In this document: positions 1 to 64,000 of the stretch, one piece after another
Numbering within the stretch: the stretch's first letter is position 1
Layout of the letters: every line of letters starts with the position of its first letter
Assembly: GCA_030690945.1 (NCBI GenBank)
Contig: JAUYFM010000064.1
Location: 928-64,927 of the forward strand
Length of the DNA: 64,000 nt
Direction of reading: 5' to 3'
From: Smithellaceae bacterium
GTDB lineage: Bacteria; Desulfobacterota; Syntrophia; Syntrophales; Smithellaceae
The notes under the pieces: generated by a model
Told to the model about the DNA's origin: nothing
What the model saw: only the letters and a program-made list of their open reading frames with translations
Databases searched by the model: none
Program-made: the position numbers and the translations under genes

Positions 1-154
1 CAAACAATGTACAGAGCATCGAATACAAACCACGATTCATCGCTCTGCTGGAAATGTCATCCGAGCATCATCAGAACGATCTCCAGGAAACGGGCATGTG
101 AAATAAACATTCATCCCATATTGATAGGAATAAAGGGAGAAAGGGAGAACAGGT

Positions 155-541
155 ATGATCAATTACGGTTTCACTAAGGCGTTAAATATCCCTTATGGGA
201 AAGTTATTGATCTGGTGAGAGCTTCGCTGAAAAAAGAAGGATTCGGGGTACTGACGGAAATCGATGTCCAGGAAAAAATGAAGGAAAAGCTGGACGTTGA
301 TATGAATAAATACATCATTCTGGGCGCCTGCAATCCTCCGAATGCCTATCGTGCGATCCTTACCGAGGAAAACATCGGGCTCATGCTCCCCTGCAATGTT
401 ATTGTTTATGAAAAGGGCGGCAAGACAATGCTGTCCTTTATACGACCGACAGTTGCCATGCAGATGGTTGATAATGCAGAGCTTCAGAAAGTTTCGGAAG
501 AAATAGAGGGAAAGTTGAAGAAGGCCTTCGATGCCGTGTAA
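155..541 (+). CDS. DUF302 domain-containing protein
   Basis: 128-aa ORF preceded by a GGGAGA-type RBS. The translated pattern (GFGVLTEIDVQEKMKEKL...YIILGACNP...LPCNVIVYE) matches my memory of the DUF302 family. Confidence 0.75.
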   Translation: MINYGFTKALNIPYGKVIDLVRASLKKEGFGVLTEIDVQEKMKEKLDVDMNKYIILGACNPPNAYRAILTEENIGLMLPCNVIVYEKGGKTMLSFIRPTVAMQMVDNAELQKVSEEIEGKLKKAFDAV

Positions 542-557
542 TGAGGAGAGTCCGAAG

Positions 558-881
558 ATGAAAAAATATCTTGAATTATTTCTTACGCTGATGACCGGAT
601 TGCTTGTGTCCTGCGCCGGCGAAGGTTACTATGGCTCGCAAGGTCCCGGTGGATGGGTGCCCATGATGCATTATGGATTTGGATATGGAGGAATGTTTAT
701 GTGGATAATATTTCTGATCGTTATTGGATTGCTGATCTATTTCTTTGTTCAGACCCAGAAAACGAAGGGCCAGACGCCGACACAGAATGAAAGCCACCTG
801 GATATTTTAAAGAAACGCTATGCGAAGGGTGAAATCAATAAAGAAGATTTTGACCGGATGAGGCGTGATCTTGAAACTTAA
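558..881 (+). CDS. SHOCT domain membrane protein (possible lipoprotein)
   Basis: ORF 531-881, with the ATG at 558 (MKKYLELF) preferred. It has a signal/lipobox-like LLVSC and one TM segment. The C-terminal LDILKKRYAKGEINKEDFDRMRRDL is a typical SHOCT motif. Confidence 0.7.
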   Translation: MKKYLELFLTLMTGLLVSCAGEGYYGSQGPGGWVPMMHYGFGYGGMFMWIIFLIVIGLLIYFFVQTQKTKGQTPTQNESHLDILKKRYAKGEINKEDFDRMRRDLET

Positions 882-993
882 TGCCTTTTAAAGGCAAACA
901 CAGGACACGTTATCCATTGCTACGATTTATATACCTTATTATTTGTTCATCATATTTCGCTTATAACTGCCACAGCATAAGGAAATCAGCAAA

Positions 994-3717
994 ATGAGTC
1001 GCATACAAGTGATGTTTGACCCCAAAACAATAGCCCTGATCGGTGCAACTGAGAAGGAAGGCGCCATCGGGCGGACAATCCTTCAAAACCTGCTTAAGTC
1101 AAAAGAGCGGAGAATATTTCCAGTAACCCCCCATGCGGGCAAGGTGCTGGATGTGGAGAGCTACCCATCCATCGCAAACGTTCCCGATCATGTGGAGCTG
1201 GCTGTTGTTGCAACTCCTGCCCGCTCGGTGCCTGGCGTGCTTGAGGACTGCGGTAAGGTCGGCGTTGCAGGGGTAGTCATCGTCTCCGCCGGGTTCAAGG
1301 AAATTGGCAAAGAAGGTATACAGTTGGAGAACGAAATCGACCGGATCAGAAAAAAATACGGGATGCGTATTATGGGACCAAACTGCATTGGCTTTTTGCG
1401 GCCCATACTGAACTTAAATGCAACCTTTCTTAAAGGGAACCCTGCACCGGGAAATATCGCTTTCATTTCTCAGAGTGGCGCCCTCGGCAGCGCAATACTC
1501 GATTGGGCGGTCAGCGCCGGGATAGGCTTTAGCCTGTTTGCATCACTGGGTTCCATAATCGATATCGACTTTGGCGACATGATCGATTTCCTGGGCGATG
1601 ATCCGGCCACCAAGAGCATCCTGATCTATATGGAAAGTGCGGGCAATGCCCGAAAATTCATGAGTGCGGCAAGGGCGTTCGCCCGCCAAAAACCCATCAT
1701 TATTTTAAAGCCCGGCAGATTCGCCGAGAGCGCAAGGGCGGCCCATTCCCACACGGGCGCAATGGCCGGGGACGACGCGATATATGAAGCAGCCTTCAGG
1801 CGGGCCGGCGTCGTAAGGGTCGGAGAGATAGAGGAGCTCTTTGATGCTGCCAAGGTTCTTGATTCGAAGAAATTACCAGCCGGTCCGAGGCTGGCCATCA
1901 TAACTTCCGCCGGCGGACCCGGCGTGATGGCCACCGACGCCCTTATCCACTTGGGTGGGGAACTGGCGGGAATCTCTGATGACAGCATGAAACAGCTCAA
2001 CGCATTTTTGCCACCTTACTGGAGCAAAGCCAACCCCGTTGACCTGCTGGGAGACGCAACCGTGGAAAGGTTCACGAAAGCCCTCACCATCTGCCTCGGA
2101 GATCCCATGGTGGACGGCGTGCTCGTCATTTATGTCCCCCTGGATTCGGCCCCTTCAACAAGGCTTGCGCAAGCGGTGGCCGATATCGCTAAAAGCGCTT
2201 TGAAGCCGGTTATTGCAACGTGGATGGGGTCAAAAGACGTCGAGGAAGGCAGACTTATTTTTGTAAAAAACAGCATCCCGACCTACAATACGCCGGAAGG
2301 GGCTATCAGAACGTATATGAATATGTGCAAGTACAAGAAACATCTCGACCAGCTCTATGAGACCCCTGACGAGTTGCCGCCGCATAAAGCACCGTCGAAA
2401 AATCATCTCAAAGAGCTTATCCGGATGGCCCTTAAGGAAGGACGAACACTTCTCAACGAGGAAGAGTCCAAGGATTTTCTTGCGACCTACCATATTCCGG
2501 TGATTATGGTACAGGCCGCAAAGGATCCGGAAGCAGCGGTGAGCCTTGCAGAAAAAGTGGGTTATCCGGTTGTTATCAAAGTCGTGTCACCGGATATCTC
2601 CCACAAAAGCGATGTGGGTGGCGTTATCACGGGAATAGATTCCAGTGTGGCCTTGAAGAAGGCGTATGAGACGTTAATGCAAAGCGTGAAGAAACACGCT
2701 CCGGCAGCGGCCATAAACGGTGTGGCTATAGAAAAGATGTTCACAAATGTTGATTACGAGCTCATTTTGGGAGCCAGGAAGGATAGGGATTTCGGTACGG
2801 TCATCCTCTTTGGAATGGGAGGAACGACGGCGGAGTTCATCAAAGATTTTTCGATCGGGTTTCCCCCGCTCAATCAGTCCCTGGCGAAGATGTTGATTCA
2901 GGATACCCGGGTATACAAAATGCTCCAGGGTTTTCGGGGCAAACCGGCGGCAGATTTTGAAGGACTCGAGGAAATCCTTGTCAATTTTTCCAATCTGATC
3001 GTCGATTTTCCCGAAATTGCTGAAATCGACATCAATCCTCTGGCCATATCCAATGGCAAAGCCTCCGCCCTCGACGCCCGAATCATTATTGACAAGAATT
3101 ATGCCGATACCTCGCGATCAACCTATCCGCACCTGATTATTGCTCCCTATCCGACCAGGTACATCACACCCTGGCAACTGTCGGATGGTACCGATGTGCT
3201 TCTGAGACCTATACGACCTGAGGACGAACCGGCTGAGCACGAGATGCTCTCTTCTTTATCTGAACAAACATTGAGGACCAGGTTTTTCTCTATTTTTAAA
3301 AACATATCCCATGAATGGCTTATTCTTTTCTGTAATATTGATTATGACCGGCACATGGCGATCGTTGCAGAAATGACGGAAAATGGAAGGAAAAGCATGA
3401 TAGGGGTTGCCCGACTTATTATGGATCAGGACATGAAATCCGGTGAATTGGCCGTTCTTGTACAGGACAGGTTCCAGGGTAAACGCCTTGGGTCTAAACT
3501 TGTCGAGATACTCATCGGGATTGCCCGCGAAAGAGGTCTTGGGAATATTCGAGCAGATGTTCTTACCGAGAATGAGAGCATGCTCAATGTCTTCAGGAGG
3601 TTTGGATTTACAACCCATGCAGTCCCGGACGGCGTGACTGAGGTCATGCTGAAAATCAGCAACGATAAGGAGCATTTATGGCCGGTGTCCAATGTATTAA
3701 CTGTAATTACATTATAA
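994..3717 (+). CDS. Pat-type protein acetyltransferase: ADP-forming acetyl-CoA synthetase-like domains fused to a C-terminal GNAT
   Basis: 907-aa ORF. The N-terminal CoA-binding motif (IALIGATEKEGAIG) is followed by a succinyl-CoA-ligase-like region, then an ATP-grasp region (YPVVIKVVSPDISHKSDVGGV). The C-terminal GNAT core is LVQDRFQGKRLGSKL. Confidence 0.85.
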   Translation: MSRIQVMFDPKTIALIGATEKEGAIGRTILQNLLKSKERRIFPVTPHAGKVLDVESYPSIANVPDHVELAVVATPARSVPGVLEDCGKVGVAGVVIVSAGFKEIGKEGIQLENEIDRIRKKYGMRIMGPNCIGFLRPILNLNATFLKGNPAPGNIAFISQSGALGSAILDWAVSAGIGFSLFASLGSIIDIDFGDMIDFLGDDPATKSILIYMESAGNARKFMSAARAFARQKPIIILKPGRFAESARAAHSHTGAMAGDDAIYEAAFRRAGVVRVGEIEELFDAAKVLDSKKLPAGPRLAIITSAGGPGVMATDALIHLGGELAGISDDSMKQLNAFLPPYWSKANPVDLLGDATVERFTKALTICLGDPMVDGVLVIYVPLDSAPSTRLAQAVADIAKSALKPVIATWMGSKDVEEGRLIFVKNSIPTYNTPEGAIRTYMNMCKYKKHLDQLYETPDELPPHKAPSKNHLKELIRMALKEGRTLLNEEESKDFLATYHIPVIMVQAAKDPEAAVSLAEKVGYPVVIKVVSPDISHKSDVGGVITGIDSSVALKKAYETLMQSVKKHAPAAAINGVAIEKMFTNVDYELILGARKDRDFGTVILFGMGGTTAEFIKDFSIGFPPLNQSLAKMLIQDTRVYKMLQGFRGKPAADFEGLEEILVNFSNLIVDFPEIAEIDINPLAISNGKASALDARIIIDKNYADTSRSTYPHLIIAPYPTRYITPWQLSDGTDVLLRPIRPEDEPAEHEMLSSLSEQTLRTRFFSIFKNISHEWLILFCNIDYDRHMAIVAEMTENGRKSMIGVARLIMDQDMKSGELAVLVQDRFQGKRLGSKLVEILIGIARERGLGNIRADVLTENESMLNVFRRFGFTTHAVPDGVTEVMLKISNDKEHLWPVSNVLTVITL

Positions 3718-3883
3718 ATTTCCCGGTGCGAAACAATAATCCTTGCTGATCCCATGGATGTTCTGAGGGCGGTGGGGGCTGAAATCATCACAGATGTTCG
3801 CGAAAAACGAAGAGAGAAAAGTTTTTTTTCGTGGTTATCTTTCAGTCGGTAAGAAATATAATTCGGCGATTGCCGGAATATTT

Positions 3884-6800
3884 CTACCGTCCCAAAATCA
3901 CGTCTCCTGTATCCGTGATGAGCTTTTCCGGCAATTGAAAAAGTCGCCGGAATGTATCGAGCGTTCCTTTGGCCAGCGACCGCACAGGTATGGGACTCAC
4001 ATTGGGGTCGTCCCAATTTCCATCGACTTTGAAATGGACGGTAATCAGATGACCGCCTTCGTCGGTGAGAACCCACCCCGCGATGGGAATTCTCGCCGCG
4101 ATACGATCCAGGGTTTGCAGCGGATGCACGCCGACAATGTGGTCCAATTTCTTTTTCAGCAAATCAACTTTTCCCACACCCGAAATCTGCATGGCATCGC
4201 TGTCGATGAGAAAATCGTCCGAGGATAAGACGCCGTTCTTGAGCAACAGACCGGCTGTGATCGATGTATAGGGCATCCCGTCTTTTGCCATATCCGGCAG
4301 TTGGAATTTTAGCAATTGAGAGACATTGAGCAGCGAGAATATTTTGGAAAATACGGAAAACTTTTTCAGGACACCCTTTTCAGCCCTGACCTTAAAAGTG
4401 CCAGTCGCTGTCTTCGTAAAATCGTTCATAATGCTTCCTGTAGCGGTCACATCTCCCGCAAGCGACATTTTTCCGGTCAGCGTACGGTCTCCAATGTCCA
4501 GGAGTACCTTGAACTTTTCCAGCGATATTTTATCAAGGGAAAAATTTGCCTGGTATCGATTCTGACCATCGGGACGGATCTCCACCCTGCCCTTTCCCTT
4601 GAGGCTGCCATCCAGAACACCTGCTTCCAATGTTTCGATCGACAGAATTCCCTGAGCATATTTTAAACCGGCGCCTAGTTTTTTGAAATCAGAGCCATTG
4701 AATACACCGGCATCCGCACGCAGAGTTAAGTCCAGCTCTATCTTGGAAGGAGAATCATCACCCTGTTTTGAATACTTCAAGGTTATCAGGCGAGCAACAT
4801 CATCCGAATGGATATACGGGGAATTCAGGGTTACAATAATCTTCTGATCAGCAACATCCGGGACATCCCCCGACAAATTAAAAATGGACTTTCCCAGCGC
4901 GAGTGAAAGCCGGTCAACATGGAGGCGGTTATCTCCAACGGTGATTTGCCCCTTCACATTTTGAAAGTTCACGTCGCCTTCCGGGGCAGACAATCCCACA
5001 TCTGTGGCCTTGAGCAGTGGCGTATCGAATTGACAGGCGACTTTCGCCTTCTGGAAATTCCGCATCCTGCATTTCCCCTGAATAACACTGTCGCCGATGC
5101 GTGCTGTGATTAGCGATGTTTCCATGCGGTTGCCATTGAAAGCAGCCACTCCTGTTAAGCCGCTTACCGGCTTTACGGCACCCGAGGGCTTGAACGCAAC
5201 ATTGGTCAATGAAACATTACCTTTCCAAAGGAAAGAACCCGGCTCGCGAGGATCGCTGCCACCGGCCATATCGATCAGACAGGACCCGGCGGGATCAAAT
5301 TTCCGCCAACCCGGCAGAATCGAGACGGCTTCACGAATGTCAAACGTATTGGACTGAACGTTCACAGACAGGGGTTTCTTTCCCGTGAATCTATAGGTGG
5401 CGGAGCCGTTTACGGTCACCGGCGACAAGTCATATTTATAGGAAGAAACTCTGACAGCATTCTTGTTTAGAATGATTTCGGCGGAAAGCTGGTTGTGTTT
5501 CGCCTTGGGTTTTTCCATGATATCCGGATACGCATAGCCGGCCTGGGTCAGATCCCAGTGGGCGCTGATCTGGTAATTCTCAGCAGGACCCTTTCCCGAG
5601 AGATGAAGTGTTGAAGACCCGTCGAAGGTGAGATTGCGGAATTTTTCGCTTCCTAAAAGCCATAGGACCTCATTGCGGGCGGGCTGAAGGGTCATGTTAG
5701 CGGTGTAGATGACAGGCGGCGGCAGGGCAAAATCGGAAATGCCACCGTCGAGCTTGCAGGGCGAAGCACCGAAACGGCCCGTCATATTCTTGAGCGAAAA
5801 TTGCCTGTTTTTCAGTTCCAGCATGCCGCTGATGTCCTGAAAGTCAGGGGTCTTGTCGCCGGCGCCGACCACGAAAACGCCTTTCTTGACTTCCGCCCGG
5901 ATGGAAAGGACACCGGCATTTTCTTGTTTCATCATATTGGCAATCTGGCTTAGCCTGCCTGCGAGCTTTCCTTCGACCAGGCGGAAGTCGCCCTGCGTGA
6001 CGTGAGCCTCAATGAAACGCCCAACGCCTTGGGGGATGATTCCCCAGGGAATATAAGATTGCATTTCTGTAAGCGGGAAGACGGAGGTTGCGGCGGTTGC
6101 TGTAAGCAGAGGATCTTCCTTATCTATGTCCTGGATGACAAAGCGGCAGGCCAAAGCAACGCGATCAACCACTCCACGGGCAACCTCCAGGGTAAGATTC
6201 CCGGCATTGCGCGTTAAGACGTAATCGACATGGACAGTCCGCGGCTGCAAAGGCTTCCGGAAAACATGCGGATAGTGCAGCAGGGCGTCTTTCACCGTAA
6301 TGGTTCCTTTCGATGTGAACTGCGAGACAGTTCCCGAAATCGTCGTCTGCAGATCCAGACGTCCGGCCAGTTGTTCGATAGACACATGACCGCGCAGGTA
6401 AGGCTGGTAATGATTGATATCCATTCCCGTCAATCGGATGGACGCATCCAGTGTGCCCTCCTCAATCGGTTTTTCGAAAGGAGAGGGGAGAATGGTTCCC
6501 TCAAGCGAAAGCGCTCCCTGATTTTTATTTTCGTTGACGGTGGCTGTGATACTGAAACGGGACGTTTTGCTAAAAAGCCGCGGATCGATCCGGCATTGCA
6601 GATTAGTAAGCGAGGTCGTAAGGCCTTCCGCGCCTTCCGCGCCTGCCGTCTGGTCGGTAAAGATCAGCACACCTTTCTCAATGGTGACTTTCCGCAGATC
6701 CAGAGTCATCTCCGGTTTCTTTTGTCGATTCAGAAGATCGGAAATATTCAGAATACCTGCCTGATCCCGCTTCAATGATAAGCGGGGTTCATCAAGAATA

Positions 6801-7144
6801 GTTTCCCGGAGGACCATGCGCTTTGCCAAAAGAGGAAGCAAATCTATCCGAAAAGAAGCGGTGCCCACATGGAGTAAATCGGAGGACCGGTCTTTATCCC
6901 GGATCACAAGATTGGTGAATTGTAACGCCAGCCCGTCGCGGAGCGTCAGCGTGGCTTTTACCGTTTCGTAGGTAACATCGCGATCCAATGCGTTGCCCGC
7001 GCCTGTCGTGATTTTTTCCCGAAACGTATCGAGTTGTGACAACTGGTAGGACGCATAAAACCAAGCACCCGCTAACAGCGAAAAGAGCACAATAAGCGCG
7101 ATGGCGGCTATCAGGAGACCTTTGATCAGGGTACTTTTTTTCAT
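3884..7144 (-). CDS. AsmA/YhdP-like large envelope protein
   Basis: 1086-aa ORF with a single N-terminal TM (LLIAAIALIVLFSLLAGAWFY). It has a long beta-rich body and a C-terminal region resembling the AsmA-like/YhdP C-terminal domain. Confidence 0.65.
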   Translation of the reverse strand: MKKSTLIKGLLIAAIALIVLFSLLAGAWFYASYQLSQLDTFREKITTGAGNALDRDVTYETVKATLTLRDGLALQFTNLVIRDKDRSSDLLHVGTASFRIDLLPLLAKRMVLRETILDEPRLSLKRDQAGILNISDLLNRQKKPEMTLDLRKVTIEKGVLIFTDQTAGAEGAEGLTTSLTNLQCRIDPRLFSKTSRFSITATVNENKNQGALSLEGTILPSPFEKPIEEGTLDASIRLTGMDINHYQPYLRGHVSIEQLAGRLDLQTTISGTVSQFTSKGTITVKDALLHYPHVFRKPLQPRTVHVDYVLTRNAGNLTLEVARGVVDRVALACRFVIQDIDKEDPLLTATAATSVFPLTEMQSYIPWGIIPQGVGRFIEAHVTQGDFRLVEGKLAGRLSQIANMMKQENAGVLSIRAEVKKGVFVVGAGDKTPDFQDISGMLELKNRQFSLKNMTGRFGASPCKLDGGISDFALPPPVIYTANMTLQPARNEVLWLLGSEKFRNLTFDGSSTLHLSGKGPAENYQISAHWDLTQAGYAYPDIMEKPKAKHNQLSAEIILNKNAVRVSSYKYDLSPVTVNGSATYRFTGKKPLSVNVQSNTFDIREAVSILPGWRKFDPAGSCLIDMAGGSDPREPGSFLWKGNVSLTNVAFKPSGAVKPVSGLTGVAAFNGNRMETSLITARIGDSVIQGKCRMRNFQKAKVACQFDTPLLKATDVGLSAPEGDVNFQNVKGQITVGDNRLHVDRLSLALGKSIFNLSGDVPDVADQKIIVTLNSPYIHSDDVARLITLKYSKQGDDSPSKIELDLTLRADAGVFNGSDFKKLGAGLKYAQGILSIETLEAGVLDGSLKGKGRVEIRPDGQNRYQANFSLDKISLEKFKVLLDIGDRTLTGKMSLAGDVTATGSIMNDFTKTATGTFKVRAEKGVLKKFSVFSKIFSLLNVSQLLKFQLPDMAKDGMPYTSITAGLLLKNGVLSSDDFLIDSDAMQISGVGKVDLLKKKLDHIVGVHPLQTLDRIAARIPIAGWVLTDEGGHLITVHFKVDGNWDDPNVSPIPVRSLAKGTLDTFRRLFQLPEKLITDTGDVILGR

Positions 7145-7317
7145 AGTTACTTACCGTCTAGCAGTGTTTCAATATTATATAAGCAATTAATATGCCTGGA
7201 TAAATATTGTCATAACGACATGATCATATTCTACAGTCAGCGCCCGATTTATTTCAACAAAAAACTGGGGATATTTTTTTAACAACCACAATAGACAAAA
7301 CGCGCAAACCCTTGCGT

Positions 7318-7467
7318 CCCTCAATATGCTGAGGTTCCACCAGATATTGAGGCCAAACAAATCATTTCATGCCTCTCTGTCTTTCTCTTTTTTTCATCTA
7401 ATGTCATGTTATTAAAGGATCAATCCAAACTTATGACCCTCTATCAGGTATTGGCAGGATACTTGCT
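7318..7467 (+). promoter_or_regulatory. Sigma-54 promoter cassette copy 1 (tandem dyad UAS + A/T-rich spacer + -24/-12 element)
   Basis: The UAS at 7319-7352 is CCTCAATATGCTGAGG-TT-CCACCAGATATTGAGG. The -24/-12 element at 7452-7467 is TGGCAGgatacTTGCT. The ATG of the first gene lies 59 nt downstream. Confidence 0.8.
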
Positions 7468-7524
7468 GTTACAGTGGTATGATTCGGGGAAAGAAATCGT
7501 ACATCATCATGAAGGAGAAAAAAA

Positions 7525-7677
7525 ATGGTTACAATACTGATTGTTATTTTAGTTCTTGCTCTCGTTGGCGTACTGCCTACCTGGCCTCACTCTAAGAGTT
7601 GGGGATTCTACCCCAGCAGCGGCGTTGGATTGCTTCTTCTGATTTTGGTCATCTTGCTGATAGCGGGGCGGATTTAA
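7525..7677 (+). CDS. DUF3309 family small membrane protein (50 aa)
   Basis: This ORF is not in the supplied track (<60 aa). Translation is MVTILIVILVLALVGVLPTWPHSKSWGFYPSSGVGLLLLILVILLIAGRI. The LPTWP..SWG.YPSGG core is the DUF3309 signature as I recall it. A GAAGGAG RBS lies upstream. Confidence 0.75.
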   Translation: MVTILIVILVLALVGVLPTWPHSKSWGFYPSSGVGLLLLILVILLIAGRI

Positions 7678-7876
7678 ACTCAAGATCAAGAAGATCGCAT
7701 AGGGAACTCAGCAATAATCCAGAATCAGAAGAAGCAGAAGGCGCCAGTGAAAAGCTAGGCGGCGGAGTTCAGGAAAAGGTCCGTCAAAAAAAGTTCCGGA
7801 TAAGTGAACAACAAGACGCCATCGGCCTGAATATTTTTTTACTAACCCATTTAACATTTAAAAAAGGAGAAATAAA

Positions 7877-8431
7877 ATGAAACAAACCAGAATTAAATTA
7901 TTTTTCATCGTGTGTATGGCTTTGATTATAGGAAGCCTCCCGGTTTCCTCTTACGCGGCCACGGCAGGTGAGATTGATGCCGGCGTCAATGCATCCCTCG
8001 ACCGGTTTGTCAAGGAAGTCAAGGGGGCGCAGGAGTTTCTTAACGCCGCCCAGGGAGTCCTTATCATCCCTAAGGTTATCCAGGGAGGGCTTGTGGTTGG
8101 CGCCGAGTATGGTGAGGGCGCCTTAAGGATCGGCGGAAAAACGGTTGCCTATTATAACATTGCTTCCGCATCTTTCGGAGCGCAAATCGGCGGCGAGTTA
8201 AAAGACATCATCCTTGTCTTCATGGATAAAACGGTCTTGAAGAAATTTCGTAACAGCCAAAACTGGAAAGCCGGTGTGGATGCCAAGGTAACCTTGATCA
8301 ATGTCGGCGTCGATGAATCCATAAATACGATGAAAATAAAGCAACCTGTTGTGGGATTTGTCTTTGGACAGAAAGGGCTGATGGTCGGCGCCACGATAGA
8401 AGGCTCGAAATTTACCAAAATGAAAAAATAA
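7877..8431 (+). CDS. SYLF (Ysc84/DUF500) lipid-binding domain protein, secreted
   Basis: 184-aa ORF with an AAGGAG RBS and a signal peptide (LPVSSYAATA). Glycine-rich beta repeats (GGLVVGAEYGEGAL, SFGAQIGG, GLMVGATIEGS) are typical of SYLF domains. Confidence 0.7.
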   Translation: MKQTRIKLFFIVCMALIIGSLPVSSYAATAGEIDAGVNASLDRFVKEVKGAQEFLNAAQGVLIIPKVIQGGLVVGAEYGEGALRIGGKTVAYYNIASASFGAQIGGELKDIILVFMDKTVLKKFRNSQNWKAGVDAKVTLINVGVDESINTMKIKQPVVGFVFGQKGLMVGATIEGSKFTKMKK

Positions 8432-8445
8432 ACAACGAGTAAAAG

Positions 8446-8498
8446 GGGACGGTTCTAATATCCCCCCCTCTTCTGTAAAGAAGTTAGAACCGTCCCCT
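8446..8498 (+). other. Perfect 14-bp-stem hairpin between the SYLF gene and the small lipoprotein gene
   Basis: GGGGACGGTTCTAA (8446-8459) is the exact reverse complement of TTAGAACCGTCCCC (8485-8498), with a 25-nt loop. There is no T-tract. Confidence 0.6.
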
Positions 8499-8549
8499 GA
8501 ACATATTCATTCAGCAATTAGCTTTTAATAAGATAAGGAGATGCAAATC

Positions 8550-8684
8550 ATGAAAAAGTGGAAGAGTATCATCGCCGTGTTGGCAATAGTCGCCCTTATT
8601 GCGGGACTGTCGAGCTGCAAAGAAGGTCCGCTGGAGAACGCCGGTAAGAAAGTCGATAAGGCCGTAGAAGACATCAAGAAATGA
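8550..8684 (+). CDS. Entericidin EcnA/B-like small lipoprotein (44 aa)
   Basis: This ORF is not in the supplied track. Translation is MKKWKSIIAVLAIVALIAGLSSCKEGPLENAGKKVDKAVEDIKK. An AAGGAG RBS lies 9 nt upstream. It has a lipobox (GLSSC) and an amphipathic C-terminal tail of the C..EGAGK..E.A type seen in entericidin-family lipoproteins. Confidence 0.55.
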   Translation: MKKWKSIIAVLAIVALIAGLSSCKEGPLENAGKKVDKAVEDIKK

Positions 8685-8770
8685 TGGCCATGGCGCAAAG
8701 ATAGACTTCTCTCCCATGATGTTTCTCCTTCTTTAATGTTGTCTGAAACATCTCCCCATTCTGTTGGATT

Positions 8771-9616
8771 TTACAAAGCAAGGGGGATGACGTCACCTGC
8801 CAGAATGACCTTGTCGTCCTCAGTGGTAATGGCATAGGAGCTGTGCTCGACAAGTTCGTACAGATGAATATACTTGGCCACTTCCACAGGCTCGCTGGTT
8901 TTTCTGCCGAAATATTTCCCCGGCTTGCTGAAGACATCTGTAATCACTCGGTCGTCGTAGATGGAAAAATCAAAGGAACTGTCAGTATCCCGGTTGCTGA
9001 TGTTTGTTGTTGACGGCAGTTCATCGTGAAATGCAATGCGCACATTAATATTGTTACGGTATTGGGTGAGAAGGATCTTCTGAAAATCAGTCTCGGCAAG
9101 GTTCTCGCGGTTGACTACAAAAATACGGGTGATCTTCACACCGCGTTCAATGGCGCGCAGATTGGCCTGGTAGAAATTGTGCAGGGCGCCCCGGGTATCC
9201 CATCCCGTGGTTATCCGGTCCACTATCTTGGCATAGTTAGCCGCCTGCTCCATCTGTTTGGCCCCTTCCAGATTGAATTCCGTCTCGTCCATGGGGATAT
9301 ATCCCTGCTGCAAGAGCGAAATAGTCCGCATGGCGGAAGCCACCAACTCATGGGCCTTACTCTGACATTCGGGATCGCTGATTCTGGCGACGGCGAATGT
9401 CAGCTCATGGGCTTGGTTATACTGTTCAAGCAATTCTGCACGGGTCTTTTCGATATCGTCCCGCAACAGATAGGTGACCAGTGATAGGAGGACGCCGATG
9501 CCAAAGATGGTATAGGCAGCTTCCGGATACCGGAGCACCTGGTGGAAAAAGACGGCAAGGGCTGATCCTGCGAGAAATTCGATCAGGACAGCTATTTTCT
9601 GTATCTTGATATTCAT
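8771..9616 (-). CDS. Hypothetical membrane-anchored protein (2 N-terminal TM segments, unknown C-terminal domain)
   Basis: 281-aa ORF. Its start overlaps the stop of the upstream EEP gene by 4 nt (ATGA). I recognise no confident family. The C-terminal strand pattern (GVKITRIFVV...INVRIAFHD...DFSIYDDRV) loosely resembles a PLD repeat but lacks HxK. Confidence 0.5.
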   Translation of the reverse strand: MNIKIQKIAVLIEFLAGSALAVFFHQVLRYPEAAYTIFGIGVLLSLVTYLLRDDIEKTRAELLEQYNQAHELTFAVARISDPECQSKAHELVASAMRTISLLQQGYIPMDETEFNLEGAKQMEQAANYAKIVDRITTGWDTRGALHNFYQANLRAIERGVKITRIFVVNRENLAETDFQKILLTQYRNNINVRIAFHDELPSTTNISNRDTDSSFDFSIYDDRVITDVFSKPGKYFGRKTSEPVEVAKYIHLYELVEHSSYAITTEDDKVILAGDVIPLAL

Positions 9617-10599
9617 GAGTAATTTCCTTTTTTATTTAAGAAGGATTCCGGTAAATTAATATGAGAAAAAAGCGGAAAATGGTCCGAGGGATAGCGCCTC
9701 TTTTGTCGCAATTGAATGATTTGCGCATTCTGCACACTAACCGTAGAAGGAACAAAAATATAATCAAGCTTGAAACGGAAAAAAAATCGGCGATACCCGT
9801 GGAACGTGGCCGCATTGCGATGGTCGGGATATCTTACACGAAAGGTGTCGGTTAAAGGGTTGGGGTTTTGCACCTTCCCTTCCGCTTTGGTGTTGATCAG
9901 CGTTTTACCTTTTAAATATTGTATCGGCACACTCTTTTCTCTGGCATTGAAATCACCGGTCAAAACGAAAGCGTCCGGATAAGACCGCGCATGAATCCGC
10001 CGGGTCAACAGGATGACGCCTTTTTTTCGTGAACGCTGCGAAAGATGATTTAAATGGGTATTATAAAAATAAAATGCCTGCCCGGATTCTTTTTCAATCA
10101 GCCGCGCCCACGTGCAGTTTCGCGGCATGATATTTCCCCATCCTCTTGACTCCGGAATATCAGGTGTGTCCGAATACCAGAAAGCGCCTTCTTCAGAAAG
10201 AACGAAACGTGCCACCTTATAAAAAATGGGATTATGCAAAACTTTATTGTCGCCCGAGCTGATAATGTTGACCATCTCATAGCCGGGAAGCATGGCGCGA
10301 ATTTCAGAAATTTGAAAATCCAGAGCTTCCTGCAGACCCAAAACATCCGGGGAATAATCCTTCAATATCTCATTCACCAGATCGCGGCGGAATATCCAGT
10401 GATTTTTGCCATCCTGCTTTGTTCCGCGTCGGATATTGAAACTCATAATATTGATATTCAACCCGGTATCGGGCAGCACATCAGAAAACGAATCCGCAGG
10501 TAATTGGTGATATCTGCGTTTTGAACGGAACCTCCCCAGCCATTTTACCGTCCGGGAAACCGGCCTGAATGTTTTTTTGACGAATTGCAGTTGTTTCAT
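9613..10599 (-). CDS. Endonuclease/exonuclease/phosphatase (EEP) family protein
   Basis: 328-aa ORF carrying EEP motifs: IMSFNIRRG, VLGLQEA, LTGDFN and a C-terminal PSDHFPL. Confidence 0.8.
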   Translation of the reverse strand: MKQLQFVKKTFRPVSRTVKWLGRFRSKRRYHQLPADSFSDVLPDTGLNINIMSFNIRRGTKQDGKNHWIFRRDLVNEILKDYSPDVLGLQEALDFQISEIRAMLPGYEMVNIISSGDNKVLHNPIFYKVARFVLSEEGAFWYSDTPDIPESRGWGNIMPRNCTWARLIEKESGQAFYFYNTHLNHLSQRSRKKGVILLTRRIHARSYPDAFVLTGDFNAREKSVPIQYLKGKTLINTKAEGKVQNPNPLTDTFRVRYPDHRNAATFHGYRRFFFRFKLDYIFVPSTVSVQNAQIIQLRQKRRYPSDHFPLFSHINLPESFLNKKGNYS

Positions 10600-10743
10600 T
10601 TTCTATCTTTTCCTTATCTAAACCGGTCGGGATTCTTTTCAATTCACAATTAATGATTATAATAGCTTAAGCATGAAATTGAAAAAGGCAAATCCTTCTG
10701 ATGGGGAATGTGCATGATTTTTTTTAAAATAAAGAATAAACCG

Positions 10744-12135
10744 ATGAAAACCGTCAAACTTGTCTTTTTGTTTTGTTTGTTCCTATCCATTTTGAACCTC
10801 GGCAATGGATGTGCGACCTTGCCGAATGTGTCTGAAAAAATGAATGAGGCACCGGTTGGACAGAAACCCCGTCAGATCGCTTCGTCAAAAGGACTCTTAT
10901 CTCCCCAAAAAAGCAAGGCCATCATGGAACGTCTGAAGAAATCGGTCAACCCGACGGACATTCTGGAACGTTACACTGCAGTGGTAGAATCGGTCACAGA
11001 AAGCCCGCTGACCAAGGGGAACAAAGTTTCCTTGCTTATTGATGGTCCGGCTACCTATGCCGCGATGTTCGAAGTTATACGGAATGCCAAAAACCATATC
11101 AACTTGGAAACATTTATCATCGAAGATGATGAGATTGGTGGTAAATTTACTGACCTGCTGTTGAAAAAACAGAAGGAAGGCGTTCGGGTCAATATTATTT
11201 ACGACAGCGTTGGAAGCCTGACAACACCCGAATCTTTTTTCAAACGCTTGAGGGACGGGGGAATTCAGGTGGTCGAATTCAATCCGGTAAGTCCGTTCAA
11301 GGCTCCCGGAAGCTGGTTCCTGATGCACCAGGATCACCGCAAGATTTTGATTGCTGACGGTAAAGTCGCCATTATCGGAGGTATCAACATCAGCAACGTT
11401 TATTCAAGCAGGCTTTCCGGCAGGAAGAAAGTAAAAGGAGAGCCTCTAACCTGGCGTGATACAGATATCCAAATTGAAGGACCTGCTGTAATGGAAGTCC
11501 AAAAGCTTTTTCTGGAAACCTGGTCCAAGCAGAAAGGACCGACACTCGCCGGACACAACTATTTACCCGATCAGAAAGAATACGGAAAGGCTCTGGTGAG
11601 AATCGTTGGCAGTACACCAGGCACGGACAACCGAATTACGTTTATCATGTATGCGGCCGCGATCACGTATGCGGAGCATTCCATTCATCTGACAAATGCC
11701 TATTTTATCCCGGACGATCAAATATTAGATGCCTTCAAGGATGCTGCCCGGCGCGGTGTTGATGTCAAGATTATTCTCCCCTCAACCACCGATTCATCGC
11801 TGGTCTTAAACGCAGCGCGGCATAATTATTCCGGGCTTCTGAAAGCGGGGGTGAAGATATACGAACGCCGCACCGTCCTCTTGCATGCGAAAACTGCGGT
11901 CATTGACGGCGTCTGGTCAACGGTCGGCTCCACAAATTTGGATTACTGGAGCCTCCTAAGCAATGATGAGGTGAACGCGGTTGTCCTGAGTCGTGAGTTC
12001 GCGGTAGAGATGGAGCGCATGTTTGCCAATGATCTTGCCCAATCCGACCAGATTCAAAAGGATAAGTGGGAAAAGAGGCCTTTATCGCAAAAAATCAAGG
12101 AGGCGGCTGCACACTTATTTGCCCGTTGGCTGTAA
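10744..12135 (+). CDS. cls: Cardiolipin synthase-like phospholipase D family protein (two HKD motifs), lipoprotein-type N-terminus
   Basis: ORF 10708-12135, with the ATG at 10744 (MKTVKLVF) preferred. It has the lipobox-like LGNGC. The two HKD motifs are HRKILIADGK..GGINIS and HAKTAVIDG..VGSTNLD. Confidence 0.85.
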   Translation: MKTVKLVFLFCLFLSILNLGNGCATLPNVSEKMNEAPVGQKPRQIASSKGLLSPQKSKAIMERLKKSVNPTDILERYTAVVESVTESPLTKGNKVSLLIDGPATYAAMFEVIRNAKNHINLETFIIEDDEIGGKFTDLLLKKQKEGVRVNIIYDSVGSLTTPESFFKRLRDGGIQVVEFNPVSPFKAPGSWFLMHQDHRKILIADGKVAIIGGINISNVYSSRLSGRKKVKGEPLTWRDTDIQIEGPAVMEVQKLFLETWSKQKGPTLAGHNYLPDQKEYGKALVRIVGSTPGTDNRITFIMYAAAITYAEHSIHLTNAYFIPDDQILDAFKDAARRGVDVKIILPSTTDSSLVLNAARHNYSGLLKAGVKIYERRTVLLHAKTAVIDGVWSTVGSTNLDYWSLLSNDEVNAVVLSREFAVEMERMFANDLAQSDQIQKDKWEKRPLSQKIKEAAAHLFARWL

Positions 12136-12193
12136 GACATCGCCGAAGATCGGTTTACACCAGCAAAAAAGGTCAAATGCAGAATGCTTCCCT

Positions 12194-13276
12194 ATGAGAA
12201 AAATCAAACGGTTTAGTTTTTTTACCCTATTTCTTGCGGCACTTTTAGTTGGCGACGGTTCTATGACCGTCAACGCTGTTCACGAGGAGGGAACGACGCA
12301 AGGAAAACAGCAGCTGGCGCATCATACGACGAATGGTTTTCGCAATATTTATGATTATCCGGAACACGGATTCGCGAGTTTTCTGCGCTGGAAATTGGGG
12401 CGCGCACCTGATGAAGGACCGGCCATTATCCCTGTTCAGAAGATACCCTATGCGCCGGATATTGTTGCACCGGATTATCAGCGTATCGATCATCCCAATC
12501 CCGCTAAAATACAGATTACCTGGATAGGTCATGCAACATTTTTAATCCAGGTTGAGGGGATCAATATCTTAACGGATCCTGTTTTTAATAACAAAGCATC
12601 GCCTCTTGGCATTGGGTTTGAACGGAAGAGTCCTCCGGGGATACCCTTTGATCGCCTGCCGCCGATCCATGCCGTTCTCCTGAGTCACAATCACTATGAT
12701 CATCTCGATTTATACACGGTTAAAAAGTTGGGAAACTCGCCAAAATATTTTATCCCTCTGAAGCTTGGACAGTGGTTCCGCGATCAGAAGATTACGAACT
12801 ATACGGAGATGGATTGGTGGAACACATCGATCTTCAAAGGCATCCGCGTTGTGTCTGTACCGGGCCAGCATTTCTCCAGGCGAGCCGTCCGTGACGGCAA
12901 TAAAACACTTTGGGCAGGGTGGGTACTGGAAACGAAACACGGGAAGATACTCTTTGCCGGCGATACGGGATACTCTCCCCATTTTAAGGAAATCAGAGAA
13001 AAGCTGGGGCCGATGCGCCTGGCGCTATTGCCCATCGGGTCCTATCGACCTCGTTGGTTCATGAAGACCATCCATATGGACCCCCCGGATGCCGTGTCCG
13101 CCCACAAGGATCTGCAGGCAGAGCAATCCATTGCTATGCATTGGGGGACCTTTTATATAGCCGATGAACCGCTGGGTGAACCGCCCCTCTATTTAAAAAG
13201 AGCCCTGAAAGAGGCGTCCATCAGTGATGATTCCTTCCTGATAATGAAATTTGGTGAAACGCGGATTTTTGAATAA
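12194..13276 (+). CDS. MBL-fold metallo-hydrolase, NAPE-PLD-like
   Basis: ORF 12023-13276, with the ATG at 12194 (MRKIKRFSFF, signal peptide) preferred. It carries the HxHxDH motif LLSHNHYDHLD. The overall length and order resemble N-acyl-phosphatidylethanolamine-PLD-type Zn hydrolases. Confidence 0.75.
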   Translation: MRKIKRFSFFTLFLAALLVGDGSMTVNAVHEEGTTQGKQQLAHHTTNGFRNIYDYPEHGFASFLRWKLGRAPDEGPAIIPVQKIPYAPDIVAPDYQRIDHPNPAKIQITWIGHATFLIQVEGINILTDPVFNNKASPLGIGFERKSPPGIPFDRLPPIHAVLLSHNHYDHLDLYTVKKLGNSPKYFIPLKLGQWFRDQKITNYTEMDWWNTSIFKGIRVVSVPGQHFSRRAVRDGNKTLWAGWVLETKHGKILFAGDTGYSPHFKEIREKLGPMRLALLPIGSYRPRWFMKTIHMDPPDAVSAHKDLQAEQSIAMHWGTFYIADEPLGEPPLYLKRALKEASISDDSFLIMKFGETRIFE

Positions 13277-13380
13277 AAACAGGATGAAAAGTCTGCTCTT
13301 CTGCTCCTGTGGAAAAGTGAGGATCTGCCCGCTATCTTCGATACGCAACGGATTGAAAATACGGAGGCCCCGGAGAGTAT

Positions 13381-13529
13381 CCCTCAACATGCTGAGGTTC
13401 TGCTAAATATTGAGGCCACTTAAATCCTTTCATGATTTGCTGCTGTTCTTTCACCTTAAGCAAACATCCTGTTATTAAAGGATAATCCAATTTTCTGATT
13501 TTCATTCGTCTATTGGCCGACTATTTGCA
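13381..13529 (+). promoter_or_regulatory. Sigma-54 promoter cassette copy 2
   Basis: The UAS at 13382-13415 is CCTCAACATGCTGAGG-TT-CTGCTAAATATTGAGG. The -24/-12 element at 13514-13529 is TGGCCGactatTTGCA. The ATG at 13623 lies 95 nt downstream. Confidence 0.75.
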
Positions 13530-13622
13530 ATTATTAAACAATCGCTATGCTTTCGTCTAATGGAAGGGCATCTTTTTGAATAAATCCAACTCTGCTCACT
13601 GGTGGGATTTAAGAGAGGTAAC

Positions 13623-14873
13623 ATGATACCGAATCAGGGACCCTTTGGATCCCCCCCCAAGGAAAAGCGCTCCCGCGTGATTCGCATCGAGCCCGCTCCC
13701 GGCGCCATTATCGCTGTGCTACTCATCATCGCCGGCCTGTGGATGCTAAACCAGCTTCTACCGGTGGTTCTGGTACTCGTAGCCGCCCTCATCATCGTCG
13801 GCACCATAAGTCCCGCGGTCCAGTGGTTCGAAGATCGGCGCCTGCACCGGGGTCTGGGCATTGCAATAGTTTTCACCGCGCTCCTGGCGGTCACTGTTCT
13901 CTTTATCACCATGACGATTCCATCACTCATGGCGCAGGTGACAAGCCTTGTGGACCAGGAACCCGCTCTGCGGGCACGCCTCACAAATTGGTTAGCGGGC
14001 TCCCATCTGACCAGCCCCCTGGCAGAACTGCTTCGTAAAGTACACTCCGGTGACCTTGTAAAGATGGTCACCTCGAATGCCCTTGAGATCTCCACCCACG
14101 CCGTCACGATCCTCGCGTATATCCTGAGTTCCGTATTCCTCGCGCTGTACATCATGATCGACCGGGATCGGCTGCGTGGAGGCATCTTCTCGGTAGTTCC
14201 CCGGTCCCATCACATACGGCTTTCCCGGGTCATGCTGAATCTGGAAACCATCGTCGGTGCTTATATCCGCGGGCAGGTAATCACCTGTGCTTTCATGGGC
14301 GTCTTCGTGTACATTATCCTGACCGCCTGCGGTGTTTCCAACGCCCTGCCCATCGCGGTATTTGCTGGTGTTGCCGATGTCCTTCCCTACATTGGCCCCC
14401 TGTTTTCAGTGGGCGCCGCAGTGGTGGCAGCTATCTCTCGCGGCCCCGCCGTCATTATCGTCGTGCTCGTGCTGATGATCGCCTACGAGGAACTCGAGAG
14501 CCGTTTAATCATTCCCCGGGTCTATGGACGCGCATTGCGACTCCCGTCGTCAGTGATCCTTCTGTCGCTTTTGGCAGGAGGCGTTTTATACGGCATCACC
14601 GGGGCACTTCTTGCCCTTCCGGTGGCGGCGGCGGCACGGATGCTCATCGAGGAACTGCGCGTCGAGCTGCCGGGGCAGCAGGAGCAGGCAAAAGATGTGG
14701 AGATCAGGGAACGCGACGACCGCGGTGAAGAGGAGTATGAACGCCGGGCCGAAGGCATGCCCGCTGAGCAGGCCGCTGCCATCGCCGTCGAGATCTCCAC
14801 CGATCGTCATAAGGAAGAGAAAAGTTTGCCAGCGAAAACGGCTGCACCCGGCAGCGATGGGAAACAGGGCTGA
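13623..14873 (+). CDS. AI-2E family transporter (PerM/YhhT-like) with a charged C-terminal tail
   Basis: ORF 13602-14873, with the ATG at 13623 preferred because of the AGAGAGG RBS. It is a multi-TM protein with an AI-2E-type core (VLPYIGP, LALPVAAA). Confidence 0.75.
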   Translation: MIPNQGPFGSPPKEKRSRVIRIEPAPGAIIAVLLIIAGLWMLNQLLPVVLVLVAALIIVGTISPAVQWFEDRRLHRGLGIAIVFTALLAVTVLFITMTIPSLMAQVTSLVDQEPALRARLTNWLAGSHLTSPLAELLRKVHSGDLVKMVTSNALEISTHAVTILAYILSSVFLALYIMIDRDRLRGGIFSVVPRSHHIRLSRVMLNLETIVGAYIRGQVITCAFMGVFVYIILTACGVSNALPIAVFAGVADVLPYIGPLFSVGAAVVAAISRGPAVIIVVLVLMIAYEELESRLIIPRVYGRALRLPSSVILLSLLAGGVLYGITGALLALPVAAAARMLIEELRVELPGQQEQAKDVEIRERDDRGEEEYERRAEGMPAEQAAAIAVEISTDRHKEEKSLPAKTAAPGSDGKQG

Positions 14874-14892
14874 GCCGAACCGGAGAGTGGCC

Positions 14893-15864
14893 ATGACCTT
14901 AAAAAATATCTGGATTCTGATTAAAGCCGCGGCATCATCCTGGGTCGACGACTATGCACAAAGCATGGGAGCGGCACTGGCTTACTACACCTTGTTCTCG
15001 ATCGCACCTTTATTGCTGATTGTGATTTCGGTTGCCGGGCTTATTTTCGGTGTCGAAGCGGCGCGCGGCGAAATTGTCGGACAATTGCAAGGCCTGATGG
15101 GGCGGCAGGGCGCCGAGGCTGTACAAGGTTTGCTCGAAAGTGTGAACAAGCCAGCCGAAAGCGTCACCGCCATGCTGATCGGGGGAATTCTGCTATTAAT
15201 CGGTGCAACAACGGTGTTCGCCGAATTGCAGGATGCCCTGGATCGTATATGGCGCGCACCCAAAAGAAACAACAGTGGAATCTGGGAATTGCTGCGCGAG
15301 CGTGTGCTATCTTTAGGTATGATCATGGGCATCGGCTTTTTATTAATGGTGTCACTGGTGGTTAGTGCGGCGCTGGCCGCACTGGGAAAATTGTGGGGAC
15401 CTCTGTTCGCAGACTGGGGAATCATTGCAAACGTGATTGAGCTTCTGGTCAGCTTCGTTTTCACCACAACCATGTTTGCCATGATCTACAAGATCATGCC
15501 ACGCGTGAAAGTTGACTGGGCGGACGTGTGGATCGGCGCCGCTGTAACCGCTCTGCTCTTCACGATCGGCAAATTCCTGATCGGGTTCTATATCGGCAAG
15601 AGCGGTTTGACTTCGGCATTCGGCGCCGCCGGTTCGCTGGTTGTCATGCTGGCGTGGGTGTATTACTCCGCCCAGATATTCCTGATGGGCGCGGAATTTA
15701 CCTGGGCTTATGCGCTGACATTCGGATCGCACAGAGAGCAGCCGGTACCCGCCGCTGCGCCCATTGTTCCAAGCCAGACGGCAAAAGGACAGCCTGATAA
15801 ACACATGATTGCAGCGAAGCAAGCAGCGGTGGCGGGGCCTATCGAAAAGATCAAAAACAAATAG
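14893..15864 (+). CDS. YihY/BrkB family membrane protein
   Basis: The track ORF 14611-15864 is over-extended. The ATG at 14893 gives MTLKNIWILIKAAASSWVDDYAQSMGAALAYYTLFSIAPLL, the canonical YihY N-terminus. Confidence 0.8.
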   Translation: MTLKNIWILIKAAASSWVDDYAQSMGAALAYYTLFSIAPLLLIVISVAGLIFGVEAARGEIVGQLQGLMGRQGAEAVQGLLESVNKPAESVTAMLIGGILLLIGATTVFAELQDALDRIWRAPKRNNSGIWELLRERVLSLGMIMGIGFLLMVSLVVSAALAALGKLWGPLFADWGIIANVIELLVSFVFTTTMFAMIYKIMPRVKVDWADVWIGAAVTALLFTIGKFLIGFYIGKSGLTSAFGAAGSLVVMLAWVYYSAQIFLMGAEFTWAYALTFGSHREQPVPAAAPIVPSQTAKGQPDKHMIAAKQAAVAGPIEKIKNK

Positions 15865-15965
15865 CTGAAGAGAGACTCCCGAACACTTATGAGGCCTCCG
15901 GTGGTCAGGAGAAAAAAGCATCCATTCACTGGAAAAAGAATATAAGGGAACATAGGGGTGAATCC

Positions 15966-16160
15966 ATGGATCACAAGCAAAAAAAGGACCTGCAAAAGAA
16001 GACAGAAAGAAAACAGGACAACAAGGAGAAAAAGAAAAGCCAGAAGATACGAGAGTGGGAACAGTCAAAGGGAACCAGGGTCATCCGTCCCGTCTGGTTT
16101 GCCGTGGTGGGGCTCACGCTCTCTATGGCGGCATTGCTCTACTGGTTTTTTCTCCGGTAG
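15966..16160 (+). CDS. Hypothetical small protein: Lys/Gln/Glu-rich N-terminus plus one C-terminal TM
   Basis: 64-aa ORF with a weak AGGGGTG RBS. I recognise no family. Confidence 0.35.
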   Translation: MDHKQKKDLQKKTERKQDNKEKKKSQKIREWEQSKGTRVIRPVWFAVVGLTLSMAALLYWFFLR

Positions 16161-16237
16161 TCTCAGTCTATTCTTGAAGGAGACGCATCCGATCGATCTC
16201 AATATGATAACAACGTAACCATACAAACGGAGGTGAT

Positions 16238-16597
16238 ATGCGTAAAATTATTGTTGCCATCTTTCTTGTTTTAACATTTCTTTGTTCCTGCTCAAATTTA
16301 AACAATGCTACCAAACCGAAACCTGATGATGCTATTAAACTGAAACCCGATGATGCCATTGCTTACAGCAACAAGGGGATTGCTTACAATAACCGCGGCC
16401 AGTATCAGCGTGCCATTGAAGAATACAACGAGGCCGTCAGCCTGAAGTCTAACGATGCCTTGCACTACACCAACCGGGCGGGTGCTTATTTTATGCAGGG
16501 CAACAAAAAGCTTTTCTGCCGTGATATACAAAAAGCTTGCACATTGGGAGATTGCAAATTGTTAGAAATGGCTAAAGGCAAGCATTATTGCCCCTGA
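16238..16597 (+). CDS. TPR-repeat lipoprotein
   Basis: 119-aa ORF with a GGAGGTG RBS and the lipobox FLCSC. TPR-like repeats are present (AYSNKGIAYNNRGQYQRAIEEYNEAV, LHYTNRAGAYFMQGN). Confidence 0.7.
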   Translation: MRKIIVAIFLVLTFLCSCSNLNNATKPKPDDAIKLKPDDAIAYSNKGIAYNNRGQYQRAIEEYNEAVSLKSNDALHYTNRAGAYFMQGNKKLFCRDIQKACTLGDCKLLEMAKGKHYCP

Positions 16598-16668
16598 TTC
16601 AGTTGGGTGTTATCGATGCACTGTTTTAAAAATGTTGTCATATTAATGAAACTCTCTGATGTCTCATC

Positions 16669-16715
16669 TGGTTCATGAAGACCATCCATATGGATCCCCC
16701 GGATGCCCCGTCCGC
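16669..16715 (+). pseudogene. 47-bp fragment of the MBL-hydrolase gene (copy of 13055-13101)
   Basis: 44 of 47 nt are identical to 13055-13101 (TGGTTCATGAAGACCATCCATATGGA.CCCCCGGATGCC..GTCCGC). The fragment lies in non-coding DNA 10 bp upstream of cassette copy 3. Confidence 0.75.
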
Positions 16716-16724
16716 TCAAAGTAT

Positions 16725-16874
16725 CCCTCAACATACTGAGGACCCACCAGATATTGAGGTCAAATGAGCGTCTCATGCTTTTAAAACTTTCTTTGCCGAC
16801 CAACCTAACAACCCGATATTAAATAATTAATTTAATATTCACGTTTGGACTCGGCTCTTGGCAAGCTACTTGCT
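16725..16874 (+). promoter_or_regulatory. Sigma-54 promoter cassette copy 3
   Basis: The UAS at 16726-16759 is CCTCAACATACTGAGG-AC-CCACCAGATATTGAGG. The -24/-12 element at 16859-16874 is TGGCAAgctacTTGCT. The ATG at 16907 lies 34 nt downstream. Confidence 0.8.
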
Positions 16875-16906
16875 AATATATTTGTATATTCAAAAGGAGG
16901 TTTGTC

Positions 16907-17107
16907 ATGAAATGGACAGGTATGTATCTTATGGGTTATGTTATCCTGATTGGTGGTCTTCTCGCTGCGCTTTGGAAAATGGGTGTTTTGGCCAGCATCG
17001 GTACAGCATGGACCCTGATTGCAGCGGTGATCGCAATTGGTATTGGCATCATGCTCGCAGTCGTCAGTAGCAGTAATAAAGGAAATATCGAAATCGGCCG
17101 AAAGTGA
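16907..17107 (+). CDS. Hypothetical small membrane protein (66 aa, 2 TM)
   Basis: An AAGGAGG RBS lies 7 nt upstream. Two hydrophobic helices are present. It is the first gene after cassette 3. Confidence 0.6.
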   Translation: MKWTGMYLMGYVILIGGLLAALWKMGVLASIGTAWTLIAAVIAIGIGIMLAVVSSSNKGNIEIGRK

Positions 17108-17156
17108 ATTATAAAAACATCGGTTCAGACAGAGCTGAGAAAGGAGGCCAAATACC

Positions 17157-17291
17157 ATGCAAATCGCCATATCGCCACAGCCGGTGGTTTCTTTAATCGC
17201 GGGAATATTGATTTTTATTTTCCCGAAACTATTAAATTATATCGTTGCCATCTATCTCATTGTCATTGGCATTCTCGGGTTGATCCGCTGA
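17157..17291 (+). CDS. DUF3096 family small membrane protein (44 aa)
   Basis: This ORF is not in the supplied track. Translation is MQIAISPQPVVSLIAGILIFIFPKLLNYIVAIYLIVIGILGLIR, preceded by an AAGGAGG RBS. The P.LL.YIVAIYLI..G...LI ending is the DUF3096 pattern as I recall it. Confidence 0.65.
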   Translation: MQIAISPQPVVSLIAGILIFIFPKLLNYIVAIYLIVIGILGLIR

Positions 17292-17333
17292 TGGGATTGC
17301 CAATTTTTTATTTAAATTATTGAGGGAGGATGT

Positions 17334-17783
17334 ATGATTTCAAAAATTCTTGTGCCGTCAGACGGATCAAAAACAGCACAAATAGCAGCCTTGTTCGCGG
17401 TTGACATCGCAAAACAGTTGAAAGCCTCCATTATTGTGCTGAGCGTTATTGATCAGCGCTCACTGATTGCTCAGACGGCACCAGCATCTAAGACACCCAG
17501 GCACACCATAGAACCTATGGAAGACTATCTGCAAGAGGCCGCCGGAGAGTATGCCGGAGAAATAAAGAAACTGTGCGATAAAAGCGGTGTTGCCGCGACG
17601 ATTTTGATCAAGATGGGGCATCCCGTGGAGGTGATAGTGAAAGAGGCGAAAAGGTCAAAGTCAAATCTTATTGTCATGGGCTCCCATGGCCGGAGCGCCT
17701 TATCAGCCACCGTCCTTGGCAGTGTTTCTTATGGCGTTATCCACAATGATAAAAGCATTCCCGTCCTTATTGTAAGGGGTTGA
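17334..17783 (+). CDS. Universal stress protein (UspA family)
   Basis: 149-aa ORF with a GAGGGAGG RBS. It begins KILVPSDGS and carries the C-terminal ATP-binding motif LIVMGSHGRSALSATVLGSVS. Confidence 0.9.
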   Translation: MISKILVPSDGSKTAQIAALFAVDIAKQLKASIIVLSVIDQRSLIAQTAPASKTPRHTIEPMEDYLQEAAGEYAGEIKKLCDKSGVAATILIKMGHPVEVIVKEAKRSKSNLIVMGSHGRSALSATVLGSVSYGVIHNDKSIPVLIVRG

Positions 17784-17833
17784 TCGCCATTGGGCACAAG
17801 CCCGAAAAGAAGGAAAGAAAGGAAAAGTTTATT

Positions 17834-18169
17834 ATGACAGAGCATGAAAAACCACAGGATCATTTATTCGTTGGATTACTGATCGGAGGGGCTTTAGGCG
17901 CATTAGCCGGCATTCTCTTCGCACCGAAATCCGGAAAAGAACTGCGCTCTGAGATCAGGGAGAAAAGAAGCGCGGTTTTTAAGGATGCAAAAGAAATTTA
18001 TGCTGATGCCAGTACGAAAGCAAAAGAGATTATTGAGGAGGCCACGCATCAAGCGATGGCGTTAAAGAAGGACGCCGATAGACATCTCGCAGAGACACGC
18101 CAAAAAACAAAAGAGATTTTGGCCCATGGCGAAAAAAAACAGGCCGAAGCCGGTGTTACAGAAAAATAA
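17834..18169 (+). CDS. YtxH domain-containing protein
   Basis: The ATG at 17834 lies within ORF 17780-18169. It has a TM segment followed by the LFAPKSGKELRSEI motif and a long charged helix. Confidence 0.8.
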   Translation: MTEHEKPQDHLFVGLLIGGALGALAGILFAPKSGKELRSEIREKRSAVFKDAKEIYADASTKAKEIIEEATHQAMALKKDADRHLAETRQKTKEILAHGEKKQAEAGVTEK

Positions 18170-20576
18170 GACACAGAGGAAAATAAAATCTCAACCCGAA
18201 GGTGATGATCATAAATCCACTGATAGCGATTCTATTGGCCATGAGTATTGCTATCAGTGGGGTTCCCTATTGGCAGCACGGACATTCCGGCGTATCCGCT
18301 CAGTCTTAGGCGGACTGCGGTGGCAGCGTGGCCTCATTCGCCTTCTGATTTGCACGACCGTCATGATAATCACTCTCGTTGCGCTCGGATTATATCGCAT
18401 CTATTTTGATAGAACCAACCTGCCTGCCCTAGAACCATTTACCCGTTTTGAGTTTGCAACCATCGGTCACGTATACGATGCCAATGGTCAGCCGCTCGTG
18501 GAAATGGCCAGAGAGTACCGACGGAATATCCGGTATCAGGACATTCCACCAGTTGTTCGAGATGCGATCCTCGCCGCCGAGGACAAGAATTTCTTCACCC
18601 ATAACGGCGTTGACTATTCCGTCATTCCTCGCGTCCTCAGCAAAATCAGATTCGGAACGCTGGCAACAAGAATTACAACATTAAGCCGTGAGGACGAGGT
18701 GAAGAGCGAGGCGATCTTCCCGCATGGCGGATCGACCATCACCCAGCAACTCGTGCGGTGTCATTTTCTCAAAGACCTGACGAGTTTCCAAAACATGACG
18801 GCTCAGGAAAACAGCGATCAACTTCTGCACGGCGTGCTCTTGCCCCGTGTACTGTCCTATCTGATTGGTTCACAAAGCGTCAACATGATGGTGCGGAAGC
18901 TCGAGGAGATTCGACTGTCCTTGTGGGTCGAAAACAAGATGCAGGAGCACTTCGGTTCCAAACACCGCGCCAAGGAAGAAATTTTGGCCCGCTACGCCAG
19001 TTTGATCTACATGGGAAATGGTCAGTACGGATTTGCGGCAGCAGCGGAATATTATTTTGGCCGGCCTCTCACTACATTCACCGTGGATGACGCAGACAAG
19101 GCAGCCGTGCTTGCCTCTATCGCCAAATCACCGCGCAACTACGCGCCCGGCGCGAATAACTCAGAGAGAAGCTTGCACCGGAGAAATCAAATTCTGGCGC
19201 TGATGACGACAAACGGTTTCATTTCTCAAGACAGACTGAAGGATGCCGAACAACGCCCGATTCAGGCCGCCGTAGGACGCAAAAACAAGGCGCTTCTGGG
19301 GTCTGCGGTTGTAAGCAATGTCCTGGAAGAGCTCAAAGGCCGCCATGTCGACCTCAGCATTGAAGACCTTCTGCAGGGCCGCATCCAGATTTACTCGACG
19401 GTGGACGCCCGGGTGCAACAAATTGTGGACGATGCCCTCGAGCATGGTCTCGCGCTTTACGAGAAGCGGCGCCCTGCCGCCAAAGGGCTGATCCAGGGTT
19501 CTGTCGTTGTGCTGAGAAATCGTGATGCAAGCATTCTCGCCGAAACGGGTGGCCGCAGGCTCTACCAGGACCGTTCCAGTTCATACAGCGATTTTAACCG
19601 CGTCACAAAGTCTCTGAGGCAACCGGGTTCCGCGATGAAACCTATTGTCTATCTCGCTGCGTTTCAGCAGGGAATATTTAATCTGGATACGCTGGTTCCC
19701 GACGAACCCATCAGCGTTCCCGACAAAGGGAAACAGAAGACGAAATGGATCTCAAACTACGATGGTCAATTCAAAGGCATGATCCCGCTCAGGGAAGCCC
19801 TGGCACAATCCAGAAACGCCGTGGCAATTTGGATCACCGAACGGATTGGGATTGACAGCGTCATGTGGATGGCGCGTAGCCTGGGGATCCAAACACCGCT
19901 TTCGCCCTATGTCACAACTGCGCTAGGTGCGTCCGAAGTGAATTTACTGGAGTTGGCCAATGCGTATCGTACAATGGCCTCGGGCATCTTCGCGAAGCCG
20001 TATGTGATCCGAAAGATCGTTAACAATTCCGGTGAGGTGGTAGCCGATAATGATCACAGCAAACCTCCGGTCGCCGTCGTCCTCTATGCGCTTGCGCTCA
20101 TTCAGGAAGGCCTGCGCGGTATTGTGCGCATGCCCTCCGGCACGGCTCATGCGCTTGAAGCAAGCGGTTTTCCGATCCCCGTTATGGGAAAGACAGGAAC
20201 AACCAATAACTTCAGGGATGCGCTCTTTGTAGGGTCCACTTACGGCCCTGAAGGAATCACTATTGCCGTGCGTATCGGCTTTGATGACAACCGTTCCCTC
20301 GGACACAAAGAAACCGGCGGCCGGGTTGCGCTTCCGGTGTTCAGAAAAATTATGCTGAACGTGTACCGCAAAATGCTGGCGGGACCTGTGCCTGCATTTC
20401 CGGTTCAAATGGAACAAAGGATTAATAATTACCTGAAAGGCGATCCCGTTGAAGATGCGTCGGCACCGGAGAAAAATATCCCTCAAAATACTGAGGCTCC
20501 ACCAAATATTGAGGCCAAACGAATCATTCCAAATCATGTGCTGCTCTCTCTTTTTCCTCTAACGTTCCGTTATTAA
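18126..20576 (+). CDS. Class A penicillin-binding protein (PBP1A family: glycosyltransferase + transpeptidase)
   Basis: 816-aa ORF. GT51 motifs are EDKNFFTHNGVD and GGSTITQQL. Transpeptidase motifs are SAMKP (SxxK), SRN and KTGTT. It overlaps the ytxH-like gene by 44 nt, and its 3' end runs into cassette copy 4. Confidence 0.85.
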   Translation: MAKKNRPKPVLQKNKTQRKIKSQPEGDDHKSTDSDSIGHEYCYQWGSLLAARTFRRIRSVLGGLRWQRGLIRLLICTTVMIITLVALGLYRIYFDRTNLPALEPFTRFEFATIGHVYDANGQPLVEMAREYRRNIRYQDIPPVVRDAILAAEDKNFFTHNGVDYSVIPRVLSKIRFGTLATRITTLSREDEVKSEAIFPHGGSTITQQLVRCHFLKDLTSFQNMTAQENSDQLLHGVLLPRVLSYLIGSQSVNMMVRKLEEIRLSLWVENKMQEHFGSKHRAKEEILARYASLIYMGNGQYGFAAAAEYYFGRPLTTFTVDDADKAAVLASIAKSPRNYAPGANNSERSLHRRNQILALMTTNGFISQDRLKDAEQRPIQAAVGRKNKALLGSAVVSNVLEELKGRHVDLSIEDLLQGRIQIYSTVDARVQQIVDDALEHGLALYEKRRPAAKGLIQGSVVVLRNRDASILAETGGRRLYQDRSSSYSDFNRVTKSLRQPGSAMKPIVYLAAFQQGIFNLDTLVPDEPISVPDKGKQKTKWISNYDGQFKGMIPLREALAQSRNAVAIWITERIGIDSVMWMARSLGIQTPLSPYVTTALGASEVNLLELANAYRTMASGIFAKPYVIRKIVNNSGEVVADNDHSKPPVAVVLYALALIQEGLRGIVRMPSGTAHALEASGFPIPVMGKTGTTNNFRDALFVGSTYGPEGITIAVRIGFDDNRSLGHKETGGRVALPVFRKIMLNVYRKMLAGPVPAFPVQMEQRINNYLKGDPVEDASAPEKNIPQNTEAPPNIEAKRIIPNHVLLSLFPLTFRY

Positions 20577-20628
20577 TGAATTAATAAAATCTTCTGATTC
20601 TCCTTCGGCTATTGGCAGACTCCTTGCT
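20480..20628 (+). promoter_or_regulatory. Sigma-54 promoter cassette copy 4
   Basis: The UAS at 20481-20514 is CCTCAAAATACTGAGG-CT-CCACCAAATATTGAGG and lies inside the PBP ORF. The -24/-12 element at 20613-20628 is TGGCAGactccTTGCT. The ATG at 20685 lies 58 nt downstream. Confidence 0.8.
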
Positions 20629-20684
20629 ATTACAATTGGTATGATCATGTTCATTATACATCGTACGAAAGAAGGTTCTTTTTT

Positions 20685-20993
20685 ATGATCCTTGTCATCA
20701 CACGCATGAAGGTCATCTCTGAGAAACGTTTGGAGTTGTCCCAGACGATTGCTTCACTATCCGGTTCTATCAGGAAGGAGAAGGGATGTAAGCGTTGCGA
20801 CTTCTGCCAGAGTATCGAGGATGAAGATCGACTCTTTCTTATCGAAGAATGGGATACCAGGGAAAATCTTATGAACCACATGAAATCGGAGAACGCGAGT
20901 GTGTTCCGGGGTGGTGCGCAGAATCTTCTCCAAGGTCCATATGAAAGGAGATTCCACACCGTTTTCAGCCCTGCAGGGATGGCGGAGACTTAA
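20685..20993 (+). CDS. Antibiotic biosynthesis monooxygenase (ABM) family protein
   Basis: 102-aa ORF with the ABM pattern GC.RCDFCQSIEDEDRLFLIEEWDTRENLMNHMKSE. Confidence 0.7.
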   Translation: MILVITRMKVISEKRLELSQTIASLSGSIRKEKGCKRCDFCQSIEDEDRLFLIEEWDTRENLMNHMKSENASVFRGGAQNLLQGPYERRFHTVFSPAGMAET

Positions 20994-21045
20994 AAAGTCA
21001 CGCAATGAATCATTTAACAATCAGTCTTATTTGAGAGGAGTAACC

Positions 21046-21153
21046 ATGAAATTGAACATCCTGCAACCATGCGCCAGAGACCAGGTCCCGATATTGAGTT
21101 ATATCGTCACGGTCTTTCTCATCACCATTGGCATTTCTGCGCTGATCCGCTGA
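21046..21153 (+). CDS. Small membrane protein (35 aa), truncated DUF3096-like paralog
   Basis: This ORF is not in the supplied track as such. Translation is MKLNILQPCARDQVPILSYIVTVFLITIGISALIR, preceded by a GAGAGGAG RBS. Its C-terminal half aligns with that of the DUF3096 protein at 17157-17291 (YIVAIYLIVIGILGLIR). Confidence 0.45.
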   Translation: MKLNILQPCARDQVPILSYIVTVFLITIGISALIR

Positions 21154-21258
21154 TTGGTTTGCGCATCTCGTATAAATAGGACCCCGCAATGATGGAAGTC
21201 TTGCGGGATGAAAGAATTCAAACAACAACCGTAAAAACAACAAAAGGAGAACGGACAA

Positions 21259-22014
21259 ATGAAAACAATGAACAGACTCGTAGTAATGATAGTGGCGGCA
21301 GTGGTGCTGCTGGCGCTCAGCATGCCCGTGTATGCATCCAAGTTGGACAGCCGTATCGAATCATCCGCCAAAAATTCGTATGTATTCCAGACTTATCTTC
21401 AGGGTGATGATATTAAAATTCAGTCCGTAAATGGCGCTGTGACCTTAACGGGAACTGTCTCCCAGGAATCACACAAAGCATTAGCCCACGAGACCGTAGC
21501 AGGTTTGCCGGGGGTTAAGAGCGTGGACAACAAGCTGGAAATCAAAGGGGAACGCCCCGCTGATAACACGGATGCATGGATCACAGCAAAAGTAAAAACC
21601 ATACTCCTGTTTCATCGGAACGTGAGCGTTATGACAGAGATTAGCACCAAAGACGGCATCGTCACCCTGAAAGGCGATACGTTAAGCCAGGCACAAAAGG
21701 ATCTGACAACCGAATACGCAAAAGATGTCGAAGGGGTCAAAGGCGTCAATAATGAGATGACCATCGGGAAGACTCCGAAAAAGAAACAAACGGTCGGCTC
21801 TAAGATTGATGACGCTTCCATCACCGCTCAGGTCAAGGTGACGCTGCTCTATCACCGCTCGACCAGTGGCATCAATACCTCGGTCACCACGAAGAGGGGT
21901 GTTGTGACATTGACCGGCAAGGCGAAAAATGCTGCTGAAAAAGACCTGGCTGCCAAATTCGCCAACGACGTAAATGGTGTAAAGAGTGTAAATAACCGGA
22001 TGACCATCGAGTAA
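21259..22014 (+). CDS. BON domain protein (OsmY-like, three BON repeats), secreted
   Basis: 251-aa ORF with a signal peptide (LSMPVYASK). It has three repeats of the type V.V....G.VTL.G.V.S...K..A...A..V.GVKSV.N.L. Confidence 0.85.
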   Translation: MKTMNRLVVMIVAAVVLLALSMPVYASKLDSRIESSAKNSYVFQTYLQGDDIKIQSVNGAVTLTGTVSQESHKALAHETVAGLPGVKSVDNKLEIKGERPADNTDAWITAKVKTILLFHRNVSVMTEISTKDGIVTLKGDTLSQAQKDLTTEYAKDVEGVKGVNNEMTIGKTPKKKQTVGSKIDDASITAQVKVTLLYHRSTSGINTSVTTKRGVVTLTGKAKNAAEKDLAAKFANDVNGVKSVNNRMTIE

Positions 22015-22035
22015 AGTCCGGAATCAAATTAACCA

Positions 22036-22077
22036 CTCATTGCCTTCCGGCACGGGAGTGTACCGGAAGGCAATGAG
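22036..22077 (+). other. Perfect 15-bp-stem hairpin between the BON gene and the lmo0937-type gene
   Basis: CTCATTGCCTTCCGG (22036-22050) is the exact reverse complement of CCGGAAGGCAATGAG (22063-22077), with a 12-nt loop. There is no T-tract. Confidence 0.6.
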
Positions 22078-22106
22078 AATAAATTATCAGAGGAGAGGAG
22101 AATCAT

Positions 22107-22256
22107 ATGTTGTGGACAATTGCTGTAGTATTGTTAATTTTGTGGGCTCTGGGGCTGGTGACAGGTTATACGATGGGTTCTTTTATTCATGTCCTGCTGG
22201 TCATTGCAATAATTGTTGTACTCGTTAGAGTCATTCAGGGGCGACGGGTCATTTAG
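22107..22256 (+). CDS. lmo0937-type small membrane protein (49 aa)
   Basis: This ORF is not in the supplied track. Translation is MLWTIAVVLLILWALGLVTGYTMGSFIHVLLVIAIIVVLVRVIQGRRVI, preceded by a GGAGAGGAG RBS. The MLWTI..VL.ILW.LG...Y..G..IH.LLVIA..V pattern is characteristic of that family. Confidence 0.75.
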   Translation: MLWTIAVVLLILWALGLVTGYTMGSFIHVLLVIAIIVVLVRVIQGRRVI

Positions 22257-22364
22257 AAGACGAACATGAGAATTATTTTATGAGATAGACGCATCGGGGT
22301 TGGGGGACCGGTAAGGTGTTTTATATTGATCCGGCCCCTCTTTAGAGAAAGAGGGAAGCAACTC

Positions 22365-22814
22365 ATGATAAAGATGAAAGTAAATAAATATACGAAGTTT
22401 GTTTTTCATCTGCGCAAATACAGCTTCTATCTTACAGTCATGACCTCTCTTGTTTTAATTTTTGTTTTTCTCGGCGCAACGTCCTATCTCTATCTGCCGT
22501 CACCATCGACAAATCCTTACAGACAAGCGTTGGAAGAATCTTTCAGGCAAGAGAATGTCCAACACGAATGGAAACGGCTGTACAAATATCATGGAAATCC
22601 GGCAGTGGTTATTTATGAAGAAGGGAAGGCGCCTTATTTTTACGATAAACAAGGCAACGAATGTGCCTTTATCGCACCACTAGGAGCAGTCAAACCTATT
22701 AATCAGCCGGCGGAAGATAGCAAGGATTATACAACATTGACGTTCAACCCAAAACCATTATTAGAACCGACACGCCGAGAGGAGTTCCTGGATGAACAGA
22801 AGCATGTTCCGTGA
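22365..22814 (+). CDS. Hypothetical membrane-anchored protein
   Basis: ORF 22326-22814, with the ATG at 22365 (MIKMKVNKY) preferred. The upstream codons form the hairpin CCCTCTTT-agag-AAAGAGGG (22336-22355). There is one TM segment, and I recognise no family. Confidence 0.45.
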   Translation: MIKMKVNKYTKFVFHLRKYSFYLTVMTSLVLIFVFLGATSYLYLPSPSTNPYRQALEESFRQENVQHEWKRLYKYHGNPAVVIYEEGKAPYFYDKQGNECAFIAPLGAVKPINQPAEDSKDYTTLTFNPKPLLEPTRREEFLDEQKHVP

Positions 22815-23108
22815 GATTAAAGACGGTGAAGATGTGACCGATATTATCGCTAAATTTTTTGCATTTATAGCCATTCCTGCCGCTGTGTTCGTGATTGTTT
22901 TCGCACTATGGACGATCTTCCAGGTACCGGGAAATGCCTGCGGGCCCGGCATTTGCTGAGCTCATTAAGGTTGTGGCTATGCTGGACACAAATATCGAAA
23001 ACCAGCCGAATAATCGCGCTAATCAAAAAAATCTCCGCTAATGCCACCCCAATTACGCGAACTGAGCCAACCGGAATGGACATTAGGGAGAATTTTTTTA
23101 GGGCGATA

Positions 23109-24260
23109 TCACACTTTGATTTTGCCTTCTTTCATCATTTTTGTGGCCTTAAAAATATCTAGAGGGAACTTTTTGTATACTTCTTCAAGCTTTACCAGGA
23201 GAACCGGATAACCGATCCCCTGAGCAAGCGCAAAGGGACCAAAAGGAGACCCGCCGCCGTTGGCCATCGCCAGATCGATTTCCTTGGGATCATCCGCCAC
23301 GCCTTCTTCCAGCACTTTCGTCGCTTCGTTGACCTGTAACGCGACCAGATGATTCAGATCGAATTCCTTGGTCGCCTTGGCCAGATCAATGGCCGGTCTG
23401 CCCTTAGACCAGTCATAAAACCCCTTGCCGGTTTTTTTGCCGAGGTTGCCTGATTTCAAATAAGACTCGATGGCATCGGATGGCTTGTAATCCTTGGAAA
23501 GCACCTGCGCAAAATATTCCAAACCATGCACAGCGACATCAATGCCGACATAGTCCAAAAGTTCGAATGGCGCCATCGCCATGATGGGCTTAAACGCTGC
23601 GTCAAACTCTTCCGGCGTGGGATGGCCCGCTTCCAGAATTTTGGAAAGCAAAAGCAACGTCGGTTCGTTGACCCGGTTGTAAATGAAACCCGGCGAGTCT
23701 TTCCTAACGATGACCGGAACTTTTTTAATTTTTTTGGCGATGTCATAGCCAATCTGAATAGATTCGTCGGATGTCTTGCCGCCTTTGATGACTTCCACGA
23801 GTTTCATCAAAATGGCCGGGTTGAAAAAATGATAGCCGATCACCTTCTCCGGTCTCTGTGTGGCCGAAGCTATATCCGTAATGCTGATATTGGAAGTGTT
23901 CGACGCCAAAATGGCATGTTTGGGGGCGAACTTGTCCAGATCGGCAAAGACGCTTCTTTTGAGTTCGAGTTTTTCCGGCACGGCTTCAATAATGAAATCG
24001 GCATCCTTCACCGCTGTCTGTAAATCAACCATCGGGGTAAGACGCGCCAGAGCGTCATTGTATGCCTCCGGTGTCACTTTTCCTTTTTCTTTGAATTTGT
24101 CAAAGCTGGCTTTGATACCGGCCATTCCTTTATCCACAAATCTCTGTTCGATGTCCCGCAAAACAACGGTATAACCGCCCAACAAGCAGGATGCCGCGAT
24201 TCCGTGTCCCATATCCCCTGCACCGATCATTGCAATCTTCTTTACGTCTTCAGATTTCAT
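23109..24260 (-). CDS. hbd: 3-hydroxyacyl-CoA / 3-hydroxybutyryl-CoA dehydrogenase
   Basis: 383-aa ORF with the NAD-binding motif KIAMIGAGDMGHGIA, the motif ILASNTSNISIT and C-terminal 3HCDH domain(s). Confidence 0.85.
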   Translation of the reverse strand: MKSEDVKKIAMIGAGDMGHGIAASCLLGGYTVVLRDIEQRFVDKGMAGIKASFDKFKEKGKVTPEAYNDALARLTPMVDLQTAVKDADFIIEAVPEKLELKRSVFADLDKFAPKHAILASNTSNISITDIASATQRPEKVIGYHFFNPAILMKLVEVIKGGKTSDESIQIGYDIAKKIKKVPVIVRKDSPGFIYNRVNEPTLLLLSKILEAGHPTPEEFDAAFKPIMAMAPFELLDYVGIDVAVHGLEYFAQVLSKDYKPSDAIESYLKSGNLGKKTGKGFYDWSKGRPAIDLAKATKEFDLNHLVALQVNEATKVLEEGVADDPKEIDLAMANGGGSPFGPFALAQGIGYPVLLVKLEEVYKKFPLDIFKATKMMKEGKIKV

Positions 24261-24318
24261 TTTAATTCTCCTTCCTTATCTTTAGGATTTTTGCCCTGAT
24301 TTCGTCGTTATCATATAT

Positions 24319-26184
24319 TTACTCTTTCAGCGCTCCGGTGAAGTTGTCCGCCTCGACCTTCAGCGCGGCGCCTTCGTTGTTCATGATGCAGGCAAGGCGG
24401 CCGTAGAATTTGGGAAATTCCGCGCCGATGAAAAACTGCGACGACAGCACGCGGCCGCTGTAGTAGGCGGCTTCCGGGTTGTCGGCCAGAATCTTCTGCC
24501 GGTCGGCGCCTTTGGCATCGCCCAACAACGCTTTGGCTTTGGGAGTGGTGATGGTGAGGCTCCACAGATGCAGCCAGGCCAGAATCAGCGGATACATGGC
24601 CTGCTGGAAGGGTGTTGCGTTATTGAGCAGAAGGAGAATCTTCATTTCGCTCATCTGCTTCTTCATCATCTCGATCATCTCGTCGAGTTTTGCCAGACCG
24701 TCGACGACCGGATTGACATACTTGTCGTCGACGACGCCTTTGGCCTTCGCAATCGTGCCATTCATCCATTCCTTGAGCTGGGAGTAGTTGTACATCTCGG
24801 GATTCATGAGAATCTTGCGCATGACCAGGTCGAGTGACTGGATGGCGTTGGTCCCCTCATAGATCGAAAAAACTTTGGTGTCGCGGGCGTACTGTTCGAC
24901 CGGGTATTCCTGGCAGAAGCCGTAACCACCGTAAACCTGCATCGCCTCGGCGGTGACGAGCCAGGAGGCGTCGGAGATGCCGGCCTTCACAATCGGAGTC
25001 AGGATTTCGACGATACCGGTCGCTCTTTTCACTTCTTCGGGATCTTTCGATGCATGCATGATATCCTCGTGATAGGCAAGGAAGAGGCACAGCATACTCA
25101 TCCCCTCGACGTTGCTCTTCATGTAAAGGAGCATCCGCTTCACGTCCGGGTGATTGATGATGGTCACGGGGCCGCCTTTGGGATTGGTAATGAGGGCGCT
25201 CTGAACCCTGTTGCGGGCGTAAGTTACAGCGTGCAGGTAAGCGGCACTGGAGCAACCCAGGGCTTGGACACCCGTGTGGATGCGGGCTGCGTTCATGAGA
25301 TGGAACATGACCTTCATGCCTTCGCGTTCTTTGCCCAGCAGGTAGCCGACGCACTTGCCGTTATCGCCAAAATTCAGCGAGGAGGTGGCGTTTCCTTTAA
25401 GGCCCATTTTGTGCTCGATGCCCGAACAGATCATGTCGTTGCGCTTGCCCAGGGAACCATCCTTGTTGATGAGGACTTTGGGAACGACGAAGATCGAGAT
25501 CCCCTTGGTCCCTTCCGGATCGCCTTCGATCCTCGCGAGGACCGGGTGAATGATGTTCTCGTTCATGTCGTGTTCGCCGTTGGAGATGAAAATCTTTGAG
25601 CCGGTGATCAGATAGGTACCATCGGCTTGCTTGACCGCCTTTGTTTTCAGAGCCCCGACATCGGATCCGGCGCCCGGCTCCGTCAGACACATGGTGCCGC
25701 CCCATTTTCCTTCCAGCAGCTTGGGAACAACCATGTCATAGAGTTCCTTATTAGCGAAGGGGGCGATGATGGCGAGCGCCCCGGTTATCGAGCCGCAATA
25801 CATTGTCAGGGATGTGTTTCCGGCATTGAAATACTCGGCGCAGGCCATCGAGATGCTGGAGGGGAGGCCCATCCCGCCCATTTGCTGGGGCAGGGCCAGG
25901 GAATGGAATCCTGACTCGATATAGGCATTGAATCCCTTTTTGAACGATTCGGGAACCTTGACCTCGCCCGTTTTGGGATCGAACTTCAGGCCCGTCTTGT
26001 CCCCTTCGGCATTGGTCGGATAAAACTGCTGGATGGCAATCTTTTCTGCCAGTTCGAGCGTATCTTCATAGACGCTACGATCAAAATCTTTGAATCGATC
26101 AAAGCGGTTAAGCTTCTCCAACTCCAACATTTCAAAGAGTATAAAACGAACATCACGCGAATCAACTAACGGGTTTAACGACAT
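24319..26184 (-). CDS. Long-form acyl-CoA dehydrogenase
   Basis: 621-aa ORF with ACAD motifs (CLTEPGAGSDVG, YGGYGFCQEYPVEQYARDTKVFSIYEGTN) and a C-terminal extension domain. Confidence 0.85.
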   Translation of the reverse strand: MSLNPLVDSRDVRFILFEMLELEKLNRFDRFKDFDRSVYEDTLELAEKIAIQQFYPTNAEGDKTGLKFDPKTGEVKVPESFKKGFNAYIESGFHSLALPQQMGGMGLPSSISMACAEYFNAGNTSLTMYCGSITGALAIIAPFANKELYDMVVPKLLEGKWGGTMCLTEPGAGSDVGALKTKAVKQADGTYLITGSKIFISNGEHDMNENIIHPVLARIEGDPEGTKGISIFVVPKVLINKDGSLGKRNDMICSGIEHKMGLKGNATSSLNFGDNGKCVGYLLGKEREGMKVMFHLMNAARIHTGVQALGCSSAAYLHAVTYARNRVQSALITNPKGGPVTIINHPDVKRMLLYMKSNVEGMSMLCLFLAYHEDIMHASKDPEEVKRATGIVEILTPIVKAGISDASWLVTAEAMQVYGGYGFCQEYPVEQYARDTKVFSIYEGTNAIQSLDLVMRKILMNPEMYNYSQLKEWMNGTIAKAKGVVDDKYVNPVVDGLAKLDEMIEMMKKQMSEMKILLLLNNATPFQQAMYPLILAWLHLWSLTITTPKAKALLGDAKGADRQKILADNPEAAYYSGRVLSSQFFIGAEFPKFYGRLACIMNNEGAALKVEADNFTGALKE

Positions 26185-26220
26185 AACTGCCTCCTTAAAA
26201 ATAATATTTTTTATCCCTTG

Positions 26221-27471
26221 TTAATACGGGACGGGTACCAAGATTTTCTTGACCTTTTCATTGACTTTGGACATTTTCAGGATCGCGTCAAATTCTGCCT
26301 GGCTTTTCGGCCACCAGCAACTGAGGAATGACGGATCGGACACGCCTTTGGTAATCGTCTGAACCGTACCGTAAATTTTGACACGTCCTCCGGCTGTAAT
26401 GCCCATAAACTCCGACGGAAATTTGTCAGCCAGCATGGGAAAAGCTTTAGGAAAAGCCGCGCGGATCTTATAGGCGTCGGTTGCCGTGCCCGCCGCCGTG
26501 ATGGCTCGGGCCAGCGAATGCACGGCTGTGTAATTGAGAACACATTCCCAAGTGGTCATTCTTTTATAGGCTTTGGTATATCGCGAATCAAACGGACGCT
26601 CAGCGTAAGGCGAGGCAGGAAGACTCAAAACACCACCCGTACCGATCAGGTCGCCCATGAGCTTCGTGCTGCCCAGGAGTTTGGCAATAATGTCCTGTTT
26701 GGCCTGATCGATCATGATGAAGCCGCCTTTGAACCCCATATGACGCGCCTGTTCGATCACCAGAGCGGTTGTGGCCGATGGGCCGCCGATCAGCATGCAA
26801 TCAGGCTTGGTCGCAATCGCGGCAGTCAATGGTGCGGAAAAGTCTGTTTCCATGTAATAATTGGCTGGTTTGGAAATGGTGATGACGCCACCCTTCTTTT
26901 CCCAGGATTCCCGGAATGCCTGACTCCACTCGTCGCCGTAACCGCCAAACGTTACCACCATGGCGCAAGTCTTCCAGCCTTTTTTCAGCGCCCAGTCGGT
27001 AAATACTTCCACATAAGCACTGAAGGTCGGCGTGGATATGATGGTCAGTTTGTTGCCCAGCGCCTCAACTTTCGGCGTGCTGGTATACGCCATCATGAGA
27101 AACTCTTTGCCCTTTTCTTCGTTGATCTTCATGATAGGGACGGTGGTGGTGAACACGCCGTTAAAGACAGCGATGGTGCCTGCCGCCTGGAAGCGTCGCG
27201 CATTGTTGGCTGCCTGAGTGGGATCGGCGCGATCATCCAGTTTTTCCAATTTAAAGGTATGTTTTTTTCCGGCAACCATAATGCCGCCCTCTTCATTGAT
27301 TTCTTTGACAGCCATATCAATGCCGTTGAAAATATCCTGACCATATTCAGCGGCGACGCCGCTGATCGGCCCCGAGTACCCGATGATTATTTCGCCCGCA
27401 ACGCCCAGAGATGCCCAGAAAAAAAGAATGCTGATGGTTGACCAAAAGATGAATCTTTTTAAATGCTTCAT
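26221..27471 (-). CDS. ABC transporter substrate-binding protein (LivK/Peripla_BP_6-like)
   Basis: 416-aa ORF with a signal peptide. The N-terminus is IIIGYSGPISGVAAEYGQDIFNGIDMAVKEINEEGG, typical of branched-chain amino acid-type binding proteins. Confidence 0.8.
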   Translation of the reverse strand: MKHLKRFIFWSTISILFFWASLGVAGEIIIGYSGPISGVAAEYGQDIFNGIDMAVKEINEEGGIMVAGKKHTFKLEKLDDRADPTQAANNARRFQAAGTIAVFNGVFTTTVPIMKINEEKGKEFLMMAYTSTPKVEALGNKLTIISTPTFSAYVEVFTDWALKKGWKTCAMVVTFGGYGDEWSQAFRESWEKKGGVITISKPANYYMETDFSAPLTAAIATKPDCMLIGGPSATTALVIEQARHMGFKGGFIMIDQAKQDIIAKLLGSTKLMGDLIGTGGVLSLPASPYAERPFDSRYTKAYKRMTTWECVLNYTAVHSLARAITAAGTATDAYKIRAAFPKAFPMLADKFPSEFMGITAGGRVKIYGTVQTITKGVSDPSFLSCWWPKSQAEFDAILKMSKVNEKVKKILVPVPY

Positions 27472-27658
27472 GTCTGCTCCTCCTCATTATTTGCTGTGTA
27501 GAGTGCTGAATGACGCTGATCAAAACCGCTCATTTTTTGACAAACGCTCAAAGATTGATATCGAACGTTCGTTTTTTTCTTAGCAGATAAGAAATGAAAC
27601 GCAAGAAATATTTTTAATTATCTTCAATGTTTATGATTTTAAATAAAAAAATTACTCT

Positions 27659-28018
27659 TTATTCTTCTCCTTGATAGATGCAACCGGATTCCGGGCTTTC
27701 CTGAACAATGATCTTATACAATTGCGGAAGTGTGGGTCGAAGCCGCCGCCAGATCCACTGGCATAAGTTTTCCGAGGTGGGATTTTCCAGACCTTCGATA
27801 TTGTTTAAATTTTTATGATCCAATTGGTCCAGTACCGGTTCAAAAGCGGCCGAAATGTCGGCAAAATCCATCACCCAGCCGGTGCGGGGGTCGGCGTTAC
27901 CCCGGATGTGGATTTCAACGCGGAAGGAATGGCCGTGCAGCTTGGCGCACTTGTGGCCGACAGGGACACAGGGCAGATGATGCGCTGCGTCAAATTTGAA
28001 TACTTTATAAATTTCCAT
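27659..28018 (-). CDS. queD: 6-carboxy-5,6,7,8-tetrahydropterin synthase
   Basis: 119-aa ORF beginning MEIYKVFKFDAAHHLP...CAKLHGHSF, which carries the QueD signature residues. Confidence 0.9.
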   Translation of the reverse strand: MEIYKVFKFDAAHHLPCVPVGHKCAKLHGHSFRVEIHIRGNADPRTGWVMDFADISAAFEPVLDQLDHKNLNNIEGLENPTSENLCQWIWRRLRPTLPQLYKIIVQESPESGCIYQGEE

Positions 28019-28028
28019 TTTTTATTCC

Positions 28029-28658
28029 TTATCGAACACCTAATATTTTATGCAATTGCACACTGATTCGCCACTCGGGATGCGCCAGAACATACTCCAA
28101 GACCTGCCTTGTGGCTTGTTCCTGAGCAGCGCCGTCCATTGGCTGCAGAAAAAAATGCCGGAACTTCAGTTTTAGATATTGTTCCGGATCGGCCCCGTCC
28201 TGCGGATAGACCAGTTTTAACTCATGCCCGCTTACCTGCGCCAACTCCACAGAGGCTTTGGGACTGACACAAATCCAGTCAATGCCCGCAGGCGCTGTAA
28301 GTGTACCATTGGTCTCCACGGCTATTTCAAAATTTTCTTCATGCAGGGCGGCAATCAACTCGTCATCGATCTGCAGCAAGGGTTCTCCGCCGGTGCAAAC
28401 CACAAAGCGGCGACCGTTTGATTGCGGCCAGTTTTGAGCTATCTTTTGGACTAAAAGGCTTGCGGTTTTATATAATCCGCCATCGTTGCCTTCCGTCCCG
28501 ACAAAATCCGTATCGCAAAATTTGCAGAGCGCATCTTTTCGGTCTTCTTCTTTACCTGACCACAAGTTACATCCGGCAAAACGGCAAAAAACCGCCGGAC
28601 GGCCACTGTAATAGCCTTCCCCCTGGACCGAATAAAATATTTCCTTAACAGAATACAT
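28029..28658 (-). CDS. queE: 7-carboxy-7-deazaguanine synthase (radical SAM)
   Basis: 209-aa ORF with EIFYSVQGEGYYSGRPAVFCRFAGCNLWSG. Confidence 0.9.
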   Translation of the reverse strand: MYSVKEIFYSVQGEGYYSGRPAVFCRFAGCNLWSGKEEDRKDALCKFCDTDFVGTEGNDGGLYKTASLLVQKIAQNWPQSNGRRFVVCTGGEPLLQIDDELIAALHEENFEIAVETNGTLTAPAGIDWICVSPKASVELAQVSGHELKLVYPQDGADPEQYLKLKFRHFFLQPMDGAAQEQATRQVLEYVLAHPEWRISVQLHKILGVR

Positions 28659-28672
28659 AAGTCCTTTGGACG

Positions 28673-28754
28673 GTAGGGAACGGTCGCGACCGTTTCCTAC
28701 AAATCAGCCTAACAGCCTTCAGTCTCGTGCCCCCTTTAGGGGATCAGCCTATAC
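28673..28754. repeat. Composite palindromic repeat (28-nt palindrome A + G/C hairpin B), copy 1
   Basis: Element A at 28673-28700 is GTAGGGAACGGTCGCGACCGTTTCCTAC. Element B at 28714-28754 is AGCCTTCAGTCTCGTGCCCCCTTTAGGGGATCAGCCTATAC. The same composite recurs inverted at 51585-51657, and B recurs at 37308-37356. Confidence 0.8.
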
Positions 28755-29452
28755 TTCCCCGGGTCCTTCAGCCCCGCTTCCTGAAAGCCTTTCAGGCGCA
28801 GCAAACAGGAATCACACTGGCCGCAGGCAGCGCCGTCCGTTCCCGGATCGTAGCAACTATGCGTCAGGGAATAATCAACGTCCAATTCCATGCCTTTGCG
28901 AATAATCTGCGCCTTGCTTAACGCGATGAGCGGTGTATGAATTTTCAATTTTTGTTTGCCCTCCACACCGGCTTTAGTCGCCAGGTTGGCCATGCGTTCG
29001 TAGGCCTCAATATATTCCGGGCGGCAATCCGGATAGCCGCTGTAGTCCAGGGCATTCACACCGATAAAAATGTCGGACGACCCGATCACCTCCGCCCACG
29101 CCAAAGCATAAGAAAGAAAGATGGTATTGCGCGCCGGAACGTAGGTGATTGGAATATCCTTCCCCATTTCTTGCACTGAGCGGCTTTTGGGGACGTCCAG
29201 ATCACTGGTCAAGGCAGACCCCCCGATACGACGCAGATCAATATCAACCGTCAGGTGTTGAGACACGAAATAGCTCTGGGCAATGCGCACGGCTGCTTCA
29301 AGCTCAACCATATGACGTTGACCATACCGGAAGCTCAAGGCATAAACATCAAATCCCCTGCTCCGGGCAATAGCCAGTGTGGTGGCGGAATCAATGCCGC
29401 CGGAGAGCAAAATAACAGCTTTCTTCATTGATTGATCGACTTCGTTTTTCAT
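28736..29452 (-). CDS. queC: 7-cyano-7-deazaguanine synthase
   Basis: 238-aa ORF with [13 protein letters not shown] and the C-terminal zinc cysteines CGQCDSC. An alternative start lies at 29428 (MKKAVILL). The last codons lie inside repeat element B. Confidence 0.9.
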
Positions 29453-29492
29453 GGTCAGATTGTCTATCAGATTTTGTAAAAAATCGCCCGGG

Positions 29493-30269
29493 CTATTTAG
29501 CGGGAGAGGTTTTGATGCGGAAAAGCTTCCGGGTGTTAACGGCTGCCGTTTGCGCCACGTCTTCCCAAGTCATGCCCTTGATTTCAGCGACTTTCTTTGC
29601 CGTATGGATAATGAATGACGGTTCGTTTCTTTTACCGCGATACGGGACGGGCGCCAGATAAGGACAGTCTGTTTCTAAAAGGATCGAATTGAGCGGCGCC
29701 TGCCTTACAACCTCATGCAACACTTTAGACTTATCAAAAGTCACGACACCGGGCACGGAAATATAAAAACCCAGATCAATACACTTCCTGGCCATGGCCC
29801 AGTCACCGGAAAAACAATGAAAGACACCCCAGCGGATACCGGAGGCTTTCACCATGCTGAGCGTCTCTTCATGAGCGTCGCGGTCATGGATAATCACCGG
29901 CAGATTGAGTTCGTTCGCCAATTCCAGTTGCCTGGCAAACATTTCTATTTGTTTTTCACGCGGTGAAATATTGCGAAAGAAATCCAGACCAATTTCGCCA
30001 TAGGCGACAACTTTCGGATCTTGCGCCAGCACCTTCAGTTCATCGAATGATTTGTCGTTTGATTTGGCCACATCATGGGGATGAACCCCGACGGTTGCAT
30101 AAACGTTTTCGTATTGACGGGCAATCGATAACGCCTTACGGCTCAAGCCCGGATTTGTTCCCACTGTGATGATACAGTCAACACCTGCGAGGCTGGCCCG
30201 TTCGATCACGTCCTTACGGTCGGAATCGAATTCTTTCATCTCCAGGTGGGCATGGGAGTCAACCAGCAT
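29493..30269 (-). CDS. TatD family hydrolase
   Basis: 258-aa ORF beginning [14 protein letters not shown], with later metal-binding His/Asp motifs ([23 protein letters not shown]). Confidence 0.9.
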
Positions 30270-30274
30270 AACGC

Positions 30275-30442
30275 CTACTTTTCGTTGGCCTGAAACGGAA
30301 TTTCTTCTGCATTATCAGCCATATCGGGCAGCTTTTTTAAAAGAGTGGATAAATCTTTTTCTGATAATTCACCGATCAGTACCTTGCGGGAAATGATTCG
30401 GCGGTCGGTTTTGAGTAATTCTGAGTTGATTTTTCTGGGCAT
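30275..30442 (-). CDS. Hypothetical small protein (55 aa)
   Basis: This ORF is not in the supplied track. Translation is MPRKINSELLKTDRRIISRKVLIGELSEKDLSTLLKKLPDMADNAEEIPFQANEK. A GGAGGA RBS-like run lies upstream, and the ORF ends 5 nt before the tatD-like start. I recognise no family. Confidence 0.35.
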   Translation of the reverse strand: MPRKINSELLKTDRRIISRKVLIGELSEKDLSTLLKKLPDMADNAEEIPFQANEK

Positions 30443-30613
30443 TTAAATCCTCCTGGGAAACATAGCCTGTAAACTTTTTCATATTCATTCTTAACTATGG
30501 CGGACTAGTATTCTATTTTAACAACATAATCAAGCCCCAAGAGTTTTGTGATGAATTGTGGCATAAAATAAATATTCAAGTTCGATGACGCAGTTGCCGG
30601 ATATATCATGGAA

Positions 30614-31441
30614 TTATCTTTTCAGGCGCGGATCGGACGCATCGCGTATGCCTTCACCCAATAAATTATAGCCGACTACCGTGATAAGAATCGCCAGGCC
30701 CGGATAAAGCGACAGCCACCAGGCGATATCGATATTATCTTTGCCTGCCGTCAGAATATTCCCCCAGCTGGGCGTCGGCGGCTGCACGCCGATTCCCAAA
30801 AAACTCAGAGCCGACTCCGTCAGAATCGCACCGGCAATGCCGAGGGTAGCCGCCACCAGAATGGACGCCAGCGCGTTGGGTAGAATGTGCATAAAAATAA
30901 TCCGGGCATCATTTGCGCCTATGGCCCGGGCCGCCCGCACAAAATCCCGTTCGCGAAGCGAGACAAAATCCGCCCGCACCAGACGAGTCACTCCCATCCA
31001 GCCGGTGAGCCCAATCACAATCATAATATTCCAGATCGAAGGCTCCAGAAAGGCGATCACCGCCAGGATCAGGAAAAAGGCGGGAAAACAAAGCATGACA
31101 TCCACAAATCGCATGATCACCGCATCAATCCAACCGCCGTAGAAACCGGCAACAGCGCCCAGAATCATCCCGATGAGAATTGCGAGACCCGTGGCGACAA
31201 AACCGACCTTCAGCGAAATGCGCGCTCCCCAAATCATCCGGGAAAGAACATCGCGCCCCAGCTGATCCGTGCCAAACCAGTGTTCACCGGACGGCGGCGC
31301 CAGGACATTTTTCAGATCAATCGCGCCGGGATCGTAAGGCGCAAGCACGGGCGCCAGGAGCGACACGACAAACAGCAAAATTACAATACCACAGCCGGTC
31401 AGCGCCAGTTTGTTCTTATAAAACATTTTCCAGAAACCCAT
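30614..31441 (-). CDS. Peptide/nickel ABC transporter permease (DppC/OppC-like)
   Basis: 275-aa ORF. It has an N-terminal OppC-type segment and the EAA-loop region FVRAARAIGANDARIIFMHILPN. Confidence 0.85.
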   Translation of the reverse strand: MGFWKMFYKNKLALTGCGIVILLFVVSLLAPVLAPYDPGAIDLKNVLAPPSGEHWFGTDQLGRDVLSRMIWGARISLKVGFVATGLAILIGMILGAVAGFYGGWIDAVIMRFVDVMLCFPAFFLILAVIAFLEPSIWNIMIVIGLTGWMGVTRLVRADFVSLRERDFVRAARAIGANDARIIFMHILPNALASILVAATLGIAGAILTESALSFLGIGVQPPTPSWGNILTAGKDNIDIAWWLSLYPGLAILITVVGYNLLGEGIRDASDPRLKR

Positions 31442-31512
31442 TTAAACACCATTACGAGCATTAATTACCACTTTATTGAACCGGTAATTAACGGAATATA
31501 TTTTAATTCCCT

Positions 31513-31665
31513 CTCCCTCGACAGACTGTGTCACAATTCATTTTCATGTCATTTCGAAGCAAAGCGAGAAATCTTGTTTTTAATAAATTCAAGGTATTAA
31601 GATTCCTCACATACGTTCGGAATGACAATTGTGATAATTACGACACAGTCTCCAGGGGCGGGGAG
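31513..31665. mobile_element. MITE-like hairpin-rich element in the permease-permease intergenic gap
   Basis: The terminal inverted repeats are AGACTGTGTC (31523-31532) and GACACAGTCT (31642-31651). Internal hairpins are of the type GTCATTTCGAAGCAAAGCGAGAAATC and GATTCCTCACATACGTTCGGAATGAC. It fills the 228-bp gap between two genes that are normally adjacent. Confidence 0.5.
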
Positions 31666-31669
31666 GTTC

Positions 31670-32644
31670 TTACGAAATGCGGATGCGCGGGTCCGCCAGC
31701 GCATACGACAAATCGGCAATCAAATTTCCCACCAACGTCAAGATCGCGCCAATCAGCAATATCCCCATGACCGTCGGATAGTCACGAGCCATCACCGACA
31801 GGTAAAACAACTGCCCCATGCCCGGAATCGCAAAAATAGTTTCAAAGATGACGCTGCCGCCGATCAGGCCGGGGATGGACAATCCCAGGATGGTGATCGC
31901 CGGCAAGAGCGCATTGCGTAAGGCATGTTTATAGATCACCTGTCTTTCGCTCAACCCCTTGGCGCGCGCCGTCAAAATGTAATCCTGCCTGATGACCTCC
32001 AGCATATTGGCCCGCATGTAGCGGGAAAGCCCTGCCAATCCTCCGAAAGCGGATATGAAGACCGGCAGAATCAGATGCTTGACCAGATCCGCCAACTGCC
32101 CCCAGACACTGAGATATTCATAATTGAGGGACCGCAATCCCGAAATCGGCAGCCACCCCAGGTGAATGCCGAAAAAAATCATCATGAGCAACGCCAGCCA
32201 GAAGGTCGGCACAGCAAAACCGATAAACACAAGCACAGCGGTCACTTTATCAAAAAGCGAATCCTGATGAACCGCCGACAAAACGCCAATCGGCACAGCA
32301 ACCGCAATAATAATGATCAGCGATAGGAAATTGATAATAATTGTTATCGGCAGACGCTCCAGAATCTTGTCTGCCACTTTCCGGTGGTCGGATGAAAAGG
32401 AAGTGCCCAAATCACCTCGCCCCAGCTTTTTCAGCCATGACCAGTATTGAACATGGATGGGCTTATCCAGTTCATACATGCTCATCAGCCGCTCTTTCAT
32501 CTCGGTCGACGCTTTCGGATTCATCTGCGTCTGCAAATCCGTGGGCGATCCGGGCGCCAGACGCATCACAAAAAAACAAATAACTGTGATGCCGAGCAGA
32601 AGCGGAATCATAAAGATGGCTCTCTTGATCAGATACTTAATCAC
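31670..32644 (-). CDS. Peptide/nickel ABC transporter permease (DppB/OppB-like)
   Basis: 324-aa ORF beginning [34 protein letters not shown], with the EAA-loop region [26 protein letters not shown]. Confidence 0.85.
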
Positions 32645-32665
32645 ATTATTCTCCGCGGCAGGCTT

Positions 32666-33469
32666 TTAATCCGCCTTATCCCCGTCATACCAAAGCGACA
32701 TTTTTTGCAAATTAACCGCCGACTGCCAAAGATGTTCCTGAGCATGCGCCTCCAGCGTGATTGTCGGTCTGGCTTTCATATCTTTCAGCGCCATGAAAAA
32801 CCGCTCGAAAGGGAACGTCGCCGCGCCCACCGGCAGATGCTCATCAAACTTGCCGAAATTATCATGCAGATGCAGATGACCGATATAACGGCCCATCTGC
32901 TCCATCCAGGCTTTCAAAGGCGCATAGGAAAAGACATTGAAATGCCCCGTGTCAAAACAAAAACAAATCTGATCCGAGGCGAGCATTTCAAACAGACGGC
33001 TTAAAATGTGCGGTTCTTTTTCATAAACATTTTCCAGAGCGATGATGGTCGCTGCGTCTTTGGCCAACGGAATAAGCTGACGCCAGAAATTGACGCTGTT
33101 TTCCAGCCACAAATCATCGCAGTCCACATAGTAGCGGTCGTCAAAGGACGGATGACAGACAATTTTCAGCGGCTGAAAATGCGGTGTCAGGTCAAACACC
33201 TGACGAATCCGATCCAGGCTGCTTTTTCGGATCTGATCATCGAGCGCACCGGGACGCAAATCTACAAAAGGAGCGTGAAAAGTCACTTTCAATCCGGCAT
33301 CTTTTAATCTGTGAGCGGTCTCGACGCACTTTTTTTTATCCAGTGATTGTAACGCATAGTGACTGAAATAAATTTCCAGATTGAGCTTCTTCTCCAGAAT
33401 CATCGGCAGATACTGAGTTAGAAGATGGTATGGCATGTGCGCGTGAACCCTTTTTAAAACGTCAATCAT
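32666..33469 (-). CDS. Sugar phosphate isomerase/epimerase family (xylose isomerase-like TIM barrel) protein
   Basis: 267-aa ORF. The pattern of metal ligands (FHAPF, ALENV, FCFDTGHFN, HLHLHDN, TLEAH) fits the AP endonuclease 2 / TIM-barrel family. Confidence 0.65.
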   Translation of the reverse strand: MIDVLKRVHAHMPYHLLTQYLPMILEKKLNLEIYFSHYALQSLDKKKCVETAHRLKDAGLKVTFHAPFVDLRPGALDDQIRKSSLDRIRQVFDLTPHFQPLKIVCHPSFDDRYYVDCDDLWLENSVNFWRQLIPLAKDAATIIALENVYEKEPHILSRLFEMLASDQICFCFDTGHFNVFSYAPLKAWMEQMGRYIGHLHLHDNFGKFDEHLPVGAATFPFERFFMALKDMKARPTITLEAHAQEHLWQSAVNLQKMSLWYDGDKAD

Positions 33470-33651
33470 GTCAAAATCCCTTTAAAGATGAATAAGGATC
33501 GTTGATTTACCATAGTCATTTTTTTTTCACAACATTAATGAGGACGGACTGGGTTGACATGATGACCTTTCAGGCATTGACATAAGGACCTCAATATTAA
33601 TCCCAACCATATTACTGCCGGACAAGCTGGCCCATTCTTATCTAATAATTA

Positions 33652-34119
33652 TTATTCAGATTCGATCAGACGGGCAACGTCTTTACCACATTGCTTACAA
33701 GTACCCCGCAGGATAAGACAACGGTCTTCAATGACGCCATTCTCAAGCTGCATGGAGCTGCCGGTTCCGCAATGCGGGCACCAGATGTTATCCAGAATAT
33801 CTTTCCTCGTCTTTTCTGAGATTTGCTGCCAACGCTGTTTTGCAGCAACCGTAAAATCGGGAAATGCAAGCATTTCCACCTTCTTCATGAAATGTTTCTC
33901 AAAAAGCGCTTGGGACTTGAGAAAACCTTCTTCCGTCATGCCGACTGACTTGGCTTTCCCGACTGGATTCGATATGAATCCTTTGTCGCGCAGCCTGTTT
34001 AATGTGTCCCAGTCAAAACCCTTCCACGCTCTTGCGCCCAAACCTTCTTCCCGACCGTGGGAGACAAGATAGAGAAGCGCCAGGGTGAATTCATCCACTT
34101 TATCTTCATCGTATTTCAT
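33652..34119 (-). CDS. DUF6429-like protein with a C-terminal CxxC...CxxC zinc ribbon
   Basis: 155-aa ORF. The N-terminal half (DEFTLALLYLVSH...RAWKGFDWDTLNRLRDKGFISNPVGKAKSVGMTEEG) matches my memory of DUF6429. The C-terminal half carries CPHCG...CKQCG. Confidence 0.55.
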   Translation of the reverse strand: MKYDEDKVDEFTLALLYLVSHGREEGLGARAWKGFDWDTLNRLRDKGFISNPVGKAKSVGMTEEGFLKSQALFEKHFMKKVEMLAFPDFTVAAKQRWQQISEKTRKDILDNIWCPHCGTGSSMQLENGVIEDRCLILRGTCKQCGKDVARLIESE

Positions 34120-34212
34120 TTATGCTCCTCAAAATAAGCCATGAAAGACCAATCATAACAACCCCGTAAAAAGTCCAAAAACCATCATCTTGCCGATTTT
34201 CTGGAGCGCTTC

Positions 34213-34554
34213 CTACCTGGTTATCTTAGCATCGCCATGATCCCGCCGGATTATTCTTTGAAATTTTCCCCTCTGCTTTTCTCCTATTCCGTCGTCAGAT
34301 TGCCGATAAATTGCCGATAAAACATAAGCGCGTCCACGATTCGATTGATCGGCAACGATCAACCAGCCATCTTCCACCCATTTTTTTAAAAGAACTCTCA
34401 CCATCCGGGTGGATAGCCCCAGAGCAGAAGCAATTTCCGACGAAGTCAGCCGCTCCTTGCCGGCAAAAAGAGATAAAACCACACGCGTGCTACTTGGGGT
34501 CATGCTACTTGGGGTCAGGTCTTGAAATATAAGCTTTCTGATCCCGCTAGACAT
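34213..34554 (-). CDS. Winged-helix DNA-binding protein, possibly a remnant of a larger (Fic-type?) gene
   Basis: 113-aa ORF with a wHTH segment (LTSSEIASALGLSTRMVRVLLKKWVEDGWL). It contains a 15-bp tandem duplication at 34489-34518 (TPSSMTPSS). Confidence 0.4.
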   Translation of the reverse strand: MSSGIRKLIFQDLTPSSMTPSSTRVVLSLFAGKERLTSSEIASALGLSTRMVRVLLKKWVEDGWLIVADQSNRGRAYVLSAIYRQSDDGIGEKQRGKFQRIIRRDHGDAKITR

Positions 34555-34630
34555 TTATTAATTGCCCGTTATCTTACAACTTTGAAATTACATTGCAATA
34601 TAAAATGCTTCAGGTGCAAGGGAATCTTTT

Positions 34631-35545
34631 TTATTTCCACGTTCCGGCAGCTTGCCATGTTTTTCGAAACTCCAATCCTTTATGGATTACCGCAAGGGGC
34701 TTTGCCAGAAACTTCTCAATAACTTTTGCTGTTGCAGATAATTTATCAGGCGCATGTTTTATATCACCCTTCCTTAGAAAGGCCGTCCAAAGTACCTGAC
34801 GATCAGATTGGCCGTCATAGATTTCTTCAGCAAAAAGGGGCCGTCTTTGCGGTAACTCGGTTTTACGATGGACAAAGGTTTTTTTTAAAGCTTCGGCAAG
34901 GTTTAAACCATCAAAATCGAATTGCCGTGTCATCAGCCAAATATCATAGAAATCTTTCATACGGCTGTTCAACAATCCCAATTTCACCATGGCTTCAAAT
35001 TTCTCACTGATAACACTTTCCGGCGGGTATCCCTTAAGACGCGGCTGCGGAAGATCCAGTATTGCAGGATATTCAAGTATTTTGGGCGTTGGATAAACAA
35101 TGTCGCCAAACGCAATATCAATCTGCATGGGTATGCGCGCCCTTTCCAAAAACCCGATAAACTTTATGCGCACGCCCTCGTAATCTGCATCTTCCTTAAT
35201 CCGGCGACCCGTTACCGTAACCGGATCAAAAACGAGGCCGTCAGATACAACGGATATTTTGCAGACATCTTTCATGACTTTCTCAATACTGCTGATCTGG
35301 TTGTCAAAGCGTGCCAGTAAATCAATATCCAGTGTTGTCCGCCGCTGTGGGATGCCCCACGCCGTAAACATGAGAGCGCCTTTGAGAATAAAATGACGCG
35401 AATAGGCGGATTTACTCAAGCGGAACAAAAACCGCTCCATGCCATAATATTGAAGGACTTCCGCGAAGGGCCGATTGGTCTCCCTTGCCTTGTTTTGAAG
35501 CCGGCTCCGAACAGAGGCCTGAATATTCAGGATATTCTTTTTCAT
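34631..35545 (-). CDS. AbiEii/AbiGii-family nucleotidyltransferase toxin (type IV TA)
   Basis: ORF 34631-35590, with the ATG at 35545 (MKKNILNIQASVRSRLQNKARE) preferred. It has the typical DUF1814/AbiEii N-terminus and the motif FILKGALMF...TLDIDL. Its ATG overlaps the AbiEi stop (ATGA). Confidence 0.85.
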   Translation of the reverse strand: MKKNILNIQASVRSRLQNKARETNRPFAEVLQYYGMERFLFRLSKSAYSRHFILKGALMFTAWGIPQRRTTLDIDLLARFDNQISSIEKVMKDVCKISVVSDGLVFDPVTVTGRRIKEDADYEGVRIKFIGFLERARIPMQIDIAFGDIVYPTPKILEYPAILDLPQPRLKGYPPESVISEKFEAMVKLGLLNSRMKDFYDIWLMTRQFDFDGLNLAEALKKTFVHRKTELPQRRPLFAEEIYDGQSDRQVLWTAFLRKGDIKHAPDKLSATAKVIEKFLAKPLAVIHKGLEFRKTWQAAGTWK

Positions 35546-36144
35546 ATAATGGCTTCCAGGATCGGTTTGATGATACCGTCCACACGGCATATCTTTGCAT
35601 ATTTCATGATCTCAGAAGGCAGGCTGCGCTTCTCTGTTATCGCCGCCTTGAGGGCATCTCTGGCTACATTGGCGCCTATTTTGTTTCTGAATTTGAAGCA
35701 GTCCGCGATTGTCTTTGCCAGGGAGTAAACCTGAATAGGATGTCCGTCAATCTGATGCACCTCGATTCCTGCTTTCCATACTTGAGGAGCAAACCGATAA
35801 AATTTTACCGGCGGGTATACGATAATATTGGCATGAGACTGCCTCGGGATGGCTATCTCTACCACTTTTGGAATTTCGTTTGTGACTTCATGAAATGCCA
35901 GGGCGGAAATCAGACAGAAAACGCCGCGCGGCGCCAGAAGCGACACCATGACCAGATCGGAATGATCACCAGGATTATAATCAGCAAGGCGGTAAAGACC
36001 GCGGCTGATCTTTTCGATTTGCCCGTTTTTCTCAAGAGCGGCAAGCGCGTCGGGATGGAATCCCGCTTTCAGTATCGCTGAAAAGCGGGCAACGCCGCCA
36101 TTTTCCTGGAAAAAGCTCATAAGATTTTGCGATTTCGTCTGCAT
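35542..36144 (-). CDS. AbiEi-family antitoxin / transcriptional regulator (type IV TA)
   Basis: ORF 35542-36159, with the ATG at 36144 preferred. It carries the N-terminal wHTH GGVARFSAILKAGFHPDALAALEKNGQIEKISRGLYRL, typical of AbiEi_4. Confidence 0.8.
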   Translation of the reverse strand: MQTKSQNLMSFFQENGGVARFSAILKAGFHPDALAALEKNGQIEKISRGLYRLADYNPGDHSDLVMVSLLAPRGVFCLISALAFHEVTNEIPKVVEIAIPRQSHANIIVYPPVKFYRFAPQVWKAGIEVHQIDGHPIQVYSLAKTIADCFKFRNKIGANVARDALKAAITEKRSLPSEIMKYAKICRVDGIIKPILEAII

Positions 36145-36445
36145 TCTATTTCCGTACATAACATTATCACTTATGTTTATGTGTATATGAATTATACGGA
36201 ATTGTCAATCATATATAGATCATCTCTAAAAGGAGAAAAAGAAAAAGGAAGAAGGGACAAGGCACACCACCCCCTGTCCCTCCGCATGCGCCGGACTGAC
36301 GCGCCAGCGGGGGATAGATAGTGTTCGGGACTATTCGGCGCGTTCGGGGACCGCGCCCTGCAACATTATTTATCGTATCATGTAGGGACTGTTCCCCGAA
36401 TAGTCCGAAAATTTGGCACAGGGCACGCGGCGGGTTTGGGATGTT

Positions 36446-37069
36446 TTACCTCAGCAGTTGCCCGCATTCTTTCCAGCCGACAACTTTTATTTCTTTTTGC
36501 CGGTAGGATTCATCGCCGCCATAAATCAATGCGGCCCCTGCGACCTTCGTACCGGCCAGCGCGCACCATTTTTCCAGTCCGGCGAAGGATTCATGAGTCA
36601 GTGTGCGGCCTGATTTAATCTCAACGGGCGTTAATTTTGCATCTTGCTCTATAATTAAATCCACCTCATTGCCGTTGTTGTCCCGCCAGAAAAAGAAGGA
36701 TGGCTTCACGCCGCTGTTCAGCCGCGATTTGATGAGTTCCGCGATAATAAATGTTTCAAAGATACTGCCCCGCAATGGATGCGTTTCCATCTGCTGGGGC
36801 GTTCTGATTCCCAAAAGCCAGGCGGCTAGCCCCACGTCATAAAAATAAAGTTTCGGCATTTTGACAAGACGTTTATTAAAACTGACAATGTGCGGCCTCA
36901 GTAGAAATACAAGATAGCTTGCTTCAAGCACGGATACCCAGGCTTTGGCGGTGTTATGGGTAATGCCGCATTCCACAGCCAGAGACGACTTGTTGAGTAA
37001 TTGCCCGGTGCGTCCGGCGCAAAGCCTGACAAATCGCTGAAATGTTTCCAATTCTTGAATCTTCAGCAT
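36446..37069 (-). pseudogene. 5'-truncated AAA-ATPase gene (DUF4143 C-terminal half only)
   Basis: The 207-aa ORF starts at a position equivalent to the middle of AAA_14+DUF4143 proteins (FQRFVRLCAGRTGQLLNKSSLAVECGITHNTAKAWVSVLEASYLVFLL...). No Walker A/B region lies upstream. Confidence 0.65.
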
Positions 37070-37191
37070 CTGCTACATGTGGTTTATAACATAGTACGTA
37101 ATCATAATGATTATTTCCTTTGGCGCGCAGAAGCGCATGAGACTCAAAATGATATATTGTCAAGTTTTCTCAACTGTGACATAGGAAAACA

Positions 37192-37240
37192 GGCTAAAGG
37201 CTAAAGGCTAAAGGCTAAAGGCTGAAGGCTGAAGACTGAA
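37192..37240. repeat. Heptanucleotide tandem array (GGCTAAA x4, GGCTGAA x2, GACTGAA x1)
   Basis: A direct read of 37192-37240 shows seven consecutive 7-mers. Confidence 0.9.
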
Positions 37241-37307
37241 GGTCTATTTGGTGCGCCTTCGGCATTTAACATTTCTGAATGACGGCGCGTTACGCGCCTT
37301 TCATCTT

Positions 37308-37356
37308 AGCCTTCAGTCTCGCGCCCCCCGCAGGGGGGTCGGACTTCAGCCTATAC
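37308..37356. repeat. Hairpin repeat element B, copy 3
   Basis: The sequence AGCCTTCAGTCTCGCGCCCCCCGCAGGGGGGTCGGACTTCAGCCTATAC is homologous to 28714-28754 and to the reverse complement of 51585-51618. Confidence 0.75.
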
Positions 37357-37379
37357 ACCTATTTTCAAAGGAGAATATT

Positions 37380-37775
37380 TTGGCAGTTAAAAAAAATGAA
37401 TCGGCCCGGCGTCTGCTTTTATGCATCAACGCCGTCTTGCAGAAAAAAACGAAAAATATCGTTGTTTTGAATGTAAAAGAGATTTCTTCCTTTACGGACT
37501 ATCTGCTGATCTGCTCGGGTGCAACCGACCGGCAGGTGCAGGCTGTTTCCGACGCGATCCAGGAATATCTCAAGAAAGAAGGTATCAGGCCGCTGGGGGT
37601 GGAAGGTAAAACCAATGCGGAATGGATTCTGCTGGATTATGATGATGTGGTCATCTCCGTTTTTCAGGAGTCGGCTCGCTCGTTCTACGGTCTGGAAGAC
37701 TTGTGGGATGCGCCACGCATGAAGATTGACGAAAACGCCGCCGAAATAAAAAAATTAACCAAGGATATGGCTTGA
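37380..37775 (+). CDS. rsfS: Ribosome silencing factor RsfS (iojap-like)
   Basis: The track ORF 37248-37775 is over-extended through the repeat. A TTG at 37380 follows an AAGGAG RBS. The conserved core is VVLNVKEISSFTDYLLICSGATDRQVQAVSDAI...EWILLDYDDVVISVF. Confidence 0.8.
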   Translation: MAVKKNESARRLLLCINAVLQKKTKNIVVLNVKEISSFTDYLLICSGATDRQVQAVSDAIQEYLKKEGIRPLGVEGKTNAEWILLDYDDVVISVFQESARSFYGLEDLWDAPRMKIDENAAEIKKLTKDMA

Positions 37776-38500
37776 TTTTAAATGATTTTTTTCATGGAAT
37801 ATCCGATGTGCTTTTCCCGCCTCTTTGTCTCGCGTGCGCTGAGGTTCTCGCCTCCGGCCCCCAAGAGGTCTTCTGTCCCGAATGCCGTCGCCAAATCACC
37901 TTTATCACCGGTAGTTGCTGTCCGGTTTGTGGCATAATATTCCCCGACTCGCCTTCCGGAAATCACCTGTGCGGAACCTGCCTGGAGAATAGACCCTGGT
38001 TCACGTCCGCCCGCGCCGCTGTCGCCTATGATGGCGTCATTCTCGATGCAATCCACCAATTCAAATACGGACGCAATATCACAACAGGTGCAGCATTGGC
38101 GCGTCTATTGGCCGGTTTTGATTTTGCGGACATAAACCTGGGTATTTTTGATGCCATTGTCCCTGTCCCTTTGCATATCAAGCGTCTGCGAGAGAGGGGC
38201 TTTAATCAATCGCTTATTTTAGCCCGCGCCTTAGGGAAGAAATATAGCATGGATGTCGATTTTTCCTTGCTAAAAAGGCACAAATTTACTTTAACGCAGA
38301 CAGGTCTGGATAAAAAGGAAAGAGAAAAAAATATTTCCGGCGCTTTTGTCGCCGTTTTACCGGAAAGAATCCAAAACAGGAATTTGATCCTGATTGATGA
38401 TGTTTATACAACAGGCGCCACGATCAACGAATGCGCTAAAACGCTGGTCAAGACCGGCGCTAACCAGGTGGCGGTATTGACGCTGGCCAGGGTGCTTTGA
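37772..38500 (+). CDS. comF: ComF family protein (phosphoribosyltransferase domain)
   Basis: 242-aa ORF with N-terminal Cys pairs (CLAC...CPEC, CPVC...CGTC) and the C-terminal PRTase motif LILIDDVYTTGAT. Confidence 0.8.
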   Translation: MILNDFFHGISDVLFPPLCLACAEVLASGPQEVFCPECRRQITFITGSCCPVCGIIFPDSPSGNHLCGTCLENRPWFTSARAAVAYDGVILDAIHQFKYGRNITTGAALARLLAGFDFADINLGIFDAIVPVPLHIKRLRERGFNQSLILARALGKKYSMDVDFSLLKRHKFTLTQTGLDKKEREKNISGAFVAVLPERIQNRNLILIDDVYTTGATINECAKTLVKTGANQVAVLTLARVL

Positions 38501-38531
38501 CCGTTCCCTACATGACATAAAAGGAGTCGTC

Positions 38532-39017
38532 ATGAATAAGGTACTGAGTAGAGAAATTCTAAAGAATAAGCTTGAAGCCCTGCGCCAAGAAGGGAAAAAG
38601 ATTGCTTTCACCAACGGCTGTTTTGATATTCTGCATGTTGGCCATGTCCGTTATTTAAAGGAAGCGAAAAAAACAGCTGATATCCTGGTTTTGGCGCTCA
38701 ACAGCGACTCATCCGTGCGGGCAATTAAGGGCGAAAAAAGACCGCTCGTCTCCGAAACAGAAAGAGCGGAAGTGCTCGCCGCGCTGGAATGCATTGATTT
38801 TGTAACGATATTTACGGAGTTGACGCCGCTGGAAATCATTTGCTATCTCAAACCGGACATCCTGATCAAAGGCGGCGACTGGCCGGAAGACAGAGTTGTC
38901 GGACGCGATGAAATCAAGCAATGGGGCGGATACGTTACGATTATTCCGGAAGTGGCCGGCAAATCCACTACCAATATCGTGGATAAAATTATTTCCGTCT
39001 ATTGTTCCGGAAACTGA
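38532..39017 (+). CDS. rfaE2: D-glycero-beta-D-manno-heptose 1-phosphate adenylyltransferase (RfaE domain II type cytidylyltransferase)
   Basis: 161-aa ORF with the motifs FTNGCFDILHVGHVRYL and KGGDW, plus the ending STTNIVDKI. Confidence 0.85.
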   Translation: MNKVLSREILKNKLEALRQEGKKIAFTNGCFDILHVGHVRYLKEAKKTADILVLALNSDSSVRAIKGEKRPLVSETERAEVLAALECIDFVTIFTELTPLEIICYLKPDILIKGGDWPEDRVVGRDEIKQWGGYVTIIPEVAGKSTTNIVDKIISVYCSGN

Positions 39018-39166
39018 CAAGCTGATATGATCCCTCTAATTCTTTACTAAAAGGGAAAAAGCGTTTTTTCGATTTTCTTTAGTTAAAATTTTTTCCTTTA
39101 CAAACATTACCCCATTAGGTAATAAGGACGACAATTTCAACATCATCTAGACAAGGAGTAGCCGCA

Positions 39167-39547
39167 TTGGAAAAACAAACGACTTTGAAGCCGGAAAAAC
39201 TGGAGGCATTCCGCAAGTTGCTCATCCAGAAAATCAATGAGCTGCTGAGTGAGGCGGGTAAAACCGTCACGGAAATGACCAACGGCAAGGAAAATTTTCC
39301 CGATCCCAACGACCGGGCGTCGCTGGAATCCGATCGGAACTTTGAGTTACGCATCCGCGACCGGGAGCGCAAACTCATTGTAAAAATGCAGGAAGCCATT
39401 AAAAGGATTGATGACGGAACATACGGCATTTGCGAAGCCTGCGAGGGACCGATTTCCGAAAAAAGGCTGTTGGCCAGACCGGTCACCACGGAATGCATTG
39501 ATTGTAAAACAAAACAGGAAAAGCTCGAAAAACTCAAAGGCGAATAA
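39167..39547 (+). CDS. dksA: DksA/TraR family RNA polymerase-binding zinc-finger protein
   Basis: 126-aa ORF with a TTG start 8 nt after an AAGGAG RBS. It has a coiled-coil N-terminus and the 4-Cys finger CEACEGPI...CIDC. Confidence 0.85.
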   Translation: MEKQTTLKPEKLEAFRKLLIQKINELLSEAGKTVTEMTNGKENFPDPNDRASLESDRNFELRIRDRERKLIVKMQEAIKRIDDGTYGICEACEGPISEKRLLARPVTTECIDCKTKQEKLEKLKGE

Positions 39548-39571
39548 GGCCTATACATGACCATAAAAAAC

Positions 39572-39594
39572 GCCCCGCCCGCGGGGTTTTTTTT
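39572..39594 (+). terminator. Rho-independent terminator after dksA
   Basis: A GC stem (CCCCG-cccg-CGGGG) is followed by a run of 8 T. Confidence 0.8.
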
Positions 39595-39656
39595 ATTGCC
39601 GGTTTTTTGTGCGTCCAACATTTCCCTTTTTTGTCCAAAGATGATAATCAGCTCCC

Positions 39657-42065
39657 ATGTATGTAAATGTCGCCCTCAACATTCCGGCTGATAAACTCTT
39701 CACCTATGCCGTGCCGGCCAATCTACAATCCAAAGCCTTAATCGGCAAAAGGGTTTTTGTTCCTTTTGGCCGCAGAAAACGCACCGGTTTTATTGTCGCC
39801 ATATTGACTTCCTGCAATCTGGAAAAAGTCAAGCCAATTAGCGAAATCCTTGATGAAGAAGCGCTTTTCGACAGCAACGATCTGAATTTTTATTTATGGA
39901 TCTCCGACTACTTCATCCATCCGTTGGGGAAAACACTGGCCGAACTGATTCCCTCGGGATCCGAAAAAAAAGATTTCCTCTGGATCGTTCCCGTGCCGGC
40001 ACCTCTGGATCTGGCCCTGTCCCAATCGCAGGAAAAGCTTCTGGATTTTTTACGTCAATATCCCCAGGGTATTGCACTCGGTCACCTGATAAAAAATTCC
40101 GGCCTCAAAAACGCGGCAACGGTTATGCGCAGTCTGCATTTAGCGGGACTGGTAAGGTTCAGCGAAAAGCAAAATAAATCACTGGCCATCCGCACGCAAA
40201 AGATTATACGACTCGCGCCGGATGCCGGAGAACCGCTGAAATTGACTGCCCGCCAGGAAGCCCTGGTTGGTTTTTTAAAAAACTCCGGCCCAATGGGGTT
40301 AAATGATCTGATTGCTTCAGCCAGGACCTCCAGCGCCATTGTTAAAAAACTGCTGGAAAAAGGCGTCATGACCTTCAGCGATGCAGAAATTATCCGCAAA
40401 AACTCACTGACATCCACCATCAGCCGGACACGCGAAAGCATTCATCTCTCGAGCGAACAGAAAACCGCCCTCGATGAAATATGCCACAGCATCAATGCCG
40501 ATACATTCCACCCGATCTTGCTGCACGGCGTCACCGGTAGCGGAAAAACGGAAGTTTATCTTAACGCCATCGAACATGTCTTAAAAAACGGCGGCACGGC
40601 TATGTATCTTGTTCCGGAAATCGCCCTGACGCCGCAACTCATCTCCAGAATCGCCGGTCGGTTTGACGAGAATAAAATCGCCGTCATCCACAGCGGCATT
40701 GCCCAGAGCGTCCGCTACGATCAATGGCGGCAAATCAAACGCGGTCAAATCAATCTCGTCATCGGCGCGCGCTCCGCTCTTTTCGCGCCGCTTCCTGATT
40801 TAAAATTAATCATCGTCGATGAAGAGCATGACGCCTCCTACAAGCAGGATGGAAGGCTTTGCTACCACGGCCGCGATCTGGCCATCGTTAAAGCCAAATT
40901 CAGCGCAGCGGTTGTTGTGCTCGGCTCAGCAACACCGGGGGTTCGTTCTTACTATAACGCCCGGACAGCAAAATACCATCTTCTGGAACTGACTCGGCGG
41001 ATCAATAACAAACCCCTACCCCACGTCGACATTATCGACATGAAAGTACAAAAAGAGATACACGGCAAAACGCCGATTCTTTCAGATGCCTTGATGACGG
41101 CCATTGGAGAAACACTCAGTAAAAAGGAGCAGACCCTGTTGTTTCTGAATAAACGTGGATTTGACACGTTTCTGGTCTGCGCCGACTGCGGCTATAATTT
41201 CCGCTGCCCCAACTGTGCCGTGGCGCTGAAAAGCCACCTGGCGGAAAATATCATTAAATGCCACTACTGCGATTACACGCAGAAAGCCATGCCGCTTTGC
41301 CCCAAATGCCGGGGCAGCCGGATACTGAACTACGGCACCGGCACACAGAAACTGGAAAAGGAAATTGAAAGTCTGTTTCCCAGAGCGCGGGTGCAAAGAA
41401 TGGATTCGGACGCCACCGCCCAGAAGGGCACTCAGGAAAAAATTCTTTACGCCTTGGAACAAAAAGAAATTGATATTCTGGTGGGAACGCAAATGATCAC
41501 CAAGGGACACGACTTCCCCTTCATCACCCTGGTGGGCGTCATTTCAGCAGACACGTCTCTGAACATGCCGGATTTCCGCGCGGCGGAAAAAACGTTTCAG
41601 ATGCTGACCCAGGTTGCGGGGCGGGGTGGACGCGGCGATGCCGCGGGACGCGTCATTATCCAGACCTTTAATCCCCAGCACTATGCCTTGCAGCACACTC
41701 GCACTCACGATTACAAAGCGTTTTATGAAGAAGAAATAGAGTTTCGCAAATCACTGCAATACCCGCCCTTCGGATACATCATCAATCTTCGTCTGTCGTC
41801 CATAAAAAAAGACGCGCTCATGGAAACGGCGCAAGAAATCGGCAAACAGGCTCGGAGGCTTGCCACGCGTTATGGAAACGCCGCTGAAATTATCGGTCCA
41901 TCGGAATCGCCACTGGCCAAGATTCGAGGAGAACACCGCCAACAGATGCTGATCAAAGGCCGCGACAGCAAAATCCTGCATTCCATCGCCGTCGAGATTC
42001 TGGATAAATATGACACCAGCGCCGTGAAGATTACGGTGGATGTCGATCCGGAAAATTTTATGTGA
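39657..42065 (+). CDS. priA: Primosomal protein N' (replication restart helicase)
   Basis: 802-aa ORF with Walker A (GVTGSGKTEVY), DEEH and the Cys-rich insertion (CADCG..CPNC...CHYC..CPKC). Confidence 0.95.
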   Translation: MYVNVALNIPADKLFTYAVPANLQSKALIGKRVFVPFGRRKRTGFIVAILTSCNLEKVKPISEILDEEALFDSNDLNFYLWISDYFIHPLGKTLAELIPSGSEKKDFLWIVPVPAPLDLALSQSQEKLLDFLRQYPQGIALGHLIKNSGLKNAATVMRSLHLAGLVRFSEKQNKSLAIRTQKIIRLAPDAGEPLKLTARQEALVGFLKNSGPMGLNDLIASARTSSAIVKKLLEKGVMTFSDAEIIRKNSLTSTISRTRESIHLSSEQKTALDEICHSINADTFHPILLHGVTGSGKTEVYLNAIEHVLKNGGTAMYLVPEIALTPQLISRIAGRFDENKIAVIHSGIAQSVRYDQWRQIKRGQINLVIGARSALFAPLPDLKLIIVDEEHDASYKQDGRLCYHGRDLAIVKAKFSAAVVVLGSATPGVRSYYNARTAKYHLLELTRRINNKPLPHVDIIDMKVQKEIHGKTPILSDALMTAIGETLSKKEQTLLFLNKRGFDTFLVCADCGYNFRCPNCAVALKSHLAENIIKCHYCDYTQKAMPLCPKCRGSRILNYGTGTQKLEKEIESLFPRARVQRMDSDATAQKGTQEKILYALEQKEIDILVGTQMITKGHDFPFITLVGVISADTSLNMPDFRAAEKTFQMLTQVAGRGGRGDAAGRVIIQTFNPQHYALQHTRTHDYKAFYEEEIEFRKSLQYPPFGYIINLRLSSIKKDALMETAQEIGKQARRLATRYGNAAEIIGPSESPLAKIRGEHRQQMLIKGRDSKILHSIAVEILDKYDTSAVKITVDVDPENFM

Positions 42066-43218
42066 TACGTTCTCTGGTTTTAACTTGCAATGCTGAAAAG
42101 AAATTCAACACGGCGATGAGCGCGCCCATCAAAAAGACATACTGGTAGCCCCATTTCACCCAAATCACACCACCCAGAAGCGCAACAGCAATAGAAAAGA
42201 TGTGATCGATGCTGACACCCATCGTCAGAGTCTGGGTAACATCTTCGGGCTTGACCGCTATTTTCTGGAGGTAAGTTGCTCTGGCCATGCCCACGGACAT
42301 CATCAACTGGTCAACAATATAACAGACACAAGCGATGATGAGGGCCGCCGTTTCCGTAAATACCTCTCTGGCAAAACCGTAACCGATGCAGACAAAAACA
42401 AGAACGACGGCCTCTGCCGTCAGAATAAATCTTTCACCCAATTTATCAATGGCTTTCCCCAGCATGGGCTTGAAAAATATACCGATCAGTCCGCCTGCTG
42501 CCAGAAGGGTTGCGAGGACCTGTGTCTTCTGACGGAATACCGTCACCAGTACCCAGGGCGCAAAGGTTAGGAAAATCTGTTTGCGTGTTCCGTATAAAAT
42601 ATTGAGCCAGTAAAAAAGTTTGTACTCTTTCCGAAGCTGAAATTTAGTGCGGGCGGAATAAGGCTCGTCCTTTGTCATCAGGTAAAGCAAAACCGAGACG
42701 GTCAGAAATCCGAGAAATGCAAAGATATATGAAATCTGAAAAGTAAGATTGAAAAACTTAAACCCCATAAAGATACAAAAACTGCCGAGAATCATCGCCA
42801 GATTGGCCACAGCGCTGAACTGCCCCAGCCTCCGGCCTTTTTGACCTTCGTGAGCCAGTTCCATGCCGATGCTCTGATTGAGCGGGATGAACAAATGCTG
42901 GCCCACACTGAAAATAAACAGCCAGACAAGCATCACGGAAAAGCCGGGCGAGGCAAAACCGATCAGCAGGATGCCGAACGCGCACAGCAGATTGGCAAGA
43001 AACGCCAGCCTTCGCGAACACAGAAAAAAGAAAAGCGCAGCGAAAAAGACGACCAGAAATCCGGGCAATTCTCTGGGCAATTCCAAAAAACCCCGCTGCC
43101 AGTCACTGATAAAAAATGTCTCGTTGAGGAAATTATTAAAGGTGGAATCGACAATGCTCTGGGAAAATCCAAATACAAATGTAGCGGCCAGAAATAAACG
43201 GAAATCCCGCGGCAGCAT
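42058..43218 (-). CDS. MFS transporter
   Basis: ORF 42058-43407, with the ATG at 43218 (MLPRDFRLFLAATFVFGF) preferred because a strong hairpin occupies 43277-43305. About 12 hydrophobic segments are present. Confidence 0.7.
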   Translation of the reverse strand: MLPRDFRLFLAATFVFGFSQSIVDSTFNNFLNETFFISDWQRGFLELPRELPGFLVVFFAALFFFLCSRRLAFLANLLCAFGILLIGFASPGFSVMLVWLFIFSVGQHLFIPLNQSIGMELAHEGQKGRRLGQFSAVANLAMILGSFCIFMGFKFFNLTFQISYIFAFLGFLTVSVLLYLMTKDEPYSARTKFQLRKEYKLFYWLNILYGTRKQIFLTFAPWVLVTVFRQKTQVLATLLAAGGLIGIFFKPMLGKAIDKLGERFILTAEAVVLVFVCIGYGFAREVFTETAALIIACVCYIVDQLMMSVGMARATYLQKIAVKPEDVTQTLTMGVSIDHIFSIAVALLGGVIWVKWGYQYVFLMGALIAVLNFFSALQVKTRERIT

Positions 43219-43276
43219 TAAAAATCTATTTTTAATCCGCTTAATGATATTTCGCCCCTGTTGTTTATTATAATAA

Positions 43277-43305
43277 GACAACGGCAGGATAATCCTGCCG
43301 TTGTC
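43277..43305 (-). terminator. Perfect 13-bp-stem hairpin downstream of the tandem paralog genes
   Basis: On the minus strand the hairpin GACAACGGCAGGA-tta-TCCTGCCGTTGTC is followed by TTATTATAAT. Confidence 0.55.
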
Positions 43306-43339
43306 TTGCATCAATCTTTTTAACCAATCACTTAAATTA

Positions 43340-43813
43340 TTATTTTTTCGCCTCCAGCCGGATACGGTCCTGATAGTATTGTGTGATTTCATATACAGCG
43401 TGATCAATCAGAAGCATAATTCTCATCACGGAGTCAATCGCCTGATGGTGCTCAATCGCGTTAATAAAAATCGCCTGAAATTCCGCGTACAGCCACATGT
43501 GGCGGCGCATCATGTTTAAGGCATAAATGGATTCATGCAGCGGAACGCCATTTTCATAACATGTTCTCGCGTAATGCATGAAAAACTCCTGCGCTTTGTC
43601 ATAACGATTGGGAACAACCAGCATGTTTCTCAACTGGCTGTAAAATTTGATGGCCTGCAGCACCAGTTTCTCGTCGGCAATATCCTTATAGTGAACGGTT
43701 CTTTTGTTTTTCTTGACATCGGCGGCCCAATGCCCCGCTATTTCATCAATGTTGGCTTCCAGTACGTCTAACAGCTTAATCGACTCTACCATATACGATG
43801 CTCCTTTCTCCAA
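43340..43813 (-). CDS. Hypothetical all-helical protein, paralog B (possible RsbR-N / globin-like sensor fold)
   Basis: 157-aa ORF. It shares the motifs RRHMWLYAEFQAIF and LLIDHAVYEITQYYQ with the upstream paralog. The fold assignment is tentative. Confidence 0.55.
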   Translation of the reverse strand: MEKGASYMVESIKLLDVLEANIDEIAGHWAADVKKNKRTVHYKDIADEKLVLQAIKFYSQLRNMLVVPNRYDKAQEFFMHYARTCYENGVPLHESIYALNMMRRHMWLYAEFQAIFINAIEHHQAIDSVMRIMLLIDHAVYEITQYYQDRIRLEAKK

Positions 43814-43839
43814 TGCTTGAGCTTATAGGGAAGCGGAAT

Positions 43840-44298
43840 TTATTTCTTGCCTTTTCCTTTTTTCATCAACTCCTGGTACTCCTTAGTCACCTCATACACC
43901 GCATAGTCAAAAAGCAAAATGGTTCGGCTTAAGGTGTCCAGGGCCTGCCGCTGGTCGATGCCGGAGCTGAAAATCGTCTGGAACTCAGCATATAACCAGA
44001 TATGCCTTCTCAAGAGAATAAGTGCGTAGACCGCCTCATCCATAGGAATGCCCATGGCGAAACTTTCCCGAGTGTAAGTACGAAAATATTTCAATGCGCT
44101 TTCGCCGATTTTTTCATCGGCAAACATTTTACTGAAATTCTGATAAAATTTTACACCTTGATTGATGATACTCTCTTCATCCAGCTCCTTATATTTTTTT
44201 GTCCTGATATTGTTTTGCACATCCATTGCCCATCGTTTAGCCATCTTCTCCGCGTGCTGCTCGGCCAACTCTACATACTTAATGGCGTATGTCTTCAT
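43840..44298 (-). CDS. Hypothetical all-helical protein, paralog A (possible RsbR-N / globin-like sensor fold)
   Basis: 152-aa ORF preceded by an AAGGAGA RBS, with the motifs RRHIWLYAEFQTIF and LLFDYAVYEVTKEYQ. Confidence 0.55.
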   Translation of the reverse strand: MKTYAIKYVELAEQHAEKMAKRWAMDVQNNIRTKKYKELDEESIINQGVKFYQNFSKMFADEKIGESALKYFRTYTRESFAMGIPMDEAVYALILLRRHIWLYAEFQTIFSSGIDQRQALDTLSRTILLFDYAVYEVTKEYQELMKKGKGKK

Positions 44299-44427
44299 GC
44301 TTCATCTCCTTTCGTGAAAAAATCCACCTAGCGTAGCGTGATGTTATGCTCTTTGCTTTTAATATAAAACATGAAACTGAAATTGACAATAGGAATTTAT
44401 CAAAAAACCACCATTCACGGGTAATTC

Positions 44428-44456
44428 TTGACACATTCTTGTTATTTCCATATAGG
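44428..44456 (+). promoter_or_regulatory. Candidate sigma-70 promoter for fmt
   Basis: TTGACA (44428-44433) is followed by a 17-nt spacer and TATAGG (44451-44456), about 30 nt upstream of the fmt ATG. Confidence 0.3.
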
Positions 44457-44484
44457 TTAAGAAAATTGACAAGGACGTAACATA

Positions 44485-45423
44485 ATGACCAAACTACGCA
44501 TTCTCTTTATGGGCACACCGGCTTTCGCCCTCCCCGCCCTGGAAATGCTGCATAATAGTCATTACCCGATTATCGCGGTCGTGACAAAGCCGGATCGTCC
44601 CGCGGGACGAGGGCAAAAAGAGGTCGCCCCGCCGGTAAAGCTTCTGGCGCAAGAATTCGGCCTGCCGGTTTTACAGCCGTCGAAAGTGAACGATCCGGCT
44701 TTTCTGGAAGCGCTCTATTCGCTCAGTCCCGATATGATTGTCGTAGCGGCTTTCGGTCAGATTCTTCCTCAAGCAATCATCAATTTCCCGAAGCGGGGAT
44801 GCCTCAACATCCACCCGTCACTTTTACCCAAATACAGGGGCGCCGCGCCGCTCAACTGGAGCATCATTCGCGGAGAAATGAAAACCGGCATGACGATTAT
44901 GCTCATGGATGAAGGAATGGATTCCGGCGATATCCTGGCACAGGAAGAAACGCCGCTCGCCATCAATGAAACCTTCGGTCAGTTGCATGATCGTCTGGCT
45001 AAACTGGGCGCTGAACTGCTTCTTCAAACCATCGACCAAGTGGCAAACGGCATTGTCTGCCGACAACCTCAAGACACAAACCAAGTCACCTTCGCCCCCC
45101 GACTGACCAAGGAAACAGGCAGAATCAACTGGCGCGACAGCGTAACGAACATCGTTAATCTTATCCGCGGCCTGAGCCCAACGCCCGCGGCCTATGCCTC
45201 TCTGGAAGGGCAAGCACTCAAAATTTTTTCGGCGGATGCTCTGCCTGCGGAAATCATCCAGCACCCCGGCACCATTGGCGCCCCCAGCGCATCAGGTCTG
45301 CCGGTTGCGGCTGCTGACGGCCATGTCATTCTGAAAGACGTCCAGTTAGCCGGAAAAAAGAGAATGCTGATTGGCGACTTTCTGCGCGGGTACCGAATTA
45401 AAGAGGGAAACGTATTAGGCTGA
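44485..45423 (+). CDS. fmt: Methionyl-tRNA formyltransferase
   Basis: 312-aa ORF with LRILFMGTPAFALPAL, the motifs NIHPSLLPKYRGAAP and MDEGMDSGDIL. Confidence 0.95.
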   Translation: MTKLRILFMGTPAFALPALEMLHNSHYPIIAVVTKPDRPAGRGQKEVAPPVKLLAQEFGLPVLQPSKVNDPAFLEALYSLSPDMIVVAAFGQILPQAIINFPKRGCLNIHPSLLPKYRGAAPLNWSIIRGEMKTGMTIMLMDEGMDSGDILAQEETPLAINETFGQLHDRLAKLGAELLLQTIDQVANGIVCRQPQDTNQVTFAPRLTKETGRINWRDSVTNIVNLIRGLSPTPAAYASLEGQALKIFSADALPAEIIQHPGTIGAPSASGLPVAAADGHVILKDVQLAGKKRMLIGDFLRGYRIKEGNVLG

Positions 45424-45510
45424 AGGTGGAGTGCGAAGCACGGAATCCGGCGCATGCCGGACTTAAGGATATCAACTATCAACCATGAGCCACGAACTAT
45501 AAGGTTTAAC

Positions 45511-46854
45511 ATGAAAAAAACAATTCGCCATCAGGCGGTGGATATTTTAAGTTCAGTTTCGCAGAGTCAGTCTTTTGCCGGAGACTTGCTGGATGCGTGC
45601 CTGGATGAGCAGCATCTTTCCGGTACTGCCGACGGGCGGCTGCTGACGCATCTTGTATATGGCGCCCTGCGACATCAGGGGCATCTGGACTGGATGCTTA
45701 CCCAGCTGTATCGCGGCGATTTTGCCAAAATGGAAGACGGCGTTAAAAATATTCTGCGCACCGGCCTGTATCAGCTTAAATTCAGCGACCGGCTGCCGGC
45801 CTTCGCCGTGGTGGATGAAGCGGTCAAGATCGCCAAACGCATCAACCCGGGGGCCGGCGGATTAGTCAATGCCGTGTTGCGAAGCTATCTGCGCAACATG
45901 GATAAAATTTATTTCCCTTCTTTAGAGAAAAATCCGGCGGAACATATCGCGGCGTTTTATTCCCATCCGCCGTGGCTGGTCAAAATTTGGCTCAATATTT
46001 TCGGCCAGGAAGAAACAATAGCGTTATGTCACGCCAACAATGAATTGCCGCCTCTGACTCTCCGTGTAAACACATTGAAAGCTTCACGCGAAGACCTGAC
46101 TCAAAAACTAAAAAGCGAGGATTTCAGTTGCGAGCCGACACGGTTTTCACCCGACGGCATCATCCTATCCGATACCCCCTGGCCCGTTCAGAAAACGTTT
46201 TTTTTCAAGGAAGGCCTTTTACGGATCCAGGATGAAGCGGCACAGCTTGTTTCACATCTGGTCGACCCCCGAAGCGGTGAAAGCGTCCTGGATGTCTGCG
46301 CGGGTTCCGGCGGCAAAACCACTCATCTGGCGGCCTTGATGAAAAACACGGGCAGAATTGTGGCGCTGGACCGTGATTTGGGAAAAATCGCGCAATTAAC
46401 AAAAGATGCGACAAGAATGGGCGTTTCCGTCATCGAATCCACGCAGGCCGACCTGGGACAAACTCTACCTGAAGGATTCGTAGATGAATTCGATCATATC
46501 CTGGTGGACGCGCCCTGCTCCGGCACAGGCACACTCAGGCGCAATCCGGAAATCAAGTGGCGTTTGAAATCCACCGACATTCCGACGCTTGCAAAAACCC
46601 AGAATACGATTTTACAAAATGCTTCCGCCGCCGTTAAAAATGGTGGGCGCCTGATTTATTGTACCTGCTCTATTCTGCCTGCTGAAAATGATGATGTGAT
46701 CCGGCAATTTTTAATGGATAATTCGCAATTTACCGTCGAGATCCCCCCCGGGACCATTTCCGGTCATCTGAAGGATAGTCGTTTTTTCAGAACTTACCCC
46801 CATCATCACGCTACGGATGGTTTTTTCGGTGCTGTTTTGCGGCGCCGGATTTAA
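45511..46854 (+). CDS. rsmB: 16S rRNA (cytosine967-C5)-methyltransferase
   Basis: The ATG at 45511 lies within ORF 45454-46854. An N-terminal NusB-like domain is followed by the SAM motif VLDVCAGSGGKTTHLA and the catalytic motifs DAPCSGTG and YCTCS. Confidence 0.9.
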   Translation: MKKTIRHQAVDILSSVSQSQSFAGDLLDACLDEQHLSGTADGRLLTHLVYGALRHQGHLDWMLTQLYRGDFAKMEDGVKNILRTGLYQLKFSDRLPAFAVVDEAVKIAKRINPGAGGLVNAVLRSYLRNMDKIYFPSLEKNPAEHIAAFYSHPPWLVKIWLNIFGQEETIALCHANNELPPLTLRVNTLKASREDLTQKLKSEDFSCEPTRFSPDGIILSDTPWPVQKTFFFKEGLLRIQDEAAQLVSHLVDPRSGESVLDVCAGSGGKTTHLAALMKNTGRIVALDRDLGKIAQLTKDATRMGVSVIESTQADLGQTLPEGFVDEFDHILVDAPCSGTGTLRRNPEIKWRLKSTDIPTLAKTQNTILQNASAAVKNGGRLIYCTCSILPAENDDVIRQFLMDNSQFTVEIPPGTISGHLKDSRFFRTYPHHHATDGFFGAVLRRRI

Positions 46855-46914
46855 ATTGACGAATTCAGCACAATCATGCTAGTTTACGCTCCCATAATTT
46901 TTAAAGGAGCGGTT

Positions 46915-47544
46915 ATGTTTATTCAACAAATACAGGTTGGCCACATGGCAGTTTTTGCCTATCTGGTTGGCGATCCCGTCACCGGCGACGCGCTGGTCAT
47001 TGATCCAGCCGACAATGCTCATGAGATTCTTGCCTTGGCGGCAAAAAACAAGTTACGCATCAACTACATCGTCAATACACACGGTCACGTGGATCACATC
47101 GGCGGCAACGCCGGAATGCAGAAGCTGACCGGCGCTAAAATCATTGTGCACGAAGGCGACGCCATCATGCTCACCTCCACGCCGGCTGCCATGCTGCGGA
47201 TGTTCGGCGCGACACAATCGCCGCCACCCGATATTCTGGTTCAGGACGGACAAATGATTTCCGTCGGCAATGTCGAACTGAAAGTGATCCACACACCCGG
47301 CCACTCGCCCGGCGGCATGTGTCTTTATACGGCCGGTTATGTCTTTACCGGCGATACCCTTTTTGTGGAAGCCGTCGGCCGCACCGACTTGCCCGGCGGG
47401 TCCTGGCAAACCATGTATAACGCGATCAAGACCAGACTGTTCACGTTGCCTGACGACACCAAAGTTATGCCCGGCCACAATTACGGCCGGACGCCAACGT
47501 CCACCATCGGCCACGAAAAAAAATATAACCCCTCAGTTCGCTAA
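46915..47544 (+). CDS. MBL-fold metallo-hydrolase (glyoxalase II-like)
   Basis: The ATG at 46915 follows an AAAGGAG RBS. The protein carries THGHVDHIGG, HTPGHSPG and GDTLF. Confidence 0.85.
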   Translation: MFIQQIQVGHMAVFAYLVGDPVTGDALVIDPADNAHEILALAAKNKLRINYIVNTHGHVDHIGGNAGMQKLTGAKIIVHEGDAIMLTSTPAAMLRMFGATQSPPPDILVQDGQMISVGNVELKVIHTPGHSPGGMCLYTAGYVFTGDTLFVEAVGRTDLPGGSWQTMYNAIKTRLFTLPDDTKVMPGHNYGRTPTSTIGHEKKYNPSVR

Positions 47545-47559
47545 AGGAGCAGATGACCT

Positions 47560-48441
47560 ATGACAAAAAGCATTTCACAAACGAATTTTCCGAAACTAAA
47601 ATTCCTCAACCGCGGCAAAGTGCGTGACCTCTATGCCGTGAGGGATCATCTACTACTTGTGGCCACCGACCGGATTTCGGCCTTCGACGTCATTATGCCC
47701 AATCCGATTCCGGGCAAAGGCGTGATTCTCAACAAAATGTCCGCCTTCTGGTTTAAACAGATGGAAGATATTATCGGCAACCACATCATATCAACGGATG
47801 CCGCCGATTTTCCCACGGAATGCGCCCCCTACTTCGAAAGTCTGGAAGGCCGCAGCATGCTGGTCAAAAAGGCGACGCCGCTGCCGGTGGAATGTATCGT
47901 GCGGGGCTACCTGTCCGGCTCCGGCTGGAATGACTACCGCCACAGCCAATCTATTTCCGGAATAAAACTGCCGGAGGGATTAAAGGAATCCTGTAAACTG
48001 CCCCAACCGCTTTTCACGCCGACGACCAAAGCGCCGGAAGGCGATCATGACTCTCCGATCACCCATTCCGAAATGGAAGATGTTATCGGTGCGGACCTCA
48101 CCGACAAAGTTATCAAAAAGTCCCTGGCCATCTATGAGCGGGCGGCATCCATCGCCATAAAAACCGGCATTATCATCGCCGACACAAAAATGGAGTTCGG
48201 CTTGATCGGCAAAGAATTGATTCTGATCGATGAATTACTGACACCCGATTCGTCGCGCTTCTGGCCGGCTGATGAATATGAAGAAGGCCGGGCACAAAGA
48301 AGTTTTGATAAACAGTTTTTGCGTGATTATCTGCTTTCCCTTCACTGGAACCAGAAACCACCCGCGCCCGAATTACCGCCGGACATTATCGAAAAAACCA
48401 AGGCAAAATATGAGGAGGCGTTCTCCCGCCTGGTACAATAA
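47560..48441 (+). CDS. purC: Phosphoribosylaminoimidazole-succinocarboxamide synthase
   Basis: 293-aa ORF with [30 protein letters not shown] and ADTKMEFG. Confidence 0.95.
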
Positions 48442-48483
48442 TGTTTTTGGGGCCATTGACACAAGCCAAACCGTTATTACATT

Positions 48484-48516
48484 ACGCCGTGTTTGTCCAC
48501 ACGGCGTCATTTTTTT
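48484..48516 (+). terminator. Rho-independent terminator after purC
   Basis: The stem ACGCCGTG / CACGGCGT has an 8-nt loop and is followed by a run of 7 T. Confidence 0.75.
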
Positions 48517-48529
48517 CAGGAGGAACTCC

Positions 48530-48928
48530 TTGAGCATAAGAAAACTGCCGGATTACCGATTAAAACAAAAAATATTATATATTGACAAGACATCCGCCAC
48601 ATCACTAATCAGTTACGGGGATTTATATCTGGAAGCAGGAGCGCTTTCCGATGCTCTGGACTTCTATGCCAAAGCCGGACATCATTCCGGCGTCCAAAAA
48701 ATTAAGGATCTCGCATTCGCCAACGGCGACACATTCCTTTTTCAGGGCGCGGCCAAGGCACAGCATGTTGAGCTGCGAGACGCCGACTGGGAAGACATCG
48801 CCAGAGCGGCCGTCGAACTTAAAAAATATTTATTTGCAAAGCACGCCCTGGAGAAAACCAATAACGCGAATTTATTAAACGCGCTTACGACTAAGATGAA
48901 AGCGGAGGAAGTAAAACAAAGCGCATGA
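48530..48928 (+). CDS. Hypothetical helical protein translationally coupled to dnaJ
   Basis: A TTG at 48530 lies 6 nt after an AGGAGG RBS, inside track ORF 48272-48928. Its stop overlaps the dnaJ ATG (ATGA at 48925-48928). I recognise no family. Confidence 0.5.
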
Positions 48929-49986
48929 CCAAGAGGGATTATTACGAAATTCTGGGCGTCGGCAAAACGGCCTCAGACGAAGAGCTCAAGAAAAATTACC
49001 GGAAAATAGCCATGCAATGCCATCCCGATAAAAACCCGGGAAACAAACAGGCGGAAGAAAAATTCAAGGAAGCCGCCGAAGCCTACGAAGTCTTAAGCGA
49101 CAGACAAAAAAGAGAAATCTATGATCAATACGGCCACGCCGGTTTAAGCAACACCGGTTTCCAGGGTTTCAGCGGTTTTGACGATGTTTTCTCCAATTTC
49201 GGCGACATTTTTGAAGATGTATTCGGCTTTGGCCACCAGCGCGGTCGCGGACGGACACGACAAACCGCAAGAGCCGGCGCTGATTTGCGTTATGACCTGA
49301 AAATATCTTTTCTCGACGCGGCATTCGGGCTGACCACCACGATCGATCTGGAAAAACTCTATACCTGCCATGAATGTCAGGGAACGGGCGCGGCGCCCGG
49401 CGCCTCTCCTTCCACCTGCCCAACCTGTCACGGAAGAGGCCAGGTCACTCAATCGAGCGGTTTTTTCACCATCAGTTCCACATGCCCCCATTGTCACGGT
49501 CATGGCAAATTTATCACCAAGCCCTGTCATACGTGCCACGGCACGGGTAAAGAACAACAGCGTAAAACGGTCGAATTGAAAATTCCCGCCGGTGTGGAAA
49601 CCGGCTCCCGGCTGCGTCTGCGCGGCGAAGGCGAAGCGGGAGATCAAGGCGGTCCCAGTGGTGATTTATATGTTTTTTTGCAGGTGGAGGACCATGATTT
49701 CTTTGTTCGCTCGGGTGATGATGTTATCTGCCGCGTTCCCATATCTTTTGTTCAGGCAGCGCTTGGCAGTACCATTGCCGTGCCAACATTAGAAGAAGCT
49801 GAAAAAATTAAAATCCCCAGGGGCACCCAAAACGGCCGAACGTTCCGTCTCAAAGGCAAAGGAATCGCTCATTTGCAGGGATACGGTCGGGGCGATCAGA
49901 TCATCGAAGTCTTTGTGCAGATTCCAACGGAGTTAACAAAAAAGCAGGAAGAACTCCTGCATGAATTTGAAAAGCTCAGATCGTGA
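48925..49986 (+). CDS. dnaJ: Molecular chaperone DnaJ
   Basis: 353-aa ORF with a J domain (DYYEILGV...HPDKNPG), a G/F region and four CxxCxGxG zinc motifs. Confidence 0.95.
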
Positions 49987-50057
49987 CATAATAGAGTTGC
50001 AATCCACCCAGCAATATGTTTAAAACGAGTCAAATCGAATGGTCTGGAGGAGCAAAT

Positions 50058-50462
50058 ATGAAAAATCATCAATATCGTTTCATCGTCTGCCTATTTGTTC
50101 TTTTTCTTTTTTCCGGTTGCGCCACAGCTCTGGTCGTAGGCGGCGCAGCGGTCGGCGCCGGCACGGGAACCTATTTTTATATTAACGGCGAACTCAAAAC
50201 AGATTACTTCGCTTCTTTCGATAAAGTCTGGAGCGCTTGTGAAAAAACGGTCGCCGATATGCGCGGCACCGAAGTTCAGCCCGTAAAAGAAATCGCTCAG
50301 GGTAAAATCTCGACGGTGATCAACGACGAAAAGGTGAAGTTTGAAATTACCTATCGGGCAAAAAATCAAACCTCTGTCGCTATTCGCGTAGGACTGCTTG
50401 GCAACAAACTGTCATCCCAGCTTCTCCACGACAAAATTGCCGAACACCTGGCCAAAATTTAA
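50058..50462 (+). CDS. DUF3568-like lipoprotein
   Basis: The ATG at 50058 follows a GGAGGAG RBS. The protein has the lipobox FSGC followed by VVGGAAVGAGTGTYFYINGELKTDY. Confidence 0.55.
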   Translation: MKNHQYRFIVCLFVLFLFSGCATALVVGGAAVGAGTGTYFYINGELKTDYFASFDKVWSACEKTVADMRGTEVQPVKEIAQGKISTVINDEKVKFEITYRAKNQTSVAIRVGLLGNKLSSQLLHDKIAEHLAKI

Positions 50463-50599
50463 TCCCGCTGTTGCGGGACGAGCGTCAATTCTCCGCAGCG
50501 AGCTCGCGAGATAATGACGTTCATTTCATGCCTCGACAGCGAACTCGCGAGGTGGTTGATTTTTTCGCAACTAAAACAAGGGCCCGGCTTGGCATCCTC

Positions 50600-51616
50600 A
50601 TGAATAAGAAACTCATTTTCGGCATCGTGCTTGGCATTGTCCTGATTTACTTTTCGGTCCGAGGAATTAACTTTCATGAAACCATTGCTCACCTGAAGAA
50701 AATCCACCTCGGTTATGCCGCCTTATCTCTTTTCTTTGTCGTTTTAATGCAGGCCTTGCGCTCCTACCGCTGGGGGATTATCCTGCAGCCGCTGGAAAAG
50801 ATATCTCAGTTTACCCTCTTTGCCGTAACCAGTGTCGGTTTTCTGGCTATCGCCGCGATTCCGGCCCGTATTGGCGAACTGGCCAGGCCCTATCTGATCG
50901 CGAAAAAAAGTTCTATTACAATGTCTTCAGCGCTCGGCACGGTTATTGTGGAAAGAGTACTGGACAGCCTTGCTGTGCTGACCATTACCATTGCTGTTCT
51001 CATTCTGCAGGATTTACCGTCCTGGATGATTAAATCCGGCATCCTTTTTTTTATGGTGACCATGCTGATGATCACCTGTATTATCGGATTAGTCTGGCGC
51101 AGAGAAACAGCCGTCAAAATCATCGACCGGATTTTGCGGCTGCTGCCCGGAAAGCTTTCGCAAAAAGTCAATAACGTGATCCACCATTTTATTGATGGTT
51201 TTCAAGTGATCACCGACGTGAAAAGGCTTCTATACTTATTGTTTTTATCCGCTGTGGTCTGGCTTGTGGATGTCGCCGCGATTTATACTCTTCTCTTGGC
51301 CTTCGGCTTTGGCCTGCCGGTTCTGGCAGCCTTCGTGGTCATGGTGATTTTGATCGCGGGCATTGCGATCCCCACCGCACCGGGTTTTATCGGCAACTGG
51401 CATTATGCCTGTATTCTGGGATTGAGTCTATTCGGCATTGCCAAACCGGAAGGTTTTTCCTTCGCCCTTGTCTATCACTTCCTGTCCATGATTGTTTTGA
51501 TCGTCCTGGGCGTAATCTTTCTACCCTTCAACAAATTATCCATTTCGGATATGACGAAACAGATGGGACAGGGACAAGGTGAAAAGCCTGACCCCCTGAA
51601 GGGGGCACGAGGCTGA
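50600..51616 (+). CDS. Lysylphosphatidylglycerol-synthase-TM-region-like (UPF0104, flippase-like) membrane protein
   Basis: The ATG at 50600 (MNKKLIFGIVLG) lies within ORF 50471-51616. It is a multi-TM protein with LRSYRWGIIL and PARIGELARPYL motifs. The last 10 codons and the stop lie in repeat element B. Confidence 0.7.
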   Translation: MNKKLIFGIVLGIVLIYFSVRGINFHETIAHLKKIHLGYAALSLFFVVLMQALRSYRWGIILQPLEKISQFTLFAVTSVGFLAIAAIPARIGELARPYLIAKKSSITMSSALGTVIVERVLDSLAVLTITIAVLILQDLPSWMIKSGILFFMVTMLMITCIIGLVWRRETAVKIIDRILRLLPGKLSQKVNNVIHHFIDGFQVITDVKRLLYLLFLSAVVWLVDVAAIYTLLLAFGFGLPVLAAFVVMVILIAGIAIPTAPGFIGNWHYACILGLSLFGIAKPEGFSFALVYHFLSMIVLIVLGVIFLPFNKLSISDMTKQMGQGQGEKPDPLKGARG

Positions 51617-51657
51617 AGATTCAAATGTTGTAGGGAACGGTCGCGACCGTTCCCTAC
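51585..51657. repeat. Composite palindromic repeat (B inverted + A), copy 2, between convergent genes
   Basis: At 51585-51618 the sequence is AGCCTGACCCCCTGAAGGGGGCACGAGGCTGAAG, the reverse complement of the B type. At 51630-51657 the sequence is GTAGGGAACGGTCGCGACCGTTCCCTAC, a perfect 28-nt palindrome that matches copy 1 at 27 of 28 nt. Confidence 0.85.
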
Positions 51658-51662
51658 AATTG

Positions 51663-53042
51663 TTATCCTTGATCTTTTGTTCCTACCTTCAAACTCTTAA
51701 GTTTTTTATGCAGATTGCTACGCTCCAGACCGATGGCTTCGGCTGTTTTGGAAATATTACCGTCGTATTCTTCAAGTTTTTTAATAATAAATTGCCTTTC
51801 AAAATCCAGCCTGGCGTCTCTTAAAGAATCACTGACGGTGGATGATTCCGGTGTCAAAGCGCTTTGCTCCGTTTTCATATTGAGTTCAGGAATATCATCC
51901 GCCTTGATTTCATTGGACGGCGTCATAATAATCAGTCTTTCAATAATATTTTTCAGTTCGCGGACATTGCCAGGCCAGTTATGCGCCATTAATTGTTCCA
52001 GAGCACCGTCTGTCAAGGTCTTCGGCTGCTGACCTTCTTTCGCGGCAAAGTCGTGAAGGAAACGTCCCATCAGAAAAGGAATATCTTCTTTTCTATCTCT
52101 GAGCGGCGGCACGCGCAACGGAATAACATGCAGACGGTAATACAGATCCTGACGGAATCGACCCGCCTCCATTTCTTTTTCCAGATCTTTATTCGTCGCG
52201 GCCAAAACCCGTACATCCATATCGATGACTTTATTGCCGCCGACTCGTTCGAATTTTTTCTCCTGCAAAATCCGCAAAATCTTTGCCTGCGCTTTGAGAC
52301 TCATGTCCGCAACTTCATCAAGAAAAATGGTTCCTTCATGGGCCAGATCAAATTTACCGCGCTTTTTTTCGGTCGCGCCGGTGAAGGCGCCTTTTTCATG
52401 CCCGAACAATTCGCTCTCGATCAGTTCCTCGGGTATCGCCGCGCAGTTAACTTCCACAATCGGTTTGTGCGACCGGCGACTTAAATGATGAATGGAGCGC
52501 GCCACCAGTTCCTTTCCCGTCCCGTTTTCGCCCATGATCAGAATCCAGGCGTTGGTCGGCGCAACGATGCCGATCATTTCCTTGAGTTCGGCAATAATCG
52601 GACTGGTTCCGGTCAACTCGAACTGATGTGATACTTTTTGTTTTAATAAAACGTTTTCTTCTTCCAGGCGAACCACGTTGAGCGCGTTTCCCACCAGAAT
52701 AATCACTTTATCCAGCGACAGGGGTTTTTCAATGAAGTCAAAAGCGCCGAGCTTGGTCGCCTTTACCGCTGTTTCAATGGTGCCGTGACCGGACATCATG
52801 ATGATCAATACATTCGGATGAGCGGCATGGATGGCTTTGAGTGTTTCCAGACCATCGATGCCAGGCAGCCAGATATCCAACAGGACAAGCTGCGGCATTT
52901 CTTCGGCCACAATCTTAATCGCCTCTTCGCCGCTGCCCGCCACCAGCACCTGATAACCTTCGTCCTCAAGGATAGCTTTCAGCGACTGGCAGATGCTGAC
53001 TTCATCATCTACAACAAGAATGGTTTCATTCATAAGGTTCAC
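51663..53042 (-). CDS. Sigma-54-dependent response regulator (NtrC/NtrX-type bEBP)
   Basis: 459-aa ORF. It has a receiver domain (ILVVDDE...LVLLDIWLPGIDG) and an AAA+ domain with GENGTGKE and the GAFTGA loop (EKGAFTGA). A C-terminal Fis-type HTH (NISKTAEAIGLERSNLHKKLK) is present. Confidence 0.9.
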   Translation of the reverse strand: MNLMNETILVVDDEVSICQSLKAILEDEGYQVLVAGSGEEAIKIVAEEMPQLVLLDIWLPGIDGLETLKAIHAAHPNVLIIMMSGHGTIETAVKATKLGAFDFIEKPLSLDKVIILVGNALNVVRLEEENVLLKQKVSHQFELTGTSPIIAELKEMIGIVAPTNAWILIMGENGTGKELVARSIHHLSRRSHKPIVEVNCAAIPEELIESELFGHEKGAFTGATEKKRGKFDLAHEGTIFLDEVADMSLKAQAKILRILQEKKFERVGGNKVIDMDVRVLAATNKDLEKEMEAGRFRQDLYYRLHVIPLRVPPLRDRKEDIPFLMGRFLHDFAAKEGQQPKTLTDGALEQLMAHNWPGNVRELKNIIERLIIMTPSNEIKADDIPELNMKTEQSALTPESSTVSDSLRDARLDFERQFIIKKLEEYDGNISKTAEAIGLERSNLHKKLKSLKVGTKDQG

Positions 53043-53065
53043 TCGACTTCGTTTTTACTTATAGA

Positions 53066-55288
53066 TTAAACTTCCGTAACCGGCAACTGAAAAGATACAA
53101 TCGTTCCGGTCGGATAATTGTCACTGACACTGACCTTACCTTTATGATCCGATATAATCGAGCTGACGATAGCCAGCCCAAGCCCTGTTCCCGCTTTCTT
53201 GGTTGAAAAATACGGCTCAAATACTTTCTGCTTATAGCTTGCCGGAACACCGGCGCCGTCGTCGGCAACGGCAATGGTTACTTTCTTGTGCGGCTCATCA
53301 TGCCGGATAATGACCCCGATATGGCCTGTTTTCTTATGAATGGAAGCGACGGCATTATCCAGCAGATTAATCATGACCCTGTTGATCTGTTCGGCATCCA
53401 GATTGAATTTCGGCAAGCCTTCCGCCGGACGGTATTCAAAAGTAATATCCTTATGCGCATCTACAAAAAGCGCCACAGCCTCGGACACAACGGCATTAAG
53501 ATCATTGGGGGCAAGCGTCGTCACGGGCATGCGCGCGTAACGGGAAAATTCATTGACCAGGTTCTTAAGCACTTCCACCTGATCGATGATGGTCTGCGTG
53601 CATTCCTTGAAGACCGAGCCTTCCTCTCCCAATTTGTCGCCGTATTTACGCTGAAGCCTTTGCGCGGAAAGTTGCACGGGCGTAAGCGGATTTTTAATTT
53701 CGTGCGCCATGCGTCTGGCCACTTCCCGCCAGGCCGCGGCGCGTTCCGCCTTCTGCAATGCCGTCAGATCTTCAAACACCACGACGATACCGGAATCATT
53801 GCCTTCTTCATCCTCAATCGTTGTCAAGGTCAGCAGCACAGTCAATGCCTTATCCCGTAGTGCCAGTTCCAGCTGCTTCTCCAGGATTCGTTCATGGTTA
53901 TCCTTCATTTCCTGCAGAAAAGTGTCCACCAGAAGCAGATGTTCGTCATGTAAAAGCTCTCGATAATTCCGGAAAAGAAATTGAGAGGCGTCAATCTCAA
54001 ACATCGCTTCTGCGGCACGGTTAATGGTTGTAATCATGCCGTTTTTATCGACTGAAATAACCCCCGCAGAAACATTACGCAAAACGGCAGCCATATATTT
54101 ACGCCGTTCTTCTAGAGAAATATTGGCCTCTTCCAGGCCCGTTTTACTTTTCTGCAAATCATCCGTCATATGGTTGAATGATTTGACCAGAAGCCCGATT
54201 TCATCATCAGCCTCGATATCAATACGGCTCGTCAGATCGCCCTGAGTGATTCTGTTGGTCGCCGATACGAGATCCTGAATGGGATTTGTGATGCTCTTGG
54301 CAAGTGACAGGCCAAACCATGTCGCCAGAAAGATAATCACCAGGGTTACAATCGACAGGGTTACAACATAATTAAATTTAATCGGATTTTTTAAGAGTTT
54401 GATCTGCCCGTACTGTTCGGAGGCGTCGGCAATGCTCCGCAGCTTATTAACAAATTTCTGAGGAACGTTGTAACTGACGGAAACACGGCCAATGACTTCC
54501 GTTTCAACGGCATAAGAAAAAACCGGTGCGACGCCAACAATCGCCTCCCCTGCACTGGTGGGAACCACCGTTGATATTTCCTTTCCGGAATAAATATCCT
54601 CCAGCATTTTCGGCGACAGATCAACGGGCGTCCATGAGGGATTTTCAGCGTCGGCAAAAATGATACTTTTGTCATTAAAATCAAAATAGGCCTCCACCCT
54701 TCCAACCTTGTAATTCTTCTGGCGCTGAGAGAGCAAACTATTAAGATAATCGGCTCTCCCAGCTTCATAGAGACGGTTTTTAGTAATATCCGCACTGATT
54801 TGGCGGGCGTTAAACTTGGCCAATTCCTCCGCCTGCGTGTAATAAACTTGGGCAACTTCCAGCGACCTGCTCAAGGCATCGCCGATTTTAATGTTGAACC
54901 AGAACTCAATGGAGTAGGAAAGAAAATTAATGGCAAATAAAAAAAGCAGAATAGTCGGAACAAGAGATAAACCGACAAACGCGGCAACCAATTTGGTGCG
55001 CAACTTGGAACCGATGACGCCCTTGCGGCGCTCGGAAAATAATTTAAAAATATTGCGGACGATAAGAAAAAGCAGAAGCAGTATTAGGATAATATTGATA
55101 CTGGTCAGGCCATAAACGAGAATGTTGGCCGATATCGGCAGTTCCTTTCGGGACGAAAGCTGACTGGCCAGGATTGTAAAAACAATCGCCAGACAGCCGA
55201 CAACCAGCATGAGAATGCGTTCACGCCGGCGCTTTCTTAATTCTCTTTCATCAAGGTAGGCTCTTCTGGATTTATTTTTAATTTTCAT
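53066..55288 (-). CDS. NtrY-like sensor histidine kinase (multi-TM, HAMP, PAS, HisKA, HATPase)
   Basis: 740-aa ORF with the H-box MAHEIKNPLTP, the N-box NLLDNAV and G-boxes (DDGAGV, GTGLGLAIV). A HAMP-like segment follows the fourth TM. Confidence 0.85.
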   Translation of the reverse strand: MKIKNKSRRAYLDERELRKRRRERILMLVVGCLAIVFTILASQLSSRKELPISANILVYGLTSINIILILLLLFLIVRNIFKLFSERRKGVIGSKLRTKLVAAFVGLSLVPTILLFLFAINFLSYSIEFWFNIKIGDALSRSLEVAQVYYTQAEELAKFNARQISADITKNRLYEAGRADYLNSLLSQRQKNYKVGRVEAYFDFNDKSIIFADAENPSWTPVDLSPKMLEDIYSGKEISTVVPTSAGEAIVGVAPVFSYAVETEVIGRVSVSYNVPQKFVNKLRSIADASEQYGQIKLLKNPIKFNYVVTLSIVTLVIIFLATWFGLSLAKSITNPIQDLVSATNRITQGDLTSRIDIEADDEIGLLVKSFNHMTDDLQKSKTGLEEANISLEERRKYMAAVLRNVSAGVISVDKNGMITTINRAAEAMFEIDASQFLFRNYRELLHDEHLLLVDTFLQEMKDNHERILEKQLELALRDKALTVLLTLTTIEDEEGNDSGIVVVFEDLTALQKAERAAAWREVARRMAHEIKNPLTPVQLSAQRLQRKYGDKLGEEGSVFKECTQTIIDQVEVLKNLVNEFSRYARMPVTTLAPNDLNAVVSEAVALFVDAHKDITFEYRPAEGLPKFNLDAEQINRVMINLLDNAVASIHKKTGHIGVIIRHDEPHKKVTIAVADDGAGVPASYKQKVFEPYFSTKKAGTGLGLAIVSSIISDHKGKVSVSDNYPTGTIVSFQLPVTEV

Positions 55289-55331
55289 CAGTGGATTGGA
55301 TCAACTTTCCCGCAGATAGTGAGATTGCCGA

Positions 55332-55916
55332 TTAATATGAAAATCTTATTTTATACAACGGTGTTTCAAAATCCCACAAGGAGACAAAGAATAATACATA
55401 TTCCATATTGAAAGGCAACCGCACTTTATCAATTTTAACCCTGATCCCGGTGTAATAGTTATTGCCTTTGGACAAATACGAAATAGGAATCACGGAAATT
55501 CCATTCAAATCCGCCATGCCTTTTTGCGCGCTTTCAAAATCCGGAAAAATCACCGGCTGACTGCTGCCGTTTGTGGTAATTGAAAATATTTTTTTCAAAT
55601 TGTCATATTTGATGGTGCGGCGGATTTCTTGACTGACAATGTGTTTATTCCATAGATAGGACCTTTCCTGATAAACATTCAAATGAAGCGTAAAAACGGC
55701 GGGAACACCGGCTAAAATAGCAGACTCCATTTCTGTTTTAAAACAATCCACCAGTCTGGCATATAAAAGCACGTTTTCCGTGCTGCTTGTTATTAAGATA
55801 TCAACCATTCGGGGTTTCATATCCGCCTTTGCCGTACCCGGCGTGGCGACCGTTAGAATCATCATGAATAAGTAAATGTAAAACACCCGCCCACCAAAAC
55901 CCAAATAATTTTTCAT
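55332..55916 (-). CDS. DUF4390 domain-containing protein
   Basis: 194-aa ORF with a signal peptide, located directly upstream of the NtrY-like kinase. That is the usual genomic partner of DUF4390 as I recall it. Confidence 0.6.
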   Translation of the reverse strand: MKNYLGFGGRVFYIYLFMMILTVATPGTAKADMKPRMVDILITSSTENVLLYARLVDCFKTEMESAILAGVPAVFTLHLNVYQERSYLWNKHIVSQEIRRTIKYDNLKKIFSITTNGSSQPVIFPDFESAQKGMADLNGISVIPISYLSKGNNYYTGIRVKIDKVRLPFNMEYVLFFVSLWDFETPLYKIRFSY

Positions 55917-56151
55917 ACAACCATTTTCTTTCTATAAGAATAAGTGCATTTCTCTTCCGCCAAACGTCAATCGGCGTCGGCAACAAGCACGTTCAGCTTA
56001 TCCTGGTTTCCGGCCAAAGCTTTCAGTCGCGACAAAATTACCGCAAAGATCATTTCGACGCTGCCAATTTTTTAATGAAGTATATTAGGTAACCTGTCGA
56101 TAAAAATCAAGGTTAATTTAGGATGCGAAAGACATCGATGATTTTAAAACC

Positions 56152-57084
56152 TCAAATCGGCACGGCATCCAGAATAGTAAAGGATGGAATCTTACAGGAT
56201 CTGAATTTTGCTGACTGCTTTTGATCATATCCAGCAGTGATAATCTCCCAACTGCTCTCATGGCGCATGAGTTCCCGTAATAAAAGGTTGTTCAGCCGAT
56301 GGCCTGATTTATGCGCCACAAAATGGCCGATAATCGGCATGCCCAGTAAAAATAAATCACCAATGGCATCGAGAATTTTATGCTTGACAAATTCATCAGG
56401 CATACGCAAGCCGTCTTTATTGATGATTTTTTCATCGTCGAGGATAATCACATTATCCAGCGATCCCCCCAACCCCAGCCCCTTGGCCTGCAGAAACTCA
56501 ACTTCCTTTAAAAAACCAAACGTTCTTGCGCTGCAAATGTTGTCTTCGTAGTTTTTATCGGAAAATATAACGCTGTAAGATTGCCTGCCGATCGCCTGGT
56601 GAGCAAAATCAATTTCATACGTTATTTTAAACTCATCGGAAGGCAGGAGCATGGCGCTCCCTTCTCCATCTTTTACGGAAACAGGTTTTTTAATGACCAG
56701 CATCTTTTTTGATTTACCTTGTGGCCGTGTCCCCACCTCCTTGAGCATATTGACAAACGGGCGGGCACTGCCGTCCATGATCGGCACTTCAAAAGAATCG
56801 AGTTCAATCACGGCATTATCGAGCCCCATTCCGCTGAAAGCCGATAAAATATGTTCCACGGTGGAGACCGTAACGCCATCAGTTCCCAGAGAAGTGGCCA
56901 GGGTTGTATCGCAAACCATATTGAAATCAGCTGGAATCGGCCTGGCATCCTGCAGATCCTTACGAATAAAAATAATGCCGGTATCGACAGGGGCCGGTTT
57001 AACCATCATGTTAACCTTACGGCCTGTATGTAAACCGATACTAGAACAAAAAATTTCTTTTTTCAGCGTGCGCTGTAAATGCAT
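56152..57084 (-). CDS. lpxC: UDP-3-O-acyl-N-acetylglucosamine deacetylase
   Basis: 310-aa ORF with QRTLKKEI...GLHTGRKV, EHILSA, PIMDGSA and HKSGHRLNN. Confidence 0.95.
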   Translation of the reverse strand: MHLQRTLKKEIFCSSIGLHTGRKVNMMVKPAPVDTGIIFIRKDLQDARPIPADFNMVCDTTLATSLGTDGVTVSTVEHILSAFSGMGLDNAVIELDSFEVPIMDGSARPFVNMLKEVGTRPQGKSKKMLVIKKPVSVKDGEGSAMLLPSDEFKITYEIDFAHQAIGRQSYSVIFSDKNYEDNICSARTFGFLKEVEFLQAKGLGLGGSLDNVIILDDEKIINKDGLRMPDEFVKHKILDAIGDLFLLGMPIIGHFVAHKSGHRLNNLLLRELMRHESSWEIITAGYDQKQSAKFRSCKIPSFTILDAVPI

Positions 57085-57285
57085 ATTTAACCTTTACTTT
57101 AGACTGAATCATACGTTTAGCAATAATTATACCAAACATTGACGCTGGCCATAAATTAAGCAACTATTGGTGTTGATTGATATTTTATCAGATAACTTTC
57201 GGACGGCCCTCTAATGATCGGTTCCTCTTGTGTCCAAAACAACACACATGGCAAAAATGGAGACCATGCGCCGGAAGATAATGAT

Positions 57286-57813
57286 TTATTTATAGAATCT
57301 TTCTTTTTCACTATAAATGCAACCGCAATAAGGCTGACGATACATCCCCACCTCCCGGGAAATCCTGACGCCCTCATTCCAGCCGCTGCGGAAATCATCA
57401 TAGTGGAAATGGATTCCAAACTGAAGCCCCAGGGTCTCGCCAATCTGTCTGATGAGATCATGTTTCTGATATCGGCTGTAGAGCAGCGTGGACGTAAAGG
57501 CGTCATAATTTTCTTTTTTTGCCTGCAGGGCCGTGAATTTTAAACGGTCAGTCAGGCAATAAATGCACCGGTCTTCGGGCCGGGAAGCCACCTGACTTAA
57601 GAATTCTTCCAGAAGATAACCTTCCGGCCAGATGACGTTTAAAAGGATTTTTTCAGCATAGTCTTGAAGCGTTTGTTTGCGGCGCGAATACTCCAGATAA
57701 GGATGGATATTGGGATTGTAAAATAAGCCGGTCACGTCATGACCATACGTTCTCAATTCCTTGAGCGGATAGATCGTGCAAGGTCCGCAGCAGATATGCA
57801 TGAGTAATTTCAT
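57286..57813 (-). CDS. queH: Epoxyqueuosine reductase QueH (DUF208)
   Basis: The ATG at 57813 (MKLLMHICCGPCTIYP) lies within ORF 57286-57882. A C-terminal YRQPYCGC motif is present. Confidence 0.8.
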   Translation of the reverse strand: MKLLMHICCGPCTIYPLKELRTYGHDVTGLFYNPNIHPYLEYSRRKQTLQDYAEKILLNVIWPEGYLLEEFLSQVASRPEDRCIYCLTDRLKFTALQAKKENYDAFTSTLLYSRYQKHDLIRQIGETLGLQFGIHFHYDDFRSGWNEGVRISREVGMYRQPYCGCIYSEKERFYK

Positions 57814-57832
57814 AAACCAATGCCCCTTTGGA

Positions 57833-58861
57833 TTAAAACAGATCCTTTTGAACGCCCGACGCCTTGAGACCAAAATGCTCATAGGCTTTGGTGCAGGCCA
57901 TCCGGCCCCGCGCCGTTCTTTGCAGATAGCCTTCCTGAATCAGGTAAGGCTCATAAACATCTTCAATGGTGACTCTCTCTTCACCGATTGCCGCCGCCAG
58001 ACTTTCCACGCCGACTGGTCCGCCGTTGAATTTTTCAATCAACGCCAGAAGCAGTTTGCGATCCATCTGATCAAAACCCTTATGATCCACTTCGAAAGCA
58101 TCCAGCGCCTCGCAGGCGATTTTCCCATCAATGGTTCCGTCGCCTTTCACTTCCGCATAGTCGCGGACACGCTTGAGCAGCCGGTTGGCGATGCGGGGCG
58201 TGCCGCGCGCGCGCGTGGCCAGTTCTTCCGCGCCAGTGCCGGTAAGCGTGACGCCCAGAATCCTGGCCGACCTCTGGACAATCACGGAAAGCTCCTGCGG
58301 TGAATAGAATTCGAGACGGAAGTGCATGCCGAAACGGTCACGAAGCGGCGAGGTCAGCGATCCCGCACGTGTGGTTGCGCCTACGAGTGTAAATTTGGGA
58401 ATGTCGAGTTTCATCGACCGGGCTGACGGCCCCTGACCGATCAAAATATCGATGTGAAAATCTTCCATGGCCGGATAGAGGATTTCTTCAATCACATGAG
58501 AAAGCCTGTGAATTTCATCGATGAACAGCACTTCGTGCTCTTGCATGTTCGTCAAAATAGCCGCCAGATCTCCCGGACGTTCGATCACCGGGCCGGAGGT
58601 CACCTTAATATCCACGCCCAATTCTCTGGCGATAATATAGGCCAGTGTCGTTTTACCCAAGCCGGGCGGGCCATACAAAAGCACATGATCAAGCGACTCG
58701 TTTCGCTTTCTGGCCGCTTCAATAAAGATCGACAGATTGCTTTTCACCTTTTCCTGTCCGATATAATCGGCAAGCTTGGGCGGACGTAAAGTATTTTCCA
58801 GAGATCCTTCGTCTTCGGCGCAAACCGGACTGATTATCGGATTTTTAAGATGGCCATCCAT
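57833..58861 (-). CDS. ruvB: Holliday junction branch migration helicase RuvB
   Basis: 342-aa ORF with LRP..L.DYIGQ, Walker A (GPPGLGKTT) and FIDEIHRL. Confidence 0.95.
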
Positions 58862-58884
58862 TTTCGTTACCTGAGTCTACCTGT

Positions 58885-59493
58885 TTAACCGCCAAGAATC
58901 TTTAACGCCTTTTTCAAGAGTTGATCCATCGCCAACTCCCCTTCCGTATCGCGTGAGACCTTGTCCAGCGCGTCTCTCGCGGCATTGGCTTTATACCCTA
59001 AATTGACCAGTGCGGAAAGCACATCTTCCCGAATCATCTCAGTTAGCTTTTGTTTGGGGTCTGTGACGGGAATCTGATCCGCTGCCATTTTCTTAATGGC
59101 TTTTTCCTTGAGCTCCAGAATTAAACGCTCGGCCATTTTTTTGCCAACGCCGGGAACCGTGATCAGTTTAGCCAGATTACCGCCGGAGATGGCTGCGAGC
59201 AGTTCACGCGCCGAAATTCGGGAAAGAATCCCCATCGCAATCTTCGGACCGATGCCGCTCACGGAAATCATCAACTGAAAAAGATCGCGTTCCTGCAACG
59301 TGTAAAAGCCGAATAAATGGATTGCATCTTCTTTGACCGATGTATGAATATGCAGGGTCACCATTTCTCCCGCCTCAGGAAGTTCATAAAAAGTAGCAAG
59401 CGGAATAAAGACGCGATAGCCGACACCTTGTGTATCCACCACAATGTGAGAAATTCCCTTGTAAGCAATTTTACCGGATAGTAAGGCGATCAT
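58885..59493 (-). CDS. ruvA: Holliday junction DNA-binding protein RuvA
   Basis: 202-aa ORF with MIALLSGKI...VGYRVFIP and the HhH motifs VSGIGPKIA and VPGVGKKMAERL. Confidence 0.95.
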   Translation of the reverse strand: MIALLSGKIAYKGISHIVVDTQGVGYRVFIPLATFYELPEAGEMVTLHIHTSVKEDAIHLFGFYTLQERDLFQLMISVSGIGPKIAMGILSRISARELLAAISGGNLAKLITVPGVGKKMAERLILELKEKAIKKMAADQIPVTDPKQKLTEMIREDVLSALVNLGYKANAARDALDKVSRDTEGELAMDQLLKKALKILGG

Positions 59494-59494
59494 A

Positions 59495-59974
59495 TCAAAC
59501 AGGCTGCTCCTTTAAAAAATTAGCCTGGCAGATTGCAGCAGCCAGAGCATCCGCTGCGTCCGCAGGCGGCAGGGCGTCAAGCTTCAAGATGGCCTTCACC
59601 ATCATCTGCACCTGGCGTTTTTCCGCCCGGCCATAACCGACAACCGCCTTTTTAACTTCCAGCGGCGAATATTCAAAAACGGGAATGCCATGGTCTGCGC
59701 AAGTAAAAATCACCACGCCCCGGACCTGGGCCTGCCGGATCAGACTGCGGACATTTTTCCCATAGAAAATATTTTCCAAAGCGACCGCTTGCGGATTTGT
59801 TTCAACAATGACCGCGCAGAGTTGTGAATAGATATGCGTTAATACTTCAGACAAAAGTGAATCTTTACGGGGTTTAATTTCACCATGACTGACATGACGC
59901 AGATAATTACCGCTTTTATCAATCACGCCATAACCTGTCACATGGCTTCCGGGATCGATGCCTAAGATTCGCAA
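59495..59974 (-). CDS. ruvC: Crossover junction endodeoxyribonuclease RuvC
   Basis: 159-aa ORF with MRILGIDPGS..TGYGVI and the C-terminal acidic motif DAADALA. Confidence 0.95.
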   Translation of the reverse strand: MRILGIDPGSHVTGYGVIDKSGNYLRHVSHGEIKPRKDSLLSEVLTHIYSQLCAVIVETNPQAVALENIFYGKNVRSLIRQAQVRGVVIFTCADHGIPVFEYSPLEVKKAVVGYGRAEKRQVQMMVKAILKLDALPPADAADALAAAICQANFLKEQPV

Positions 59975-60008
59975 AATATCAGCTTTCGTTAAAAATCAGT
60001 CTTGTTTC

Positions 60009-60758
60009 CTAACTCAACTTTTCCATGACATCTTCATCGATGTCAAAATTGGAGTAAACATTCTGCACATCATCGTTGTCTTCCAGCTTCTCCATCAATT
60101 TCAGCATGGACTCCGCCTTACCGGCGTCCAGTTTCACAGTATTGGAAGGAATCATGCTGATGCGAGCTTCCAGATGTTTGATGCCTTTGGCATCGATGGC
60201 TTTCTTCACCGTTTCAAAAGCCGCTGTTTCCGTGATCACCTCAAATTCACTGCCTTCGGCCCTCACGTCTTCCGCTCCGGCCTCCAGCGCAAGTTCCATC
60301 AGTTCGTCTTCGCCGATAAGTTTCTTATCGATGACAATACTCCCTTTTTTTGCGAATATCCAGGACACGCATCCGTTTTCACCCAGATTGCCGCCGTGCT
60401 TGGAAAGGATGTGACGAATCTCCGCGACGGTTCGGTTTTTATTATCCGTCATGACATCGACGATAACCGCCGCACCGCCCGGGCCGTAACCTTCATAAGT
60501 GATTTCTTCATAAGCCGCCGCGCCTTCGCCGCCGCCGGTGCCCTTTTTGATGGCCCTGTCGATATTATCCTTCGGCATGTTTTCTTCTTTGGCCGCCATG
60601 ACCGCCTGTCTCAGACGAGAATTGCCTTCAACATCGCCCCCGCCCAGACGCGCCGCCAAAGTGATTTCCTTTATAATTTTAGTGAATATTTTACCTCGTT
60701 TGGCGTCAATCGCCCCTTTTTTCCGTTTGATGGTGCTCCATTTAGAATGGCCGGACAT
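60009..60758 (-). CDS. yebC: YebC/PmpR family DNA-binding transcriptional regulator
   Basis: 249-aa ORF beginning [27 protein letters not shown]. Confidence 0.95.
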
Positions 60759-60922
60759 ATTGTCTTTCTCCTGAAAAAAGATAATCTTGCATACTTTTTT
60801 GCCTCATAGCATAAGGCGATAAGCTTGTAAAGTTAATTACATTTTTACCGGGAGGTTTCATCGTCGGCAGAAAGAAAAGAGTGCTCGCCAAAATCATCGG
60901 GGAATGAAGAAAGAACGTGGAT

Positions 60923-61204
60923 CGTGAAGCGTCGTTCGTGACCTATCTATAGGGAACAGACGCCCGAGCACACGTGACATCGTGCCACCGAGAGCTTTGC
61001 ACAACCACTCTAATCGTCTTACCGGCGAAAGCCGGTATCCAGGAAGCCATTGATAATACTGGATTCCGTGTCGCGCTTCGCTTGCACGGAATGACAAAAT
61101 TGTTAGTTTTATGTAGTTATGCAAAGGTCTCCCACCTTCAAGTGGTCAGGTGATACACAGTAAAGTCTGATCGTTCCCTACGCTTCACGCTTCACGCTTC
61201 ACGA
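60923..61204. mobile_element. MITE-like element with imperfect terminal inverted repeats and an internal hairpin cluster
   Basis: The left end is CGTGAAGCG...TAGGGAAC (60923-60957). The right end is GTTCCCTACGCTTCACGCTTCACGCTTCACG (61174-61204), which includes CGCTTCA x3. Internal hairpins are ACCGGCgaaaGCCGGT and TCCGTGtcgcgcttcgcttgCACGGA. No ORF inside looks credible. Confidence 0.5.
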
Positions 61205-61213
61205 GTGACGAGC

Positions 61214-61678
61214 TCAAGGTTGATCCGCCTTAATCACGTTGGGAATATCCCTTCCACCGGTATAAAAAACAACGAGCTTGACCGGAATATTACCATTATT
61301 GGTCCCGTTATGACGGGTGTTGACGACCTCAATGATGACATCGCCTTCCTTGAACGCAGCCGATTTTCCGCCCTCTATTTCCACCGTCAGATGACCGGAC
61401 ATCACATAAGCATATACCGGTACAGAGTGGCTATGCCAACCCGTTTTAGCGCCCGGCGCGATATCCACGGTCATGACCGTTATTTTGGGATGGTCTGTTT
61501 TCAGATAAGCAATGGGATCGCCGTTGCTCGTCATCTCCGCTTGAAGGATGACCTTTCCCTGTACACCCGCATCATACCCGGCTGCTCCGGCTGGAAAAGG
61601 CAGCAGTAAGAAGACTATCCATACCCACATGCGACTTTTTATCAATACCATACATGCCCCCTCAGCAAACAGATTCAT
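61214..61678 (-). CDS. Cupin domain protein with signal peptide
   Basis: 154-aa ORF with the cupin metal motif (GWHSHSVPVYAYV...G) and an N-terminal hydrophobic leader. An alternative start lies at 61654. Confidence 0.7.
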   Translation of the reverse strand: MNLFAEGACMVLIKSRMWVWIVFLLLPFPAGAAGYDAGVQGKVILQAEMTSNGDPIAYLKTDHPKITVMTVDIAPGAKTGWHSHSVPVYAYVMSGHLTVEIEGGKSAAFKEGDVIIEVVNTRHNGTNNGNIPVKLVVFYTGGRDIPNVIKADQP

Positions 61679-61857
61679 TGATTCCTTTAGCCTGGAAGCC
61701 TGATGCCACCATTGCCACTAACATATAGGCTAATGATCCCGTTTTCAAGACATAATAGGCACAAAGCTGTTTTGACGCACATTCTTTTCGGGCGTAGAGG
61801 GTTGACGCAAGACATCAATATGTTGCCAAACTGCACACAATGTGATAATCATACAAA

Positions 61858-62142
61858 ATGAAAAGCATAAATTGGAACACCGAAAAGAGCGTGGCACTCA
61901 AAGCGTCACGGGGCATCTGTTTCGAGGATATGGTTTTCTATATTGAACGGGGTGAAATATTAGACGATTATATACATCCTAACCAGCAGGCCTACCCCGG
62001 ACAACGAATTATGGTCATCAGTCTTGCCAATTACGCCTATCTTGTACCTTATGTTGAGAATGAAGAAGAGTTATTTCTGAAGACCATTATTCCAAGCAGG
62101 AAGGCAACGCAAAGATATCTTGGAGAAAAATATGAAGACTAA
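61858..62142 (+). CDS. brnT: BrnT family toxin (DUF497)
   Basis: 94-aa ORF. INWNTEKSVALKASRGICFED and the C-terminal LKTIIPSRKATQRY parallel the BrnT pattern (F.WD..K...N..KHG.SFEE ... IISAR.AT..E...Y). Confidence 0.7.
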   Translation: MKSINWNTEKSVALKASRGICFEDMVFYIERGEILDDYIHPNQQAYPGQRIMVISLANYAYLVPYVENEEELFLKTIIPSRKATQRYLGEKYED

Positions 62143-62410
62143 GTTAACAAAAGAAGAAAAGGAAATACTCGATAGCTTCGAGAAAGATGAATGGATACCC
62201 GTTAAAAACCTTGCAGAAAGAAAGAAAGAGCTGATTGCATACGCCCGCAATACCCTGCGAAAAGACAAGAGACTGAACATACGGATTTCTGAAAGAGACC
62301 TCCTTGAGCTTCAAAAAAGAGCGGTTAAGGAAGGCCTACCCTATCAGACTTATGTATCAAGCATCATCCATAAATTCATCAATGGGTCTCTGATCGAAGC
62401 GAGAAAATAA
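62132..62410 (+). CDS. brnA: BrnA-type / CopG-RHH antitoxin
   Basis: The ATG at 62132 follows a GGAGA RBS and overlaps the brnT 3' end by 11 nt. It carries the motifs LTKEEKEILDSFEKDEW and LNIRISERDLLELQKRAVKEGLPYQTYVSSIIHKFINGSL. Confidence 0.7.
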   Translation: MKTKLTKEEKEILDSFEKDEWIPVKNLAERKKELIAYARNTLRKDKRLNIRISERDLLELQKRAVKEGLPYQTYVSSIIHKFINGSLIEARK

Positions 62411-62433
62411 AACGGCCAACACGTTGCGCCTTT

Positions 62434-63012
62434 TTAGCGTTTCGCAAACAAGGCGGCTAAGCTCAGAGAAACCGATGGACGATCCAACAGCCGGAACCCG
62501 GCCTTTTGCGCCGTGCCTATCGCAGCGTCGAATTGCGGTCTGGAAACATGCAGTTTGGGTTCCGCCAGAAGAAATTTGCCGTCATCTTTCAAGACAGCGT
62601 ACAATTGCGCAAAGAATCTCTCCTGATCCGGCACCTCGTGCGCCATCCAGAAGGCCAGAATAAAATCGGCCAGGACCGTGACATTTAGAGAAACCGGACT
62701 GGCCAGCTGCGGAGTAATCCGGTGCGCGACGCCAGCGCCCGAGGCCCGCTTTGATATAGCCGCAAGCATTTCTTCCTGAATGTCCACCGCGATGACCCGT
62801 CCGCTATCCCCCACCAGGCGGGCCATGGGAATGGTAAAAAAACCGATGCCGGGGCCGACGTCCACGACGGTGTCGCCCGCCCTGACACAGGGTCTGATGA
62901 TTTGATCGGGATTTTGGATCCTTCGTCGAACCCAGTTATCAAATGTAAAGCACAGCCAGCGAGGGCAAACATGGTGCTTTCTGAAAAAAAAGAGGTCGCC
63001 TATTCTGCTCAT
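62434..63012 (-). CDS. Class I SAM-dependent methyltransferase
   Basis: The ATG at 63012 follows a GAGGAAA RBS within ORF 62434-63033. It carries the SAM motif I (VVDVGPGIGFFT) and the post-I motif VIAVDI. Confidence 0.8.
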   Translation of the reverse strand: MSRIGDLFFFRKHHVCPRWLCFTFDNWVRRRIQNPDQIIRPCVRAGDTVVDVGPGIGFFTIPMARLVGDSGRVIAVDIQEEMLAAISKRASGAGVAHRITPQLASPVSLNVTVLADFILAFWMAHEVPDQERFFAQLYAVLKDDGKFLLAEPKLHVSRPQFDAAIGTAQKAGFRLLDRPSVSLSLAALFAKR

Positions 63013-63073
63013 ATTATTTTCCTCTGACAGCACAAATCATATTGAAAATTTGAGACAAGTGGCTTCTGACCCA

Positions 63074-63835
63074 TCAGGCAACGGTAAGCCCCTTTCCCCT
63101 CAGATAATCCTTGACGTCCTGAATCTTGAGCATCCGGAAATGAAAGACTGAAGCGGCCAGTAAAACAGATGCGCCGCCTTCGACAACCGCCTCGTAGAAG
63201 TCTTCCAGTTTGCCCGCGCCGCCGGAGGCCACCACCGGCAACGTGACAACGGAAGAGATGGCCTTGGTAAAGGGGATGTCATAGCCCGCCTTGGTGCCGT
63301 CCCCATCCATATTGGTAGGTAAAATCACACCCGCGCCGAGTTCCTGGCACTGCTTGGCCCAGGCTACTGCGTCTTTGGCGATGGGCAGTGTGCCACCGGA
63401 CACGACCAGTTCAAAACCGGAAGGCATCGCCGCGTTTCTTTTCGCGTCAATGGCCACAGTGATTTTATCCGACCCGTATTTTTTAGCCGCCTGTCTCACC
63501 AGATCCGGATTTTTCACCGCCGCGCTGTTCATGGAAACCTTATTCGCTCCGGCACCCAATACCATTGCGATATCCTCAATCGAAGAAATGCCGCCGCCGA
63601 CCGTCAGTGGAATACTCAACACAGCCGAAACCTTCTTGACCCATTCCAGACGTGTTTTGCGGTTTTCCAGCGTGGCTGCAATATCCAGCATGGCCAGTTC
63701 ATCCGCACCTTCGACCTGATAAAACGCGGCGTTCTCCACCGGATCACCCGCTTCTTTTATATTAACAAAATGAACGCCCTTAACAACCCGTCCGTTTTTC
63801 ATATCCAAACATGGCATGATTTTGATCGGTTCCAT
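63074..63835 (-). CDS. hisF: Imidazole glycerol phosphate synthase cyclase subunit
   Basis: 253-aa ORF with IMPCLDMKNGRVVKG, ADELAMLDI, GGGI and ASGGAG motifs. Confidence 0.95.
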   Translation of the reverse strand: MEPIKIMPCLDMKNGRVVKGVHFVNIKEAGDPVENAAFYQVEGADELAMLDIAATLENRKTRLEWVKKVSAVLSIPLTVGGGISSIEDIAMVLGAGANKVSMNSAAVKNPDLVRQAAKKYGSDKITVAIDAKRNAAMPSGFELVVSGGTLPIAKDAVAWAKQCQELGAGVILPTNMDGDGTKAGYDIPFTKAISSVVTLPVVASGGAGKLEDFYEAVVEGGASVLLAASVFHFRMLKIQDVKDYLRGKGLTVA

Positions 63836-64000
63836 AAAAATCTCCTTTCAGAATAAATAAGTAATTTGACCGGTTTCGCCACGGCACTGCGGATTTTTAA
63901 ACCGAACTCGTCAAATTTACAACTAAAATGTTCAAAAACACGCCATCCAGGCAACCATTTTGTCCTTTTCTTCTTTAATACTTGAAACGCAAAGCAATTT

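Follow-up and report, generated by a model that had tools for sequence, protein, structure and literature searches.

The window examined here, by which is meant the whole 64-kb stretch of Smithellaceae DNA, contains four co-oriented cassettes that, on reading of the sequence, start at positions 7318, 13381, 16725 and 20480. In each, two tandem 16-bp dyads (type CCTCAA-N4-TTGAGG) are combined with an A/T-rich block and a -24/-12 element close to consensus, and each is followed 33-94 nt past the TTGC by an operon whose RBS and start codon (7525, 13623, 16907 and 20685 for operons 1-4) bear out the statement of the first-pass annotation that these follow the -12 element, at 34-95 nt. All four operons lie on the + strand, with families assigned by Pfam. 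Operon 1 (7525..8431) encodes a DUF3309 small membrane protein (7525-7677) and a Ysc84/SYLF-domain protein (7877-8431), and operon 2 (13623..15864) an AI-2E family transporter (13623-14873) and a BrkB/YihY membrane protein (approximately 14896-15864, start uncertain). Operon 3 (16907..20576) carries genes for a 66-aa membrane protein (16907-17107), a universal stress protein (17334-17783), YtxH (17834-18169) and a class A PBP (18126-20576), while operon 4 (20685..22014) consists of genes for an ABM-domain protein (20685-20993) and a triple-BON OsmY-like protein (21259-22014). Directly 3' of the BON gene is a G+C-rich hairpin with an 18-bp stem (22036..22077, no strand assigned), likely the terminator that closes operon 4. 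No sigma-factor gene is found behind any cassette in the window.

The elements of the cassettes lie on the + strand unless otherwise stated. Cassette 1 (whole module 7312..7487) has the UAS CCCTCAATATGCTGAGG-TT-CCACCAGATATTGAGG at 7318..7352, with tandem dyads whose centres are 18 bp apart, the conserved A/T-rich block GTTATTAAAGGATCAATCCAA at 7408..7428, a possible bend or IHF region, and the -24/-12 element TGGCAGgatacTTGCT at 7452..7467 (TGGC-N7-TTGC at 7452-7466). In cassette 2 (13367..13536), the UAS CCCTCAACATGCTGAGG-TT-CTGCTAAATATTGAGG occupies 13381..13415 and the -24/-12 element TGGCCGactatTTGCA 13514..13529 (TGGC-N7-TTGC at 13514-13528); between them, the A/T-rich block and an IHF-like site span 13471..13500 (no strand assigned), the latter being AATCAGAAAATTG on the - strand (13488-13500), with one mismatch to WATCAANNNNTTR. 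Cassette 3 (16705..16887) combines the UAS CCCTCAACATACTGAGG-AC-CCACCAGATATTGAGG (16725..16759), the A/T-rich block GATATTAAATAATTAATTTAA (16815..16835) and the -24/-12 element TGGCAAgctacTTGCT (16859..16874; TGGC-N7-TTGC at 16859-16873). Cassette 4 (20471..20650), whose first ~97 bp are contained in the 3' end of the PBP1A frame (18126-20576), has the UAS CCCTCAAAATACTGAGG-CT-CCACCAAATATTGAGG at 20480..20514, the A/T-rich block GTTATTAATGAATTAATAAAA at 20569..20589 and the -24/-12 element TGGCAGactccTTGCT at 20613..20628 (TGGC-N7-TTGC at 20613-20627). The blocks of cassettes 3 and 4 are unstranded and include one-mismatch matches to the IHF consensus on both strands. The first-pass annotation had described four segments of about 150 bp with a shared layout, correctly in every detail checked: its dyad and -24/-12 strings proved exact on re-reading of all four cassettes, and the distance between the first C of CCCTCA and the T of TGGC was reproduced as 134, 133, 134 and 133 bp for cassettes 1-4.

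The pattern of the first dyad has four + strand matches in the window at 0-1 mismatch, where 1.1 would be expected even at three mismatches, and the observed count was reached in 0 of 100 shuffles. TGGC-N7-TTGC occurs just seven times in the 64 kb, and four of these sites keep the constant spacing to a pair of dyads. Searched by nhmmer with a profile of 102 foreign cassettes, from which the window sequence was left out, the window gave exactly four matches, with E-values between 1e-33 and 1e-46 (1.2e-46, 1.7e-39, 3.1e-33 and 2.6e-45 for cassettes 1-4) and no fifth site above noise in the 64 kb. A chance origin of the four window cassettes is excluded. The four segments can be aligned over approximately 190 bp with a mean column identity of 67% and, together with their recurrence in other genomes, this upholds the earlier view of the copies as homologous modules.

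A scan of related genomes, proposed by the first-pass annotation, yielded more than 100 foreign loci of like architecture, whose profile recovers all four window copies. The dyad-only pattern occurs at no fewer than 119 loci (at least 119) in GTDB genomes, nearly all of them 'Deltaproteobacteria'/Thermodesulfobacteriota MAGs, and TGG[C/T/A]-N7-T[T/C]GC lies 130-135 bp 3' of the dyads in 102 of 127 dyad-pattern hits, with modes of spacing at 133 bp (n=41) and 132 bp (n=38). Positions left free in the dyad pattern are still strongly conserved, giving the consensus CCCTCAATATATTGAGG-TT-CCACCAAATATTGAGGCCAAAC, and the maxima of conservation across the cassettes coincide precisely with the dyads, the A/T block and the -24/-12 element, which is the most conserved part in 106 copies. 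Dyad 2 has an off-consensus left arm in most of the 106, reading as the non-palindromic CCACCA-N4-TTGAGG. Conservation extends over all 190 bp and takes in GCCAAACGAATCATTTCAT, which follows the UAS, and TATGAT, which stands at the predicted start; both lie outside what a promoter-unit model explains and were counted against it, as was the 18-bp spacing of the dyad centres, an unusual arrangement that would place the two dimers on different sides of the double helix.

The A/T-rich block that had been described as common to copies 1 and 2 is present in both, but is one base shorter in copy 2. The suggested bend site has IHF-like matches in copies 2-4, but cassette 1 has no match to WATCAANNNNTTR, the IHF consensus, at up to one mismatch. 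Such matches cluster 90-110 bp past the UAS start in about one third of 106 cassettes. The block may tentatively be assigned to IHF, on a consensus that is that of E. coli and is matched in only about a third of the cassettes.

The genes behind the foreign cassettes resemble those of the window. Of 102 cassettes, 93 are directed into an ORF that follows them; the commonest first gene encodes ABM (29), followed by BON (18), CsbD/YtxH (16) and OmpA-DUF4398 (8), and DUF5670, DUF3309, Usp, a sigma-70-family factor, LTXXQ and Band_7 recur as well. AI-2E, BrkB and PBP1A also belong to this general-stress set, and every gene family of the window except the 66-aa protein recurs behind foreign cassettes; in locus L012 a cassette precedes PBP1A, as in window operon 3.

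A gene for an enhancer-binding protein (bEBP) adjoins the cassette in 25 of 119 motif-selected loci. These proteins are 74-92% identical to one another over their C-terminal 400 aa (two outliers, 56-59%) and differ in their N-termini: a near-invariant output module of coiled-coil linker, AAA+ and HTH_8 is joined to interchangeable sensors (none, PAS, PAS-PAS, GAF-PAS or REC). When contexts were instead chosen by protein, the cassette was 3' of the bEBP gene in 6/6, and among 80 protein-selected metagenome loci it lay within 400 bp downstream in 42 of the 47 with an output module of at least 75% identity, versus only 2 of 26 sister-clade bEBPs (62-70% identity). It mostly begins 0-12 bp past the bEBP stop in clade loci; the gene is upstream of the UAS rather than downstream of the promoter, and hence not simply a member of the regulon. 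The conserved pairing makes a member of this clade the likely regulator of the cassettes. No clade bEBP gene is present in the window or in the 10 kb past its right end, and a clade member presumably resides elsewhere in the Smithellaceae genome. The window does encode another bEBP, with GAFTGA (51663-53042), which indicates that sigma-54 is in use in this genome. No paper or curated family describing the cassette regulator was found, nor was the cassette motif found in a relevant context within the searchable literature.

Taken jointly, the cassettes are very probably complete enhancer-dependent promoter units, activated by the bEBP clade and driving a 15-kb stress island, a reading that the first-pass annotation had anticipated as a dyad UAS with a bEBP-driven sigma-54 promoter and that the conserved spacing and the linkage to the clade support. 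Sigma-54 RNA polymerase would sit on the -24/-12 element (TTGGCAgG-N4-TTGCT) as a closed complex, and the two adjacent dyads, which lie some 160-125 bp before the predicted start, would attract dimers of a single, specific enhancer-binding protein, dyad 1 being CCTCAA-N4-TTGAGG and dyad 2 CCACCA-N4-TTGAGG with its conserved off-consensus left arm. The bound dimers would assemble into an active AAA+ ring; bending of the DNA at the A/T-rich block (about -70 to -40), probably with IHF, would bring the ring into contact with sigma-54, and ATP hydrolysis would open the promoter. With the activator encoded outside the window, the four promoters would switch on an envelope and general-stress island comprising DUF3309, SYLF, AI-2E, BrkB, Usp, YtxH, PBP1A, ABM and BON. 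Architecture, conservation, gene content and clade linkage are observed features of the cassettes; from them we infer binding, looping, RpoN dependence, start sites and inducing signals.

It is improbable that the sigma-54 promoters are real while the dyads are bound by a repressor, a regulator of another class or the NtrX-like bEBP at 51663-53042, with the neighbouring clade merely co-regulated. Such a reading could draw on the absence of the clade from the window, on the presence of this REC-AAA+-HTH bEBP with its kinase only 31 kb away, and on the predicted nature of binding by the clade; however, the window bEBP shares no more than about 42% identity with the clade and differs from it in the HTH region, the cassette tracks the clade and not its sister group, and the position of the clade gene upstream of the UAS does not fit simple co-regulation. 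Ordinary sigma-70-type promoters, with fortuitous TGGC-N7-TTGC strings, are extremely improbable as the source of transcription: sigma-70 matches in the region are at background level (21 versus a shuffle expectation of 19.8, no excess), with nothing specific in their favour, no window cassette has one between its UAS and start codon, and the -24/-12 element is what is best conserved.

Two further readings would remove the dyads from promoter function. That the cassettes belong to some interspersed repeat of a generic kind (REP, MITE or other mobile or selfish DNA) with chance palindromes and TGGC..TTGC is highly improbable, even though several copies of about 190 bp with an alignable 'spacer' occur per genome and one lies partly within the 3' end of a reading frame. 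The window copies are all co-oriented shortly before start codons and those elsewhere mostly point into an ORF, the downstream genes form one functional set, the cassettes keep a set position with respect to the bEBP stop codon, and conservation peaks on the putative functional elements; terminal inverted repeats and target-site duplications were not noticed on a non-systematic reading of the flanks, and the element is distributed over several orders, unlike mobile repeats, which typically show a patchy, strain-specific spread. There is a similarly slight chance that the palindromes are RNA or DNA hairpins (terminators of upstream genes, attenuators or a small RNA) rather than protein sites. 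Dyad 1 can fold into a hairpin of 6-7 bp, a terminator scan flagged the copy-4 dyad on the - strand, and cassettes often begin directly past a stop codon. Yet no Rfam family was matched, no T-run follows the dyads on the + strand in the four window cassettes, and a constant distance to the -24/-12 element would be unexpected for a terminator. Moreover, the variable centre triplets of the dyad 1 half-sites change independently in the two arms (chi-square p = 0.35), without a compensatory pattern, as would suit protein half-sites rather than a hairpin, and the usual form of dyad 2 breaks a hairpin and fits an asymmetric protein site.

Classical sigma-54 enhancer promoters with tandem sites and an IHF bend include NtrC/glnAp2, NifA/nifH and PspF/pspA. 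The cassettes share with them the -24 GG and -12 GC at canonical spacing, an A/T-rich region in the interval and activator sites of dyad symmetry that lie over 100 bp upstream, and the clade bEBPs share the AAA+ sigma-54 interaction domain and C-terminal Fis-type HTH (Pfam). The cassettes differ in the new dyad sequence, in dyads only 18 bp apart with a second site that is asymmetric yet conserved, and in the conservation of the whole 190 bp across orders and within genomes, with spacing held within about 2 bp. Alternative-sigma general stress regulons, namely those of sigma-B in Bacillus, sigma-S in E. coli and EcfG in Alphaproteobacteria, have CsbD, YtxH, BON/OsmY, Usp and small membrane proteins as hallmark members. 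The gene content behind the cassettes is similar, whereas what the cassette-borne genes have in common in cis is an enhancer with a sigma-54 promoter, and the activator would be ATP-dependent, with no partner-switching or anti-sigma step seen.

By sequence, the closest named bEBP family is FhlA: the clade output module scores 380-393 bits against FhlA positions 332-688 (linker, AAA+, HTH), and many members are automatically annotated as 'formate hydrogenlyase transcriptional activator'. This score is far under the NCBIfam FhlA cut-off of 830; unlike FhlA, the clade lacks the N-terminal GAF pair (its sensors are PAS, REC, GAF or absent) and its targets are stress genes, with no hyc/hyp. In a sulfate reducer, D. 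vulgaris, the bEBP DVU3305 belongs to a three-component sigma-54 system for 'general stress' and governs UspA-domain and membrane proteins that several stresses induce (Rajeev et al., 2011, PMC3333781; Kazakov et al., 2015, PMC4641369). DVU3305 differs from the cassette clade in being a regulator of the REC type, paired with a Lon-domain response regulator, and its regulon is small and local. Its site, GTTGC-N4-GCAAC, shows no motif match to the cassette; among the sites that could be checked, including this one, none matched the dyad, in keeping with the earlier remark that it was not recognised as the site of any characterised bEBP. In Borrelia burgdorferi, a bEBP and sigma-54 drive a stress or adaptation programme through Rrp2-RpoN-RpoS (PMC4014564). 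The cassette in front of a sigma-70-family factor gene in loci L009 and L077 suggests, by analogy, a comparable cascade, although Borrelia uses a single promoter (rpoS) without a cassette family or a direct multi-operon regulon.

The evidence supports a real sigma-54/enhancer regulon, conserved across several lineages of Thermodesulfobacteriota. The recurrence of the module in many lineages of sulfate reducers and syntrophs, together with the single activator family that adjoins it, points to a stress regulon that has not been described before and that would operate by an ordinary mechanism.

The four cassettes, with UAS starts at 7318, 13381, 16725 and 20480 on the + strand, were checked in the sequence, and the segments and layout described in the first-pass annotation were borne out exactly, as were the 134, 133, 134 and 133 bp said to separate the first C of dyad 1 from the T of TGGC in copies 1 to 4. 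In every copy the UAS reads CCCTCAAnATrCTGAGG, two bases, CyrCyArATATTGAGG, an A/T-rich block lies about 90 bp past it, and the 3' end is marked by a TGGC-N7-TTGC string (7452, 13514, 16859 and 20613, + strand) that forms part of the -24/-12 elements TGGCAGgatacTTGCT, TGGCCGactatTTGCA, TGGCAAgctacTTGCT and TGGCAGactccTTGCT, respectively. In these elements the GG and GC doublets of the sigma-54 class are spaced by exactly one turn of the helix, and the sequence around them is TGGCAC-N5-TTGCW-like; no sigma-70-like site was found within the cassettes, nor any excess of sigma-70-like promoters. An RBS and start codon follow 33–94 nt 3' of TTGC in all four cases, each cassette being co-oriented with its gene.

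A chance origin of the four cassettes is excluded, because the first-dyad pattern has four + strand matches in the window at 0–1 mismatch against 1.1 expected even at three mismatches, because only seven TGGC-N7-TTGC strings occur in the window and four of the seven are paired with dyads, and because the four segments can be aligned over ~190 bp with a mean column identity of 67%. A weak dyad-like match at 29005 (three mismatches, inside a queC-like gene) and TGGC-N7-TTGC strings at 49764, 54079 and 54300, all intragenic and without dyads, were dismissed as chance occurrences. The G+C content of the cassettes is 38–41% and that of the window 48%. The cassettes are real, and their original interpretation as homologous modules, each a dyad UAS joined to a sigma-54 promoter, is supported by the comparative data.

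At least 119 loci in GTDB species genomes match a pattern that fixes only 18 dyad bases (CCTCA-N6-TGAGG-N10-TATTGAGG), for which a rough hand estimate, not computed by a tool, gives ~17 random matches. The matches listed come nearly all from MAGs of the 'Deltaproteobacteria'/Thermodesulfobacteriota, with carriers in Syntrophaceae, Smithella, Syntrophus, Syntrophorhabdus, Desulfatiglandales, Desulfobacterales, Desulfobulbaceae, Geobacter and Desulfuromonadales; about 10 of the 127 listed (Lachnospiraceae, Bacteroidetes, Chloroflexi, Clostridia and a cyanobacterium) lack both the promoter and the conserved free bases and were set aside as random. Closed genomes with cassettes include OY759599.1, JAXHLQ010000001.1 and CAXXXE010000004.1. 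Among the same listed matches, positions left free in the pattern are also conserved (…GAGG-TT-CCACCAAA-TATT…GAGGCCAAAC), and a -24/-12 element lies 130–135 bp downstream in 102 of 127, at 133 bp in 41 and at 132 bp in 38. The dyad-symmetric sites therefore lie where a UAS is expected, within 80–200 bp upstream of the -24/-12 element and at a constrained distance from it (133–134 bp in the window, 130–135 bp in the foreign cassettes, that is, the copies in other genomes). The information profile of 106 distinct cassettes among the matches listed peaks at the two dyads, at a block CTAAtc.ccTGTTATTAAAggATgAaTccAa, at TgTTGGCAggCcatTTGCt, which is also their cross-genome -24/-12 consensus, and at TATGAT. 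Searched with a profile HMM that contained none of its sequence, the window gave four matches, the cassettes (E 1e-33 to 1e-46), and no other. Of the 102 foreign cassettes among the matches listed, 93 precede an ORF, which starts at most 260 nt downstream. It is unusual for both sequence and spacing to be kept over a whole 190-bp unit, across orders. Perfect cassettes are also found on short contigs from MAGs assigned to Nitrososphaerota, Bacteriovoracaceae and Bacillota (loci L006, L009 and L059); these contigs most probably stem from Thermodesulfobacteriota and were mis-binned, and do not extend the cassette beyond the phylum.

Other parts of the unit are conserved as well. A match to the IHF consensus between UAS and promoter is present in window copies 2, 3 and 4 but absent from copy 1. 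In ~38 of the 106 cassettes among the matches listed, sites that differ from the Escherichia coli consensus WATCAANNNNTTR at no more than one position are concentrated 90–110 bp past the UAS start, which places them at about -70 to -40 from the predicted transcription start; IHF may plausibly be involved. The block TGTTATTAAA is conserved more strongly than a typical IHF site, which may reflect intrinsic curvature or another protein. About 11 nt past TTGC stands a short motif (TATGAT at 7478–7483, TATGCT at 13540–13545, TATATT at 16884–16889 and TATGAT at 20638–20643). A TATGAT-type motif at the predicted start is conserved in the 106 foreign cassettes listed too, and may act as initially transcribed DNA, influencing formation of the open complex or escape. 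The 20–25 bp 3' of the second dyad (GCCAAACaaATCATTTCATg; 7353–7375 in the window and equivalents) are likewise conserved across genomes; a third, degenerate site for the activator might lie here, or one for another factor.

Dyads of this kind could be bound by a protein as DNA or form the stem of a hairpin, and four copies in one 15-kb island could also belong to an interspersed repeat. The variable triplets beside the CCTCA arms of dyad 1 (ATA, ACA, GCA, GTA) vary independently between the arms (chi-square p = 0.35), which fits half-sites read by a dimer and not a stem with compensatory change. In most of the 106 cassettes listed, dyad 2 has a non-palindromic left arm (CCACCA, CCGCCA or CTGCCA), and its right arm is identical throughout, being fixed in the foreign copies by the search pattern; this conserved asymmetry of the second dyad is unusual. 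An Rfam search of 6500–23000 at a permissive threshold found nothing relevant, its three chance-level miRNA/snoRNA matches (E > 0.2) falling outside the cassettes. A MITE, REP or other interspersed repeat was rejected, since the copies are always co-oriented with a downstream gene and these genes belong to one functional set; the cassette is also fixed in position relative to bEBP stop codons, contrary to the context-independent scatter of a repeat. No terminal repeats or target duplications were noticed in the flanks on inspection by eye only.

In 25 motif-selected loci among the matches listed, the cassette adjoins a gene for a sigma-54 enhancer-binding protein (bEBP); typically gene and cassette share a strand, and the gene stops ~28 bp short of the UAS. 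The C-terminal 400 residues of these 25 bEBPs are mutually 74–92% identical, with two outliers at 56–59%. Their output module is made up of a coiled-coil linker, an AAA+ domain with GAFTGA, a lid and HTH_8, and the N-termini of the clade carry REC, a single or double PAS, or GAF with three PAS, or are all but absent; the joining of an almost invariant output module to so many different sensors is unusual. Because loci chosen by motif may be biased, the test was reversed and loci were picked by protein. The cassette lay 3' of the bEBP gene in all six protein-first contexts, the genes behind it encoding ABM, BON, DUF5670, OmpA, Usp, CsbD, BrkB or AI-2E proteins. Clade members can be defined by 75% or more identity of the output module to ...AENIYFRQE...GAFTGA...HPSTLRARMHKLGI. 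In a protein-first metagenome scan of 80 loci, the cassette lay within 400 bp downstream in 42 of 47 cases with a module at or above 75% identity, mostly 0–12 bp past the stop codon, as against two of 26 in the sister clade (62–70% identity), both at 70%. This specificity identifies the clade, by genomic association, as the putative cognate activator of the cassettes. At E ≤ 1e-100 a search with the 346-aa output module gave over 7,220 clusters; the best 120 are all 87–95% identical, their names being generic or automatic throughout, and no NCBIfam equivalog claims the clade bEBPs. Two clade members were never found on one contig among the 119 + 8 + 80 loci. On a soil MAG contig (L122, 6462–11341), a KaiC-like ATPase, two KaiB genes and a stand-alone PAS protein precede a sensor-less clade bEBP, a gene order that hints at possible KaiBC-type input into this enhancer system.

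The window itself has no clade bEBP gene. Its only bEBP (51663–53042) was rejected as the cognate regulator because it is ~42% identical to the clade; together with its kinase it forms an NtrY-like/NtrX-like pair (51663–55288, - strand; a 740-aa HAMP-PAS histidine kinase and a 459-aa REC-AAA+-HTH protein) that is unrelated to the cassettes. The GAFTGA of this protein shows that the genome uses sigma-54; rpoN is not within the window. The right-end extension of the contig (L121) carries transport and CoA-transferase genes and no bEBP, a look-up with the BON protein (21259–22014) led only to a 1.5-kb Logan contig, and clade homologues derived from Logan belong to runs other than the window's own. 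A locus in another genome, L126, compared with 1–22000 of the window, is syntenic with the stress island, sharing AI-2E, a PLD-type cardiolipin synthase, Exo_endo_phos, DUF5670, BON and an ADP-forming acyl-CoA ligase, and there a clade bEBP lies 3–7 kb from the island genes. From this synteny and the nearby regulator, the island seems to be an old conserved arrangement whose regulator gene is missing or displaced in the window's Smithellaceae MAG. Elsewhere on the - strand, two adjacent genes at 34631–36159 resemble, by eye, an AbiEii-type nucleotidyltransferase toxin (319 aa) and an AbiEi-type antitoxin (205 aa), and with an adjoining truncated ATPase-like ORF (36446–37069) may form a small defence or toxin-antitoxin islet; a tandem paralogous gene pair at 43340–44298 encodes proteins of 152–157 aa (MK..YAIKYVELAEQHAEKMAKRWA… and …HWAADVKKNKRTVHYKDIADEKL…).

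Behind promoter 1 lie genes for a DUF3309 peptide and a Ysc84/SYLF protein, behind promoter 2 those for an AI-2E transporter and a BrkB/YihY membrane protein, behind promoter 3 those for a 66-aa membrane protein, a universal stress protein, YtxH and a class A penicillin-binding protein, and behind promoter 4 those for an ABM-domain protein and a triple-BON OsmY-like protein, with a strong hairpin at 22036–22077 that probably closes the last operon. When 277 downstream proteins, including ten from the window, were clustered, the families recovered were ABM-like proteins (29 members, ~100 aa long and mostly encoded first after the cassette), BON/OsmY (18), CsbD/YtxH (16) and OmpA with DUF4398 (8), along with recurring DUF5670 and DUF3309 peptides, Usp, a sigma-70-family factor, LTXXQ, Band_7/SPFH, an N-type ATPase operon, and the PBP1A, AI-2E, BrkB and SYLF proteins also present in the window. 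Such a repertoire is typical of general or envelope stress regulons in other phyla. The PBP1A frame (18126–20576) extends ~97 bp into cassette 4 (20480–20576) and overlaps its UAS, so that its last ~32 codons (…NIPQNTEAPPNIEAKRIIPNHVLLSLFPLTFRY) are UAS and neighbouring cassette DNA; the orthologue at locus L012 ends earlier, so the tail seems to arise from the frame running incidentally into regulatory DNA.

In mechanism the cassettes are most probably classical enhancer-dependent sigma-54 promoters. The closest named regulator to the clade by sequence is FhlA; however, membership of the FhlA family was rejected, since clade proteins score 380–393 bits against an NCBIfam equivalog cut-off of 830 with the C-terminal module alone aligned, and both the domain architecture (PAS, REC, GAF or no sensors in the clade) and the targets differ. 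The 'general stress' regulator DVU3305 of D. vulgaris recognizes GTTGC-N4-GCAAC (PMC3333781, supplement), whereas the cassette dyad is CCTCAA-N4-TTGAGG, and the cassettes belong to a different system. The Rrp2-RpoN-RpoS cascade of Borrelia offers a conceptual parallel, as some genomes have a cassette before a gene for a sigma-70-family factor. Full-text literature searches by motif and by topic (sigma-54 and general stress, Deltaproteobacteria, Geobacter RpoN, Syntrophus/Smithella) returned no description of the motif, clade or regulon, and neither motif nor regulon is mentioned in a Geobacter RpoN-regulon paper or a 2025 sigma-54 survey. As the enhancer, bend and sigma-54 mechanism is textbook knowledge, what would be new is the regulon and the regulator family, and not a principle.

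It is possible, if somewhat doubtful, that the cassette is the cis unit of a sigma-54-dependent general stress response common to several classes of Thermodesulfobacteriota, on which many sensors converge. Such a response would be shared by Syntrophia, Desulfobacteria, Desulfobulbia, Desulfuromonadia and Desulfatiglandales and would be a functional counterpart of sigma-B, sigma-S and EcfG, with an enhancer-binding protein in place of a dedicated sigma factor. The AAA+/HTH output module would stay constant while sensors were swapped (PAS, GAF, REC with kinases, KaiBC-linked sensor-less forms), a single enhancer would take input from different stresses, possibly through mixed hexamers of paralogues, and in some lineages a cassette-driven sigma-70-family factor would add feed-forward.

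The organization of the general stress response is poorly known in sulfate reducers, syntrophs and Geobacter-type bacteria, many of which have dozens of orphan sigma-54 activators. A precise DNA motif, an activator clade and a coherent set of stress and envelope genes are now linked, which makes the regulon directly testable. Clustered at 90% identity, the clade has over 7,000 sequence clusters, each under a generic or wrong automatic name (e.g., 'FhlA'), and the link makes annotation transfer to thousands of MAG genes possible; the cassette in turn offers a compact, strongly conserved inducible promoter module of 190 bp.

Follow-up and report, generated by a model that had tools for sequence, protein, structure and literature searches.

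Four operons of this Smithella-like genome lie behind copies of one sigma-54 enhancer-promoter module of about 200 bp, and encode mainly very small membrane and envelope proteins of the kinds that other bacteria switch on through general-stress sigma factors. The wiring to sigma-54 and the existence of one shared regulon are well supported, whereas the stress trigger is inferred from gene content only. The initial annotation of the 64-kb stretch analysed here (hereafter the window) had described four cassettes followed by such genes, and this observation proved correct. Its interpretation, a sigma-54-dependent general or envelope stress regulon built largely from small membrane proteins and wired through a single shared upstream site, is supported, with induction by stress remaining an inference.

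To test whether the cassettes are real repeats, we counted their core sequence in the window. The core CCCTCAANATNCTGAGG occurs exactly four times, always on the + strand (7318, 13381, 16725 and 20480), against 0 expected in 100 shuffles, and a profile built from 54 cassettes retrieved the same four copies (E 1e-40 to 1e-54) and no others. Each cassette comprises a double-palindrome upstream site, an AT-rich block and a GG-N10-GC (-24/-12) sigma-54 promoter located 133-134 nt after the start of the upstream site. In cassette 1 (7303-7488), the upstream site (7318-7352) consists of the palindrome CCTCAATATGCTGAGG and the half-degenerate palindrome CCACCAGATATTGAGG, followed by the AT-rich block at about 7405-7432, the promoter TGGCAGGATACTTGCT at 7452-7467, a predicted transcription start near 7478, and, from 7479, a decayed relic of the start of an ABM gene. 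Cassette 2 (13346-13569) has its upstream site at 13381-13415, its promoter TGGCCGACTATTTGCA at 13514-13529 and a predicted start near 13540, while cassette 3 (16707-16916) has its upstream site at 16725-16759, its promoter TGGCAAGCTACTTGCT at 16859-16874 and a predicted start near 16885. In cassette 4 (20454-20679), the upstream site (20480-20514) and the promoter TGGCAGACTCCTTGCT (20613-20628) precede a predicted start near 20639, and the ABM-start relic forms a 15-codon ORF (20641-20688) whose stop overlaps the ATG of the real ABM gene.

We next asked which proteins are encoded behind the cassettes, all on the + strand, using Pfam and NCBIfam models and dN/dS against orthologues in relatives; loci of other genomes are designated by L numbers. 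Operon 1 starts with a 50-aa DUF3309 protein with two hydrophobic helices (7525-7677; Pfam E 4.6e-21; dN/dS 0.08-0.36 against 7 orthologues), followed by a 184-aa Ysc84/SYLF-domain protein with a signal peptide (7877-8431), absent from the closest relative (L042), and by a 44-aa lipoprotein with the lipobox LSSC (8550-8684; dN/dS 0.11 against L023). The latter had been annotated as entericidin-like, but no entericidin or other Pfam or NCBIfam model matched it. Operon 2 encodes an AI-2E family transporter (13623-14873; E 1e-52), for which an alternative GTG start lies at 13602, and a YihY/BrkB family membrane protein (14893-15864; E 2.7e-52), a homologue of which is found behind a cassette in L006. 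These are followed by a 64-aa protein with a basic N-terminal part and one C-terminal transmembrane helix (15966-16160), which belongs to no described family but lies behind cassettes in L051, L015 and L022 (dN/dS 0.12-0.16), and by a last gene that had not been listed initially, encoding a 119-aa TPR protein with an N-terminal signal or lipoprotein-like sequence (16238-16597; TPR_11, E 3e-13).

Operon 3 starts with a 66-aa two-helix membrane protein of no described family (16907-17107), which is also the first gene behind the cassette in L048, L039, L008 and L006 (dN/dS 0.08-0.19). It continues with a 44-aa DUF3096 protein (17157-17291; E 1.2e-17; dN/dS 0.12-0.5), a universal stress protein of the UspA family (17334-17783; E 2.3e-28), missing in the closest relative (L048), and a YtxH-like protein (17780-18169; E 1.3e-17), whose true start is probably the ATG at 17834, giving 111 aa as in L048. 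The class A penicillin-binding protein that follows (18126-20576; transglycosylase plus transpeptidase domains) overlaps the YtxH stop and is hence probably co-transcribed, although its transcription from cassette 3 is only suggested by the absence of a gap; its last ~32 codons (20480-20576) are encoded by cassette 4. Operon 4 comprises a 102-aa ABM-domain protein (20685-20993; E 1.8e-14, aligned from residue 1), a 35-aa ORF (21046-21153), a secreted triple-BON, OsmY-like protein (21259-22014; E 1.8e-46) with homologues behind 8 other cassettes, and a 49-aa DUF5670/lmo0937-family membrane protein (22107-22256; Pfam E 6e-16; NCBIfam NF033488 E 5e-18; dN/dS 0.08-0.25). The 35-aa ORF, initially called DUF3096-like, is a truncated copy that matches only the C-terminal half of DUF3096, corresponds to a DNA repeat 73% identical to 17230-17311, and has a single weak homologue elsewhere; it may be decaying, and the ORF at 21069-21179 in the mechanical list is the wrong frame. 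A 149-aa and a 55-aa ORF on the same strand (22365-22959), without any Pfam hit, are a possible tail of operon 4, but their membership is uncertain. Operon boundaries are inferred from spacing; a terminator scan was uninformative. Taken together, all but two of the initial family assignments were confirmed. Seven ORFs, rather than the five or six proposed, are under 70 codons, and six of them show purifying selection, with dN/dS mostly 0.08-0.25.

To determine how widely the module is conserved, we searched 185,579 species genomes with the upstream-site pattern. This search returned 50 loci in 33 Syntrophales-type assemblies plus one chance hit. Of these 51 matches, 48 have a -24/-12 promoter 123-136 nt downstream, 41 of them at 133-135 nt, although cassette sequences have diverged to 52-76% identity, indicating that spacer length is under selection. 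Upstream-site columns are 90-99% conserved, against 30-50% for the flanks. Each cassette of the window is closer to the orthologous cassette in other genomes, in front of the same first gene, than to its neighbours in the window, and the copies are therefore old and maintained.

Two independent gene sets from other genomes gave the same families, plus CsbD, LTXXQ (Spy/CpxP), OmpA and DUF948. Among 170 proteins encoded behind genome cassettes, we identified BON (7), DUF5670 (7), ABM (7), OmpA (5), DUF3309 (4), DUF3096 (4), CsbD (3), LTXXQ (Spy/CpxP-like, 3), Usp (2) and YtxH (2), and among 77 proteins behind activator-anchored cassettes (see below), ABM (14), DUF5670 (8), BON (4), YtxH (4), CsbD (3), DUF3309 (2) and DUF3096 (2). 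Small proteins are enriched, since 71 of 189 (38%) are under 80 aa, against 1 of 49 (2%) background genes (Fisher p = 6e-8). However, the regulon of relatives also holds genes that are not obviously related to stress, encoding a malic enzyme, a radical SAM protein, an enoyl-CoA hydratase and an ice-binding-like protein.

The comparison with relatives also pointed to a candidate activator. In L018, L041, L026 and L005, a PAS-PAS-Sigma54_activat-HTH_8 protein with the GAFTGA motif ends 20-150 nt before the upstream site. Of 30 metagenome loci encoding an orthologue at least 74% identical, 26 have a cassette starting 0-120 nt after the stop codon on the same strand, whereas none of 50 loci encoding paralogues at most 60% identical has one. 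This activator is not encoded in the window, where the only enhancer-binding protein is an NtrX-like response regulator, 38% identical in the C-terminal region, and its presence in the source genome or in its closest relatives (WRPE01, JANYAF01) could not be shown. In 17 of the 26 linked loci, ABM is the first gene behind the cassette, and in activator-adjacent cassettes the ABM ATG lies 12-14 nt after the -12 C. At least 20 of 72 cassettes not flagged as followed by ABM retain a decayed copy of the ABM 5' coding sequence, although a few of these 72 are ABM-fronted cassettes missed by the filter (such as L052 and L068), and several cassettes keep the decayed 3' end of the activator gene (..RMHKLGIVRPETKEPD, then stop).

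With reasonable confidence, we propose that the four cassettes are paralogous copies of one complete sigma-54 regulatory module. In this model, two adjacent 16-bp palindromes (CCTCAA-N4-YTGAGG, centres 18 bp apart) at about -125 to -160 constitute the binding site for a dedicated enhancer-binding protein with several PAS sensor domains, a GAFTGA AAA+ domain and a Fis-type helix-turn-helix, and the conserved AT-rich block probably bends the DNA, although IHF-consensus matches within it are only one-mismatch hits. Upon reception of a signal by its PAS domains, the activator would assemble on the palindromes, loop to the closed sigma-54 holoenzyme complex and open it by ATP hydrolysis, so that all four operons would switch on together from a tightly off state. 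The products, mostly very small inner-membrane proteins, lipoproteins and periplasmic or envelope proteins, and probably including the class A penicillin-binding protein, represent the family mix found in the sigma-B, RpoS and EcfG general stress regulons. The regulon is therefore most likely a general or envelope stress, or stationary-phase, protection programme of Smithellaceae/Syntrophales. Regarding its origin, the module would have arisen at the junction between the activator gene and a near-leaderless ABM gene, its founding first gene, and have been copied long ago in front of other operons, taking fragments of both flanking genes with it. Our analysis demonstrates the anatomy and conservation of the module, the gene families, the coding status of the small ORFs, the genomic linkage of activator and cassette, and the fossil gene ends, while binding of that activator, DNA bending, transcription start sites, co-induction and the stress signal are deductions from sequence.

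The same regulon might instead constitute a specific response to oxygen or to redox/energy imbalance in a strict anaerobic syntroph, with PAS domains sensing O2 or redox state and the ABM protein acting as a small oxidoreductase. PAS domains are indeed the only sensor domains of the candidate activator, ABM is the founding gene, a PAS-type sigma-54 activator that senses redox through an Fe-S cluster, OrpR, is known in Desulfovibrio (PMC8359166), and a thioredoxin-like DsbH, a dodecin and an FAD/CCG protein each occur once in relatives. We nevertheless consider this possibility unlikely, as no rubrerythrin, superoxide reductase, peroxiredoxin or catalase family appears among the 25 most frequent families shown for each of three censuses, and the recurrent families (BON, CsbD, YtxH, DUF5670, Usp, Spy-like, OmpA) are typical of osmotic, stationary-phase and envelope responses.

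It is also conceivable, although doubtful, that the upstream site is bound by another of the many enhancer-binding proteins of these genomes or by a repressor, the PAS activator gene simply marking the ancestral locus of the module. Linkage is not binding, the window and the 8-kb loci of its closest relatives contain no PAS activator, and receiver-domain genes lie upstream of some cassettes (L002, L016, L035, L037 and L050). However, sigma-54 promoters need an enhancer-binding protein, the contrast between orthologues and paralogues holds across loci whose activators are only 74-94% identical, the activator-adjacent copy carries the most perfect palindrome, CCTCAATATATTGAGG, and the genomes CAVQCU01 and SPRUCE 388 have both the activator and several dispersed cassettes. 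Finally, the repetition of the whole ~200 bp rather than of the binding sites alone, the presence of fragments of unrelated genes and the rearrangements next to cassettes (a DNA repeat, and indels against L042 and L048) could suggest a selfish or neutral dispersed repeat, such as a MITE-like element or recombination debris, without regulatory meaning. This reading is already largely refuted: all four copies, and nearly all of about 100 copies elsewhere, point toward a downstream gene starting within about 20-100 nt, the upstream site, the -24/-12 elements and the spacer length are far better conserved than the rest, copies are retained in front of the same genes across genomes with saturated synonymous sites, and no Rfam family matches.

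The families behind the cassettes, CsbD, YtxH, BON/OsmY, Usp, lmo0937/DUF5670, small lipoproteins and many tiny membrane proteins, are those of the general stress regulons driven by sigma-B in Bacillus and Listeria, RpoS in E. coli and EcfG in Alphaproteobacteria. Among them, lmo0937 is sigma-B dependent in Listeria (PMC7690807). The control logic differs, with a sigma-54 promoter and a putative ATP-dependent enhancer-binding protein with PAS sensors instead of a sigma-70-family stress sigma with an anti-sigma or partner-switching module, and with a promoter module copied whole rather than evolving as short -35/-10 motifs. Control of membrane or envelope stress genes by sigma-54 and an enhancer-binding protein is shared with PspF/psp, with ZraSR, and with the small general stress (DVU3305) and envelope stress (DVU1419, DVU3381) regulons of Desulfovibrio vulgaris (PMC4641369), a precedent in a related group of anaerobes. 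Those activators are response regulators, or PspF, which has no sensor domain, and their regulons comprise one to three operons, whereas the candidate activator is a one-component multi-PAS protein with many predicted target operons per genome; PspA and ZraP families do not appear among the top 25 families shown per census. OrpR of D. vulgaris, which acts with IHF (PMC8359166), has a similar one-component PAS-AAA+-HTH architecture, upstream palindromes and a proposed IHF-assisted loop, but targets the orp operons, and the upstream-site sequence described here is specific to Syntrophales-type genomes. As for the putative mobile promoters described in a survey of promoter reuse (PMC3575422), a regulatory region is duplicated in front of non-paralogous genes within a genome, here with spill-over into coding sequence. 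These copies are old, at 52-63% identity within the window, below the criterion of that survey (80% over 50 nt) except in the upstream-site core (76-86%), and the unit is a complete enhancer, probable bend and sigma-54 promoter with an identifiable source locus.

The window is most similar to Syntrophaceae/Smithella-type assemblies, being 92-94% identical in DNA to contigs of WRPE01 and about 91% identical to JANYAF01. A 35-50-nt repeat occurs four times on its + strand, and its core, CCCTCAANATNCTGAGG, has 4 matches against 0 in 100 shuffles. Alignment of the four regions revealed a shared unit of about 200 nt, which starts with two adjacent 16-bp palindromes, CCTCAAnATnCTGAGG then CCACCArATATTGAGG, followed by an AT-rich block (GTTATTAAAGGATnAATCCAA) and by a -24/-12 element, TTGGCA-N6-(C/T)TTGCT. 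The GG and GC doublets, exactly 10 nt apart as in the sigma-54 consensus TGGCA-N6-TTGCW, are present in all four copies: three promoters fit TGGCANNNNNNTTGCW exactly, against 0.49 expected, and the fourth is TGGCCGACTATTTGCA. In all four cassettes the palindromes, a putative upstream activator site with dyad symmetry of the kind expected about 100-200 bp upstream of a sigma-54 promoter, start 133-134 nt before the -24 element, and transcription starts, expected about 12 nt after the -12 GC, are predicted near 7478, 13540, 16885 and 20639. A profile HMM built from 54 cassettes found these four (E 1e-40 to 1e-54) and nothing else in the 64 kb, and no Rfam family matched them. A search for IHF consensus sequences returned only one-mismatch hits. 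A scan for sigma-70-like promoters yielded 21 sites against 20.7 expected, with none at the cassettes, and the accompanying terminator scan, also at chance level, gave no operon boundaries.

To verify the family assignments of the initial annotation, we compared the downstream genes with Pfam and NCBIfam. DUF3309, Ysc84/SYLF, AI-2E, BrkB, DUF3096 (17157-17291), Usp, YtxH, a class A PBP, ABM, three BON domains and DUF5670, which is NCBIfam's lmo0937 family, all scored above the gathering score. By contrast, the 44-aa lipoprotein at 8550-8684, which had been called entericidin-like, had no Pfam hit at E <= 0.01 (scanned as a 47-aa version), including entericidin (PF08085), and no NCBIfam hit, so that this call is not supported. 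The 64-aa and 66-aa proteins have no family. The 35-aa ORF that had been called DUF3096-like lies at 21046-21153, the ORF predicted mechanically at 21069-21179 being in the wrong frame. The correct-frame ORF, scanned with NCBIfam only, gave no hit, whereas the Pfam scan was of the wrong-frame ORF. Only the C-terminal half of the correct-frame ORF is homologous to the DUF3096 gene at 17157-17291 (73% identical in DNA), the first helix being lost and only the second one kept. Thus, the observation of four cassettes heading operons rich in very small proteins held, with the exception of these two family calls.

Whereas a greedy longest-ORF caller miscalled small genes, a caller based on codon usage and ribosome-binding sites, trained on long ORFs, recovered every small ORF of the finding, seven of which are under 70 aa. 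Comparison with orthologues in relatives showed that the small ORFs are under purifying selection, with dN/dS values of 0.08-0.36 for DUF3309, 0.11 for the 44-aa lipoprotein, 0.12-0.16 for the 64-aa protein, 0.08-0.19 for the 66-aa protein, 0.12-0.5 for DUF3096 and 0.08-0.25 for DUF5670. The 35-aa ORF has only one weak homologue and may be decaying. Between the BON gene and the DUF5670 gene, at 22036-22077, lies a perfect 18-bp-stem hairpin, which is not followed by a T-run on the + strand and has only a chance-level Rfam hit; it could be an attenuator, an mRNA-stabilising element or a processing element inside operon 4.

The surroundings of the cassettes bear traces of rearrangement. A 50-nt stretch from inside the 3' part of the metallo-beta-lactamase-fold gene (12194-13276), at 13055-13104, is repeated at 92% identity immediately upstream of cassette 3, at 16669-16718, which looks like a relic of a rearrangement or duplication between the cassette 2 and cassette 3 regions. 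Comparison of 7679-8548 and 8699-9646 with L042, the locus of the closest relative (WRPE01), showed that the latter lacks the SYLF gene of operon 1 as well as the 281-aa family-less gene at 8771-9616 (minus strand), while L048, another locus of a relative, lacks the Usp gene and the AI-2E/BrkB operon; cassette-flanked segments seem to be gained and lost as units. Genes between and around the cassettes are lipid- or envelope-related: a YhdP/AsmA-like protein (3884-7144, minus strand), an endonuclease/exonuclease/phosphatase-family protein (9613-10599, minus strand), a PLD-type (cardiolipin-synthase-like) enzyme (10714-12135), the metallo-beta-lactamase-fold protein and an LPG-synthase-TM protein (50471-51616). 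They have no cassette of their own, but the PLD and metallo-beta-lactamase pair is syntenic with a cassette in four loci of relatives, L007, L029 (Smithella sp. SCADC, JQDQ01000221), L038 and L008.

We next asked whether the module is conserved. Scanning one genome per species (185,579 species) with CCCTCAA-N4-CTGAGG-N11-ATTGAGG gave 51 loci, where about one hit was expected by chance, and one hit, in an archaeon, lacks the rest of the cassette. The other 50 come from 33 assemblies titled Smithella, Smithellaceae, Syntrophaceae, Syntrophus, Syntrophales or "delta proteobacterium", plus one each titled Geobacter sp., Desulfobacterium sp. N47 and Proteobacteria bacterium. The positions left unspecified in the pattern are also conserved. 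Of the 51 matches, 48 have a GG-N10-GC promoter 123-136 nt downstream, 41 of them at 133-135 nt, and the consensus shows 90-99% conservation in the palindromes and the promoter, and 60-90% in between. The HMM found 74 cassettes in these 8-kb loci, often clustered. In some relatives (L007 7206-7515, L010 5561-5831, L023 5374-5809 and L006 5036-5346) two cassettes are arranged back to back and share the palindromic upstream site, so that one enhancer appears to serve two divergent sigma-54 promoters. Each window cassette is closer to the cassette in front of the same gene in other genomes (up to 88%) than to the other window copies (52-63%), indicating that the copies are ancient and retained, and that the spacer length has been kept despite about 40% substitution.

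To define what the module drives elsewhere, we collected 170 non-window proteins called downstream of genome cassettes. The Pfam census comprised BON 7, DUF5670 7, ABM 7, OmpA 5, DUF3309 4, DUF3096 4, ice-binding-like 4, CsbD 3, LTXXQ (Spy/CpxP) 3, Usp 2, YtxH 2 and SpoIIAA-like 2, with single occurrences that include Band_7, BrkB, MlaC and dodecin. Of all 189 cassette-driven proteins, 38% are under 80 aa (median 104 aa), against 2% of the other genes in the window called with the same caller (median 238 aa; Fisher p = 6e-8). These data independently support the interpretation of the initial annotation, that the operons form a sigma-54-dependent regulon with the content of a general or envelope stress response, and add the classical general-stress protein CsbD and the envelope-stress chaperone family Spy/CpxP. 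Hallmark families of general stress regulons (CsbD, YtxH, BON/OsmY, Usp, lmo0937-type and small envelope proteins) are found across the window and its relatives, and lmo0937 itself is down-regulated in sigB mutants of Listeria (PMC7690807). The ice-binding-like (PF11999) proteins, found behind cassettes in L024, L036, L040 and other loci of relatives, many of which come from peat or bog metagenomes, hint that cold or freezing may be among the relevant conditions, although the window has no such gene.

We then searched for the activator. The only enhancer-binding protein in the window (51663-53042, minus strand) is NtrX-like, forms a pair with an adjacent NtrY-like histidine kinase (the pair spanning 51663-55288, minus strand), is 38% identical to the candidate activator described below in the C-terminal region and shows no link to the cassettes; it was therefore rejected as the cassette activator. 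In five genome loci, however, a different enhancer-binding protein gene lies upstream of a cassette, and in four of them it ends 20-150 nt before the upstream site on the same strand. Its architecture is two or more PAS domains, a Sigma54_activat domain with GAFTGA, and HTH_8. Metagenome contigs were scanned with its conserved C-terminal 170 aa. Thirty loci have an orthologue at least 74% identical, and in 26 of them a cassette starts 0-120 nt after the stop codon on the same strand; of the four exceptions, one contig ends 38 nt after the gene and one match is truncated. By contrast, none of 50 loci with paralogues at most 60% identical contains a cassette. This is strong genomic linkage, but not proof of binding, and neither this candidate activator nor rpoN is encoded in the window; the model would expect, in the same genome, rpoN, a protein containing WRIEGKDGAA...HPSTLRAR and the sequence CCCTCAATATATTGAGG. 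The activator-adjacent copy has the most perfect palindrome, CCTCAATATATTGAGG. Since activator-adjacent cassettes mostly have TTGAGG whereas the genome scan pattern required CTGAGG, that scan missed most of them and recovered only a few.

The activator-adjacent loci also point to the origin of the cassettes. Behind the activator, the first gene is ABM in 17 of 26 loci, and its ATG lies 12-14 nt after the C of the -12 GC, at or within about 3 nt of the expected start site, without a Shine-Dalgarno sequence. The Pfam ABM model aligns from residue 1, so this ATG is the real start, and we infer that the mRNA is probably leaderless. The cassette consensus after the promoter, ATGATCCTGGTCATCATACGAATGAAGGTCCTTTCT, is exactly this ABM start (MILVIIRMKVLS). 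At least 20 of 72 cassettes not flagged as ABM-followed keep a decayed copy at the same place, matching at least 20 of 36 positions, the 99.9th percentile of shuffles, although a few of the 72 (e.g. those of loci L052 and L068) are ABM-fronted cassettes that the filter missed. On the other side, several cassettes with no activator gene upstream still carry a decayed activator 3' end, ..RMHKLGIVRPETKEPD*. The module was therefore copied from the activator-ABM junction.

In the window, the relic of the ABM start keeps an ATG 12-13 nt after the -12 C in cassettes 4 and 1. In cassette 4 it opens a 15-codon ORF (20641-20688) whose TGA overlaps the real ABM ATG (ATGA), which could allow translational coupling, while in cassette 1 it opens a 38-codon ORF (7479-7595) that overlaps the DUF3309 start in another frame, and its AAGGAG now serves as the Shine-Dalgarno sequence of DUF3309. 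Both are potential leaderless upstream ORFs on sequence grounds alone, and the arrangement is not conserved in the relative's locus L037. The class A PBP reading frame, in turn, runs through the upstream site of cassette 4 and stops in the conserved TCTAAC of the cassette, so that its last ~32 residues (20480-20576) are encoded by cassette DNA. In some metagenome loci the regulon is one long string behind the activator, such as L062, where the order is ABM, three small proteins, DUF5670, a 74-aa protein, DUF3309, DUF3096 and YtxH. The census of the 77 proteins of those loci is ABM 14, DUF5670 8, BON 4, YtxH 4, CsbD 3, DUF3309 2, DUF3096 2 and DUF948 2. In the window's lineage the genes are split into several operons, each with its own copy.

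Taken together, these results are best explained, with fairly good confidence, by one PAS-sensing sigma-54 activator that would switch on all cassette-driven operons, the products of which would remodel or protect the membrane and envelope under stress or in a non-growing state. The anatomy of the module is solid and its copy-and-paste history unusually explicit, whereas the physiology is inferred from gene content, as are, from sequence alone, the dependence of transcription on rpoN, the start sites, the binding of the activator and the co-induction of the operons by several stresses, in organisms that are difficult to work with. A further-reaching reading, which we consider possible but somewhat less likely than not, is that in Smithellaceae/Syntrophales a single multi-PAS sigma-54 activator does the job that the stress sigma factors sigma-B, RpoS and EcfG do elsewhere, driving a general-stress-type regulon made largely of proteins under 80 aa that grew by copying the entire 200-bp enhancer-promoter module from the activator-ABM junction to new operons, with fossil fragments of both flanking genes still visible, and that the founding ABM gene is expressed as a leaderless sigma-54 transcript. 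Sigma-54 systems are known for tight on/off control of specialised functions, and a large sigma-54 regulon whose content mirrors the general stress regulons of other phyla would show that the same protective set of tiny envelope proteins can be recruited under a quite different control logic, here in slow-growing syntrophs that are hard to study experimentally. The regulon also gives DUF3309, DUF3096, DUF5670/lmo0937 and the two unnamed 64- and 66-aa proteins, all under purifying selection, a defined regulatory context and conserved partners. The fossil gene ends provide an unusually explicit example of a regulon expanding by duplication of a complete enhancer-promoter unit, and the predicted binding site, activator and start sites are amenable to testing in a heterologous host.

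Other explanations appear less likely. A redox- or oxygen-specific response would fit the PAS domains and ABM, but no classical oxidative-stress enzymes are seen among the 25 most frequent families of each census of relatives, and we regard it as unlikely. That a different protein binds the site is more doubtful still, although the adjacency of activator and cassette is correlative. The possibility that the cassettes are a meaningless dispersed repeat is very improbable, being contradicted by their orientation, selective conservation and orthologous retention.

Several elements of this system have precedents. Sigma-54 stress systems exist, namely Psp, ZraSR, and small "general stress" and "envelope stress" regulons in Desulfovibrio vulgaris (PMC4641369), and a PAS-type sigma-54 activator working with IHF, OrpR, is described (PMC8359166). 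We found no paper on this regulon, on a sigma-54 stress regulon in Syntrophales, or on sigma-54 in Smithella or Syntrophus. Promoter reuse is a recognised phenomenon, for which putative mobile promoters are defined by at least 80% identity over at least 50 nt between upstream regions of non-paralogous genes (PMC3575422); here, the 50-nt upstream-site core is 76-86% identical between window copies and the whole cassette only 52-63%, and a common origin is shown instead by the fossil gene ends. The system is not Psp, since no PspA family was found in the window operons or in the top 25 families listed for each census of relatives, and since the candidate activator has PAS sensor domains whereas PspF-type activators lack a sensor domain. 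Because its promoters are of the -24/-12 type and not of the type recognised by a sigma-70-family stress sigma factor, the system is not a member of the sigma-B, RpoS or EcfG regulons, but it may work like them.
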